A stretch of DNA of 64,000 nt, from the NCBI RefSeq assembly GCF_023055435.1, contig NW_025964223.1, positions 38,750,001 through 38,814,000 on the forward strand, in the 5' to 3' direction. A program made the translations under genes and the position numbers. Below the pieces are notes generated by a model. That model searched no databases, had not been told where the DNA came from, and saw nothing but the letters and a program-made list of their open reading frames with translations. Origin of the DNA: Haliotis rufescens (Eukaryota). This document shows, piece after piece, positions 1 to 64,000 of this stretch. Each line of letters opens with the position of its first letter. Within the stretch, counting starts at the first letter, position 1.

Positions 1-15
1 CCTATCAAAACTTAC

Positions 16-408
16 CACAGTCCCGTTGCAATAAGTGAAACTCTTAGTGCTGCAACTTGACATATGTCTGTGTCATATTTTACAATGTTTGCATACATAG
101 TTTGCGGAAGTATGACCATTTTAACAATGTGCATGTTTAAAATAAAGCATCCCTTCGGGTGTTTACGTGTGTGTGATGGTGCCCCGATGACCCACCTTGT
201 TGCTGTGAACCAACTGTACACAATCAGCTGTTTAGTTGCTGTTTGGGGCGTAAAATAACATTCACTCACATGTATTTATTGCAAATTCAATTTATGAAGT
301 TGTTTCGGTATTCACAAAAAACAACAATATGCAATATAAACATAACCCCAAGGATCGAATTGATAATCCCTTACCTGCCAAGAACACGGCTAAAATAAGC
401 TGTTGCAT
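16..408 (-). CDS. Putative first two coding exons (408-375, 49-16) of a secreted protein gene running off the left edge; MQQLILAVFLA-ALRVSLIATGL...
   Basis: Acceptor ttttcag before 538, ATG at 408, donor G|GTAAGG at 375/374. Next exon ttgcag|49..16|GTAAG. Phases are compatible and the joined peptide is hydrophobic, like a signal peptide. No homology evidence. Confidence 0.4.
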
Positions 409-1647
409 CTCCTGGTTTTCCTCAAATCCGTTCGAACTGACCACAATGACTAAAGCTTGAATATAAACTGTATTAAACGAGGTCGTTCATGTGAAGAGTC
501 AGCTGTGGAATTTCCGTTGATAAGCAGGATCTTAATATCTGAAAACTGAGTATGTGACAATATGGTGTACATTTTCTCATCCACCGATAAGCTGTATAAC
601 CTTAGTCCTCTCTAGAATTTCAAGATTTACATCAGTGTGTTCAGTATTAATTATGTTGTTGTGTGTATATACGAATTAGTAATATATCTAAGTATTGGAA
701 TTGTTATTTCTTTCATACCAGTGCTCATCAGTGCTATGTACCTCATCTGTTATCTGCGTGAATAAAAACGATTTGAGTTTAAAATGGTTGTCTTGAGTCT
801 TAAAAACCTTCTGTCCATGCCAACTCTTTGCCTTCGTCTTTGACATTCTGTTTTTTAGAGGCTTGTGAGTTGCAGTTTTACCCATATTAAGATGAAGTAC
901 GGGTCCAGGATCCAGGGACAATACGCCTATTCTACCATTGTTACTTCCAAACACAGTCTTAACATCATGCCATCAATATGTGAACTACAACACTTATAAA
1001 AACGAGTTCGTGTTTCGGCTGAGTGTGACAGAGGACATTTTGGTGTTGCGCAATAAAAAATCGGATTTCATTCTGCACACTGTGTCCGGGCGTATTGTGA
1101 TAAAAACAAGATATTCCTCAGCATCAACAGCCATTAATATGTCATTTGTCAACAACATTTCCCTTCTTGGCTTTAAACCATCTACTGGAACAAATATTAA
1201 CGCAGATAACATGGATATAACTGAAGTGAATACAATATCTGCAATGTGACTCGTCTTAATCATGGGATTAAGTTTTCAATATAAAGTTGATGAAAGGGGA
1301 TATTTCCTATTGTTATACAGTGCAATAAGAATCCGTGTTCGAACTTTCGCCTTGGCATTCCCATTGCTTTTATTTGTGAAAAAAAAAGAGAAAGAATATA
1401 TATACTATAAAACATAAGTCCTTGTCTCCACTGGTGTTAAGTGCGCTTATTACATGAACGTGTTGGACATAGATAGTCATACCAAAAGGCTTGAAGACCT
1501 AATATAACACGTGGTCTAAATACGCCTCAGTGGAATTCTCTGTCTTCCCACGTGAACATTACACCATCTTGATTACAACTATCTCGCCATGTCAACAATT
1601 TATTCATTTACACTTTGAATAGTGTTCTGTGTTGCTACATATATCCT

Positions 1648-1883
1648 GACTGCCTCTGTGATCTAGTCGATCTAGTGGAAAGAGCGTCTGGCCGAGGAGC
1701 GGAAGGTCGGCGGTTCGGTCCCTGGCCGCGCCATACCAAAAGACTTACATACTAAAAGATGGTACTTCTTGTTTCCCTGTCTGACGTTCGGCATTAGGGG
1801 ATAAGACAAGGTCGGATCGGAGTCAGTACAGTGTGTCTGAGTCGGGTATCCATGTTGAACTGAGGTATGGTACATCAGTAGGG
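1648..1883 (+). mobile_element. tRNA-derived SINE (MetaSINE-like core), truncated by assembly gap
   Basis: tRNA-like head with B-box-like ggttcggtcc followed by cataccaaaagac...atggtact; homologous to 12727-13081. Confidence 0.7.
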
Positions 1884-2048
1884 NNNNNNNNNNNNNNNNN
1901 NNNNNNNNNNNNNNNNNNNNNNNNNNNNNNNNNNNNNNNNNNNNNNNNNNNNNNNNNNNNNNNNNNNNNNNNNNNNNNNNNNNNNNNNNNNNNNNNNNNN
2001 NNNNNNNNNNNNNNNNNNNNNNNNNNNNNNNNNNNNNNNNNNNNNNNN
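1884..2048. other. Assembly gap (N run)
   Basis: Run of N. Confidence 1.
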
Positions 2049-2069
2049 GCTCCGTTCTAATGTTATCTA

Positions 2070-3447
2070 TACTCTTAAAAAATACGGATAGTTTTGGCCA
2101 TAAAAGGAAAATTAGCAGACCAAGAGGTGCAATATGAAGGGGTTATAGTGTCAGTGGCAAATTTCCCGGATCAAAATGATTACAGCAAGGGCATGCAAAC
2201 CATTAGTCGGAAACATGTACGATTCGGAAAATTGCACCCAGTGCATTAACAAAAGGGCCATAGAGCTGCGCGTACTAAACGTGCAGCAGCACTATGAACG
2301 GTATTAAAGTGAAGGGTGTTTGATTTGCCTGGCATCTGCGTGAATCGAACAATGACAGTTCAACAACATGTCAAGATTAACAGAAGTGCAAAGAAACAAC
2401 GTCATGCAGGCAGGGGAATGCCGATCAGCTGTAGCCAGGGTTTTCAATGTAGTGCCCAGCGCCATCACAAGGCTATGGGATCGGTTTCAACAGCATGGGT
2501 CAACACGTGATTGGCCAAGGTCGGGACGACCAAGAGTAACCACCCCGCCCAAAATCGCTACATCCGATTGCGCCACCAACGTGAAAGGACGACAACAGCC
2601 ACCTCAACCGCATCCCAAATACCCGGACTGCGCAGAATCTCCTACCAGACCGTACAGACCGTCAACAACGACTGCATTAGTGTCGTCAACACAGGGTATG
2701 GCCTAACTCCGATGGCGAGATATCTGGTTCAGCGACGAATCAAGATTTCTCCTCCGTCGAGGGGATGGAAGAGCACGGGTCTACAGAGGTCGGGGAGAAC
2801 GTTACGCCGAAAACTGCGTACAGGAAGTGGACAGGATTGGTGGGGGTAGCGTTATGATGTGGGCGGCTATCTCTCATCATGGCAGGACAGGTATGGTCCA
2901 TATCCAGGGCTCAACAATACATCAACGAAATTCTCCTACCACACGTCTTCCCAATTGCAGCCAATTGCAGGACAACGCCCGACCGCACGACCAATACAGC
3001 ACGAATCACAAGAGCCGGTCGACACAACAACAGCGTTAATGTTTTTCCCTGGCCCTCCAGATCCCCGGATTTGAACCAGATAGAGCCCCTGTGAGATGAA
3101 TCGGATAGACGGCTACGCCGACGTCAACCACAACCCAAGACGTTGCAGCATCTGGCTTTTGCGTTGCAGGCCGAGTGGGATACCATTCCCCAGGGTGTGA
3201 TTCGCATTCTCGTCATTTCCATGGGCAGGAGATGTCAGGCCGCTATCGATTCCAACAGGGGACATACGCGTTATTGATGGTAGCTGACCCCCACCTTGGA
3301 CTTTCCTATATACCGATAACTGAGATGACTACAATCACCAAGTGTCTCTCAACAACATTTTGGCTCAATACCCTGTACGGTTCCTCGTTTAAATGTATTT
3401 TCCTACCTCACACAAATCTGGTTTTGCGTTTCTTTTTTTGAAGAATA
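2070..3447 (+). mobile_element. Degenerate Tc1/mariner DNA transposon
   Basis: Frameshifted transposase fragments: HTH (AVARVFNVVPSAITRLWDRF...RSGRPRVTT), WFSDESRF, GGGSVMMWAAIS, QDNARPH, WPSRSPDLNQIE. TA-flanked degenerate TIRs (tactcttaaaaaa / ttttttgaagaata). Confidence 0.85.
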
Positions 3448-3550
3448 TATTATCACTCGAACCAGACATTATTCAGCGAAGGAAAGCCTTCCCATAACCA
3501 TAAGAAATCTCTTTGTCCACTGTACTAAACCGGCTGTATCAAAATAAAAC

Positions 3551-3769
3551 ACGCCAGAAAGCTATGATTGTGGGTTCGAATCCCGGTTCGCCCCGATTAT
3601 GTTTCTAGGTTTGTCAGCACCATACACGTGCTCGTGGGTTTCACCGAAGTGGTAAACGTCTGAGACTTGCATCGCTTCGGGCTTTCCTCCCACATTAAGC
3701 TGACACACCGTGATGTAACTGGAATACTGTTAAAAGCGGCGTAAAACCCAACTCACTTACTCACTCACT
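3551..3769 (+). mobile_element. 5'-truncated tRNA-derived SINE
   Basis: B box ggttcgaatccc; 3' tail gcggcgtaaaacccaactcac...(ACTC)n; homologous to 14965-15216. Confidence 0.7.
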
Positions 3770-4581
3770 TAAAACAAAACATGTCTATAAATCATAATCA
3801 AATGGTCATGATACCAGCTGTTTCATTAACACTCTTCAAGTTCTAGCTCATGGGGGTTCATCTGTGGAAGAAAATTGGCTACTTGATCATCATTGGACGA
3901 TATCAGACCATCGAGACACCTGAAGCTTTGAGATGAATTTCTTGGTCAAATTACCTTGTTTTCACTTTGCCAATTCGTACATGAACGTATAAATAACAGA
4001 CCATCACGGAGGTGAGCACAGTCCATGGGGATGGCTACTTCCTGCCTAAATGTTCTTTTCCCAAACATTTCACACACAAAACTTCTCAGTAAACTTCAGA
4101 TGACAGTTGCTCTCTTGTTTGGCAAGTTGGCCTGAACCTTTGAACATAGACGTAACTGTATCTATGGTCACCAGGTTGAGTGACACATACCCTATGGATC
4201 AAGGTTTAGCTTACGTTTGTCGTGTAGGATAGTGGCGTACAAAGTTGACAAATCCAATGTTTTGACATAATTGAACTTTCTGAGGTTAAAAAAATCAAGG
4301 GGTTTTGGTAAATTCATATGGTAAAAATTTAACTTATCTCAAAATAGACATTGCGACTTTCCGTGTATGTTGGCAATATATATTTGAAAATGCAGAATAC
4401 CTCTTGTGGTTGTATACACTCACAAACCACCGATAAGAACTTTCAAAATAGTAGTCTCTCCAATATTTCACCGTGTCCGAGGTCATCACGAGTATAAATA
4501 CGGGTCGCGTCCCTCGCCAGCAATCAGTTTACAGCGAGCTTCAGTAGAGTCCAGAGTGAACCAACAGTTTAATATCAGTTT

Positions 4582-4848
4582 GACCCGTGAAAATCCGGGG
4601 TAAAAAATAGGTTTCAGCAACCAATGCTTGCCGTAAAAAAGCGACTATGCTTGTCGTAAGAGGCGACTAACGGGATCGGATGGTCAGGCTCGCTGACTTG
4701 GTTGAAGCATATCATTGATCCCAATTGCGTGGATCGATGATCATGATATCAATCACTGGGCTGTCTGGTCCAGACTCGATTATTTACAGACCGCCGCCCT
4801 ATTGCTGGAATAATGCTGAGTGCGGCATAAAACAACAAACTAACCAAA
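4582..4848 (+). mobile_element. SINE-like interspersed repeat (gacccgtga... family)
   Basis: Homologous copies at 6959-7210(-), 48403-48678(-), 59617-59877(-), with partial copies near 11985, 46700 and 57915. Shares the gctggaatattgctgagtgcggcg 3' tail with the tRNA SINEs. Confidence 0.75.
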
Positions 4849-5004
4849 TATTATCAGTTCACAGCGAGCTTAAGGTTTTACGGTATTTTAGTATAAGTAT
4901 GCCACCTCGAAGGGGCTTGGGATAGGCTGAGGACAAGTGGAGGTTGAGGAGTAGGCTGAGGAGGCGTCCAAGGAAGGTTGAGGAGTAGAGGGAGAGGTCA
5001 CCGC

Positions 5005-5268
5005 CACCCACACACAGCCAGGACCAGGCCAAGGACCAACCTCCACCCCTCAGTCCCAGTTTGGGGAGATCACCCACAATCACAACGACACCCACACAGA
5101 GCCAGGACCAGGCCAAGGAACAGCCTCCACCCCTCAGTCCAAGTTTGGGGAGATCACCCACAATCACAACGACCCCCGCACACAGCCAGGAGCAGGCCAA
5201 GCCCAGCCTCCACCCCTCAGTCCCAGTTTGGGGAGATCACCCACAATCACAACGACACCCACACAGAG
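5005..5268. repeat. Tandem repeat, about 84-bp unit, about 3 copies
   Basis: cacacagccaggaccaggccaag...cctccacccctcagtcccagtttggggagatcacccacaatcacaacgac recurs at about 5011, 5094 and 5179. Confidence 0.9.
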
Positions 5269-5904
5269 AAAGTGTGCAGGTAGCCTTAGTTGAACGCGTG
5301 TCATTGTACCCCGACGGTACGAGATGCTGTTTATAACATCAACAGCTGGTGTGTCTGGTTCAGACTCGATCATTTACAAAGTTGTCGTCATATAGCTGGA
5401 ATATTTCTGAGTGCGGCGTTCAACGTCATGGCATCACTCACTTTGCCGTAAACGTTAAAAATACGCAACCTGTTAATAAATTGAAGTTTATTTTTTTGTA
5501 TTTAATACATCACGCTATGTCGTTTTCTAGTTGACTTTTAGTCTATGATAATCGCCTTCATATTGGCGAAACATTGACTTACAATATGTTGTTGAAGGAC
5601 TTCCGACACACGACAGTTGGAGTTTGGAACACAAACACACCAGTATGCTTCTTTTATGTCATTTATTAACTCTTTCGAAATGTAATATTTTACTAAGAAT
5701 GTAGGCTTTTCAGTAATTATAAACACCTATTGTTGATTAACTCAAATCGGTAACCACAGCATACGACCGCTGCAGCGAGTGTAAGCGTTCACCTGGAACG
5801 AACTTTCAAATAACTACATGAAGCCAGGCAACAGGCATTTCTCGTGATATCCTAGTTATGTAGGACATTATTAAAACGTTTGTAGTTTGTCTGGATAAAT
5901 TATA

Positions 5905-6631
5905 TACTAACGGGGAAAAGTAACTGTGCTTCATATATTCTGAAATTAAATAATGCATCTTTCAATACATATTGATGAAGACAAGTGACTGTGCTTTACA
6001 TGCTCAATGTCGTTTGGGGTTGAACTGAACTGGTATGGGTGGCATGATAACTCATCGGAGAATTCATCATTGTTAATTCGACATCGTTCGAGATCATGCT
6101 CTCCCATGTGTGCAAATGCAGGGGCGTAACGTCAGATTGCAGCAGGATAACATGCCCGCCCGGATATTGTACATGTTGTAGCAGACATATTGAGGCAGCA
6201 TAACATTTCTGTACTGCAATGACCGGCTGTATCTCCAGACTTCTCCCCCATAGAACATATCTTGGATGAGATGGTTCGACGCCTACGACAGGACCAGACC
6301 CAGCCGGTAACGCAAGCTCAGTTGGGCCAATCTTTGGTTGACATTTGGTACAGCATCCCCCAGGCTGTCTTCAACCATCTGGTGTGTACAATGCGCCGCC
6401 GCTGCCTCGACTGTATCAACGCAAATGTCGTCACACGGGATATCATTGTTAACTGAATGTTTTACACCACCCCTCTTTTAGGGCGTGTCGCTCTGTCTCA
6501 CGTTACAAGGTACGGGTTTTGTTATGATAAAATATTGATGAGACGAATGACCAAACAGTATGTTGTTATATTCAATAACATAACACTGACACCACTTTAA
6601 TTTTAAGCACAGCTAAATTTTCCCGTTGGTA
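5905..6631 (+). mobile_element. Internally deleted Tc1-like element
   Basis: TIRs tactaacggggaaaagtaactgtgctt / aagcacagctaaattttcccgttggta, TA-flanked. Internal transposase C-terminus (LQQDN..., SPDFSPIEHILDEMVRRLR...MRRRCLDCINAN). Confidence 0.8.
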
Positions 6632-6708
6632 TATAAATACAATTACAAGCAGATTAATGAAGCTCTTTGCAACTAATCCAGGTTAAGTTGTTGAATGTTG
6701 CGTTTCGG

Positions 6709-7518
6709 TCACAGAACCGTGTAGATATGCAGAAGACCGCCAACTCCGTTGGAGATGTGTTGCCGAGCTTGCTTGCTTTCCAACTTCCAGATCCCGCGAG
6801 ATTCAAGATTGGCGAGATTCGCTCGAAGTATTTCACTTTCGAAGTTGTAGTCGTATGAGTTCATCATGACATGCCCACCTGGAAACACGGATGTTTGAAT
6901 GACGATTGTATCGACGCTCATGAACAACAGCCTTGACTCTTCGATCATTGTGTAGTCTTTTGTTGTTGTTTTGTTCGTTGTTTAACGCCGCACTCAGCAA
7001 TATTCCAGCTATAAGACGACGGGCTGTAAATAATCGAGTCTGGACCAGATAATCCAGTGATTTGACACCATGAGCATCGACCCACGCAACTGGGATACGA
7101 TGACATGCATTAACCAAGTCAGCGAGCCTGACCACCCGATCCCGTTAGTCGCCTCTCACGGCAAGCAAGGGTTGCTGAAGACCTATTTTACCCCGGATCT
7201 TCACAGGTCTCATGTAGTCAGCCACGGCCACAGATGTAACTGAGATACCCACATGTGTCACAAATGCCATCCATGCAACAGTTAGCACTAGCCAACTTCA
7301 TACGCCGCAGTCAACTCAATGATTCCACCGTTGGCTTCTACTGTAACGTACCACACACACAATATCAACAGATACACACACAGTACCAACGCACGCATAA
7401 TACCAACACAAAACATACCAAACACACAATACCAACACATACACAAATATCAACACAAACACTCATAATAACAACACCAGCACAATACCAACACTCAAGA
7501 AACTAAACACACAGAACC

Positions 7519-7552
<34 letters not shown>

Positions 7553-10500
7553 ACCAACACTCACAATATATAACACAACCCAAAATACCAACACAGAATA
7601 ATACAAAGCACGTTAATATTAATGACACAAACACAAACACAACACACAGAATACTAACACAACCACAACACCAACACACACATTACTAACACGAAAACAA
7701 CACCAACACACACGTTACTTACGCAAACACAACACCAACACACACATTACTAACACAAACACAACACCAACACACACGCTACTAACACACACACAAACAC
7801 AACACCAACACACACATAAACACACAAACACAACACCAACACACACATTACTAACACCAACACAACACCAACACACACATTACTAACACAAACATAACAC
7901 CAACACAAACATTACTTACACTAACACAACTACAACACACATTACTAAAACACACACAGTACCAACACACACACACATGTAACTTACACCAACACAACAC
8001 CAACACACATGTTACTAACACAAACACAACACCAACACCAACACACACACACATTACTAACACAAACACAACACCAACACTCACATTACAAACACAAGCA
8101 CAACACCAACACACACATTACTAACACAAACACAAACACAACACCAACACTCACATTACTAACACAAACACAACACCAACACCAACACACACACACATTA
8201 CTAACACAAACACAACACCAACACTCACATTACAAACACAAGCACAACACCAACACACACATTACTAACACAAACACAAACACAACACCAACACTCACAT
8301 TACTAACACAAACACAACACCAACACACACATTACTAACACAAACACAACACCAACACACTCAATACTAACACAAACACAAACACACGCCAACACACACA
8401 ATACTAACACCAACACAACACCAACACACACATTACTAACACAAACATAACACCAACACTCACATTACAAACACAAGCACAACACCAACACACACATTAC
8501 TAACACAAACACAAACACAACACCAACACTCACATTACAAACACAAGCACAACACCAACACACACATTACTAACACAAACACAAACACAACACCAACACT
8601 CACATTACAAACACAAGCACAACACCAACACACACATTACTAACACAAACACAACACCAACACACACACACTACTAACACAAACACAACACCAACACACA
8701 CATTGCTAACACAAAAACAACACAAACACACGTTACAAACACAACAACAATACCAACACTCACAATATATAAACAAGAAAAACACAATACCAACACACAG
8801 ACATACCAATGCACACAATACCAACATTCACAATACGACAAAAAAACCAAACACACACAATATATAACACACACGCAATACCAACACACACACAACAAAC
8901 ACACTCACACACACACATACAATACCCCCCGCCCCCCCCCCCCCCCCCCCCCCCCTCCCCACACACACAAACAATAAAAACTCACGAACAATTCCAACAC
9001 ACAATAACAACTCACTCACAACACGAACATACACACAAGAACAATACACACACATGTACAATCCCAACACATACGCCTAGGGATCACTGGATTGTTTTCC
9101 TCTAATCCAATCTCGGTGGCTCTCACGGCAAGCAAGGGTTGCTGAAGACCTATTTTACCCCGGATCTTCACAGGTCTCATGTAGTCAGCCACGGCCACAG
9201 ATGTAACTGAGATACCCACATGTGTCACAAATGCCATCCATGCAACAGTTAGCACTAGCCAACTTCATTACTAACACCAACACAACACCAACACACACAT
9301 TACTAACACAAAAAACAACACCAACACACTCAATGCTAACACCAACACAAACACACGCCAACACACCCAATACTAACACCAACACAACACCAACACAAAC
9401 ATCACTAACACAAACACAACTACAACACACATTACTTAAACACACGCAGTACCAACACACACATTACTTACACCAACACAACACCAACACACACATTACT
9501 AACACAAACATAACACCAACACAAACATTACTTACACTAACACAACTACAACACACATTACTAAAATACACACAGTACCAACACACACACATGTAACTTA
9601 CACCAACACAACACCAACACACATGTTACTAACACAAACACAACACCAACACTCACATTACAAACACAAGCACAACACCAACACACACAATACTAACACA
9701 AACACAAACACAACACCAACACTCACATTACTAACACAAACACAACACCAACACACACATTACTAACACAAACACAACACCAACACTCACATTACTAACA
9801 CAAACACAACACCAACACACACATTACTAACACAAACACAACACCAACACACACATTACTAACACAAACACAACACCAGCACACACACACTACTAACACA
9901 AACACAACACCAACACTCACATTACTAACACAAACACAACACCAACACTCACATTACTAACACAAACACAACACCAACACACACATTACTAACTCAAAAA
10001 ACAACACCAACACACTCAATACTAACACCAACACAACACCAACACACACATTACTAACACAAACATAACACCAACACAAACATTACTTAAACACACGCAG
10101 TACCAACACACACATTACTTACACCAACACAACACCAACAAACACATTACTAACACAAACATAACACCAACACAAACATTACTAACACAAACATAACACC
10201 AACACAAACATTACTTAAACACACGCAGTACCAACACACACATTACTAACACCAACACAACACCAACACACACAATACTAACACAAACACAACACCAACA
10301 CACACATTACTAACACAAACATAACACCAACACAAACATTACTTACACTAACACAACTACAACACACATTACTAAAACACACACAGTACCAACACACACA
10401 CATGTAACTTACACCAACACAACACCAACACACATGTTACTAACACCAACACAACACCAACACCAACACACACACACACATTACTAACACAAACACAACA

Positions 10501-13500
10501 CCAACACTCACATTACAAACACAAGCACAACACCAACACACACAATACTAACACAAACACAAACACAACACCAACACTCACATTACTAACACCAACACAA
10601 CACCAACACACACATTACTAACACAAACACAACACCAACACACACATTACTAACACAAACACAAACACACGCCAACACACACAATACTAACACCAACACA
10701 ACACCAACACACACATTACTAACACAAACACAACACCAACATTCACATTACTAACACAAACACAACACCAACACACACACACTACTAACACAAACACAAC
10801 ACCAACACACACATTGCTAACACAAAAACAACACAAACACACATTACAAACACAAAAACAATACCAACACTCACAATATATAAACAAGAAAAACACAATA
10901 CCAACACACAGACATACCAACGCACACAATACCAACATTCACAATACGACAAAAATACCAAACACACACAATATATAACACACACGCAATACCAACACAC
11001 ACAGAACAAACACACTCACACACACACATACAATACCCCCCCCCCCCCCCCCCCCCCCCTCTCCCCACACACACAAACAATAAAAACTCACGAACAATTC
11101 CAACACACAATAACAACTCACTCACAACACGAACATACACACAAGAACAATACACACACATGTACAATCCCAACACATACGCCTAGGGATCACTGGATTG
11201 TTTTCCTCTAATCCAATCTCGGTGGCTCTCACTCATGTTACATAATGCGATCACAACACACTTTTCACATACATGCACACTTGACACATTGATGGTAAGG
11301 TGAAGGTGCCTGTAGTGCGTACCTGGTTTGGTGACACGCGCCAACTCCTCCAGAGCCTTGACTGGGAGTTTCTTCATGATCTCTCGACTCAGACCAGACA
11401 TTGTTACAGCTGTGTAGGTGTCTGTAAAAATACACCTTCTATTAGTAGGTTTTATATCAACTCGAACACAATCACATATATCTGATTTATATGAGAACCT
11501 CTCTTTTCATATATGAATTTAAACTGACTTTACAAGTTATTTGTTTGTCAAGACGCATTTTACACGTTTCACAAATATGCTACATATGTACGCGTGCCTC
11601 CTCGATCGTTAGGGTTACTTGTGTTAGGTTAGGGTAGGTAACACCCAACTCTACCCCAATCACTTTCGATTCTTGCATGAAAATAGTGACGAACATTTCC
11701 TGTAGCGGTTCCATACAATCATCATGGCACCGAAAACCCTCAAGCGATTATTATTTTTGTGTGTGTTTTTTCAACACAGTACATGTTAATCTCTGTGGTA
11801 ATGCCGAGCAAAGAAAACTGATGGGGAAATATTTTTTAAACATTCTTAGGAACTTATTTAAAAGGGGGCAAATGAGAAACAATCTCAAACACGTCAAGGC
11901 CATGTCGGGAATGTAAATCCGAAAATTTAGCCCGGAACAGGTGTCCAGTTGCCATATACAAAGTGTACCAGTTGAGACGGACATGTGAAGATCCGGGTTA
12001 GAAGTGGTCTTTATTTCAACCAACGTTTCTCGTAAGAGGAGACTAACGAGGTGGGGGTCGAGCTCGCCGTCAAGGTTGATGCATGTCATCGTATCCCAAT
12101 TGCGTAAATCGATGTTCATGATGTCAATCACTGGATTGTATGGTCAAATCTCTGAATCTGACTAGTTTTCACGCTGGTGACAGTCGGCCGTTAAGTTTGT
12201 CTTAATGTGACTGTCACGTAACCTTGTTTGTTTTCCTCCAGATCACCGCATCACGTGAAGGAAAACACTTATTTGATAGCACTTCTGTATCACTCTGGAT
12301 AATTGCATATTTTACTTCATTATGCCGCCATATTGTTAAAATATTGTAGAGCGTTGGCTTAAACATCCAACAAACAGCTGGTAATGGGAAAAACTGCATA
12401 ACGATATTAGATTTTTTGAAGCAAGAACACCAACATATGTCAAACAAACAGAAAACGATTAAGATTTAGATAGCCACGTCGACAGAGAAAGATATTTGGC
12501 GCTACTCTATCGGGTACTGTGACGTCTAATTCATATGGATCAGCTTTATCTCATCATCAGTTATATCTCACCATCAGTCATATCTCCCTGTCAGTTATAT
12601 CTCACCATCAGCTATATCTCACATCAGCTATATCTCACCATCAGCTATGTCTCACATCAGCTTTATCTCACCATCAGCTATATTTCACCATCAGCTATAT
12701 CCCACAATCAGCTTTATCTCACCATCGACTGCCTCCGTGGTCTAGTGGTAGAGCATCCGCCCGGAGAGGGGAGGGTCCGGGGTTCGATCCCCGGCCGCGT
12801 CATACCAAAAGACGTTTAAAGATGGTACTTGTTGTTACCCTGCCTGGCGCTCGGCATTAAGGGGCTAAAACAAGGCCTGGGCGGCTCGGAGTCAGTATAC
12901 TGTGTCTGAGTGGGATATTCATGTTAAACTGCGGCATGGTATCTCAGTGAGCTAGCACTATAAATCGGCATCAGTCCGGACTAGTACAAGCAGCCACATA
13001 AAACACACACACGTACATACACTTCGCTATATAAGTGCAATAATCTTGGACGCGACGTTAAACCCCATTTCACCTCACCTTATCTCACCATCAGCTATAT
13101 CTCACATCAGTTATATCTCACCTTCAGCTATATCTCACTATCAGCTACATCTCACCATCAGCTATATCTCACCATCAGTTATATCTCACCATCAGTTATA
13201 TCTCACCATCAGCTATATCTCACCATCAGCTATATCCAGGGTGTTGTCCCCAAGCATATCACAGATGTATCGCTCATACAAGTTTTTCTTCTTGGCCTGT
13301 TCAAGCATTCTTTCGGCCGGCTCAAGACCATCGATGTGCACGAATCCATGCTTTCTCAGCTTCAACAGAGTTTTCATATTGTTTCATATTATAGACATAT
13401 TAAACTTTTTGCCGTGTGGTTCCCACTACCCAGGCCTGCAGTACGAGGCGACTAATATGGTCGTCGGGTGGTCAGGCTCCATACCATCTCACCCCGACGG

Positions 13501-16500
13501 TATGATGCGCTGATCATATATCAACCACTGGTGCGGCTGTACACCACGTATATACTATTTTTCTAAATTACCTAGTTTGGTAGCAAGGTAAATATGCCCC
13601 TAATTGGTCATATTGTTGTACTTTGGTTATTAGAGTTAAGATTATAGTCTTAAAGATCATTGCTAACGCTATCACGTCACCCTTTTTCTTTTAAAAACCC
13701 ATGCTCGGTGAGTAAACAAAACGCCTGAAAACCCCACATCGAAATTTGTACATCTCCGTTATCACAGGAATCAACCAGTGCGTCTCTGTCTTCTCCCCAG
13801 CCATCCATTACGCGGTGACCTCCCCAGAATCTTGGGGTTGAATTATCGCTTTATTTCAAAATGACGTTCTTGTGTATTGACATAATAGTGCCATGACGTC
13901 ATATTTGAATGTGCCAAGCGTACTTCATGGTTCTTACAGCTACCGTAATCTTTGCGGTAAGTTTTCTCTTTCAGACGCTGCAAAACGTTACTCGTTTTGT
14001 AATCAGTAGGCCTATGCAGGCAGTGTGACATTAGCAATAAAGAGATCTTCATTCCAAGTTAAAATCGAATTAAGGCATTAATAAATTATCACCATCTGAC
14101 TTCCATGTATAGGTGGGTATTTTCTCAAGATTGTAATATCTACTAGAGGCCACCAGGCATATATATATTGTCTCGGGAAGATGCCGAACAAGGGATGAGA
14201 CCTGTTACATACATGTTTGTCCTCTATCTGTTTTGAAAGAAACTACACAGGCTTTGACAAGTAGCATGTCATCCCTTACCTCAACAGATACCAATCCGGT
14301 ACCGGCAGCTACATCCAGGATCCTGATATTCCCTCGGTTGCTAGGATACTGGCATGCCACGCTCTCACCCATCCATTGAGGCCCGGTCCAACGGATTGTA
14401 ATCTGTACCTTAAAACATAGTTACGTCCATGCATTTCAAAGAGGGGAAATATATGTCATTATACATGTACCCCTCCCTATCTGAGACTACGGAACACATA
14501 TGACATCAAGTTGAAATAACTACGTCTTTGAAAGAATCAATGACCAAGAAACAACATATTACTGAAACAATACAATAACTATGTTTCTTAAACTGTCTGA
14601 GAATCCCCAAGAAAAAGCCTGAACGCAGTGCAGACCAGCAACCCACTCTACATCATCTTAGCGTGGGTCATTATGAAACTGTCATGGTGTCAAGTACAAT
14701 ATTACTTTTAATCAATTTTGATGAAAATTCATTGATATTTTTACAATGCATACTTTTTATCTCTCCATTTCACTCTTATTTTTGTTTTGGTCGTGGTATC
14801 CTCACCATGCAAGTCTGTTACCTTGTCCCCACAGTATGGGTATTATGTCTTACTTACACAGTCTAATTCTACACATTGTACACTGCCTAATGCTTTTGTA
14901 CCTACTATGTGGATAGCGGGAGTGGAATGAAAGCATTATTGTGTAACATTGCTGGTTCAGCTAGAGTGAGTGAGTGAGTGAGTGAGTTGGGTTTAACGCC
15001 GCAGTATTCCAGTCATATCGCGGCGTGTCAGCTTAATGTGGGAGGAAAGCCCGAAGTGATGCAGGTCTCAAACGGGTATGGTGCTGACAAACCTAGAAAC
15101 ATAACCGGGGTGAACCGGGATTCGAACCCACATTCATAGGTTTCTGGCGTGCCCAAGGGACGCAACTCTGCACAGCGAATCGCGGCGCCTCAGACGACTG
15201 GGCCACCCGTTCCCCCTTGGTCCAGCTAGAAATATTACTAGTTTGTGATGTAACTAATTCATTTACGCAAGGAACACGTCCCATTTTAATTCTGGAAACC
15301 CATTTGTCCAGAAACTCTTAATGCTGTGGCCAGTCTCGGTCAAAGATATTTCCAAAATTCAACTTGCTGTTTTCATGGGTACATACTTAAGAAGAAAAAA
15401 TGAAGGAAAAAAGTTTCGAAAACTAAAAATGTAAACTATGTCGCCCATGGGCGAGAATATTCCCCTTTGCTCAAAACTCATGTTATTGGTTTGCAAATGC
15501 ATAAAGGTGTTTCTAAAAGTATAATGACACATAATACTTTTAGTTTTAACTTAATCCAACTAATTTGTGGCGCTATTAAAATATTTCACCCATTGCAGGC
15601 TCATTGGCGAGAATATTTTCCTTTGCTCAAAAATCTTGGGCGAAAAAGTTGGAGATTTATAGGTAGAGTTTTGTCCCGGACTTGTCCTGGATTGCTGACC
15701 AGATCCTGGACCAGCACAAGGACCACCTCGCGTATTGACACCAGTCTTGGGAAGCTGTACACCAGTGCACGCCCATCGCTAGTCATGGTACAGTACATGG
15801 GTCAGGATGGGTTCGAACATGATATCCACAGTTACCAGGACCTCTTTGACTTCCTGGTGGATTGTGATATCAAGACAAGCCTAGGGTTCATCTCCGACAC
15901 AACAGACTGTACCAGCCCATCAGCAATGAGGAAGAGAGCACAGCCAGGAAGCTCCTGGTCGGCCTACTTTCCAAGTCGCTCCCAGGGTTCTTGTCTAACA
16001 CACATTCGCCAGCCGACGCCGTGCCTTCAACCGGTTGACCCAAACCCCCACCAACCCAAGCCCACCTTTGGCCTAAAGTCTGTTTTGTAGATTAGAGTTT
16101 TTAAGGAATTTAGATATCTGTGCGTATATGGCTGTTGTATTTGTTGGTTGTAATAATAGGGTGTTGTTGTTTTTGTATTGTGGGGGAGGGATTGATACAG
16201 TTGTAGGTGATGTTGTTTGTATTGGAGACATTGGTTGAATATGTGGTCTTCTGTAGTGTTGCAATTTGTGCAGTTTGAATGTGGATGTCTGTTTTGACTA
16301 TACAATTTTGCATTTAATTTGAATTGGCCGCTATGGATTTTATTTATTACTTTATCTGAAAAGACCGACCTGGTAAAATTGCGGCATTTTGTAACTGGCT
16401 TATTGAAAAGGGACTTTATCCATGTGGAATTACAATTTTGAATATTAATTTGGAAATCTTGACTTTTTATGGGGTTTTTTTTTTTGATAGAAAGAACGGA

Positions 16501-19500
16501 ATTCCCCAATGTAATATAGCACAGTACTTATAGCACATTTGAGATTATACTCAGGTTATGGAGAAGTGTAATCTATATAACGTGTTCTTATTCTACCAAA
16601 CAATGTATTTAATGAAAATAATGCAAAATAGGCTCAACGGTTGAAATGTGTTTTTTTTATCAATCTTCACTGAGTTTCCTATATTCTATATTATTGAAAA
16701 AAAAGAAGTCTTTGCTAATAAAACACCCGCGGATGTAGATGTGTGGATGTGTGTTTTTTTATTTGCGTTTTATTAGTTTTGATTAGTGGTGGTTTAATTT
16801 TTGTAGGTGATTATATGCGGCCTAGTAGTTCAGTTTAAATAAGGAATATGCCTAATGCCTTGAAGGTTTGTGTATTGTTTAGCGGATTTAGAAGTGTTGC
16901 TACTGTTAGTTGAGTGTTGCAGTCTAGTTTGGTTTGGAGTGTTGTTCTGTGTTGTTTGTAGTGTGTGCAGTGTAGTAGTACATGTTCTGGTGTTTCTAGT
17001 TGGCTGCAGTGTGGGCATTTACCTGTTTTGTGTTTCTTTATTTTATGTAAACATGAGTCTAGTTTTGTGTGACCTGTTTGCAGTTTAATTATTACCCTGT
17101 CATTATGTTTGGATACTTGAGTTGCTTTTGGAGCATATGTTTTAGTTTGCAGTTTGAGTTTTGGTACTTATTTTGCCACTTTTTGAAAAATAATCCCTCA
17201 GTGACGCTCTTTATTTCGTTTTTGGACATTGGTAAGTTAAGGCTTACTACTGGTAGTTTGGGGATGCTTTGGCTGCTTTGTCAGCGTGTTCGTTTCCGAA
17301 CACTCCAACGTGGGGAGGGATCCATAAGAATTCTATTTGCTTGCCTAGTTTACTGAGTTGGTTGGAGTCTTTAAGTACTTGGTGTATTAGTTAAAGGCGA
17401 TTCCTTGTGTTTTTGCTTTTAATAACTGCTTTGAGAGGCATTTAGAAATTGGAGTACTAAGTAAGGATGAGATATATGGATGAACAACTTCTTTATTACA
17501 ATTAGGAGCGACGTTTCGGTGTAGGCTCTAACACCGTTATCAAGCTAGTGATGTACAGAGAATGGTTGACAAGTATATATACGGGAGGCAGTGTTTATAC
17601 AGTGGAGTAGATTTAAGATGCAGTTACAACTGAAGTAGAGAAGCCTGTCATGTACACAGACGGGTAAAACATATTGGCCGGTGAAGCATGTACTATAAAC
17701 AAAAAGGATGAAGCCAGTAATATAAACAACAACTTGCTTATGACTGATGCCTCCCTGTCTTTCAAAATATTAATTCGTCAACAGATTGCCGTATATCATA
17801 CACAGTCCTCTTATTTGATAAAAACAGAAAGTAATTATAAGATAACTAGAAGATCAACTGGACCCTTATATCAGCTGGCGGTCCTGTTTAGTAGTAAGTA
17901 TAGTAATGAATAAAACTTGATAAGTCAAAGTTACTTGGGGTGTCTCCGATAGATAAGATTTTCAGTTTATTGACAACTTTGAGTAATGGGAATTACGAAC
18001 ATGTAGTCACACTTTCTCTAATGTATCTGCTAATCAGAAATTTCAGTTGTCATGTAACATCGCTGTTACTCAAATCTGGTAGTTTTTTTTATCGGGTATG
18101 ATAGTTGATTCGTCTAGTCGTTCAATCATTCTTACCCGATCGAATGATTGGCACATTCCGGCAGAGAGTTTATTTTTGTATTTTATCATATACATGTATT
18201 GTTAATTGTAGTAGATACTTACATAACTGTATCTTAGAACGCAGAACTGATAACACCCAAACATGTAACTAGTACACAGAGAATTGTTACATATCATTTC
18301 CTGTATATTCCTTTTTGAACAAAGGGCCCAGATATATGCTGTAATCGGTGCAACTGTGTCCACATATACAGTCTCAGCTGGCTAACGTCACATTTTCCAT
18401 CAAGTCAGCTCTATTTCTGAAGCATAATTTAATTTCCGAGGACAGTTTGAGTGAAAGGAATAAAAAAGAAATTCGTTTAATAATCATATTTAACAAACCT
18501 ACATGTATTTGACCAAATTCAAACACTTACACACCCGTTGTACATTTATTTCCTTTGGGCCTGGACCATTACAGTGTACATGTACATAACTTTTAACTGT
18601 ATACTATATATTCATGATTATCAATAAAAAATATTCTCGTGCCATTATTCTCGTTCCTAATAACAATGAGCACATTCTGAGTCTAAATCTGCAAGATTAC
18701 AAACAAAATCGAGACCGAAAAGGGGTGTTGGATCGTAAAGACGTGTAATACCCCGTTTACATGCACAACATTTACTACCGTAAATAATTTTACACAGGTG
18801 TAACTATACATACGTGCGTATATGTAAATTTACTATGCGTTCACATGAAATTGTGTAAGGCACACATATTCGTCAGTCTGTTCACGACTTTCAACACAAA
18901 ACAGGTTGTTTTCCAATCAAAGTGGCATGAGAAGAGAGTTACTGCACCGAAATTTTTCGCGTGAAGCAACGTGTGATTGATTTAATTTGAAGATCATCCT
19001 CTTACGTTGACATAAACGTTCACATTGCAATATTTACACACAGTGCAAATTTACATTTTACATTTGCACCTGCTCCAGACATGATGCAAATTTGCTCCTT
19101 GTGTAAATATACACACATGAGTAAACGTGTTCACATGACAAGTATACTCACGTATGTCTTTATACATACGTGTGCACATATACACACACATATATAGAGG
19201 CGCATGTGAACGGGTTTTTCGTTTCCCTAAGACCGAAAAGGAGAGAGTTGGATCGTGAAGCGAGTGTCATTGGAGCGTGAGCCACGGTAACGGTATAGCG
19301 AGACAGCGATCGTACTATAGCGCAGTAATTGCGCGGATGGTAGAGTTCGGGCTGCCCTCGGTAAACTGCATTGTTGCCACAAAATCCTTCTTTGTGTAAT
19401 GCAAACGATACGAACATTGATAACGGGTGATAAAAAAGACTATGTTTGAATAATCTTTATGTAATTTATCATTTGTTCTCGTTCAATATATTGTACTTAA

Positions 19501-21772
19501 CATTTGAAGTCATTTTAAAGTTTCAAGGAGTACTGTAAAGTAAAAACAGTCACCATATGGGATGTACATGTATAACTTGTCTTCCAATAACGTGGGTCAA
19601 AAAAATAATTGGTCCCTAAAAGTTTCGCAGATACTCCACAGTAGCTCCGATGTGGGTTTATGTAGCTACGCAGAAATTTGACAAACATTCTGCGAAGTCA
19701 CAGCTTAGCCACGTAAAAGTTTTACCCCAAAAATTGGTAAAAGACTTTTGCGCTGTAGCGTACCTAGTGTGACCCTCCACAAAACGTTTCCGCCATATGA
19801 GTTGATTTATAAGGCCCTGCTGATGATGCAAACAACGAGTAGAAAAGATAAAAAAACATTTAGTGCACATTAAAACCATAAAATTTCGACATCGACGTAG
19901 ATGATTTCGACTGTAGCATGAGTAACTTAGCAATGAATTGCAATTAGGTCATCACTGTGGAGTAACCAATCATTGACCTGGAATTCGATATCACAATATC
20001 TTTGATACCATTTATCTTAAATAGTTTCTCGCCCAAAAGTATATAAGAACAGAGAATGTCACATAGCGTCCTTTGGTATCAAATATATGAACTCAAGTTG
20101 ATTAAAGTAGCAAACATCTGAGGAGCCTTTCTACTTTGGTCATGGTGTGTTGGTATATTTGATATAATGAATACATGAGGGTGATGTTGTATTTATTATC
20201 CCTTTATCATTAAGAATCAATAAATAAAAAATCGGTATAAATAGATGAATGCGTTGACATTTGAGACCATTTCGAAATTATTTAGGCTCATCATGCCTAA
20301 CAATTTCAAAAGCATTAATTTTCTTTATTCATCTCTAACTTTTTCGGCAACGCTTTTTCTTTGTTACTGTTCGATACATATGAGAAATCACTACCAAGAT
20401 ATCATATGTTAGTGCGTACATAAATTAAATAAAAGGCAAAGTTGAACGAAAGGCCTTTATTTTGCTCCCATGGTAAATTGCTAAAATTATTGGGGACATA
20501 CATTGATATGTATGTACGTGTGTCATTGAAAACCTTGTTTGCTAAGATATGCATACAGTTAATCTTGAATTTCTATAACCATAAATAGTTGAACAATGTT
20601 AAATTTATTTGAAATATGTGTCATGATACATTTAGTTCAACATCTGTGCCTTTTCCTGAACCAGGAAAGGAGCTAAATTTTGAGCCAAGGAATATATTTC
20701 CTGGGCCATGCACCAAACATTTTATCCCACGAGTCAAGCATTTTAATAACGGTAAACATTGGCTGAATTAAGTTTAGGAAATAAGTTGCAAAATGATTCA
20801 GGATAATTGTAGACACAAACTTATGTATTTGCAATACAAGCGAGAAAATTCACTTCGATATTCCTAAAGAGTTGTTTGTGCGATTCCGACCATATGATGG
20901 ACGTGTGTTCATGAATCACTGTCAAATAGTGAGGATAACTTGAACTTTGAGCAAATGAATTAGTGTCATGATACTTGTTGACACACCTATATGTATTTGC
21001 AAATAAAAAAATTCAGTTTTGTTCAAATGAAACTTTGATCGCCCCTGAGCCAAACGTGTTTGCTCATGGGCAAAATATTTTAATAAGGCTTTTAATTACT
21101 TGGATTAAGTTTAAAATGAATTGAATTATGTGTCATTGTAGAAACACTTTTATATATTTCCAAACCCAAAACATGAGTTTTATGAAAGGAAAATATTCTG
21201 GCCCATGGACCTGCTTGTGATGATGACTTCTGAGAGCTTGTGATGGCACGGCACTGGTTCATTCAGTAATATTATAAAACACAAAAGTGAAAAAAATGCT
21301 TCATTTCGTTATGTCATCAAACGCAAAAGTGAAAAAAACCTATTTTATTCAGTAATATTATCAAAATGCATTAGTTATAGCAATGTTCCATTTTGTAATA
21401 TTATCAAATGCATTAATGACAGAACTGTTTCATTTAGTAATATTACCAAATGTATATGTGGTCGTCGTGTTTCATTTAGTTATATTATCAAACGCATAAA
21501 TGACAGCACTGTTTCAGTCAGTAATATTATCAAAAGAATAAATCATAACATTGTTTCTTTTAATTACTAAATATCTATCCAATTCACTCCCGCAACTCAA
21601 CACTGATGAACACATTTGGTACTGAAAGTTAGTGTATTACCTCATCGTATTCTTCACTTATCTTGTCAAATCTCTGGATAATAGTTGCGTTATCTATTCC
21701 CCTCTCTGTCGTGAAGTTCAAGACACGATCAATTGTCTCCTCTTCTTCTTTCGAATAGCATGTTTCCGTCAT
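6709..21772 (-). CDS. METTL27/WBSCR27-like class I SAM-dependent methyltransferase, 221 aa; coding exons 21772-21641, 14408-14280, 13359-13224, 11421-11323, 6878-6709
   Basis: All four introns are GT-AG with consistent phases (0,0,1,1); total 666 nt, open. Protein: MTETCYSKEEEETIDRVLNFTTERGIDNATIIQRFDKISEEYDE/VQITIRWTGPQWMGESVACQYPSNRGNIRILDVAAGTGLVSVE/LRKHGFVHIDGLEPAERMLEQAKKKNLYERYICDMLGDNTLDIAD/DTYTAVTMSGLSREIMKKLPVKALEELARVTKPG/GHVMMNSY...LHIYTVL*. Motif I (ILDVAAGTG), post-I (IDGLE) and ELARVTKPGG fit the METTL27 family. An acceptor before 21799 implies an unlocated upstream exon, so the start codon is provisional. Confidence 0.9.
6959..7210 (-). mobile_element. SINE-like repeat in the last intron of the methyltransferase gene
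   Basis: Reverse complement of the 4582-4848 family. Confidence 0.75.
7350..11180. repeat. CA-rich degenerate minisatellite (acaacaccaacacacacattactaacacaa-like), within an about 2-kb tandem duplication (about 7154-9120 and 9121-11228)
   Basis: Identical unique blocks at 7154-7298 and 9121-9267, and identical end blocks with a poly-C tract (about 8700-9125 and 10810-11228). Confidence 0.9.
12536..13235. repeat. 17-bp minisatellite (tctcaccatcagctata), about 20 copies, interrupted by a SINE
   Basis: Directly visible. On the minus strand the unit equals the junction between the third coding exon and its downstream intron in the methyltransferase gene. Confidence 0.9.
12727..13081 (+). mobile_element. 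tRNA-derived SINE (MetaSINE-like core) inserted in the minisatellite
   Basis: A box tggtctagtgg, B box ggttcgatcc, core cataccaaaagac...cctgcctggcgctcggcattaaggg, tail gcgacgttaaacccc...cacctcacct. Confidence 0.8.
14965..15216 (-). mobile_element. tRNA-derived SINE
   Basis: On the minus strand: A-box-like tggcccagtcg, B box ggttcgaatccc, (ACTC)n tail. Confidence 0.75.
16050..17450 (-). mobile_element. Degenerate 3' part of an RNase H-bearing non-LTR retrotransposon (I-group-like)
   Basis: Minus strand encodes IEFLWIPPHVGVFGNEHADKAAK (RNase H motif, about 17265-17335) and a C-terminal CxxC...HxxxxC (CTNCNTTEDHIFNQC). Confidence 0.7.
17462..17600 (-). mobile_element. Penelope-like terminal-repeat fragment containing a minimal hammerhead-like motif
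   Basis: Minus strand: tatatata ... agc-ttgataa-c-ggtgt-tagagcct-acacc-gaaac-gtc-gct ... aataaa. Confidence 0.5.
18751..19214. mobile_element. Non-autonomous TIR element (MITE-like)
   Basis: Terminal inverted repeats cccgtttacatgc / gcatgtgaacggg; internal repeated cacatg motifs. Confidence 0.55.
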
Positions 21773-22344
21773 ATTGAATGTATGTAATAATCCCTGGGAC
21801 TGGAAAATAAATATCACGATAATTATGAGACCATAGACTAGACTTTCTTGTTCTTCTTTTTCTATGGTACTTGCACTGTAGTATGTCAATGTTAATGAGT
21901 CTTGTATAATGTTATGCACCTAAAGAATAATAACTTTTTGAGGCCTACACCAAAGCCTCGTATATACATGTACATGCACTGCATAATCAATTTCATAGAA
22001 CAAATGCATGAGCAGGCACAGACAATAGATAAGGAGCTCTTCACCCTTACACGCTACATCACTACAGGATCACTACACGGAGAACCCTTTTTACCACAGC
22101 AGAATATGTACTGCAGACAAACAGAATATAGGTCACATAATACAGTATATATACCACAGTTGTAGAATACGGAATCACTATAAACCAACTTATTCACCAG
22201 AATACAGTACATATACTTAAGACACATAATCCAGTATATTTACTACAGATACCAATTACAATATATTTATTTATATACATGCAGAATACCGTATATATAC
22301 TGCATAGAATAGTATAGAATATAGGGTCATTATATGCCTACACC

Positions 22345-23754
22345 TTCCCCACAGCGCAAGATATACTACAGACACAAAATACAGTATATCTGCTACAGAC
22401 ACAGAATACATGATCCCCACAGCGCAGGATATACTACAGACACACAATACAGTATATCTGCTACAGACACAGAATACATAATCCCCACAGCGCAGGATAT
22501 ACTACAGACACACAATACAGTATATCTGCTACAGACACAGAATACATGATCCCCACAGCGCAGGATACACTACAGACACACAATACAGTATATCTGCTAC
22601 AGACACAGAATACATGATCCCCACAGCGCAGGATACACTACAGACACACAATACAGTATATCTGCTACAGACACAGAATACATGATCCCCACAGCGCAGG
22701 ATACACTACAGACACACAATACAGTATATCTGCTACAGACACAGAATACATGATCCCCAAAGCGCAGGATATACTACAAACATCGAATACAGGATCTCAA
22801 CGAGGCAGGATATACTACAGACACAGACTACAGTATACACACTACAGACACACAATACAGTATACACACTACAGACACACAATACATGATATATACTACA
22901 GACACACACTACAGGATATATACTACAGACACAGACTACAGTATACACAATACAGTATACACACTACAGACACACAATACAGTATACACACTACAGACAC
23001 ACAATACAGTATACACACTACAGACACACAATACAGTATACACACTACAGATACAAAATGCAGGATATATACAACAGACACAGAATACAGTATACACACT
23101 ACAGACACACAATACAGGATATATACTACAGACACATACTACAGGATATCTACTACAGGCACAGAATAGAGTATATGTACTATATGTACTATATGCACGC
23201 ACTACAGGATATATAATATAGACACACAATACAGGATAAATACTACAGACACGGAATACAGTATGCACACTACAGGATATATACTACAGATAAAATACAG
23301 TATATATACTACAGACACACAATACAGGATATATACTACAGACACAGAATACATGATCCCCACAGCGCAGGATACACTACAGACACACAATACAGTATAT
23401 CTGCTACAGACACAGAATACATGATCCCCACAGCGCAGGATACACTACAGACACACAATACAGTATATCTGCTACAGACACAGAATACATGATCCCCAAA
23501 GCGCAGGATATACTACAAACATCGAATACAGGATCTCAACAAGGCAGGATATACTACAGACACAGACTACAGTATACACACTACAGACACACAATACAGT
23601 ATACACACTACAGACACACAATACATGATATATACTACAGACACACACTACAGGATATATACTACAGACACAGACTACAGTATACACACTACAGACACAC
23701 AATACAGTATACACACTACAGACACACAATACAGTATACACACTACAGACACAC
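22345..23754. repeat. Minisatellite (27-bp actacagacacacaatacagtatacac and 68-bp higher-order units); resumes at 29165-29350 after the LINE insertion
   Basis: Directly visible; the 68-bp period runs from 22413 to 22481. Confidence 0.9.
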
Positions 23755-24027
23755 AGATAGCAGGATGCGCATGCGTCAGAACAGCAAGTCGCTGAAAAGT
23801 CTTCTCTACCAAAATCATCTTATATCTGTATCATTATCAGATATTGTGACGCAAAAGTCATGTAAGGTGATTAAGATGATACCTACAATGAACTCATGTT
23901 AGTGAATCATGAAGATGATTTTGGGTTTTGCTTAAAATCAAGTGTCCAAAATGTGTAGAAATGTGAAGGAGAATCTACACAAGTGGACCAGTGCTGATTG
24001 ACTGAGCGTCCGATTAATCAACAAACA

Positions 24028-25506
24028 ATGGGCAGCCCAAGCAGAGTCAGTGAAGCATTGAGTAGCTCGGTCAGCGAGGAAGATGACCTTCGATACGCTA
24101 CACAACGTGTGGATGACATAGACAATGACATTTTCAATGAAATACACTGACGCCTTGGACAACTAGATCGAATTTCTTTTTAAACTGAACTTTTGGACAT
24201 ATACAATGATGATGAAGAAAAACTAAACGAAGTGAGACAAAGTCTTTATGACGTAGCCAAGGATACTCGACACGATACCCCAAATGGATATCTACCAAAA
24301 CGTGTACAAAGAGAACATTCCAGGAAGTCTGTAATTGAGAAATATGCGTCTGATATATATTGCCTATATGGTTTTATTACACAGACAATCCCCTCTCATA
24401 TACTGGAAAAACAAGTGCTCAGCAAAGGCAAATCAAACGCACGTCCCACCAACGTACCAGGAGATAGTTTACTGGATACACAAAGAGGTAATGATCTTTT
24501 GACCCTAATCTATGCAAAAATGATGGAAATGCGGGATTCTGCGAGCGAACATAATGCCAGTCTGGACAGAAGAATTGAAGAACTACACAGCAAATTCGAC
24601 AATGAACTCAGGAATATGAAGCGGACCATCGAAGAGAAGAACAGCGACCTAATAACAGCGTCAAGGGAGATAGAAAGGTCTAAAAACGTAGAGCTCAAGC
24701 TACGTGGAGACGTACGGATACTAGTCTCTCAACTATGTGAGAAAGATTCACGGATACACCACCTTGAAAGTGATCTGAAAGACAATATTAGTAACCTAAC
24801 GCGAAAAACCAATGCTATAGACGGCAAAATAGACATAGTAAACACTCGCAACAAGCTTATGTACTCTGAGGCAGTTAGAAGCCCCCCGCTGCTCAGAACT
24901 GTGAGCTCCAGCGCACAACCAGGACATGAGGCTGACAGTGTTCTGACCAGAACAGCAGAGACCAACAAAACAAAAACTCCAAGTGTTGTGGACATTACTA
25001 TTAACCACGAGAGGAATACTATTGGAGACAACACCGAGAACGACGAGGGCGGCGACAGTGACACTATATGTACAAGTCCTACTCAACATGACAGAGTCAG
25101 CGATGACCATATCAGGGATGTTGGATATGATGACGTTAGCCATAAACAACACGAAGACAATGCTCAGAGATCTGTGAGATTCGACTGTGAATGGTCCAGA
25201 GCTTTTAGAGGTGTTTCACCAAAATTTAAAACAAAAAGATTTGTGCTATCGTATGTTAGAGCGGATAAACCACTAAAGACAGTGCAAGATGCCATATGTG
25301 AATATGCTAAACAACGTGGTGTCCATGTGAGTTACGTTCGTTTGCTGAGGCACTGGGAAGGCTACAATCCCACCTACACACTGAGAGTGAACATTGACAG
25401 TAGGACAGCAGAACAAGTTAGTGAGAATGAAGATTTCTGGCCGCCAAATGTAAGATGTCGGGAATGGATACCACAGTCACACAGAAACAGCAATGGCGCA
25501 CGCTAA
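24028..25506 (+). pseudogene. LINE ORF1 (coiled coil plus C-terminal RRM-like domain ending FWPPNVRCREW) with two early in-frame stops
   Basis: ATG at 24028 is in frame with the 437-aa ORF; a TGA and a TAA lie before 24193. Confidence 0.75.
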
Positions 25507-28500
25507 CTCGTCTAACATGATATCATTGAACACTTGCCTAATACTTATTACCATGCTAAGTATACGAACATGGAATGTAAGAGGTGTACTGTATTGTCGA
25601 CAGTACTTAGAGAAACTAGCGAGTGACTGTGATGCCCTTGCAGTGTGTGAACACTGGTTGAACGATAGAACGCAGAGCTGGTTTGACTGTCTAAATGATA
25701 AGTTTGACGTCGCGGCTAAGGTTAAGGCTAACCAGCGAGGATGTAGAGGGGAAGGCGGTGTGGCAATTTTAGTTAAGAAAAATATGTACAGGTACACTGA
25801 TATATGTGAATGTGAGTATGATAGTGTTGTAGCTGTGAGACTCTCCCTTCCCCAGTGTGCTGATATGTATGTAGTGTGTGCTCTGCTCCCCTCCACTAAT
25901 CACAACACAGCAGTGTATGAGGAGAGTGTCAAGGAAGTGTTCGACGTGGTTGATGAGCTATCAGAAAGCAGTTATGTTGTTCTTTGTGGAGATTTTAATA
26001 CAGATCTTGTAAATTACCCAGCATCCCCTCGCTCCACTGTACTGCAGTCATACTTTGATACAAGAAACATGATACCATCATACAACTGTGGTGTCACTCT
26101 AGGTCATCTCAAGACATGGTGCAACAAGGCTGGAACACAGTCATCTCTGATTGATTCTATTTTCTTGCCAGATGCTCTTCAATCATCTGTGCTGACGACC
26201 TCTGTCAATAACAACATCGATTTCGAGATATCGGATCATTCACCAGTAGTGGTATCATTCCTTAGCGATGCGTTCTTAACAGAGCAAAAGCTATGGACTC
26301 CCCCAACTTACAAATGACAGAAGGCGAATGGCCTAGAACTGAAGATGTACTCATCTGAAGTTAACAAAATACTTGGTGACACCCTTCCAGACGTGACACA
26401 TGCTGACAGCGATATGGTGGAATATTACTTTGATACTATAGTGAGCTCTCTCCACACGTCAACAGCAATGTACATCCCAACAGGACACTACAGACCATAC
26501 CTTCGACCCTATTGGAGAGGATCTAGTCTAGACTACTACCACTACCAGATGCGTCATGCTAGACGACAATGGATATCTCAAGGTAAACCTAGAGGAGATG
26601 CACATGGCTCTTATAAACAGTATAAAGCAGCTAAATGCAACTTCCGTCGACAGAAAAGAAAAGCCGAACGGCAATGGGACAGACACAAGTATACAGAACT
26701 GAACTCTGCCTGTGAAGTGGACATTGGTGAATTTTATAGAACTGTCAGGAAACAGAGGAAGACTAATGTAACATGTACATCTCTACAGTATAAAGACAAG
26801 ACGGCCAGCACACCCGAGGACATCTGCAATATGTGGACTGATTACTACGGAGATCTGCTGTCTCCTCTCGGTAGGCCTGAGTTTGAAACGGACTTTTATG
26901 AGGAAACAAAATCAAAGGTTTGTGATATAGCAAACAGTAACATATCTGAGAACGATCCAATCCTGGCGACAAGTATTACATCTAATGAAGTGAAATCAAC
27001 CATTAAGAGGCTGAAAAAGAATAAGTCTCCTGGACCAGACTGTATTACTGTAGAACACCTCTGTAATGCTGACAATCTTCTGTTTAAACATCTGGCACAC
27101 CTCTACAATATGATGATCAGTACTTGTTACACGCCTGTCATGATGAGAACTGGAACTATTATTCCCATCTACAAAGGGAATAATAAAGATAAATGCAACC
27201 CAGCTAATTATCGCGGTATCACTCTAACATCCGTGATTGGGAAGGTATTTGAGAGGCTGTTGCTAGACAGACTGGAGTCCTACATCAAATCTATTAATCC
27301 TGATTTCCCACATCGTCTCCAGTGCGGCTTCCGGAAAGAGCATGGCGCCAGTGTTGCTACATATGTGTTAAAAGAGGCTATTTCCTATTATCAAGATAGA
27401 CACTCAAATATATATGTTGCCTTTCTGGATAACGAAAAGGCCTTCGACAGGATATGGCATGAGGGGCTGCTACTGAAACTATACAATCTTGGTGTGAAAG
27501 GCCGTGCATGGCACATTATCCGTCAATCTTACCAAGAAGCAAGTGCTTGTGTTAAATACAATGGGAGCACAGGTGATTTGTTCAATGTTCAACAAGGAGT
27601 AGGACAAGGTCGTGTGCTCTCAGCATGGATGTTTCTAGTCTATATTAATGACCTGATATCTCTGCTTGATAATCTACAATGTGGACTTATTGTTGGTAAG
27701 GAGCACATCCCAACGGTAGTACTGGCTGATGACACTACTGTTGTGAGTACGAGTGTACATGGACTGAATATGTCTCTTGATACTATCCACCAGTATGCTC
27801 GGCGCTGGAGACTGACATATAACGCCAATAAGAGCTGTGTCTTGTCTTTTTGCAATAACAGAAGACATTGTAATAGACCTGTGTTCAGAATTGGAGATGT
27901 GACAATGAAGATCCAAAGCAGTACGATTTATGCCGGCTCTCTGATACACACGGAAAAAGCAAGTGAACGAACTACTAGGGCTTGTGCTAAGGCGCGACAG
28001 ACAATCAACTCCTTAAGAAATGTTGGTCTTAGAGCTGGAGGATTGAGCCCAGTATCTTCATCGAATATCTGGCAACGAGTGATCTTCCCCACTGCCTTCT
28101 ATGCATGTGAGCTCTGGCCTAATATCAACAACCGTGAGATCAGTGAGGTGGAAACCCTACAGCGCTACTTTGCACGACGAGTCCAAAACCTTTACAGGAG
28201 ATCCTCTACAGCTGCTACAACCCAGGTTCTAGGATTGTGGTCAATGCTGGGCAAGGTGGAGAAAATGAAGCTTCTCTTTCTGGGACGACTCTGTAGAGCA
28301 GCAGGCACAACCAATATGAAGCCGATTTTCTATCTCAGACTATCCCAGTATGTCACCACTCTCTCACACAGTGCCAGATCCATAACACATGATCTACTGA
28401 ATGTGGCTCAAGTATGGATTCTCAGGCGTCTTAGATAAACTAATCAACTCTGGGGAATTTCCATCTAAGAGTGTATGGAAGAGCTTGGTACAACGAGCTA

Positions 28501-29000
28501 TTAGTGAGTCTGAAAATATGAATAGAAGAAATACTTTGCAACAACGTCCAGACATGCATAGGTTTAGTGCTATCCACACCCGCCTTGCCCCACATCGTCT
28601 CTGGTCTCTGTGTGTATGGTATGATATTGCTTCCCCCCCCCCCTGTATATGCTCTTGTAAAGCTCGGCATATTACCTGTAACGTCTGGACTGTGTCTTAT
28701 CTGTAATTGTGAATGTGATGACATTGTTAAGCACCAATTGCTTTACTGTGATGGCCTAATGAAACAGAGAAATGTGCTTAGTGAGTCTCTATTTGACAAT
28801 GTTAGCCTTGAAACATATCTCAGACTTGAGGACACGTCTAGTGATGCCGTCAAGATTCTGACATACCTCGGTGCTATTACAGATGTGGTCCAAGACATGA
28901 CACTTGACAGCTGGGCAACATTCATGAGTATCGTGGCTAAACATGCATGTCATCTCATGGAACTTAACATCCATATTGTATTTGTGAAGCTATGTCACAC
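25493..29000 (+). pseudogene. LINE ORF2: AP endonuclease, reverse transcriptase, CCHC; nonsense codon at 26315-26317 and 3' frameshifts
   Basis: APE motifs TWNVRG, CEHW, GDFN, IDSIF, SDHSPV. RT motifs KSPGPD, YRGITL, QCGFR, LDNEKAFD, GVGQG, LADD. Zinc knuckle CLICNC...HQLLYC. Confidence 0.9.
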
Positions 29001-29639
29001 ATCATGTAAATATAGTTTCACGCATCACTTCATTACTGCTTACCCAGCCCAATCTGTTGTACTTACATGTATTTTGTCATTGCCGTTGTCAAATAATGTA
29101 ATGTAATTGTATGTACTACTCTCCAAATCATTGGGGGAAATAAAGAGTATTCATTCATTCATTCTACAGACACACACTACAGGATATCTACTACAGGCAC
29201 AGAATAGAGTATATGTACTATATGCACGCACTACAGGATATATAATATAGACACACAATACAGGATAAATACTACAGACACGGAATACAGTATGCACACT
29301 ACAGGATATATACTACAGATACAGAATACAGTATATATACTACAGACACCGAATGCAGGATCACGACATACCTCCTTCTTCAGCACAGCATGTATCACCG
29401 ATATGCTAGAACATGCATCCACTGCAGTAACCCTACTGACAGATGCTATGCTGTCTGCCGCTTGTGTGTTCAAAAGGGAGAGAATCGACGTAAAAGGCAT
29501 AGTGACTTCCCATCGCATTACAACGAATGTCTTATGAAAAAACACTAAGGTTGTCATGCACTAAATACTTTTCGGGCTACTCAAAGCACTGAACATCTAG
29601 CCAAGTGAAACCAGGTACGCAGTGAGCACAGGGCCTTGT

Positions 29640-31900
29640 GTAGGACAAAGGGACCAGTATCTACAGCGTAATAGAGTAGAACGGATTTACACTCAACTGG
29701 TGACTCCAAACGTTTTTGGGACCATGTCAAACGTGTGTCCGGGCGTCAACATCATCGCAATCTTATCTCCGCGGGAGAGTGGGCTGAATATTTCTCAACA
29801 TTATACACAAATACTGATCCTCTTGACACTGACGATGGAAGTCCGTACTTCTGTGAATCACGTGAATTGACAGCAGACATTCTTGACTGCCCTATAACAA
29901 GATAGAAAATCACATACAGTATTCGTGTCTTAAACAATAATAAATCAGCTGGAGTTGACCATATCATAAGCGAATACCTAAAACACTCATCAGATGTTAT
30001 TTCTCCTTACTTGGAGATTATATTCAATAGTATGTATGAACAAGGTGTTTTTCCTGAAAATCGGTCATAAGAATTATCATCCCAGTACATATCGAGCCAT
30101 AAGCCTTCTGGGTGTCCTTAGCAAAGTATTCACTTCAATTCTATGCAAGAAATTTGTTTTCTGGGCAGACACTTTGTGTTATTTCTGAAAGCCAGTCAGG
30201 CTTTCGGAAGGATTATTCCATTGTAGATAAATGTTTTGTCCTTAATGCTCTTGTACAACAATTCCTTTCACGTAAAGGGGGTAAGTTTTACGTCGCTTTT
30301 ATTGACTTTGATTCCATACACCGTAACCTTCTTTGGAGTCTGTTTTATAAAAGGGGATTAAGTACAAACATGGGTAGAATATTGCAGTCAATCTACAAGG
30401 ACGTTAAGACATGTGTAAGGTCTAACAATCGTATGTCTGAGCAGGGTATGAAACTCCCAAAAATTTCAGCCAGACCACAGGCCTGGCTAGCTGAAATACT
30501 TGCCAGCCCTGACCAAAACCTGCCTGCCCACTATAATAATATGTTTCTCAGGATAAGCTAACGAGGTTTCTTTTTGGTTACATTTTATCATTCATCTTTA
30601 CATGTGAATTAATGCTTATCATCGGGAAATATTTAGAATATTTTCACATATGAAATATAACCCGACCGTCGGGCAGGTGGATTTTAAAATCTGGCAGCCC
30701 GAGTTGAAATCAACCCGTCTCGGACGGTCGGGCAGGCAGGTATTTCGAACACTGGTCTGAGGCATTCGATTGCCCTTTGGGTGTCGGCTCGGTAAGGCAC
30801 GGCTGTGTATTTATGCCGTTCTTGTTCTAGTCCTTTACAAATGAAATAGTTCTTGAGATGGAAGAGGGGTGTCCGTTTGGTGACATCCAGACATTATCCA
30901 CATCCTTTTACTTCTATTTGCAGATGATTTGATACTCGTTGGTGATAGTGTTTCTAACCTCCAGAAGACATTAAGCGTCCTTGAGCATTTTTGTAACTCT
31001 CGGAAAATGTCAGTTAATATGTCTAAAGTTGTATTTAAAAATGGTGGTTGTTTGTCACGTTTCGAAAAGTGGTTTTACAAAGGGAAAAGGGTTGAAGTTG
31101 TTACTTGGGTTTGTATTTAAATAATAGGCTTAACTGGTCTCGGCTCTTGATAAGATTGCCCTGCAGGCGAAAAGGTTATAGATAACTATCCTGAGAGGTA
31201 TACATTCGCTACAATCTTTTTCACCAGATATCTACTTTCAAATTTTCGATGCGAAGATCATGCCAGTACTTCTGTATGGTGCCGGGGTCGGGGGTTTGAA
31301 AATGTTGAAAAATTTGAAACTGTTCAGTTATATGCTTGCAAACGGTTTTGGGGTTTAAAATTGTGTGGCAGATACCCTATTCGTGTATATGCTTTGACCA
31401 GATGTGTGAAATATTGGCTGAACATACTAAAGATGCCAGACTTCTGTTTACTAAGAAAGTGCTACAAAAATGTCATATTATGCTTGTTTTAAAACTTGTG
31501 TTAAATGTGAACCTTAACTGTCATTCATAAATTCGCAAAATATGAAAACAACCCTCACGAGTTTCAGACTGAGTTGTAATACTTTGGAAATTAAGAACGG
31601 ACGTCATTATAAAATTCCAAGAAATTTAAGAAAATGCAAACTTTGTAAATTAGACTGTGTTGAAACCGAGTACCACTTCCTGCTTATTTGTCCAACGTAT
31701 GTCAAATTACGACAACTATATCTCAAAGCAAAGTTCTATTGTCATTCAAACGTTCATAAATTTAATATGCTTCTGTCATCACCAGATACATATATTACTA
31801 CAAATCCATCAAAATATCTATATTATGTAAATGAAGTAAGAAATGCGAAACTGAATGTTTTAAACCTGTCTGTCGTCAACTTTTGTACACAAAGGCCTGT
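29640..31900 (+). mobile_element. Older, 5'-truncated, degenerate L2/CR1-group LINE (RT and C-terminal fragments)
   Basis: Fragments NNKSAGVD, YRAISLLGVLSKVF, SQSGFR, LLLFADDL, FRLSCNTLEIKNGR...CKLC...ETEYHFLLICP in several frames. Confidence 0.85.
30442..30754. mobile_element. MITE nested in the degenerate LINE
   Basis: Ends cagggtatgaaa / tttcgaacactg; 7-bp direct repeat gtctgag on both sides (30435-30441, 30755-30761). Confidence 0.7.
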
Positions 31901-31962
31901 GTATGTATTGGGAATACAATCGTATGAATGCGTGAATGTAGCTTCGTATAAAAGAAAAACAT

Positions 31963-33200
31963 TACATACTTGCAAATGTGCCTTTTCGAAACATTTAAAC
32001 TTTGATCTTCTTCTACATAACAGTTTCATAATGGCGTTCGTTTCCTTGGATGGTATATCAGTATTCATTTAGAAAGAAACGTCATCGCATGAGGCATGTG
32101 TTATTAAGCTTATTAAGGCCTGACTAAGTGATGACTCTAAGTAGAACATCTACAACATTGTTTATGATCTTCCTGTTCTCAATGAGGAAACGTAGATGAA
32201 TCTGCATTGCTCAAATCAGAGCAATGTGGTCTTTGATTTCAACTTTGAAGTCAAAACATAAATGGGACCAAAGCAACAGTAATGGCATTGGAAAACAAAC
32301 GACTTGTGGTTTATTACCTTTAGCTATCATTAAAGTTCTATTGTTTCTTATTTAAATGTCAACGTCTGGTCACACTGACCAATGTACGAGCTTTATAATA
32401 TACTAAAAATTAAAATATGGGTACAACCACGTTGAGATTGCTGAGGAACATAAGGATCGTACTGCAGTACTTCATTTACCATAGGGCCGCTAGGTTTTTA
32501 TGAGTAGAACCGACTTCCCTTTAGCTTAATATGTAATAGTCCATCCATGTACCCGCGCTTATATGGACATATAGGGAAAGTTCAACATTGGAAAGTTGAA
32601 GTCATCCCTCTTGTCATACAGTGTGACGCTTCAGAAGATAGCTTCAATATATTCACTACTAACATGATCTAAAGAGCCCGTGAAAGGTAATATCTGATGT
32701 GTGTATTCATCTAATATGTGATTATGATTAAAATGTATAACTGAATAATTATCAAACTGGCTTCGTTGGGAATGTTATGTTTAATAAGACACAGAAATAT
32801 GATGTTGGTATGTTATTATTCGACCACTCTTCCTCCACGAACTGATCCGAACGCTAGCATTTCTTTACATATAGATTTTGATTAAGTATGTATTTCAAAA
32901 TCATTTAGCAATAGTCAAATCACGAGGGGCTAAATAAGAAATGACTTCCAAACTTGTTTTTCTATTTCTGGATACAAACTCTGACCCACGGCTTGTAACC
33001 AACACTTCGGCCACCATGTTACATATAGGACTCTTTCATTGACAATAATACCTCCACACGGTTTAGGTTTAATCACAGAATGCCAATTTGTATAAGATTT
33101 AATTATGTCATTGATGTTTCAAGTGTAAGCACGTAAAGTGATATCCGTCGACATGAACGACGAGAGGACACAAGGAAATAACGTAATTGACACTAAATCT
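31963..33200. repeat. About 1.24-kb direct duplication of 36156-37399 (3' flank of the peptide gene)
   Basis: Near-identical sequence over most of the length. Confidence 0.9.
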
Positions 33201-34281
33201 TATACAGTTAAAGAAGGACTGGGAGTGTCAACAACCTTCACACTGTGGCTCAGTTTGGTTGAAGTAACGCGATTGTTAGGGCCTGTATTGAAGAGCGTGT
33301 GAGCCGTTTGCTTCGACATTACCTGACACAACTTGACCAAATACTGATGAAGCGGGGAAGAATGTACACTACCCAATTATACAAAAACACGAGGATGGAC
33401 TGACATAAGTTAACATGTAAAGTGTCTGTAAAGATGGTGTGTATCCGTTTATTAATTACATTTTCCACACATAAGGGTGCGAATATTTACCCGTTAATGT
33501 ACAGTGGGTTTAAGCCTTAACGAGGAACGATAGTCAATGTCAGTGGTGTACATCAAGGTGTCATCATACACCACGAATGCTTCACCCGTTCGGTCTTCCA
33601 CGGATATTCAGTGAAACTTCGAAAACATATCGACTTATCCATACTTCGATCCAACGGAGTACCAATATGACACCAAAGAGCAAATAGGTACGTATCTTGA
33701 GGTCATAAATATACACGTTTTTTATACGATCCATCGAGTTAGTTAAGTTAACTGGATACTGCTGTCATGTGTGACGTGTATACGAAGCATGAGGGTATTT
33801 CTATTCACCGATTGTTCAAGCGATGAGAACGCGATAAATCAACCTTAAAACTATGCACTGTCATACAATAGGAAATTCATGGTAATATAACTGCACTGTA
33901 GTATGTCGTATGAACAGCTGGACGCCAACGCGATGCACTCAAACTCCTCTTCCTTTTATCATCCCGTATATTTCATATCCTTCCTCAAATCTGTTGTATA
34001 ACAAAGCTAAAATAATACTCAAATTTAAAAAAACATAACTGACAATTTCCATGAAGCACAATTAAACATGTCCTTGGTATGGGATAGTGACATTCTATTC
34101 AGGATGTCGTGTTTGTGTCATTGTATTTCCTGTTACGTAACGCGCCTAAGAAGGTCTCCACTCCCTCACGTATATACGTAACGACGTGTTATAATCTCAC
34201 CCACATCGAAGGGAGTGGCGAACATATCAATCATGATGTCAAGATAACTCTTATTTGTTTTATTGAGCCCTATCTGCTTCA

Positions 34282-34445
34282 GGGGCTGATGGGGTAGCCT
34301 GGTGGTTAAATCGCTCGCTCGTCACCCCGAAAGCCCGGGTTCGATTCCCCACATAGGTACAATGTGTGAAGCCCATTTCTGGTGTGCCAAGCCGTAATAT
34401 TGCTGGAATATTGCTAAATGCGGCGTAAAACCATACTCACTCACC
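34282..34445 (+). mobile_element. tRNA-derived SINE (short family)
   Basis: A box tagcctggtgg, B box ggttcgattcc, tail gcggcgtaaaaccatactcactcac. Further copies at 47166-47330(-), 48147-48305(+), 50549-50713(-), 58381-58545(-), 59362-59520(+), 61759-61922(-). Confidence 0.85.
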
Positions 34446-34989
34446 AACTTCAGGAAGTAACTTAACATACTTACAGGTCAGCGATTTATTACGTTACTTG
34501 AATCAATGACGTCATGGCCATCAAGGTCAAGGGACACTGAATACTGATTCTGGTTTTAATTAAAATGTTCATCCAAGTTAGCTGTTAAAGCAACATGCCC
34601 TCTGAATCAGAATAGATGCAGTCTCCATGGAAAAGAAGTGGAAGATGTTATTGTCATTGATGATAGAAATGTCGGTTGAAGCAGAAAAATTGTGAGAAGG
34701 GAATAAAATACCCAGGTGATGAGCACATGAATTAACATTTGTTAGTAGCAACATGTTGCTGTGTTTGTATTGGACTCGTCGGTGATGCAATTCACAACAG
34801 GAGTGACATGTGTCTCTGAGTACAGAGTACGGAACCGCTGATAGTAATGTACACCTGTGATGAAATGTACATGTAGGCAATGGTGTTTGTTTCACTTACA
34901 TTCCACCAGCGTGGTTCTCTTCTCAATATACATCTATAAGCAGTTGTGTGTTTATCTCGTGGGTATCGCTCGTCACTCCCACTCGACAA

Positions 34990-36148
34990 TCATACACCGA
35001 TACACCGACATTGACTTGGTCACGTCCCATCTACAACAAACCCGATACACCCACACATTGACTTGGTCACGTCCCATCTACAATTAGTACGATACACCTA
35101 CACATGGACTTGGTCACGTCCCATCCACAATCAACCCAGTACACCGACACATTGACTTGGTCACGTCCCATCTACAATCAACCCGATACACCGACACATT
35201 GACTAGGTCACGTCCCTTGTACAATCGACCCGGTACTCCGACACGTTGACTTGGTCACGCCCCATCCACAATCAACCCGATACACCGAAACATTGACTTT
35301 GTCACGTCCCATCTTCAACCAACCCGATACACCCACACATTCACTTGGTCACGTCCCATCTACAATCAGTACGATACACCGACACATTGACTTGTTCACG
35401 TCCCATCTACAATCAACCCTGTACACCGACACGTTGACTTGGTCACGTCCCATCCACAATCAACCCGATACACCGACACATTGACTTGGTCACGTCCCTT
35501 GTACAATCGACCCGGTACAGTGACACATTGACTTGGACACGTCCCTTGTACAATCAACCCTGTGACCCGACAGATTGCCTTGGTCATGTCCCATCCACAA
35601 TCAACCCTCTACAACGACACATTGACTTGGTCACGTCCCACCCAAAATCAACCCGATACACCTACACATTGACTTGGTCACGTCCCAAACCACAATCAAC
35701 CCGATACACCTATACATTTACTTGGTCACGTCCCAAACCACAATCAACCCGATACACCTATACATTGACCAGGTCACGTCCCTTGTACAATCAACCCGAT
35801 ACACCTACACATTGACTTGGTCACGTCCCACCCACAATCAACCCGATACACCAACACATTGACTAGGTCACGTCCCTTGTACAATCAACTCGATACACCG
35901 ACACATTGACTTGGTCACGTCCCACCCACAATCAACCCGATACACCTACACATTGATAAGGTCACGTCCCATCCACAATCAACCCGATACACCGACACAT
36001 TTACTAGGTCACGTCCCTTGTACAATCAACCCTTTGACCCGACACATTGACTTGGTCACGTCGCATCCACAATCAACCCGATACACCTACACATTGACTA
36101 GGTCACGTTCCTTGTACAATCAACCCTTTGACCCGACACATTGACTTA
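34990..36148. repeat. 47-bp minisatellite, about 24 copies
   Basis: Unit cacattgacttggtcacgtcccatccacaatcaacccgatacaccga; tcacgtc at 35114, 35161 and 35208. Confidence 0.92.
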
Positions 36149-37507
36149 ATCCTTGTACATGCTTGCAAATGTGCCTTTTCGAAATATTTGAACTTTGATC
36201 TTCTTCTTACATTGCAGTTTCATAATGGCGTTCGTTTCCTTGGATGGTATACTCGTATTCATTAAGCAAGAAACTTCATCGCATTACACGTGTCTTATTA
36301 AGCTTATTAAGGCCTGACTAAGTGATGACTCTAAGTAGAACATCTTCCAGCTACAACATTGTTTATGATCATCCTGTTCTCAATGAGGAAACGTAGATGA
36401 ATCTGCATTGCTCAAATCAGAGCAATGTGGTCTTTGATTTCAACTTTGAAGTAAAACATAAATGGGACCAAAGCAACAGTAATGGCATTGGAAAACAAAC
36501 GACTTGTGGTTTATTACCTTTAGCTATCATTAAAGTTCTATTGTTTCTTATTTAAATGTCAACGTCTGGTCACACTGACCAATGTACGAGCTTTATAATA
36601 TACTAAAAATTAAAATCTAGGTACAACCACGTTGAGATTGCTGAGGAACATAAGGACCGTACTGCAGTACTTCATTTACCATAGGGCCGCTAGGTTTTTT
36701 TGAGTAGAACCGACTTCCCTTTAGCTTAATATGTAATAGTCCATCCATGTACCCGCGCTTATATGGACATATAGGGAAAGTTCAACATTGGAAAGTTGAA
36801 GTCATCCCTCTTGTCATACAGTGTGACGCTACAGAAGATAGCTTCAATATATTCACTACTAACATGATCTAAAGAGCCCGTGAAAGGTAATATCTGATGT
36901 GTGTATTCATCTAATATGTGATTATGATTAAAATGTATAACTGAATAATTATCAAACTGGCTTCGTTGGGAATGTTATGTTTAAGAAGACACAGAAATAT
37001 GATGTTGGTATGTTATTATTCGACCACTCTTCCACCACGAACTGATCCGAACGCTAGCATTTCTTTACATATAGATTTTGATTAAATATGTATTTCAAAA
37101 TCATTTAGCAATAGTCAAATCACGAGGGGCTAAATAAGAAATGACTTCCAAACTTGTTTTTCTATTTCTGGATACAAACTCTGACCCACGGCTTGTAACC
37201 AACACTTCGGCCACCATGTTACATATAGGACTCTTTCATTGACAATAATACCTCCACACGGTTTAGGTTTAATCACAGAATGCCAATTTGTATAAGATTT
37301 AATTATGTCATTGATGTTTCAAGTGTAAGCACGTAAAGTGATCTCCGTCGACCAGAACGACGAGAGGACACAAGGAATTAACATAATTGACACTAAATAT
37401 AGAACTGGACAAACACCAGTTACCCGCGGACAATTGACTATTCAAGATTTTAGTTTAAGTTAAACTCAAAACACGATCAAAACAGTGAATAGTTTTAACA
37501 ATGCAAA

Positions 37508-37513
37508 TTTATT
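37508..37513 (-). terminator. AATAAA polyadenylation signal of peptide gene copy A (also 51542-51547 for B and 62759-62764 for C)
   Basis: About 60 nt downstream of the stop codon in all three copies. Confidence 0.7.
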
Positions 37514-37575
37514 GACCGATGTTTACACATGTGCACATAGTGTCCTCACCGAGGCAGGAAACATGAACCGTGGAA

Positions 37576-40500
37576 CTATTCCCTCATCATAGACTCTTCC
37601 AGAGACCGCGCAAAGTCAGCATCTGAAATGATATCAACATATAAAGTGGTCATAACTATATGGCATTTAAATCATTGTATAGCCTATAGGAATAAGTGTC
37701 AGCACATCAGACTTTATTGTCTTTTTTAGGAATCATGCCGACGGGTACGATGACACGCAACAGATCAAGTCACCTATCCTGCCCAGCCAACCCATTTTGT
37801 GGCGTTTTACGACAAGCATACCTAATATATGTGCCAATTAAAGACTTTCAATACAGGTGTACAACTTAAATATTGGTATTTTTAGTTGAAACAGGTCTTA
37901 TACGTTACGTACAATCCCCGACATAATGTATTATGGGACGATACTTCTGTATACCCTTATCTATCCGAATTGTGGAAACGTCGGTCGATTGTACGATTCT
38001 TCCTGGTAAATATTTGATTGATGCAAAATGTTGTCTCAGTACATTCAGCTTGAACAGCGAAACGGTGAATTTCGATTGCAGTGAGATCACGACGTGTTAT
38101 ATTAGCTTGATGTGGGACGTTTACTTCTTTGATGCAACTTACGAAACACTCATGGCGAATCCGTGATTCGCACCGACGATTATAGGTTTCTGTCACGCCA
38201 GACTTACTCAACTGGTCATAGCGAATTGCAAACCGTACGGCAACTGTCTGGGCCAGTCCGTAGAGAAGTCGAAAAGTGCCAGAGTTGGAAGGATGATGTG
38301 GAAATCATTAAATCACATCTTAGATAGGTACATGTATAATTAAATATCCAGGCATACCTGACCCATGACATTAATTCAGAAACAAGATGAATACATACCC
38401 CTGTCTGTGAGTTTCAAGATGTTGTTTAGGCTTTCTTCAAATTCACCGAGACTCACGGTGGCATCACCTTTGGTTAAACATAAGATTATTAATAATTAAT
38501 AATTTTACATCGCTTCACATCAACATGTATGTTCCACAGGTATTTGACTGGGTCTTGTTTCACTAATGCATCCTATTCCTTTTTATTAATTGAAAAAATG
38601 GCATTTGGATGAAATCGGATATGAACAGTAATTACAACTTTTGGATCAAGTGCTTGAAGGAAACACCGTTTTAATAATGTAATAAAAGTATATAAAAATT
38701 AAATCATATACGTCATAATTTCCTAAGCCCCTTACGACCTTGACTAACTGTGAGTGAATGAGGTGTTGGGTTTAAGGCAGCTTTGAACAGTATTTCATTT
38801 ATGAAATAGTGTGTAAGATTCATGTGACAATAAAGCTCAGAGTGGCACATGTCTTAGACGTTTATTTCTGTGGGCTAACCCACGGGCACGGGCGTGATGC
38901 TAATAAAACCCAAAATCATAATCAGGCCATTCCGATATTTGAACCCAGGAAACGATCAAGAGACATCTAAACAGAATTTCGATTGAGCTATCCGTGGTTA
39001 CCTGACTAAAGCAGAGATATGCTGCTGAGGAACAAAGAAGCATAATCGGGGCACCTTCGACACCATGTACATAATCTGTAAGGTCTGGAACTGTACAAAG
39101 AGACAGACGTCTGCTTAACAATACAGCCCTGTTCTTTTAAAGTAATAAAGCTGGATTTCACCATATTAACTTTTATGTACTGAGCATGTGGGCATCGAAT
39201 GGATGTTTTGAACTCATGAGTAGTTCCTGCTGGGTGACTTCTGCATGATTATTTATCGGATCATGATGCCAAGTATATCGGATTGGCACATCACATCGAT
39301 AACAGTATCAGATATATGATAATTTAAGAGTATTTGAATGTGTATAATGCGTATGTTGTAATGTTAGTGTACATGAAAATGAAATGAAGTGTTATTTGTA
39401 GCTGAACGAGCTGAACGAATACCCATCATGTTATCGAGACAGTTATTTGTAAAATCAGGCATCAGGTAACAAAGGGACTCAATGTTTTTTGATGGTCCCG
39501 TATGAAAGAACTATCAGAGTAGTATTTATATTTAACCAATGACGTTTTGATAAATTTCCACATACCCCGCTACAGCGGTGTACAGCTGGGAAAACTATAC
39601 CCGGCTGCGATGGCAACATGCGTTGTTTTATGGTTGTTGTTTTTTTTATCTCTGTGGGATCTCTATAATCTCTCACTGCAACACCTTACAGCAAAACGGC
39701 GTCGCGTAGTGCATCTTACCATTGACTTTAGATCTACGTGAAGCCAACGAACATCATTGTGACAGTCTACGCACAGCGACGTGACAGTCTACGCACAGAG
39801 ACGTGACAGAGTCAAAGTGCAGAGACGTGACAGGGCCAACGAACTGCGTAGTGACAGTCTACGTACAGAGACGTGACAGAGCCAACGAACAGCGTCGTGA
39901 CAGTCTACGCACAGAGACATGACAGAGCCAACGAACAGCGTCGTGACAGTCCACGTACAGAGACGTGACAGAGCCAAAGAACAGCGTCGTGACAGTCTAC
40001 GTACAGAGACGTGACAGAGCCAACGAACAGCGTCGTGACAGAGCCAACGAACAGCGTCGTGACAGTCCACGTACAGAGACGTGACAAAAAGCCAACGAAC
40101 AGCGTCGTGACAGTCCACGTACAGAGACGTGACAGAGCCAACGAACAGCGTCGTGACAGTTTACGTACAGAGACGTGACAGAGTCTACGTACAGAGACGT
40201 GAGAGCCAACGAACAGCGTCGTGACAGTCTACGTACAGAGACGTGACTGTCTACGTACAAAGACGTGACAGAGCCAACGAACAGCGTCGTGACAGTCTAC
40301 GTACAGAGACGTGATAGAGTCTACGTACAGAGACGTGACAGAGCCAACGAACAGCGTCGTGACAGAACCAACGAACAGCGTCGTGACAGTCCACGTACAG
40401 AGACATGACAGAGCCAACGAACAGCGTCGTGACAGTCCACGTACAGAGACGTGACAGAGCCAACGAACAGCGTCGTGACAGTCTACGTACAGAGACGTGA

Positions 40501-43500
40501 TAAAGTCTACGTACAGATACGTGACAGAGCCAACGAACAGCGTCGTGACAGAGCCAACGAACAGCGTCGTTACAGTCCACGTACAGAGACGTGACAGAGC
40601 CAACGAACAGCGTCGTGACAGAGCCAACGAACAGCGTCGTGACAGAGCCAACGAACAGCGTCGTGACAGTCCACGTACAGAGACATGACAGAGCCAACGA
40701 ACAGCGTCGTGACAGTCCACGTACAGAGACGTGACAGAGCCAACGAACAGCGTCGTGACAGTGCCAACGAACAGCGTCGTGACAGTCCACGTACAGAGAT
40801 GTGACAGAGCCAACGAACAGCGTCGTGACAGTCTACGTACAGAGACGTGACAGAGCCAACGAACAGCGTCGTGACAGAGCCAACGAACAGCGTCGTGACA
40901 GTCCACGTACAGAGACGTGACAAAAAGCCAACGAACAGCGTCGTGACAGTCCACGTACAGAGACGTGACAGAGCCAACGAACAGCGTCGTGACAGTTTAC
41001 GTACAGAGACGTGACAGAGTCTACGTACAGAGACGTGAGAGCCAACGAACAGCGTCGTGACAGTCTACGTACAGAGACGTGACTGTCTACGTACAAAGAC
41101 GTGACAGAGCCAACGAACAGCGTCGTGACAGTCTACGTACAGAGACGTGACAGAGTCTACGTACAGAGACGTGACAGAGCCAACGAACAGCGTCGTGACA
41201 GAGCCAACGAACAGCGTCGTGACAGTCCACGTACAGAGACATGACAGAGCCAACGAACAGCGTCGTGACAGTCCACGTACAGAGACGTGACAGAGCCAAC
41301 GAACAGCGTCGTGACAGTCTACGTACAGAGACGTGATAAAGTCTACGTACAGATACGTGACAGAGCCAACGAACAGCGTCGTGACAGAGCCAACGAACAG
41401 CGTCGTTACAGTCCACGTACAGAGACGTGACAGAGCCAACGAACAGCGTCGTGACAGAGCCAACGAACAGCGTCGTGACAGAGCCAACGAACAGCGTCGT
41501 GACAGTCCACGTACAGAGACATGACAGAGCCAACGAACAGCGTCGTGACAGTCCACGTACAGAGACGTGACAGAGCCAACGAACAGCGTCGTGACAGTGC
41601 CAACGAACAGCGTCGTGACAGTCCACGTACAGAGATGTGACAGAGCCAACGAACAGCGTCGTGACAGTCTACGTACAGAGACGTGACAGAGCCAACGAAC
41701 AGCGTCGTGACAGTCCACGTACAGAGACGTGACAGAGCCAACGAACAGCGTCGTGACAGTCCACGTACAGAGACGTGAAAGACCAAACGAACAGCGTCGT
41801 GACAGTCTACGTACAGAGACTTGACAGAGCCAACGAACAGCGTCGTGACAGAGCCAACGAACAGCGTCGTGACAGTCCACGTACAGAGACGTGACAGAGC
41901 CAACGAACAGCGTCGTGACAGTCCACGTACAGAGACGTGACAGAGCCAACGAACAGCGTCGTGACAGTCCACGTACACAGACGTGATAGAGTCTACGTAC
42001 AGAGACGTGACAGAGCCAACGAACAGCGTCGTGACAGAGCCAACGAACAGCGTCGTGACAGTCCACGTACAGAGACATGACAGAGCCAACGAACAGCGTC
42101 GTGACAGTCCACGTACAGAGACGTGACAGAGCCAACGAACAGCGTCGTGACAGTCTACGTACAGAGACGTGATAGAGTCTACGTACAGAGACGTGACAGA
42201 GCCAACGAACAGCGTCGTGACAGAGCCAACGAACAGCGTCGTTACAGTCCACGTACAGAGACGTGACAGAGCCAACGAACAGCGTCGTGACAGAGCCAAC
42301 GAACAGCGTCGTGACAGAGCCAACGAACAGCGTCGTGACAGTCCACGTACAGAGACATGACAGAGCCAACGAACAGCGTCGTGACAGTCCACATACAGAG
42401 ACGTGACAGAGCCAACGAACAGCGTCGTGACAGAGCCAACGAACAGCGTCGTGACAGTCTACGTACAGAGACGTGACAGAGCCAACGAACAGCGTCGTGA
42501 CAGTCTACGTACAGAGACGTGACAGAGCCAACGAACAGCGTCGTGACAGTCCACGTACAGAGACGTGACAGAGCCAACGAACAGCGTCGTGACAGTCCAC
42601 GTACAGAGACGTGACAGAGCCAACGAACAGCGTCGTGACAGTCTACGTACAGAGACTTGACAGAGCCAACGAACAGCGTCGTGACAGAGCCAACGAACAG
42701 CGTCGTGACAGTCCACGTACAGAGACATGACAGAGCCAACGAACAGCGTCGTGACAGTCCACGTACAGAGACGTGACAGAGCCAACGAACAGCGTCGTGA
42801 CAGTCTACGTACAGAGACGTGATAGAGTCTACGTACAGAGACGTGACAGAGCCAACGAACAGCGTCGTGACAGTCTACGTACAGAGACGTAACAGTGTCT
42901 ACGTACAGAGACGTGACAGAGACGTGACAGCGACGACAAACACTTCCCATCTCAATCTCCGTTGGTTTTCAAATTCTGGTAAAATGGTTCTAGGCATATC
43001 CCTCCGTTCGAATTACTCTCTTTTTGGCCATTTACCCCGTTTACCTCGAGTAGACATCTCGTATTCTCCTCGTGAAAAGCCGACCACAAATAATATAGTC
43101 ACAATAACGCTACTGACTGCAATGTCTAAATGTGTACCTACCATCTGTATCGGCCAAACTCAAGAACTCCTCAGCGTCCCGAGCTTCGAATATCTTCTCG
43201 GCCTCTGATTGGTCAATCTGTCCGTCCTCATTCAGATCATAACTTTCAGTGTTGCGCTTTCCACCTGACATAAAAGACGGGGTATATCACCGAGTTGTAC
43301 TACATAATGTTGTAATAGATATGTGAAAAACGTTTATAACAATAGATTTTACACGATCACAAAGCCGATCATGTACATAGTTAAAGAGGTTTACTAAGGG
43401 CAACTGACAATTCTAGCAAACTTGATTTCAGTAAACTTGTTTTATGATCACCTCAGTTTATGATCACCACAATTCTTCAGACAAAATGTCACATTTTGAA

Positions 43501-43889
43501 GCAAGTCATTAGTTTAAAAATCGTGTGTGTTGAAGCAGCTTGCATTGTCTCAATGTATGACAAAAAACACAAAATGTATAAAGTTTACGCCTGATTTAGA
43601 CAGCTGTGCTATAAACATTTAGTACACACAGATTTCCAATTACGCCATATGCGATTCATGATTAACTAAGACTTATCTAAAGACAAAACTCAAAACCAAA
43701 AGAGATTTTCACAATACGCGTTGTAAGCTTCACGATGACTTTACCTATAAGGGCTGTTGCTATAGGCAGGACTGTGCGCACAACCCTGATAACTCTTGGG
43801 ACTCGGATACGAATCCTGAGCCATCGGCGACGAGCGTCGACATCTTGCAGCACCAGAACTGCCACTAGGAACAACAACGCCAGACGCAT
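37576..43889 (-). CDS. Secreted cationic peptide precursor, copy A (127 aa): signal peptide / RRRWLRIRIRVPRVIRVVRTVLPIATALIG / GKR / acidic two-EF-hand propeptide; candidate antimicrobial peptide. Coding exons 43889-43745, 43264-43142, 38467-38399, 37622-37576
   Basis: All introns are GT-AG, phase 1; 384 nt, open. Translation: MRLALLFLVAVLVLQDVDA RRRWLRIRIRVPRVIRVVRTVLPIATALIG GKR NTESYDLNEDGQIDQSEAEKIFEARDAEEFLSLADTDGDATVSLGEFEESLNNILKLTDRDADFARSLEESMMRE*. Exons are conserved in the paralog while flanking introns diverge. The function is inferred. Confidence 0.85.
39740..42935. repeat. CpG-rich composite satellite (24-bp gacagagccaacgaacagcgtcgt plus 22-bp gacagtccacgtacagagacgt) with an 836-bp higher-order period, in an intron of copy A
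   Basis: Variant units recur at 836-bp spacing (40081/40917; 40497/41333/42169). Confidence 0.92.
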
Positions 43890-44773
43890 CTGTGGAGATC
43901 AACAATATCGGGGGTGAGCTACGAGGCCCTGTACAACATGAAGACCTGATAATTAATAATCAGTTTAACTTAGGCTTCCAAACATAGACACACAGATCTT
44001 ACATTGACTCCTTGCCATTTTCGTGGTGGTAGGGCTGGGGGTTTTGAGGAGTGCGGTTGTTTGCGGGTGGGAAGAGGGTGATCACTGCACATGCAAATGT
44101 TCCAGGGACGGCATTACCAGGTTACATGTATACAGTGGGCGATAAGGCAGCCAACTTGACAAAACGAATACCGGCGTTAGATTCTCCGCTAGTGACCGGG
44201 TTGTTATTCAGCCTTGGGACCAACAAAGTTTACAGGTCTTTACAATGTGATCACTACCCCTAGTGTACAGTACATTCACTCTACGCAGTCAACATAACCA
44301 ACTCGTCCGATGGTAGTTGACCATCTGCTGGAAACACGAACATACGAACATAGACCAGAAACACAAGTGAGAAAACGTGTGGTGTCACCCTGGGCAAGTA
44401 ACTTATTTCAAATGTGCCAGGGAATGGGTACCCGATATGTGATGTACAACGTGGATGTAAAAACTCTCTAGCCTAGGCTGTATACTCCTAAGGGAGTTGA
44501 CAATGACAGCCGGCATGCAAACTGGGCGGGGAACAAATATAACAGCATTTAAGCAGATACTAGTATCTGGATACCTGCGATATATAAATGTGTTATATAA
44601 TAATATTATGATAACAATATATATTAGAGATGCATACACACGTTGATATTAACATTAGGAATTTTAGAGACAATATTATATATCATAAATCATTATTATC
44701 ATCGGGTTATAAGGAGTATGTACACAAGGGCACGAGTAGGCAAGTAGATGGTTGATCTTGAGTGTCATGGCAC

Positions 44774-45553
44774 NNNNNNNNNNNNNNNNNNNNNNNNNNN
44801 NNNNNNNNNNNNNNNNNNNNNNNNNNNNNNNNNNNNNNNNNNNNNNNNNNNNNNNNNNNNNNNNNNNNNNNNNNNNNNNNNNNNNNNNNNNNNNNNNNNN
44901 NNNNNNNNNNNNNNNNNNNNNNNNNNNNNNNNNNNNNNNNNNNNNNNNNNNNNNNNNNNNNNNNNNNNNNNNNNNNNNNNNNNNNNNNNNNNNNNNNNNN
45001 NNNNNNNNNNNNNNNNNNNNNNNNNNNNNNNNNNNNNNNNNNNNNNNNNNNNNNNNNNNNNNNNNNNNNNNNNNNNNNNNNNNNNNNNNNNNNNNNNNNN
45101 NNNNNNNNNNNNNNNNNNNNNNNNNNNNNNNNNNNNNNNNNNNNNNNNNNNNNNNNNNNNNNNNNNNNNNNNNNNNNNNNNNNNNNNNNNNNNNNNNNNN
45201 NNNNNNNNNNNNNNNNNNNNNNNNNNNNNNNNNNNNNNNNNNNNNNNNNNNNNNNNNNNNNNNNNNNNNNNNNNNNNNNNNNNNNNNNNNNNNNNNNNNN
45301 NNNNNNNNNNNNNNNNNNNNNNNNNNNNNNNNNNNNNNNNNNNNNNNNNNNNNNNNNNNNNNNNNNNNNNNNNNNNNNNNNNNNNNNNNNNNNNNNNNNN
45401 NNNNNNNNNNNNNNNNNNNNNNNNNNNNNNNNNNNNNNNNNNNNNNNNNNNNNNNNNNNNNNNNNNNNNNNNNNNNNNNNNNNNNNNNNNNNNNNNNNNN
45501 NNNNNNNNNNNNNNNNNNNNNNNNNNNNNNNNNNNNNNNNNNNNNNNNNNNNN
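44774..45553. other. Assembly gap in intron 1 of copy A, followed by a (TAC/TAT)n microsatellite at 45554-45641
   Basis: N run, then ctattactgctactatt... Confidence 1.
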
Positions 45554-45944
45554 CTATTACTGCTACTATTACCACTACTACTATTACTACTACTACTATT
45601 ACTGCTACTATTACTACTACTACTATTACTATTACTACTACGTATACTAGGCCATGTAAAAAGCACAATATTCCACACTACTGAGGGGTATGTCAAAAGT
45701 TCATGACACTATACTAGCATCTTCAGCTCCCTGGGGAGTATACAAACCACACTGCCTGTTTGGCACTTGAATGTTTCGAAGTTCACAAACCCATAACAAA
45801 CCCACGAACAACACGTTACAACGCTAACTACATTGACTTATTTTATGTACACTCGCCCTTCGTTGTTGGAAATGAGAACTTTCAGGTTAACACACTACAA
45901 AACACGTCGACGTACGGGTACCCCAAATAAACATAGTAACTCAC

Positions 45945-45997
45945 CTTGTAGAATCGAATGAAGAGATAAATCTGCATTATACCTGTCTCCTTATATA
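45945..45997 (-). promoter_or_regulatory. Predicted TATA box (TATATAA, 45997-45991) and short non-coding exon 1 ending at 45945 for copy A
   Basis: Consensus donor AAG|GTGAGT about 50 nt downstream of the TATA box. Splicing to the cag|ATG acceptor at 43889 gives the start context CAAG-ATG. Confidence 0.65.
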
Positions 45998-48900
45998 CGT
46001 ATGTGATTCAGGATGCAGACAAGCTGTCGATGTATCCGACTATGGTCGTGTGTCGCCTCTCCGTACAGGTGTCAGAAAACATAACAAACTCTCCTTTTAA
46101 CATACAAACTCTCCTGTTGCTGTCACGTCCATTGACGCTTCCAATCACATGATATTGTTTTTGAATTGGAAATGATATATTGTTACACATACATGTAGCT
46201 GAATATATAAAAATGCAATACTTTCAAACAAGTATTTAAACTAAAAAACAAAAATGTGTTTGAGGGTCTATGCCAATATTTATCTCATCGTACGTGTGAC
46301 CTGACAAAGATGATATCATATTGACTTTCGAGATATCATACATGTATGTTCTACACATAAATATATGTATAGAGTATTAGTTACATGAAACATGATATTA
46401 CAGACATAATATTTCATATTGTTTAATGTAGTCATTTCACATTGTACACCTTCTAGCACATGAGCATGTGAGTTGTTTAGTCTACTCTATCACTAAAGGA
46501 CGGGGCACCGGAACATGTTTAGGATCAATTATGAAATACCTGAGTACACTCATTTTTCAGTTGCTCATAACTCAGTGGCATATGTATTGATAATACTAGC
46601 CAATGAAATATAATTCTTTGAGCGAAACCTGAAATCTAGGTTTTATTTTTCAAATTCGTTTTGGAGAGGCACCTTTTCCCTCCGACGATAATTCTTCTCC
46701 GCTTGGTTGATGCATGTCATCGATCCCGATTGCGTGGATCGATGCTCATGACATCAATAACCAGATTGTCTTGCCAGACTCGATTATTTACAGTCCGCCG
46801 CTATATGGCTGAAATATTGCTGAGTGCGGCGTTAAACAACAAACAAACACACTTCTCCGCTTTCTCCACGAAGTTCAATCGGATAAATAACATATATAAC
46901 TGTATTGACATTTTCTTTTCTGAATACATTCATTACCAAATCGTAAAACTGTATTTTAACAAACTGCCTCAGCAAATTACAGTTTGATTTATTCGCGAAA
47001 ATAATAATCTGGTTAATTCAGACGATACCAAGTTTTCATTTGAGACAAGTGTGTATCTAATGGTGGCATTAATAAAAATCATAAACAAGACTGAGTGAGA
47101 GTCTAGCGACACTTTGAACAGTATGTCAGTTGTATAACCATTTTTATGTGAGAGGAAATCCCGAAGTGAGTGAGCGAGTAGGGTTTTACGCTGCTTTTAG
47201 CAATATTCCAGCAATATCACGGCAGGGGACATCAGAAATGGGTTTCACAAATTGTACCCATGTGGGGAATCGAACCCGTGACTTCGGCTTGACGAGCGAA
47301 CGCTTTAACCACTAGGCTACCCAACAGCCCTAACCCGAAGTGATGCGGGTCTCAGACGTTGGTGAATCCAATGAGTATGGATGACTTCAACAGATTCCTG
47401 TATCCATCGGACATAAATGTAAAGGTATGATGACCGTCAACATTCGCTTGTGAGGAAAGTTATGAAAATGAAAACAGTCTCTTCATTACCATTCATTCAT
47501 ACTTTTGTTTTCAAATGTGATGCTGAAGCCTATTGTGAGCAGCATATATGTCTTGCACATGGTTATTGTGTTTCTGTCTGTCTGTCTGTCTGTCTGCAAC
47601 TGGCATACATTATGTCACGCACTATACAGTATCAAATAAAGCACAACAGATACCTGGGCGTTTAAGGGCTCTCACACGATGTTATATAATGATCTTGAAT
47701 ATCCATTTCCATTGAAAAATTACGAAGGGCTGTAAATAAAATTAAATCAAATTCAATCAATCTGTTTAATGAGACAATAATTATTTCTCATATCCTTATA
47801 ATCAGGTAATCTCAAAGTATTTCAAAACTAAGCAAAGTGCTGATTAACCCTTTTCGCGAACACATGGTGTCGTCATTGATTTTCCGAACTGTTGTGTTAT
47901 TGGCCGTTCCAACCCACGTGAGATGTGACTGTAGAGTAGGTCCCTGTCTTTGTTTGGTTAACGGTATTGTGTAGGGAGTGTCTGATTGAACACTGTCGTG
48001 TCAAAGACAATTCTCGTACATCAAACATTACAGCTGATGCTGACACTGATAGCTTCAACAGATGGTTGTATCCTGGACCAATCCTTCACAATACTGGTCA
48101 ACATTCATCTCGCCAACAATGCACTTCATGAACCTTCAGTCATTGTAGGGCGGTGGGGTAGCCTAGTGGTTAAAGCGTTCGATCGTCACGCCGAAGACCA
48201 GATTCCCTACTTTGGTATATTGTGTGAAGCCCTTTTCTGGTGTCCCCCGCCGTGATATTGCTAGAATATTGCGTTTTGCGGCGTAAAACCTTACTAACTC
48301 ACTCAGTCATGATGTCTCTGCATATGTTCTTGTACTCAGTTGAACCCTGTATATATTCCGAGTTGGAATAGCCCCCCGCAACTTGTGTTGGAAATAAGAT
48401 TTGTTTTTTTTGTTTGTTGTTAAATGCCCCACTCAGCAATATTCCAGCTATATGACGGCGGTCTGAAAAAAATCGAGTCTGGACCGGACAATCCCGTGAT
48501 TGACATCATGAGCATCAATCCACGCAACTGGGATACGATGACATGCATGAACTAAGTCAACGAACCTGACCACCCGATCCCGTTAGTCGTCTCTTACGAC
48601 AAGCACAGTCGCCTTTTACGGCAAGCATGGGTTGCTGAAAACATAAACATGTATTCTACCCCGGATCCTCACGGGTCTGGAAATAAGAGGCGACTATATA
48701 GATCGAGTGGTCAGACTCGATGACGTGGTTGACTGTGTACAGAAACAAAACAGTGGATTCCATTGGATTTTCAGTGGGATGCAACGGAAATTGTACACGT
48801 GAGACGTAATTCAAAATTAACATATATCGCTTTTGGTTTAAACGAAATCACTAAACGCGCTGTCGTGTCACTGTAGTTTCTGGTCCACTACGTCACAGCG

Positions 48901-49638
48901 TGTCTGGTTGCATGGCAGGAGAACTGCTGTGCGGCGGCAGACAACAAACAAACAGTTCTCCTTTTAGGCAAATCGTGTGAGTGGCGGGTGGTACCGGTAG
49001 TGCAGGGCCAGGTAACACCTGTGTCATCGCTGTGACGTCGTTCTATTGTTTGAACACTCCATTATTTTTCAGGAATGGAGAGTTGTTTGTCAACTATACA
49101 TTATCTTGAATCAACATTTAAATGACTTCAACTTGGAACAGACGGAACTATTTTTTTACATTTATTGACAAGTGAATAATTTCATTTTTTCGGAAAACAT
49201 GTGTCGCCAGGCGGGGTTCGAATCCGCATTGTTTGATCTGAGGTCGTGTCATTGTCAACCTCAGCTAGGGCGGCACATGAAGGTATGGTGTGAAATTAAC
49301 TAATAAATATTTTCATAATTTTGCATAATGCTTAAAAGCTAGTATATATTCTGTGTTAGAGCAGGTTACCTACAAAAATGTTTATAGTTATATCAATTAA
49401 ATCAATTAGATCAATAAATAATAGTTCAGGACACACCGAGATTATGAAGAGCCGTGTACCATGCATTGTAAATGTTAGCTCGCGACGTAGCTTGGTGCAC
49501 GTGCAACAGCGACAGAGAACGTATTCCTCGTGCATCACACAGTATAAATACAGACGACAAAGAGTTCTGGTTTATTTTTCAAATATTTTCCACAACAGAA
49601 TATTTTGTCAAAGTGTAAAAGTAGGGATGAGTTTTAAG

Positions 49639-49751
49639 TAGGGGAATTTCCTCGTAACTCTCCATTCTTTAAAAACAATGGTCCTCGGCCCCTCCGGTGC
49701 CTCTGCTCCATTATTTTTAAGGAATGGAGAGTCACTCGAACATTCCCCTCT
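49639..49751. repeat. Imperfect palindrome of about 110 bp (likely end of a non-autonomous element); duplicate at about 60838-60950
   Basis: aggggaat...ctctccattctttaaaaacaatgg-loop-ccattatttttaaggaatggagag...attcccct; one arm recurs at about 49056-49083. Confidence 0.6.
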
Positions 49752-51609
49752 ACGTAATCGACACTGATTATTCTCTGGCATTGGCGTTTCATATTTCAGA
49801 AACTCATCAGCTCAAAACTCATAATACTATTCCTTTAAATAATTCTAATCATCGCTTCCTTTTATATTCGCAAACTGTTATTTGAGATACTCGTTGTAAT
49901 TACCCGAAACATCCCATAATAGGTGAATATCATCAACATCTCTCCACTTGTTCCTGCATGTACATTTAATATTCTGTAGGTGTCCGCAAAATAACACAGA
50001 CCTGGGCAAGCCGAGCAGAACTAGAAATGTATGCTCGTGTCTACACAGAGCTAATAAAAAATAATGAATTTCTATCACCATGCATCTTCCCGAGGCAAGG
50101 GCGTTAACTGACCATGCAAAGTCCAGTTTCCACCCTTTAGCCGAACTAGACAACATGCAGATTTCAGTGGAATGAAGGATTGCAAAGCATGTGCACGCCA
50201 TCTGGGCGTCGACTGATATTTTGCAAATCTTTTCATGTTCTCTCATGGTGTAATTTGATGCACTTCGCTAGGTTTATGCCCGTTTCCTTACAATATAGAA
50301 CCTGTTATATACAACCAAACACCTTGCTCACTCATATACGTATACTAACAGCAGTCGTGGTGACTAGGTAACACGGCTGATAAACGGACATGCACAGTTT
50401 GCTCCCTCTTGCTTCGGTATGTCGCTGACATGTTTCGTAGTGAATCCTGCATCTCCAGTACAATAAACCTCTCCTGCCTTTATCTTGCTGATTGTATACA
50501 CGAAACCACCATCACACAAATAACTACAACCTCAGGGCGTGGGAAAAGTGGGTGAGTGAGTATGGTTTTACGCCGCTTTTAGCAATATTCCAGCAATATC
50601 ACGGCGGGGGTCACCAGAAATGGGCTTCACACATTGTACCAATGTCGGGGATTGAACCCGGGTCTTCGGCGTGACGAGCAAACGCTTTAACCACCAGGCT
50701 TTTAACCACCGCCCAGGGCGTGGGAAGACATGTCGAATGAGATGCACATAACTTCAGCAAATTATATGTATAGGGGAAAACACGCCTCCGAGGTTTGGGT
50801 TGAAAACTTAGGGGTAGTGTTTTCCCTGGCTGGAAGTGAAAATTAAGTTTTGCTTCTGCTATTTAATTCATTCCAAACTGTATAATGTCCCTTTGAATCA
50901 GGTAATATCCTAATAGATCATGTTCCCCTGCCAAGTTGATGTACATAACTCTTACTAACAAACTTTCTGTCCCTATCATCTTGAAAAGTGTCTGGAAATG
51001 GTGTAATCTATTCCGGTAGATAGAAATATTAGAACGTTGAAGATAACGTTACAAGATCTTGGTATATTATTATTCGACCACTCTTCCTCCACGAACTGAT
51101 CCGAACGCTAGCATCAACATAATGATTTTGATGAAGTTTGCATTTCAAAATCATTTAGCAAAAGTCATATCACGAAGGGCAAAATGAGAAATGACTTGTT
51201 TATAGTTCTGGATTCAAACTAGGACCTTCGGCTCGTAACCAACAATTCGGCCACCATGTTACATATAGGACTCTTTCATTGACAATAATATCTCTACACG
51301 GTTTAGCACAAAATTCCAATCTGTATAAGATATAATTATGTCATTGATGTTTTAAGTGTAAGCACGTAAAGTGATCTCCATCGACCAGAACGACGAGAGG
51401 ACACAAGGAATTAACATAATTGACACTAAATATAGAACTGGACAAACACAAGTAACCCGCAGATAATTGACTATTTCAAGATTTTAGTTTAAGTTAAAAT
51501 CAAAACACGATCAAAACAGTCAATAGTTTTAACAATGCAAATTTATTGACCGATGTTTACACATGTGCACACAATGTGCTAACCGAGGCAGGAAACATGA
51601 ACCGTGGAA

Positions 51610-54600
51610 CTATTCCCTCATCATAGACTCTTCCAGAGACCGCGCAAAGTCAGCATCTGAAATGATATCAACATATAAAGTGGTCATAACTCTATGGCAT
51701 TTAAGTCATTGTATAGCCTATAGGAATAAGTGTCAGCACATCAGACTTTATTGTCTTTTTTAGGAATCATGCCGACGGGTACGATGACACGCAACAGATC
51801 AAGTCACCTATCCTGCCCAGCCGACCTATTTTGTTGCCTCCTACGACAAGCATATGTAATATATGTGACAATAATTTTTTTTAATTACATGTGTACAACT
51901 TAAATATTGGTATTTTTAGTTGAAACAGGTCTTATACGTTACGTACAATCCCCGGCATAATGTATTATGGGACGATACTTCTGTATACCCTTATCTATCC
52001 GAGTTGTGGATACGTCGGTCGATTGTACGATTCTTCCTGGTAAATATTTGTTTGATGCTAAATGGTTTTTTCAGTAGATTCAGCTTGAACAGTGAAACAT
52101 TGAATTTTGATTGCCGTTAGATCACGACGTGTCAGCTTGATGTGGGGCGTTTACTTCTTTGATGTAAACTCACGAAATACACATGACTAATCTGTGATTG
52201 GCATCCACAATTACAGGACTGAGTCACGCCAGAGCTTATCAACTGGTCACAGCGAATTGCGGATCACACGACAACTATCGGGGTCACTCCGTAGAGAAAC
52301 AAGTTCTTGTGTTGGAAGGATTTTGTGGAAAATGGGGATTTCTACACGAGTGTCTGTCGGATACCATTGATCTTACACTTAACGAGTTGTTTCAAAACGT
52401 ATCCAACGAGCGAAAGCGTCGTCGTTGTGCGTGATTTAGCGTCAGTCATGGCGTCACACAGGACGGAAACTTTAACGGTTTCTGTTGAATTCACCACATC
52501 ATTGCAATGTATATATTTGAAATTCCATAATTAATGCAACGATACTCTTCCCATGAATATTCTCAAACGCGTGACCGAGCCAAGGTATGCAACAATTAGA
52601 CGACATTACCTCCACAAATGCTACACAGTATAAAATCTGAATATTACTTTGTTTACATATCCGCAAGTACGGTTTTCCGAGCACAGTGTTCGTTTCCACA
52701 CCTAATTTATTTCCCATGATTTCATCTAGATAATTTGCATTGGTGACAAAGTCCATTTGTCATTTATTTCTAAAGTGTATGAGGAATTCAGGGATGTATA
52801 TATAGCAGTTGAGTTTGAAATATACCTGATCGAGTAGGCGTCTCATAACCGGCATTTTGTAAACACAATATGGCAGAACGTACACTTCGGCGTTAGTGTA
52901 TGTGCCTTTTCCAAAACATTCTAAAGGATTCTAGGCTCATCTGCGACGTTTCAGAATTATCATGAATGATTTGATACCCGTGATCACTAATATGCTATTT
53001 TTCTACTTAAATTATTCGAGTAAATATCCGATATTTAGATTTATAAGCACATAGTAAATAACGCTGTGAATTGTGATTTGGCGAGATTTACGATGTACCT
53101 AATTTTTCAGAGGTCACTTTCAGTAATTTGACTTTGCCCCAAATGACAGTAAATGATAAACAGAAGGGGGAATTCGAAACTGTGAAGAGTATTAGTTTGC
53201 GTGATGTATTTGGAATTTTATTCGTCTTCGAAGTGGGTGTTGAAGAGGAGGGACATATGTATCGCTGTGGCTCCAAAAAAGTTAACGTTGACATAACAAC
53301 AGATATTGTAGCTGTTAATAATAACAAACAAACTCGCAGACAAGGACGAGTTCGATCTCACACATATGTTTGATACCAGTTATCTAAAATGGGTTTCTCA
53401 CCCACAGGTGTGTAAGAAATCATTACATCACAACTTAGATGGGATTCCCGGGATACCCGCATGTCCAGGGTAGCATAGGTAAAATTTTAATCCAGGCATA
53501 CCTAATTATAATCCGTGACATTAATACAGAAACAAGATGAATACATACCCCTGTCTGTGAGTTTCAAGATGTTGTTTAGGCTTTCTTCAAATTCACCGAG
53601 ACTCACGGTGGCATCACCTTTTGTCAAACATAAGATTATTAATAATTTTACATCACTTCAAATCAACGTGTATGTTCCACAGATACGGAACTGGGGTTTT
53701 GTTACTGATGAAACAGAGGATATTTCCTGTGTCGAGTTTTAAACAGAGTTCAAAACATATTCTTGAAAGCTGCAGGACCGCTGTTAGAAACGAAGAAATA
53801 CTTGCTGGTCAAGTAACAAAATGGCGCTTTGCTAAACGAACAGTCTCGATTGACGAGTCAAATGAGAAATTTACAGCTCATAACGAAACATCTCCGAGAG
53901 AATAACAAACAACAAGAAGCGATATTAATTCCATAAATGACCATCTGTCATTATTTTGTCTTGTCAATGTGGAACCGTCAAAGTGTAATGTTCACTGCAA
54001 TGAAAATATCCCCTTTCTCAACTTCAGAAAACATTGTATATAGGTATATGATAATTATGTTCATGAACGTAAATCAAAATGTGATATTTGTACTTGAAGG
54101 GGCATTTACCCATCATGTCTGTAAGACAATTGTAAATCATGCGGTGTTATTCGATGGTTCCATGTAAAAGAAATATATGAGTAATATTTTATCTGACCAA
54201 TGACGATAAATGTTCATATATTCCGCTACAGTGGTGTACAACTGGACAAAATATACCCCGCTGTCATGGCAACATACGTTTTGGTGATAACTCTGTTATC
54301 TCTTCAACTCAAGCTACTTACTGGGAAACAGCGTCGCATCTTACTCTCCGTTTGTTTTTAAATTCTGATAAATGATAAGCATGACGGTAAGGTAAGTCGT
54401 TGTCGGCGTATCCCTCGTGGAATACAGTTCGATGTACTCTCTGGGCGGCCGTATATACCTTGTGATAAGCTTACCACTTATAATACACTCACCATAACGC
54501 TACTGACTACGACTACGAATGTGTACGTACCATCTGTATCAGCCAAACTCAAGAACTCCTCAGCGTCCCGAGCTTCGAATATCTTCTCTGCCTCTGATTG

Positions 54601-55257
54601 GTCAATCTGTCCGTCCTCATTCAGATCATAACTTTCAGTGTCACGCTTTCCTTCTGATGTAAAAGAAGGAGTCTTTCACATAATGTTTATGAATAGATAC
54701 GGTAAATAATTTTATAATAATGACACTTTACACGATCACAATGCAGATCCGATAAATTGTTAAAGGGGTGCAGGTTCGGATCAACTGGCAATCCCAGCAA
54801 ATGTGATTCCAGTCATCCAGCACACTTACTTTAAAATACCAGTTCACAATACATTGTGTGTATCAGTCATGATCTCAACTACTCGGACAGAATGTCACAG
54901 TTTGAAATTTACAATTCATCATGAAAATCTGGACCTTGCCTGGCCTGATTGAGTCAACTGTGTTCAATATATGTAGTGTACATAATACACAGATTTTCCA
55001 ATTACGCTAAATGCGATTCATGTTTAATTTATGGCATATTTTACGACAAAACTTAAAACAAAAACATATTTTCAAATACACGTCATAAGCTTCATGATGA
55101 ATATGTCATTACTTATAATGGCTTCTGCTATAGGCAGGACTGTGCGCACAACCCTGATAACTCTTGGGACTCGGATACGAATCCTGAGCCATCGGCGACG
55201 AGCGTCGACATCTTGCAGCACCAGAACTGCCACTAGGAACAACAACGCCAGACGCAT
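51610..55257 (-). CDS. Secreted cationic peptide precursor, copy B (127 aa): mature RRRWLRIRIRVPRVIRVVRTVLPIAEAIIK / GKR / acidic EF-hand propeptide. Coding exons 55257-55113, 54653-54531, 53617-53549, 51656-51610
   Basis: Same exon sizes as copy A (145/123/69/47), GT-AG, open frame. Differs from A by TALIG->EAIIK and by N->D after KR. Confidence 0.85.
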
Positions 55258-56141
55258 CTGTGGAGATCAACAATATCGGGGGTGAGCTACGAGGCCCTGA
55301 ACAACATGAAGACCTGATAAATAATAATCAGTTTAACTATGGCTTCCCAACATAGACACACACATCTTACATTGACTCCTTGCCATTTTCGTGGTGGTAG
55401 GGCTGGGGGTTTTGAGGAGTGCGGTTGTTTGCGGGTGGGAAGAGGGTGATCACTGCAAATGCAAATGTTCCAGGGACGGCATTACCAGGTTACATGTATA
55501 CAGTGGGCGATAAGGCAGCCAACTTGACAAAACGAATACCGGCGTTAGATTCTCCGCTAGTGACCGGGTTGTTATTTAGCCTTGGGATCAACAACGTTTA
55601 CAGGTCTTTACAATGTGATCACCACCCCTAGAGTATAGTACATTCACTCTACGCAGTCAACATAACCAACTCGTCCGATGGTAGTTGACCATTTGGTGGA
55701 AACACGAACATACGAACATAGACCAGAAACACAAGTGAGAAAACGTGTGGTGTCACCCTGGGCAAGTAACTTATTTCAAATGTGCCAGGGAATGGGTACC
55801 CGATATGTGATGTACAACGTGGATGTAAAAACTCTCTAGCCTAGGCTGTATACTCCTAAGGGAGTTGACAATGACAGCCGGCATGCAAAATAGGCGGGAA
55901 ACAAATATAACAGCATTTAAGCAGATACTAGTATCTGGATACCTGCGATATATAAATGTGTTATATAATAATATTATGATAACAATATATATTAGAGATG
56001 CATACACACGTTGATATTAACATTAGGAATTTTAGAGACAATATTATATATCATAAATCATTATTATCATCGGGTTATAAGGAGTATGTACACAAGGGCA
56101 CGAGTAGGCAAGTAGATGGTTGATCTTGAGTGTCATGGCAC

Positions 56142-56867
56142 NNNNNNNNNNNNNNNNNNNNNNNNNNNNNNNNNNNNNNNNNNNNNNNNNNNNNNNNNNN
56201 NNNNNNNNNNNNNNNNNNNNNNNNNNNNNNNNNNNNNNNNNNNNNNNNNNNNNNNNNNNNNNNNNNNNNNNNNNNNNNNNNNNNNNNNNNNNNNNNNNNN
56301 NNNNNNNNNNNNNNNNNNNNNNNNNNNNNNNNNNNNNNNNNNNNNNNNNNNNNNNNNNNNNNNNNNNNNNNNNNNNNNNNNNNNNNNNNNNNNNNNNNNN
56401 NNNNNNNNNNNNNNNNNNNNNNNNNNNNNNNNNNNNNNNNNNNNNNNNNNNNNNNNNNNNNNNNNNNNNNNNNNNNNNNNNNNNNNNNNNNNNNNNNNNN
56501 NNNNNNNNNNNNNNNNNNNNNNNNNNNNNNNNNNNNNNNNNNNNNNNNNNNNNNNNNNNNNNNNNNNNNNNNNNNNNNNNNNNNNNNNNNNNNNNNNNNN
56601 NNNNNNNNNNNNNNNNNNNNNNNNNNNNNNNNNNNNNNNNNNNNNNNNNNNNNNNNNNNNNNNNNNNNNNNNNNNNNNNNNNNNNNNNNNNNNNNNNNNN
56701 NNNNNNNNNNNNNNNNNNNNNNNNNNNNNNNNNNNNNNNNNNNNNNNNNNNNNNNNNNNNNNNNNNNNNNNNNNNNNNNNNNNNNNNNNNNNNNNNNNNN
56801 NNNNNNNNNNNNNNNNNNNNNNNNNNNNNNNNNNNNNNNNNNNNNNNNNNNNNNNNNNNNNNNNNNN
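56142..56867. other. Assembly gap in intron 1 of copy B
   Basis: N run at the position homologous to the copy A gap. Confidence 1.
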
Positions 56868-57159
56868 CATGTAAAAAGCACAATATTCCACACTACTGAG
56901 GGGTATGTCAAAAGTTCATGACACTATACTAGCATCTTCAGCTCCCTGGGGAGTATACAAACCACACTGCCTGTTTGGCACTTGAATGTTTCGAAGTTCA
57001 CAAACCCATAACAAACCCACGAACAACACGTTACAACGCTAACTACATTGACTTATTTTATGTACACTCGCCCTTCGTTGTTGGAAATGAGAACTTTCAG
57101 GTTAACACACTACAAAACACGTCGACGTACGGGTACCCCAAATAAACATAGTAACTCAC

Positions 57160-57212
57160 CTTGTAGAATCGAATGAAGAGATAAATCTGCATTATACCTG
57201 TCTCCTTATATA
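57160..57212 (-). promoter_or_regulatory. Predicted TATA box (57212-57206) and non-coding exon 1 ending at 57160 for copy B
   Basis: Identical to 45945-45997. Confidence 0.65.
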
Positions 57213-60200
57213 CGTATGTGATTCAGGATGCAGACAAGCTGTCGATGTATCCGACTATGGTCGTGTGTCGCCTCTCCGTACAGGTGTCAGAAAACATAAC
57301 AAACTCTCCTTTTAACAAACAAACCCTCCTGTTGCTGTCACGTCCATTGACGCTTCCAATCACATGATATTGTTATTGAATTGGAAATGATATATTGTTA
57401 CACATACATGTAGCTGAATATATAAAAATGCAATACTTTCAAACAAGTATTTAAACTAAAAAACAAAAATGTGTTTGAGGGTCTAAGCCAATATTTATCT
57501 CATCGTACGTGTGACCTGACAAAGATGATATCATATTGACTTTCGAGATATCATACATGTATGTTCTACACATAAATATATGTATAGAGTATTAGTTACA
57601 TGAAACATGATATTACAGACATAATATTTCATATTGTTTAATGTAGTCATTTCACATTGTACACCTTCTAGCACATGAGCATGTGAGTTGTTTAGTCTAC
57701 TCTGTCACTAAAGGACGGGGCACCGGAACATGTTTAGGATCAATTATGAAATACCTGAGTACACTCATTTTTCAGTTGCTCATAACTCAGTGGCATATGT
57801 ATTGATAATACTAGCCAATGAAATATAATTCTTTGAGCGAAACCTGAGAACTAGGTTTTATTTTTCAAATTCGTTTTGGAGAGGCACCTTTTCCCTCCGA
57901 CGATAATTCTTCTCCGCTTGGTTGATGCATGTCATCGATCCCAATTGCGTGGATCGATGCTCATGACATCAATAACCGGATTGTCTTGCCAGACTCGATT
58001 ATTTACAGTCCGCCGCTATATGGCTGAAATATTGCTGAGTGCGGCGTTAAACAACAAACAAACACACTTCTCCGCTTTCTCCACGAAGTTCAATCAGATA
58101 AATAACATATATAACTGTATTGACATTTTCTTTTCTGAATACATTCATTACCAAATCGTAAAACTGTATTTTAACAAACTGCCTCAGCAAATTACAGTTT
58201 GATTTATTCGCGAAAATAATAATCTGGTTAATTCAGACGATACCAAGTTTTCATTTGAGACAAGTGTGTATCTAGTGGTGGCATTAATAAAAATCATAAA
58301 CAAGACTGAGTGAGAGTCTAGCGACACTTTGAACAGTATGTCAGTTGTATAACCATTTTTATGTGAGAGGAAATCCCGAAGTGAGTGAGCGAGTAGGGTT
58401 TTACGCTGCTTTTAGCAATATTCCAGCAATATCACGGCAGGAGACATCAGAAATGGGTTTCACAAATTGTACCCATGTGGGGAATCGAACCCGTGACTTC
58501 GGCTTGACGAGCGAACGCTTTAACCACTAGGCTACCCAACAGCCCTAACCCGAAGTGATGCGGGTCTCAGACGTTGGTGAATCCAACGAGTATGGATGAC
58601 TTCAACAGATTCCTGTATCCATCGGACATAAATGTAATGGTATGATGACCGTCAACATTCGCTTGTGAGGAAAGTTATGAAAATGAAAACAGTCTCTTCA
58701 TTACCATTCATTCATACTTTTGTTTTCAAATGTGATGCTGAAGCCTATTGTGAGCAGCATATATGTCTTGCACATGGTTATTGTGTTTCTGTCTGTCTGT
58801 CTGTCTGTCTGCAACTGGCATACATTATGTCACGCACTATACAGTATCAAATAAAGCACAAAAGATACCTGGGCGTTTAAGGGCTCTCACACGATGTTAT
58901 ATAATGATCTTGAATATCCATTTCCATTGAAAAATTACAAAGGGCTGTAAATAAAATTAAATCAAATTCAATCAATCTGTTTAATGAGACAATAATTATT
59001 TCTCATATCCTTATAATCAGGTAATCTCAAAGTATTTCAAAACTAAGCAAAGTGCTGATTAACCCTTTTCGCGAACACATGGTGTCGTCATTGATTTTCC
59101 GAACTGTTGTGTTATTGGCCGTTCCAACCGACGTGAGATGTGACTGTAGAGTAGGTCCCTGTCTTTGTTTGGTTAACGGTATTGTGTAGGGAGTGTCTGA
59201 TTGAACACTGTCGTGTCAAAGACAATTCTCGTACATCAAACATTACAGCTGATGCTGACACTTATAGGTTCAACAGATGGTTGTATCCTGGACCAATCCT
59301 TCACAATACTGGTCAACATTCATCTCGCCAACAATGCACTTCATGAACCTTCAGTCATTGTAGGGCGGTGGGGTAGCCTAGTGGTTAAAGCGTTCGATCG
59401 TCACGCCGAAGACCAGATTCCCTACTTTGGTATATTGTGTGAAGCCCTTTTCTGGTGTCCCCCGCCGTGATATTGCTAGAATATTGCGTTTTGCGGCGTA
59501 AAACCTTACTAACTCACTCAGTCATGATGTCTCTGCATATGTTCTTGTACTCAGTTGAACCCTGTATATATTCCGAGTTGGAATAGCCCCCCGCAACTTG
59601 TGCTGGAAATAAGATTTGTTTTTTTTGTTTGTTGTTAAATGCCCCACTCAGCAATATTCCAGCTATATGACGGCGGTCTGAAAAAAATCGAGTCTGGACC
59701 GGACATCATGAGCATCAATCCACGCAACTGGGATACGATGACATGCATGAACTAAGTCAACGAACCTGACCACCCGATCCCGTTAGTCGTCTCTTACGAC
59801 AAGCACAGTCGCCTTTTACGGCAAGCATGGGTTGCTGAAAACATAAACATGTATTCTACCCCGGATCCTCACGGGTCTGGAAATAAAAGGCGACTATATA
59901 GATCGAGTGGTCAGACTCGATGACGTGGTTGACTGTGTACAGAAACAAAACAGTGGATTCCATTGGATTTTCAGTGGGATGCAACGGAAATTGTACACGT
60001 GAGACGTAATTCAAAATTAACATATATCGCTTTTAGTTTCAACGAAATCACTAAACGCGCTGTCGTGTCACTGTAGTTTCTGGTCCACTACGTCACAGAG
60101 CGTCTGGTTGCATGGCGGGAGAACTGCTGTGCGGCGGCAGACAACAAACAAACAGTTCTCCTTTTAGGCAAATCGTGTGAGTGGCGGGTGGTACCTGTAG

Positions 60201-61758
60201 TGCAGGGCCAGGTAACACCTGTGTCATCGCTGTGACGTCGTTCTATTGTTTGAACACTCCATTTTTTTCAGGAATGGAGAGTTGTTTGTCAACTATACAT
60301 TATCTTGAATCAACATTTAAATGACTTCAACTTGGAACAGACGGAACTATTTTTTTACATTTATTGACAAGTGAATAATTTCATTTTTTCGGAAAACATG
60401 TGTCGCCAGGCGGGGTTCGAATCCGCATTGTTTGATCTGAGGTCGTGTCATTGTCAACCTCAGCTAGGGCGGCACATGAAGGTATGGTGTGAAATTAACT
60501 AATAAATATTTTCATAATTTTGCATAATGCTTAAAAGCTAGTATATATTCTGTGTTAGAGCAGGTTACCTACAAAAATGTTTATAGTTATATCAATTAAA
60601 TCAATTAGATCAATAAATAATAGTTCAGGACACACCGAGATTATGAAGAGCCGTGTACCATGCATTGTAAATGTTAGCTCGCGACGTAGCTTGGTGCACG
60701 TGCAACAGCGACAGAGAACGTATTCCTCGTGCATCACACAGTATAAATACAGACGACAAAGAGTTCTGGTTTATTTTTCAAATATTTTCCACAACAGAAT
60801 ATTTTGTCAAAGTGTAAAAGTAGGGATGAGTTTTAAGTAGGGGAATTTCCTCGTAACTCTCCATTCTTTAAAAACAATGGTCCTCGGCCCCTCCGGTGCC
60901 TCTGCTCCATTATTTTTAAGGAATGGAGAGTCACTCGAACATTCCCCTCTACGTAATCGACACTGATTATTCTCTGGCATTGGCGTTTCATATTTCAGAA
61001 ACTCATCAACTCAAAACTCATAATACTATTCCTTTAAATAATTCTAATCATCGCTTCCTTTTATATTCGCAAACTGTTATTTGAGATACTCGTTGTAATT
61101 ACCCGAAACATCCCATAATAGGTGAATATCATCAACATCTCTCCACTTGTTCCTGCATGTACATTTAATATTCTGTAGGTGTCCGCAAAATAACACAGAC
61201 CTGGGCAAGCCGAGCAGAACTAGAAATGTATGCTCGTGTCTACACAGAGCTAATAAAAAATAATGAATTTCTATCACCATGCATCTTCCCGAGGCAAGGG
61301 CGTTAACTGACCATGCAAAGTCAAGTTTCCACCCTTTAGCCGAACTAGACAACATGCAGATTTCAGTGGAATGAAGGATTGCAAAGCATGTGCACGCCAT
61401 CTGGGCGTCGACTGATATTTTGCAAATCTTTTCATGTTCTCTCATGGTGTAATTTGATGCACTTCGCAAGGTTTATGCCCGTTTCCTTACAATATAGAAT
61501 CTGTTATATACTCTTATAATTACAACCAAACACCTTGCTCACTCATATACGTATAATAACAGCAGTCGTGGTGACTAGGTAACACGGCTGATAAACTGAC
61601 ATGCACAGTTTGCTCCCTCTTGCTTCGGTATGTCGCTGACATGTTTCGTAGTGAATCCTGCATCTCCAGTACAATAAACCTCTCCTTCCTTTATCTTTCT
61701 GATTGTATACACGAAACCACCATCACACAAATAACTACAACCTCAGGGCGTGGGAAGA

Positions 61759-61922
61759 GTGGGTGAGTGAGTATGGTTTTACGCCGCTTTTAGCAATATT
61801 CCAGTAATATCACGGCGGGGGTCACCAGAAATGGGCTTCACACATTGTACCCATGTCGGGGATTCAACCCGGGTCTTCGGCGTGACGAGCAAACGCTTTA
61901 ACCACCAGGCTATCCGACCGCC
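61759..61922 (-). mobile_element. tRNA-derived SINE with 15-bp TSD
   Basis: TSD cagggcgtgggaaga at 61744 and 61923; the duplicate insertion is at 50549-50713. Confidence 0.85.
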
Positions 61923-62826
61923 CAGGGCGTGGGAAGACATGTTGAATGAGATGCACATAACTTCAGCAAATTATATGTATAGGGGAAAACACGCCTCCGA
62001 GGTTTGGGTTGAAAACTTAGGGGTAGTGTTTTCCCTGGCTGGAAGTGAAAATTAAGTTATGCTTCTGCTATTTAATTCATTCCAAACTGTATAATGTCCC
62101 TTTGAATCAGGTAATATCCTAATAGATCATGTTCCCCTGCCAAGTTGATGTACATAACTGTTACTAACAAACTTTCTGTCCCTATCATCTTGAAAAGTGT
62201 CTGGAAATGGTGTAATCTATTCCGGTAGATAGAAATATCAGAACGTTGAAGATAACGTTACAAGATCTTGGTATATTATTATTCGACCACTCTTCCTCCA
62301 CGAACTGATCCGAACCCTAGCATCAACATAATGATTTTGATGAAGTTTGCATTTCAAAATCATTTAGCAAAAGTCATATCACGAAGGGCAAAATGAGAAA
62401 TGACTTCCAAACTTGTTTATAGTTCTGGATTCAAACTAGGACCTTCGGCTCGTAACCAACAATTTGGCCATCATGTTACATATAGGACTCTTTCATTGAC
62501 AATAATATCTCTACACGGTTTAGCACAAAATTCCAATCTGTATAAGATATAATTATGTCATTGATGTTTTAAGTGTAAGCACGTAAAGTGATCTCCATCG
62601 ACCAGAACGACGAGAGGACAGAAGGAATTAACATAATTGACACTAAATATAGAACTGGACAAACACAAGTAACCCGCAGATAATTGACTATTTCAAGATT
62701 TTAGTTTAAGTTAAAATCAAAACACGATCAAAACAGTCAATAGTTTTAACAATGCAAATTTATTGACCGATGTTTACACATGTGCACCCAATGTGCTAAC
62801 CGAGGCAGGAAACATGAACCGTGGAA

Positions 62827-62873
62827 CTATTCCCTCATCATAGACTCTTCCAGAGACCGCGCAAAGTCAGCAT
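62827..62873 (-). CDS. Last coding exon (DADFARSLEESMMRE*) of peptide precursor copy C; the rest lies beyond the right edge
   Basis: Identical to the terminal exons of A and B, with the tttcag acceptor and downstream AATAAA. Confidence 0.8.
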
Positions 62874-64000
62874 CTGAAATGATATCAACATATAAAGTGG
62901 TCATAACTCTATGGCATTTAAGTCATTGTATAGCCTATAGGAATAAGTGTCAGCACATCAGACTGTATTGTTTTTTTTAGGAATCATGCCGACGGGTACG
63001 ATGACACGCAACAGATCAAGTCACCTATCCTGCCCAGCCGACCTATTTTGTTGCCTCCTACGACAAGCATATGTAATATATGTGACAATAATTTTTTTTA
63101 ATTACATGTGTACAACTTAAATATTGGTATTTTTAGTTGAAACAGGTCTTATACGTTACGTACAATCCCCGGCATAATGTATTATGGGACGATACTTCTG
63201 TATACCCTTATCTATCCGAGTTGTGGATACGTCGGTCGATTGTACGATTCTTCCTGGTAAATATTTGTTTGATGCTAAATGTTTTTTTCAGTAGATTCAG
63301 CTTGCACAGTGAAACATTGAATTTTGATTGCCGTTAGATCACGACGTGTCAGCTTGATGTGGGGCGTTTACTTCTTTGATGTAAACTCACGAAATACACA
63401 TGACTAATCTGTGATTGGCATCCACAATTACAGGTCTGAGTCACGCCAGAGCTTATCAACTGGTCACAGCGAATTGCGGACCACACGACAACTATCGGGG
63501 TCACTCCGTAGAGAAACAAGTTCTTGTGTTGGAAGGATTTTGTGGAAAATGGGGATTACTACACGAGTGTCTGTCGGATACCATTGATCTTACACTTAAC
63601 GAGTTGTTTCAAAACGTATCCAACGAGCGAAAGCGTCGTCGTTGTGCGTGATTTAGCGTCAGTCATGGCGTCACACAGGACGGAAACTTTAACGGTTTCT
63701 GTTGAATTCACCACATCATTGCAATGTATATATTTGAAATTCCATAATTAATGCAACGATACTCTTCCCATGAATATTCTCAAACGCGTGACCGAGCCAA
63801 AGTATGCAACAATTAGACGACATTACCTCCACAAATGCTACACAGTATAAAATCTGAATATTACTTTGTTTACATATCCGCAAGTACGGTTTTCCGAGCA
63901 CAGTGTTCGTTTCCACACCTAATTTATTTCCCATGATTTCATCTAGATAATTTGCATTGGTGACAAAGTCCATTTGTCATTTATTTCTAAAGTGTATGAG

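What the first reader, a model, noticed from the sequence alone, without database searches (positions are those of the whole stretch)
37576..64000. Tandem gene family encoding an Arg-rich, probably amidated linear peptide fused to an acidic EF-hand propeptide: candidate undescribed antimicrobial peptide system
Seen in sequence: splicing four phase-1 GT-AG coding exons gives a 127-aa precursor in two full copies, plus a third terminal exon. It has a 19-aa signal-like segment (..DVDA), then a 30-aa Cys-free peptide with 9 Arg, one Trp, an alternating R/hydrophobic stretch (WLRIRIRV) and a hydrophobic tail. G-K-R follows, then 75 aa with 23 D/E versus 6 K/R. Established knowledge: Gly followed by a dibasic site is the prohormone convertase/carboxypeptidase/PAM amidation signal. 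A signal + cationic peptide + C-terminal extension layout occurs in piscidins, tunicate clavanins/styelins and mussel myticalins. As I recall, an EF-hand extension is known from the Cys-rich mussel mytimycin. Inference: these are membrane-active host-defence peptides. I do not recognise this combination as a named gastropod family, but cannot establish novelty without a search.
Basis: partly seen in the sequence, partly recalled or inferred. Interest (0 to 1): 0.92.

Follow-up and report, generated by a model that had tools for sequence, protein, structure and literature searches.

The report
Abalone arginine-rich peptide gene family

Summary
On the minus strand, two complete genes and the last exon of a third each give a 384-nt reading frame of 127 aa. 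It is built from four GT-AG, phase-1 coding exons, with a short 5'UTR exon upstream. Spliced contigs from four public runs (three species labels, three studies) show exactly the predicted junctions, and one run also carries a poly(A) tail. Both assembly gaps lie in the 5'UTR intron, outside the coding sequence.

The genome is Haliotis rufescens. RefSeq already models the three genes, but only as 'uncharacterized protein'.

The family is much larger than the window. The genome holds at least 58 EF-hand-exon copies on 7 contigs, plus a more diverged cluster. All relatives found are from Haliotis. Every member examined has a signal peptide, a Cys-free Arg/Trp-rich peptide (19-44 aa, net +3 to +18), an invariant G-K-R, and an acidic double EF-hand.

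No paper found names the family. First readers of this scan noted the same family at other places in this genome.

An antimicrobial role is the best reading (about 0.6) but is inferred only. Processing, amidation, tissue of expression and activity are untested.

Closest known analogues are the mussel myticalins (overall layout) and mytimycins (EF-hand extension). I rate it a new variant of a known kind.

The parts
45945..45985 (-). Copy A exon 0 (5'UTR exon; holds an upstream in-frame ATG used by the 138-aa RefSeq model). A TATATAAGG box lies just upstream. The 5' end is approximate.
   Evidence: The letters equal the loose 5' ends of the transcript contigs. The donor is GT.
44774..45553 (.). 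Assembly gap inside intron 0 of copy A (the 5'UTR intron). It is not in the CDS.
   Evidence: the gap lies between exon 0 and the ATG exon.
43745..43889 (-). Copy A coding exon 1: ATG, the 19-aa signal and 29 residues of the Arg-rich peptide, ending in phase 1.
43142..43264 (-). Copy A coding exon 2: the last peptide residue, G-K-R, the first EF-hand (DLNEDGQIDQSE) and the start of the second loop.
39769..42921 (.). Minisatellite of 3.15 kb (46-nt unit, about 68 copies) inside intron 2 of copy A. It is absent from copy B.
38399..38467 (-). Copy A coding exon 3: the rest of the second EF-hand (..GDATVSLGEFEESLNNILKLTDR).
37490..37622 (-). Copy A coding exon 4: the last 14 codons, the TAG stop at 37578-37576 and the 3'UTR, with AATAAA at 37513. 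The 3' end is placed by homology to copy B.
57160..57200 (-). Copy B exon 0 (5'UTR exon), with a TATA-like box at about 57212-57204.
   Evidence: and the loose ends at 55259.
56142..56867 (.). Assembly gap inside intron 0 of copy B. It is not in the CDS.
55113..55257 (-). Copy B coding exon 1 (peptide tail ..PIAEAIIK instead of ..PIATALIG).
54531..54653 (-). Copy B coding exon 2 (G-K-R plus the first EF-hand).
   Evidence: (joints 54653|55113 and 53615(+2)|54529(+2)).
53549..53617 (-). Copy B coding exon 3 (second EF-hand).
51524..51656 (-). Copy B coding exon 4 and 3'UTR: stop at 51612-51610, AATAAA at 51547, poly(A) addition at 51524.
   Evidence: (joint 51656|53549; a loose run of 21 T at 51524).
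62741..62873 (-). Copy C terminal exon and 3'UTR. The rest of copy C lies beyond base 64000, at C445:38814761-38816467.
   Evidence: The RefSeq model of copy C is P0070.

Best explanation
These are three tandem paralogues (repeat unit about 11.2 kb) of a Haliotis-restricted multigene family of prepropeptide genes.

Shown:
- Each gene is transcribed from a five-exon unit, spliced exactly as predicted and polyadenylated.
- It encodes a signal peptide, a 30-aa Cys-free peptide with 9 Arg, G-K-R, and a 75-aa acidic domain with two canonical EF-hand loops.
- The same layout recurs in about 60 loci of the red abalone genome and in three other abalone species. Signal peptide, G-K-R and EF-hands are conserved, while the cationic segment is highly variable.

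Inferred:
- The signal peptide is removed after DVDA.
- In the Ca2+-rich secretory pathway, the Ca2+-loaded acidic EF-hand pair (net -17 or -18) neutralises, and possibly holds, the +9 peptide.
- A furin/PC-type convertase cuts after K-R, a carboxypeptidase trims K-R, and peptidylglycine alpha-amidating monooxygenase uses the Gly to leave a C-terminal amide (..ALIG-NH2 in copy A; ..AIIK-NH2 in copies B and C).
- The freed peptide acts as a membrane-active host-defence (antimicrobial) peptide. The Arg/Trp N-terminal half would bind anionic microbial surfaces. Its alternating R/hydrophobic stretch fits an amphipathic strand. The hydrophobic tail would insert into the bilayer.
For: Gene model, splice sites and phases.

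Transcription and splicing:
- Spliced 448-450-nt contigs have exactly the predicted joints in four runs from three studies. A poly(A) tail is seen in one run (X7).
- Contig depth is about 100-10,000 over exons and near 0 in several intron bins.
- The genome holds exon 1 only at the three intron-bearing loci, so the contigs do not come from a retrocopy.
- Fourteen runs guessed to be RNA, from six studies, hold 7-14% of the words of the gene, about the exon share.

Identity: RefSeq models from H. rufescens and H. cracherodii are identical over the 127 aa.

Family size: 58 EF-hand-exon hits at E<=1e-5 on 7 contigs, plus a diverged cluster at C445:5.09 Mb.

Family range: 35 profile hits, 33 named Haliotis (rufescens, cracherodii, asinina, rubra) and two unnamed fragments.

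Conserved architecture:
- G-K-R and the EF-loop ligand positions are invariant or nearly so in 29 sequences.
- Mature segments are 19-44 aa, net +3 to +18, with 0 Cys and 1-4 Trp. Pro-regions are net -8 to -22.

EF-hand:
- Pfam EF-hand_1 scores 26.0 bits against a cut-off of 25.4.
- In the AF2 model, the EF region has pLDDT 74-86.
- All listed structural matches are EF-hand proteins: Foldseek probability 0.5-1.0, about 1.0 for the best rows, and Z 5.7-7.7.

Precedent: a conserved signal and pro-region with a hypervariable cationic core is the pattern reported for myticalins (PMC5577615). An EF-hand extension after a dibasic site is reported for mytimycin (PMC8004829).
Against: - No experiment or dataset here shows cleavage, amidation, antimicrobial activity, tissue of expression or induction by infection. 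Run identities were coded, so the tissue is unknown.
- The signal peptide was judged by eye (hydrophobic core, V at -3, A at -1), not with SignalP.
- The runs are only guessed to be RNA, although the splicing and the poly(A) tail argue that they are.
- Runs of Arg and the RxxR motif inside the 'mature' part could themselves be convertase sites, so the real N-terminus is uncertain.
- The EF-hand part is the better conserved half, which also fits a reading in which it is the functional product.
- pN/pS gives no clear sign of positive selection (0.2-0.5 in most pairs, one at 1.0).
- Peptide/pro-domain co-folding gave no verdict.
- The NF-kB-like motif count in the window is at chance level.
Confidence: 0.6

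Rival explanations
1. The acidic EF-hand domain is the functional secreted product: a small extracellular Ca2+-binding protein, for example for shell or mucus mineral handling, or S100-like metal binding. The basic N-terminal segment would be an accessory piece (sorting, condensation in granules, polyanion binding) that may or may not be cut off.
For: - The EF-hand half is more conserved than the cationic half, with the Ca-liganding positions invariant.
- Structural matches include S100 proteins and calmodulin lobes.
- Annotation pipelines call some members 'calcium-binding protein 5-like'.
- The Atlas shows several mollusc-only clusters of small EF-hand proteins of similar size, a lead only.
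Against: - The invariant G-K-R directly between the two halves is a processing and amidation signal, which would be pointless if the N-terminal part were only a linker.
- The cationic segment keeps its high charge, Trp and lack of Cys through very large sequence change, which indicates selection on its physico-chemistry.
- Cathelicidins and myticalins also have pro-regions more conserved than their active peptides.
Confidence: 0.15
2. The genes are precursors of signalling peptides (neuropeptide, hormone or pheromone-like) rather than of effectors.
For: A signal peptide, a single peptide and Gly plus a dibasic amidation site is the classical neuropeptide precursor layout. Amidation is typical of such peptides.
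Against: - About 60 tandemly amplified, fast-diverging copies do not fit receptor-ligand constraint.
- Net charge of +9 to +18 with Arg runs is untypical of neuropeptides.
- Contig depth is very high in many small whole-tissue-type runs.
Confidence: 0.08
3. The peptides are cytolytic or cell-penetrating effectors aimed at eukaryotic cells (deterrent or toxin in mucus, anti-parasite, antiviral, or gamete-interaction factors) rather than antibacterial ones.
For: - Poly-Arg plus Trp is the hallmark of cell-penetrating peptides.
- Abalone are known, from general knowledge, for fast-evolving cationic reproductive proteins.
- Other first readers of this scan also wrote 'antimicrobial/cytolytic'.
Against: Nothing here separates this reading from the antimicrobial one, and both can be true. 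The family has no sequence relation to lysin or sp18. The four runs laid out carry three species labels and come from three studies, and the tissue is unknown.
Confidence: 0.12

Closest known systems
Myticalins and modiocalins (linear cationic antimicrobial peptides of Mytilus and Modiolus; PMC5577615, PMC12294457)
   Same: - Tripartite precursor: signal, Cys-free cationic Arg-rich peptide, K-R site (often preceded by Gly for amidation), then an anionic C-terminal extension.
- Multigene, tandemly clustered and lineage-specific.
- Signal and extension are conserved while the mature part is hypervariable.
- A 5'UTR intron ends right before the ATG, and a phase-1 intron follows the peptide exon.
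   Different: - Different signal sequence (MRLALLFLVAVLVLQDVDA against the consensus MKGxxLLLLTIxxALCMIxECEG).
- No Pro/Tyr repeats in the peptide.
- Four coding exons instead of two, and the K-R site lies on the exon after the peptide exon.
- The extension is a folded double EF-hand, not an unstructured acidic tail.
- Found in a gastropod, not a mussel.
- No detectable sequence similarity: none appeared among the hits.
Mytimycins (Cys-rich antifungal peptides of Mytilus; PMC8004829)
   Same: After the mature peptide and a dibasic site comes an anionic C-terminal extension of 75 aa that contains an EF-hand. This is the same length and the same kind of domain as here.
   Different: - The mature mytimycin is a 54-aa peptide with 12 Cys, whereas the peptide here is linear with 0 Cys.
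- Mytimycin occurs in bivalve haemocytes.
- Whether the two EF-hand extensions are homologous was not tested, because no mytimycin sequence was available by reference.
Cathelicidins (vertebrates)
   Same: The same evolutionary logic: a conserved pro-domain plus signal peptide carrying very different cationic 'warheads' that are released by proteolysis.
   Different: The pro-domain there is a cystatin-like cathelin domain placed N-terminal to the peptide, with no EF-hand. The two are unrelated in sequence and taxon. This comparison rests on general knowledge.
Arg/Trp-rich linear antimicrobial peptides (indolicidin, tritrpticin, PR-39 class) and Arg-rich cell-penetrating peptides
   Same: Composition and presumed mode of action: guanidinium groups bind phosphate, and Trp anchors at the membrane interface. 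This comparison rests on general knowledge.
   Different: No sequence relation and different precursors. The abalone peptides add a long hydrophobic C-terminal tail.
Known abalone antimicrobial peptides (hdMolluscidin, macins/HdMac, defensin, abhisin, haliotisin; review PMC11767717)
   Same: Same host genus. hdMolluscidin is also linear and rich in dibasic residues.
   Different: [quoted passage not shown] The others are Cys-rich peptides or fragments of larger proteins. None has this architecture.

Membership tests
Myticalin/modiocalin family | Conserved signal peptide (consensus MKGxxLLLLTIxxALCMIxECEG) and detectable similarity in the signal or C-terminal extension | tested here: not met
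   The signal is MRLALLFLVAVLVLQDVDA. The profile search returned only Haliotis-named proteins and two unnamed fragments, and no Mytilus proteins. The consensus is taken from PMC5577615.
Myticalin/modiocalin family | Gene architecture: a 5'UTR exon with its intron just before the ATG; one exon holding signal, mature peptide and dibasic site; a phase-1 intron; one last exon | tested here: inconclusive
   The 5'UTR intron before the ATG and the phase-1 intron after the peptide exon are present. However, K-R lies on the next exon, and two further phase-1 introns split the extension.
Mytimycin family | Mature peptide of about 54 aa with 12 conserved Cys | tested here: not met
   There is no Cys in the mature segment of any of the 34 family members examined.
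Mytimycin family | EF-hand-containing anionic extension of about 75 aa after a dibasic site | tested here: met
   75 aa after G-K-R, holding two EF-hand loops. Homology of the two extensions was not tested.
EF-hand domain (Pfam PF00036 / EF-hand pair) | A 12-residue Ca-binding loop with ligands at positions 1, 3, 5, 7, 9 and 12, flanked by helices and occurring in pairs | tested here: met
   - Loop 1 is DLNEDGQIDQSE and loop 2 is DTDGDATVSLGE (Ala instead of Gly at position 6).
- PF00036 scores 26.0 bits against a cut-off of 25.4. The EF-hand_7 pair model spans residues 56-101 but scores below its cut-off, 21.6 against 30.
- All structural matches listed are EF-hand proteins, Z 5.7-7.7.
- Ca2+ binding itself was not measured.
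Amidated secretory peptide precursor (prohormone-type processing) | N-terminal signal peptide | tested here: inconclusive
   The segment has a Met-Arg n-region, a 12-residue hydrophobic core, and V at -3 and A at -1 before RRRW. The equivalent sites in paralogues are SDA|W, TEG|L and SVG|W. No signal-peptide predictor was available.
Amidated secretory peptide precursor (prohormone-type processing) | Gly followed by a dibasic site directly after the peptide | tested here: met
   G-K-R is invariant in 29 of 29 aligned members and present in the genomic paralogues.
Amidated secretory peptide precursor (prohormone-type processing) | Actual cleavage and C-terminal amide in the animal | not testable with these tools
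   This needs peptidomics.
Antimicrobial (host-defence) peptide, functional class | Cationic and amphipathic, encoded by a fast-diversifying multigene family | tested here: met
   Net charge is +9 with 53% hydrophobic residues, and the hydrophobic moment is 0.98 at a strand angle of 170 degrees against 0.83 at 100 degrees. The genome holds 58 or more loci. The mature region diverges fastest.
Antimicrobial (host-defence) peptide, functional class | Microbicidal activity, expression in immune or barrier tissue, induction by infection | not testable with these tools
   Run identities and tissues were coded, and no assay was possible.

The most novel reading that the evidence does not exclude
Abalone have evolved, on their own or from an ancient molluscan module shared with the EF-hand extension of bivalve mytimycins, a cathelicidin-like system of about 60 genes. 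In it, a Ca2+-loaded EF-hand pair works as a built-in, calmodulin-like chaperone or safety catch. It holds a hypervariable Arg/Trp-rich amidated peptide inactive until convertase cleavage. This would be the first large family of linear antimicrobial peptides in gastropods and a new type of antimicrobial-peptide pro-domain mechanism.
Probability: 0.3. Interest if true: 0.85.

Novelty: new variant of a known kind. Interest (0 to 1): 0.72.

Why it matters
- Gastropod antimicrobial peptides are poorly known. For abalone, a major aquaculture animal hit by Vibrio, withering syndrome and herpesvirus, the recent review I read (PMC11767717) names only molluscidin, macins and peptides derived from larger proteins such as hemocyanin and LGBP.
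- A family of about 60 genes for linear cationic peptides, apparently highly expressed and found here only in abalone, would be the gastropod counterpart of the mussel myticalins.
- It would offer dozens of natural sequence variants for structure-activity work, and candidate markers for disease resistance.
- The folded Ca2+-binding pro-domain is unusual. It makes a specific idea testable: that an EF-hand lobe can act as an intramolecular inhibitor of a cationic amphipathic peptide, much as calmodulin binds melittin.
- It also raises a testable evolutionary question: is this domain the same as the one on bivalve mytimycins, that is, an old molluscan pro-domain reused with different 'warheads'?

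Tried and rejected
- Word-indexed protein search with the exon-1 reading frame: no hits. The explanation came later: the RefSeq models are 138 aa, above the tool's length window for that query.
- Search with P0070 alone: it found only itself. The profile search was needed.
- Profile search of the representative library with the exon-2 alignment: the top 150 were swamped by multi-EF-hand repeat proteins. Only four single-stretch, full-length hits were family members. It therefore says little about occurrence outside Haliotis.
- ESM Atlas: only generic EF-hand clusters, with scores under 0.9. These are leads only.
- Complex prediction of the pro-domain (53-127) plus 2 Ca against the peptide (20-49): score 0.18, no verdict. 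This is no evidence either way.
- Pfam on single exons: EF-hand models scored below their cut-offs. Full-length models reach the cut-off.
- pN/pS between paralogues: no clear positive selection. Copy A against copy B has 3 non-synonymous and 0 synonymous changes in the peptide tail, and 1 against 3 in exon 2, but the counts are tiny.
- NF-kB-type motif GGGRNNYYCC: 4 found against 3.07 expected, so it is at chance level.
- Literature: nine searches by keywords, peptide motifs, LOC identifiers and product name found no description of the family. Subscription journals and supplementary files are not covered.
- Joined spliced protein: I handed no joined protein to any search tool. Searches used single exons by reference and, later, the RefSeq proteins that the tools returned. 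The only join was a local equality check in a script.
- Homology between the mytimycin and abalone EF-hand extensions was not tested, because no mytimycin sequence was available by reference.
- Rejected readings: the gaps interrupting the CDS (they are intronic), and the spliced contigs coming from a retrocopy (the genome holds only intron-bearing copies).
Full report
**1. What is in the sequence**

The gene copies lie on the minus strand. ORF listing and direct reading show an ATG exon encoding MRLALLFLVAVLVLQDVDA followed by RRRWLRIRIRVPRVIRVVRTVLPIA.. It occurs twice, at 43889 and at 55257.

A scan for conserved AG..GT-bounded open pieces found the small third exon. An acidic-window scan found the terminal exon in three copies.

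A local script confirmed both complete models:
- Copy A: 43889-43745, 43264-43142, 38467-38399, 37622-37576.
- Copy B: 55257-55113, 54653-54531, 53617-53549, 51656-51610.
- Every intron is GT-AG and phase 1. The CDS is 384 nt, giving 127 aa.
- The 75 residues after G-K-R hold 23 (A) or 24 (B) D/E against 6 K/R.

The third copy has only its last exon in the window. Its other exons follow directly after base 64000.

**2. The assembly gaps**

Transcript contigs carried extra 5' letters that did not fit next to the ATG exon. Those letters occur in the window at 45947-45965 and 57162-57180, ending in ..CTACAAG|GTGAGT, with a TATATAAGG box just upstream.

Each gene therefore has a short 5' exon. The N runs at 44774-45553 and 56142-56867 sit inside the intron between that exon and the ATG exon. 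They do not touch the reading frame, and the RNA links both sides. I did not fill them or look them up.

The 5' exon contains an in-frame ATG. This explains why RefSeq models are 138 aa (MQIYLFIRFYK plus the 127 aa). H. cracherodii has both a 127-aa and a 138-aa model. The longest transcript contig reaches about 8 nt upstream of that ATG, so which start is used is open. Either start gives a signal-like N-terminus and the same processed products.

**3. Is it expressed?**

Fourteen runs guessed to be RNA, from six studies and three species labels, hold 7-14% of the sampled words of the 3.9-kb gene. That is about the exon fraction.

I laid four of them on copy B:
- Joints fall at 51656|53549, 53617|54531 and 54653|55113, all CT..AC on the plus strand, which is GT..AG on the gene strand.
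- Single contigs of 448-450 nt cover all coding exons.
- A run of 21 T marks a poly(A) tail at 51524, 23 nt after AATAAA.
- Contig depth is about 100 to 10,000 over exons, while several intron bins are empty.

The genome has exon 1 only at the three intron-bearing loci. The spliced form is therefore RNA, not a retrocopy. The depths suggest an abundant transcript, but contig depth is a poor measure of expression. Tissue and condition are unknown, because run identities are coded.

**4. Whose gene is it?**

A profile of the EF-hand exon found four single-domain proteins among many generic EF-hand hits. Cluster look-up names them 'uncharacterized protein' of Haliotis rufescens, on a contig of 63,335,689 bp, the length of the window's contig. 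Relatives occur in H. cracherodii and H. asinina.

P0152, P0153 and P0070 are copies A, B and C. The gene models are therefore public, but without name or function.

**5. A much larger family**

Searching the whole assembly with the EF-hand exon gave 57 places at E<=1. With a family profile it gave 58 places at E<=1e-5, one of them carrying an in-frame TGA. They are distributed as follows:

| Contig | Position | Hits |
|---|---|---|
| C146 | 7.49-7.64 Mb and 5.57 Mb | 31 |
| C585 | | 11 |
| C379 | | 6 |
| C445 | this cluster | 3 |
| C445 | 44.16-44.23 Mb | 7 |
| C51 | | 3 |
| C179 | | 2 |
| C46 | | 1 |

Upstream of each one examined lies an exon with a related signal peptide and a different cationic segment. 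Examples are WGRRRRSWIRIRGRRIINGAIRVYRVYRRYRHIINPAV.., LFRRRRRRRWLRIRG.., WRRRRFRFRLRK.. and WGRRRRRFVRWR...

Its peptide reads as a classical Lys/Arg amphipathic helix, and its EF-hand exon again begins with GKR.

A profile search of the protein database returned 35 proteins. Thirty-three are from H. rufescens, H. cracherodii, H. asinina and H. rubra, and two are unnamed fragments.

In an alignment of 29 members, G-K-R and the Ca-liganding positions of the first loop are invariant, and those of the second loop nearly so. Mature segments are 19-44 aa, net +3 to +18, Cys-free, with 1-4 Trp. Pro-regions are net -8 to -22.

**6. The acidic domain**

- Full-length members reach the Pfam EF-hand_1 cut-off (26.0 against 25.4 bits). 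The EF-hand-pair model spans residues 56-101 but scores below its cut-off.
- An AlphaFold2 model built on the family alignment has mean pLDDT 67.6. The EF region is at 74-86. The peptide is a low-confidence helix.
- Every listed Foldseek match and every listed VIA-align row is an EF-hand protein: calmodulin lobes, troponin C, S100s, parvalbumin and calcyphosine. Z is 5.7-7.7 over model residues of about 48-118.

These scores are middling. Together with the two canonical loops, they make a paired EF-hand lobe the sound reading. Ca2+ binding itself is inferred.

**7. How it probably works**

Shown: a transcribed, spliced gene for a bipartite secretory-type protein, within a large, conserved-frame and variable-core family.

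Inferred, from established knowledge of prohormone processing:
- Signal peptidase cuts after DVDA.
- A convertase cuts after K-R, a carboxypeptidase removes K-R, and PAM converts the Gly into a C-terminal amide.
- This gives 30-residue amides with net charge of about +10.

The pro-form is close to neutral or acidic overall, so the EF-hand domain plausibly masks the peptide during synthesis and storage. Calmodulin lobes are known to bind basic amphipathic peptides such as melittin, and such complexes were among the structural matches. That makes a specific intramolecular docking conceivable. The co-folding test gave no verdict, so this stays a hypothesis.

The peptide's alternating R/I/R/I/R/V pattern scores higher as an amphipathic strand than as a helix, and two prolines interrupt it. 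A surface-bound strand or hairpin with an inserted hydrophobic tail is my best guess for its membrane-bound form.

An antimicrobial function is the most economical reading of the family pattern, but it is not demonstrated. I put it at about 0.6. The alternatives are:
- The EF-hand domain is the real product (0.15).
- The peptides are cytolytic or otherwise non-antibacterial effectors (0.12).
- The peptides are signalling peptides (0.08).

**8. Evolution within the window**

- Copies B and C are 98.5% identical over 4 kb.
- The regions upstream of A and B are 98.9% identical.
- The gene bodies of A and B are only 88.8-95.7% identical.
- Intron 2 of copy A has gained a 3.15-kb minisatellite with a 46-nt unit.

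This mosaic fits unequal crossing-over or gene conversion, as another note on this window proposed. I did not test that further.

Between A and B, the peptide tail has 3 non-synonymous and no synonymous changes, and exon 2 has 1 and 3. Across paralogue pairs, the mature region diverges fastest at both classes of site, and pN/pS is mostly 0.2-0.5. That amounts to accelerated divergence but gives no proof of positive selection.

**9. Comparison with what is known**

- Myticalins share the precursor logic, the multigene hypervariability, the 5'UTR intron before the ATG and a phase-1 intron. They differ in signal sequence, peptide composition, exon number and the nature of the extension. This family is not a member.
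- Mytimycins share a 75-aa EF-hand extension after a dibasic site but carry a 12-Cys peptide. This family is not a member either. Homology of the extensions is open.
- The abalone antimicrobial peptides listed in a 2025 review (molluscidin, macins, haliotisin and LGBP-derived peptides) do not have this architecture.
- Nine literature searches, including peptide motifs and LOC identifiers, found nothing on this family. Subscription journals and supplements are not covered.

**10. Verdict**

The novelty claim holds as far as it could be checked: the genes are annotated but unnamed and, as far as I could find, unstudied.

It is a new variant of a known kind, a linear cationic peptide precursor with an anionic pro-region. 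It is distinguished by a folded double EF-hand pro-domain, by its size of about 60 genes, and by occurring in a gastropod.

First readers of this scan flagged the same family at other places of this genome. None of those notes showed a follow-up.

Noticed in passing
window 39769-42921: A 3.15-kb minisatellite (46-nt unit, about 68 copies, 83% matches) fills intron 2 of copy A and is absent from copies B and C. It creates long spurious ORFs on both strands.
   Followed up: partly
window 45945-45985 and 57160-57200 (minus strand): The 5' exon carries an in-frame upstream ATG, 11 codons before the conserved MRL start and about 20 nt after a TATATAAGG box. RefSeq uses it (138 aa), while one H. cracherodii model does not (127 aa). 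Paralogues in other clusters start at the MRL/MKL Met.
   Followed up: partly
window 49642-49651 and 60841-60850 (plus strand): A perfect NF-kB-type decamer, GGGAATTTCC, sits at the same position in each repeat unit, about 3.6 kb upstream of the 5' exons. The count in the window (4) is no more than chance (3.07 expected).
   Followed up: partly
window 52286-52547, 53334-53464 and 53818-54119 (introns of copy B): Many short, diverged (90-95% identity) RNA-run contigs pile up on intron pieces. Similar short ORF fragments recur in the intergenic DNA. These look like dispersed repeats (SINE-like) rather than parts of this gene.
   Followed up: no
window 36000-60000: Identity between the repeat units is mosaic. 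The regions upstream of A and B are 98.9% identical, the exon-1 region 95.7%, and the 3' half of the gene 88.8%. B against C is 98.5% throughout. This suggests unequal crossing-over or conversion, in line with another note on this window.
   Followed up: partly
G000:C445:5083000-5127000 (L038 near nt 7751-8300; L041 near nt 5298-5900): A more diverged subfamily. After the signal MKIALVLLFLTAMVALPGTDS comes a 39-aa Lys/Arg helix-type peptide (WGIRLPRFRSIVRAVGG..), then GKR and an EF-hand exon (GKRDVSEFDVDGDGQVSDDE..). My exon-2 searches missed it, so the superfamily is larger than 58 loci.
   Followed up: partly
G000:C585:1488204-1488317: One EF-hand exon copy carries an in-frame TGA and is probably a pseudogene within the C585 array.
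   Followed up: no
P0185 (JGI metagenome contig of 956 nt) and P0156 (ENA contig of 502 nt): Family fragments occur in two records without an organism name. P0185 resembles the window's subfamily (..PIGKRETNAFDLNNDGHIDQAEAEKIFEKRDAE..).
   Followed up: no
window 1-37000: The rest of the window was not examined. Composition shows a strongly skewed stretch at about 6000-12000 (GC skew down to -0.83), and another reader noted a minisatellite at 12536-13235 in a methyltransferase gene.
   Followed up: no
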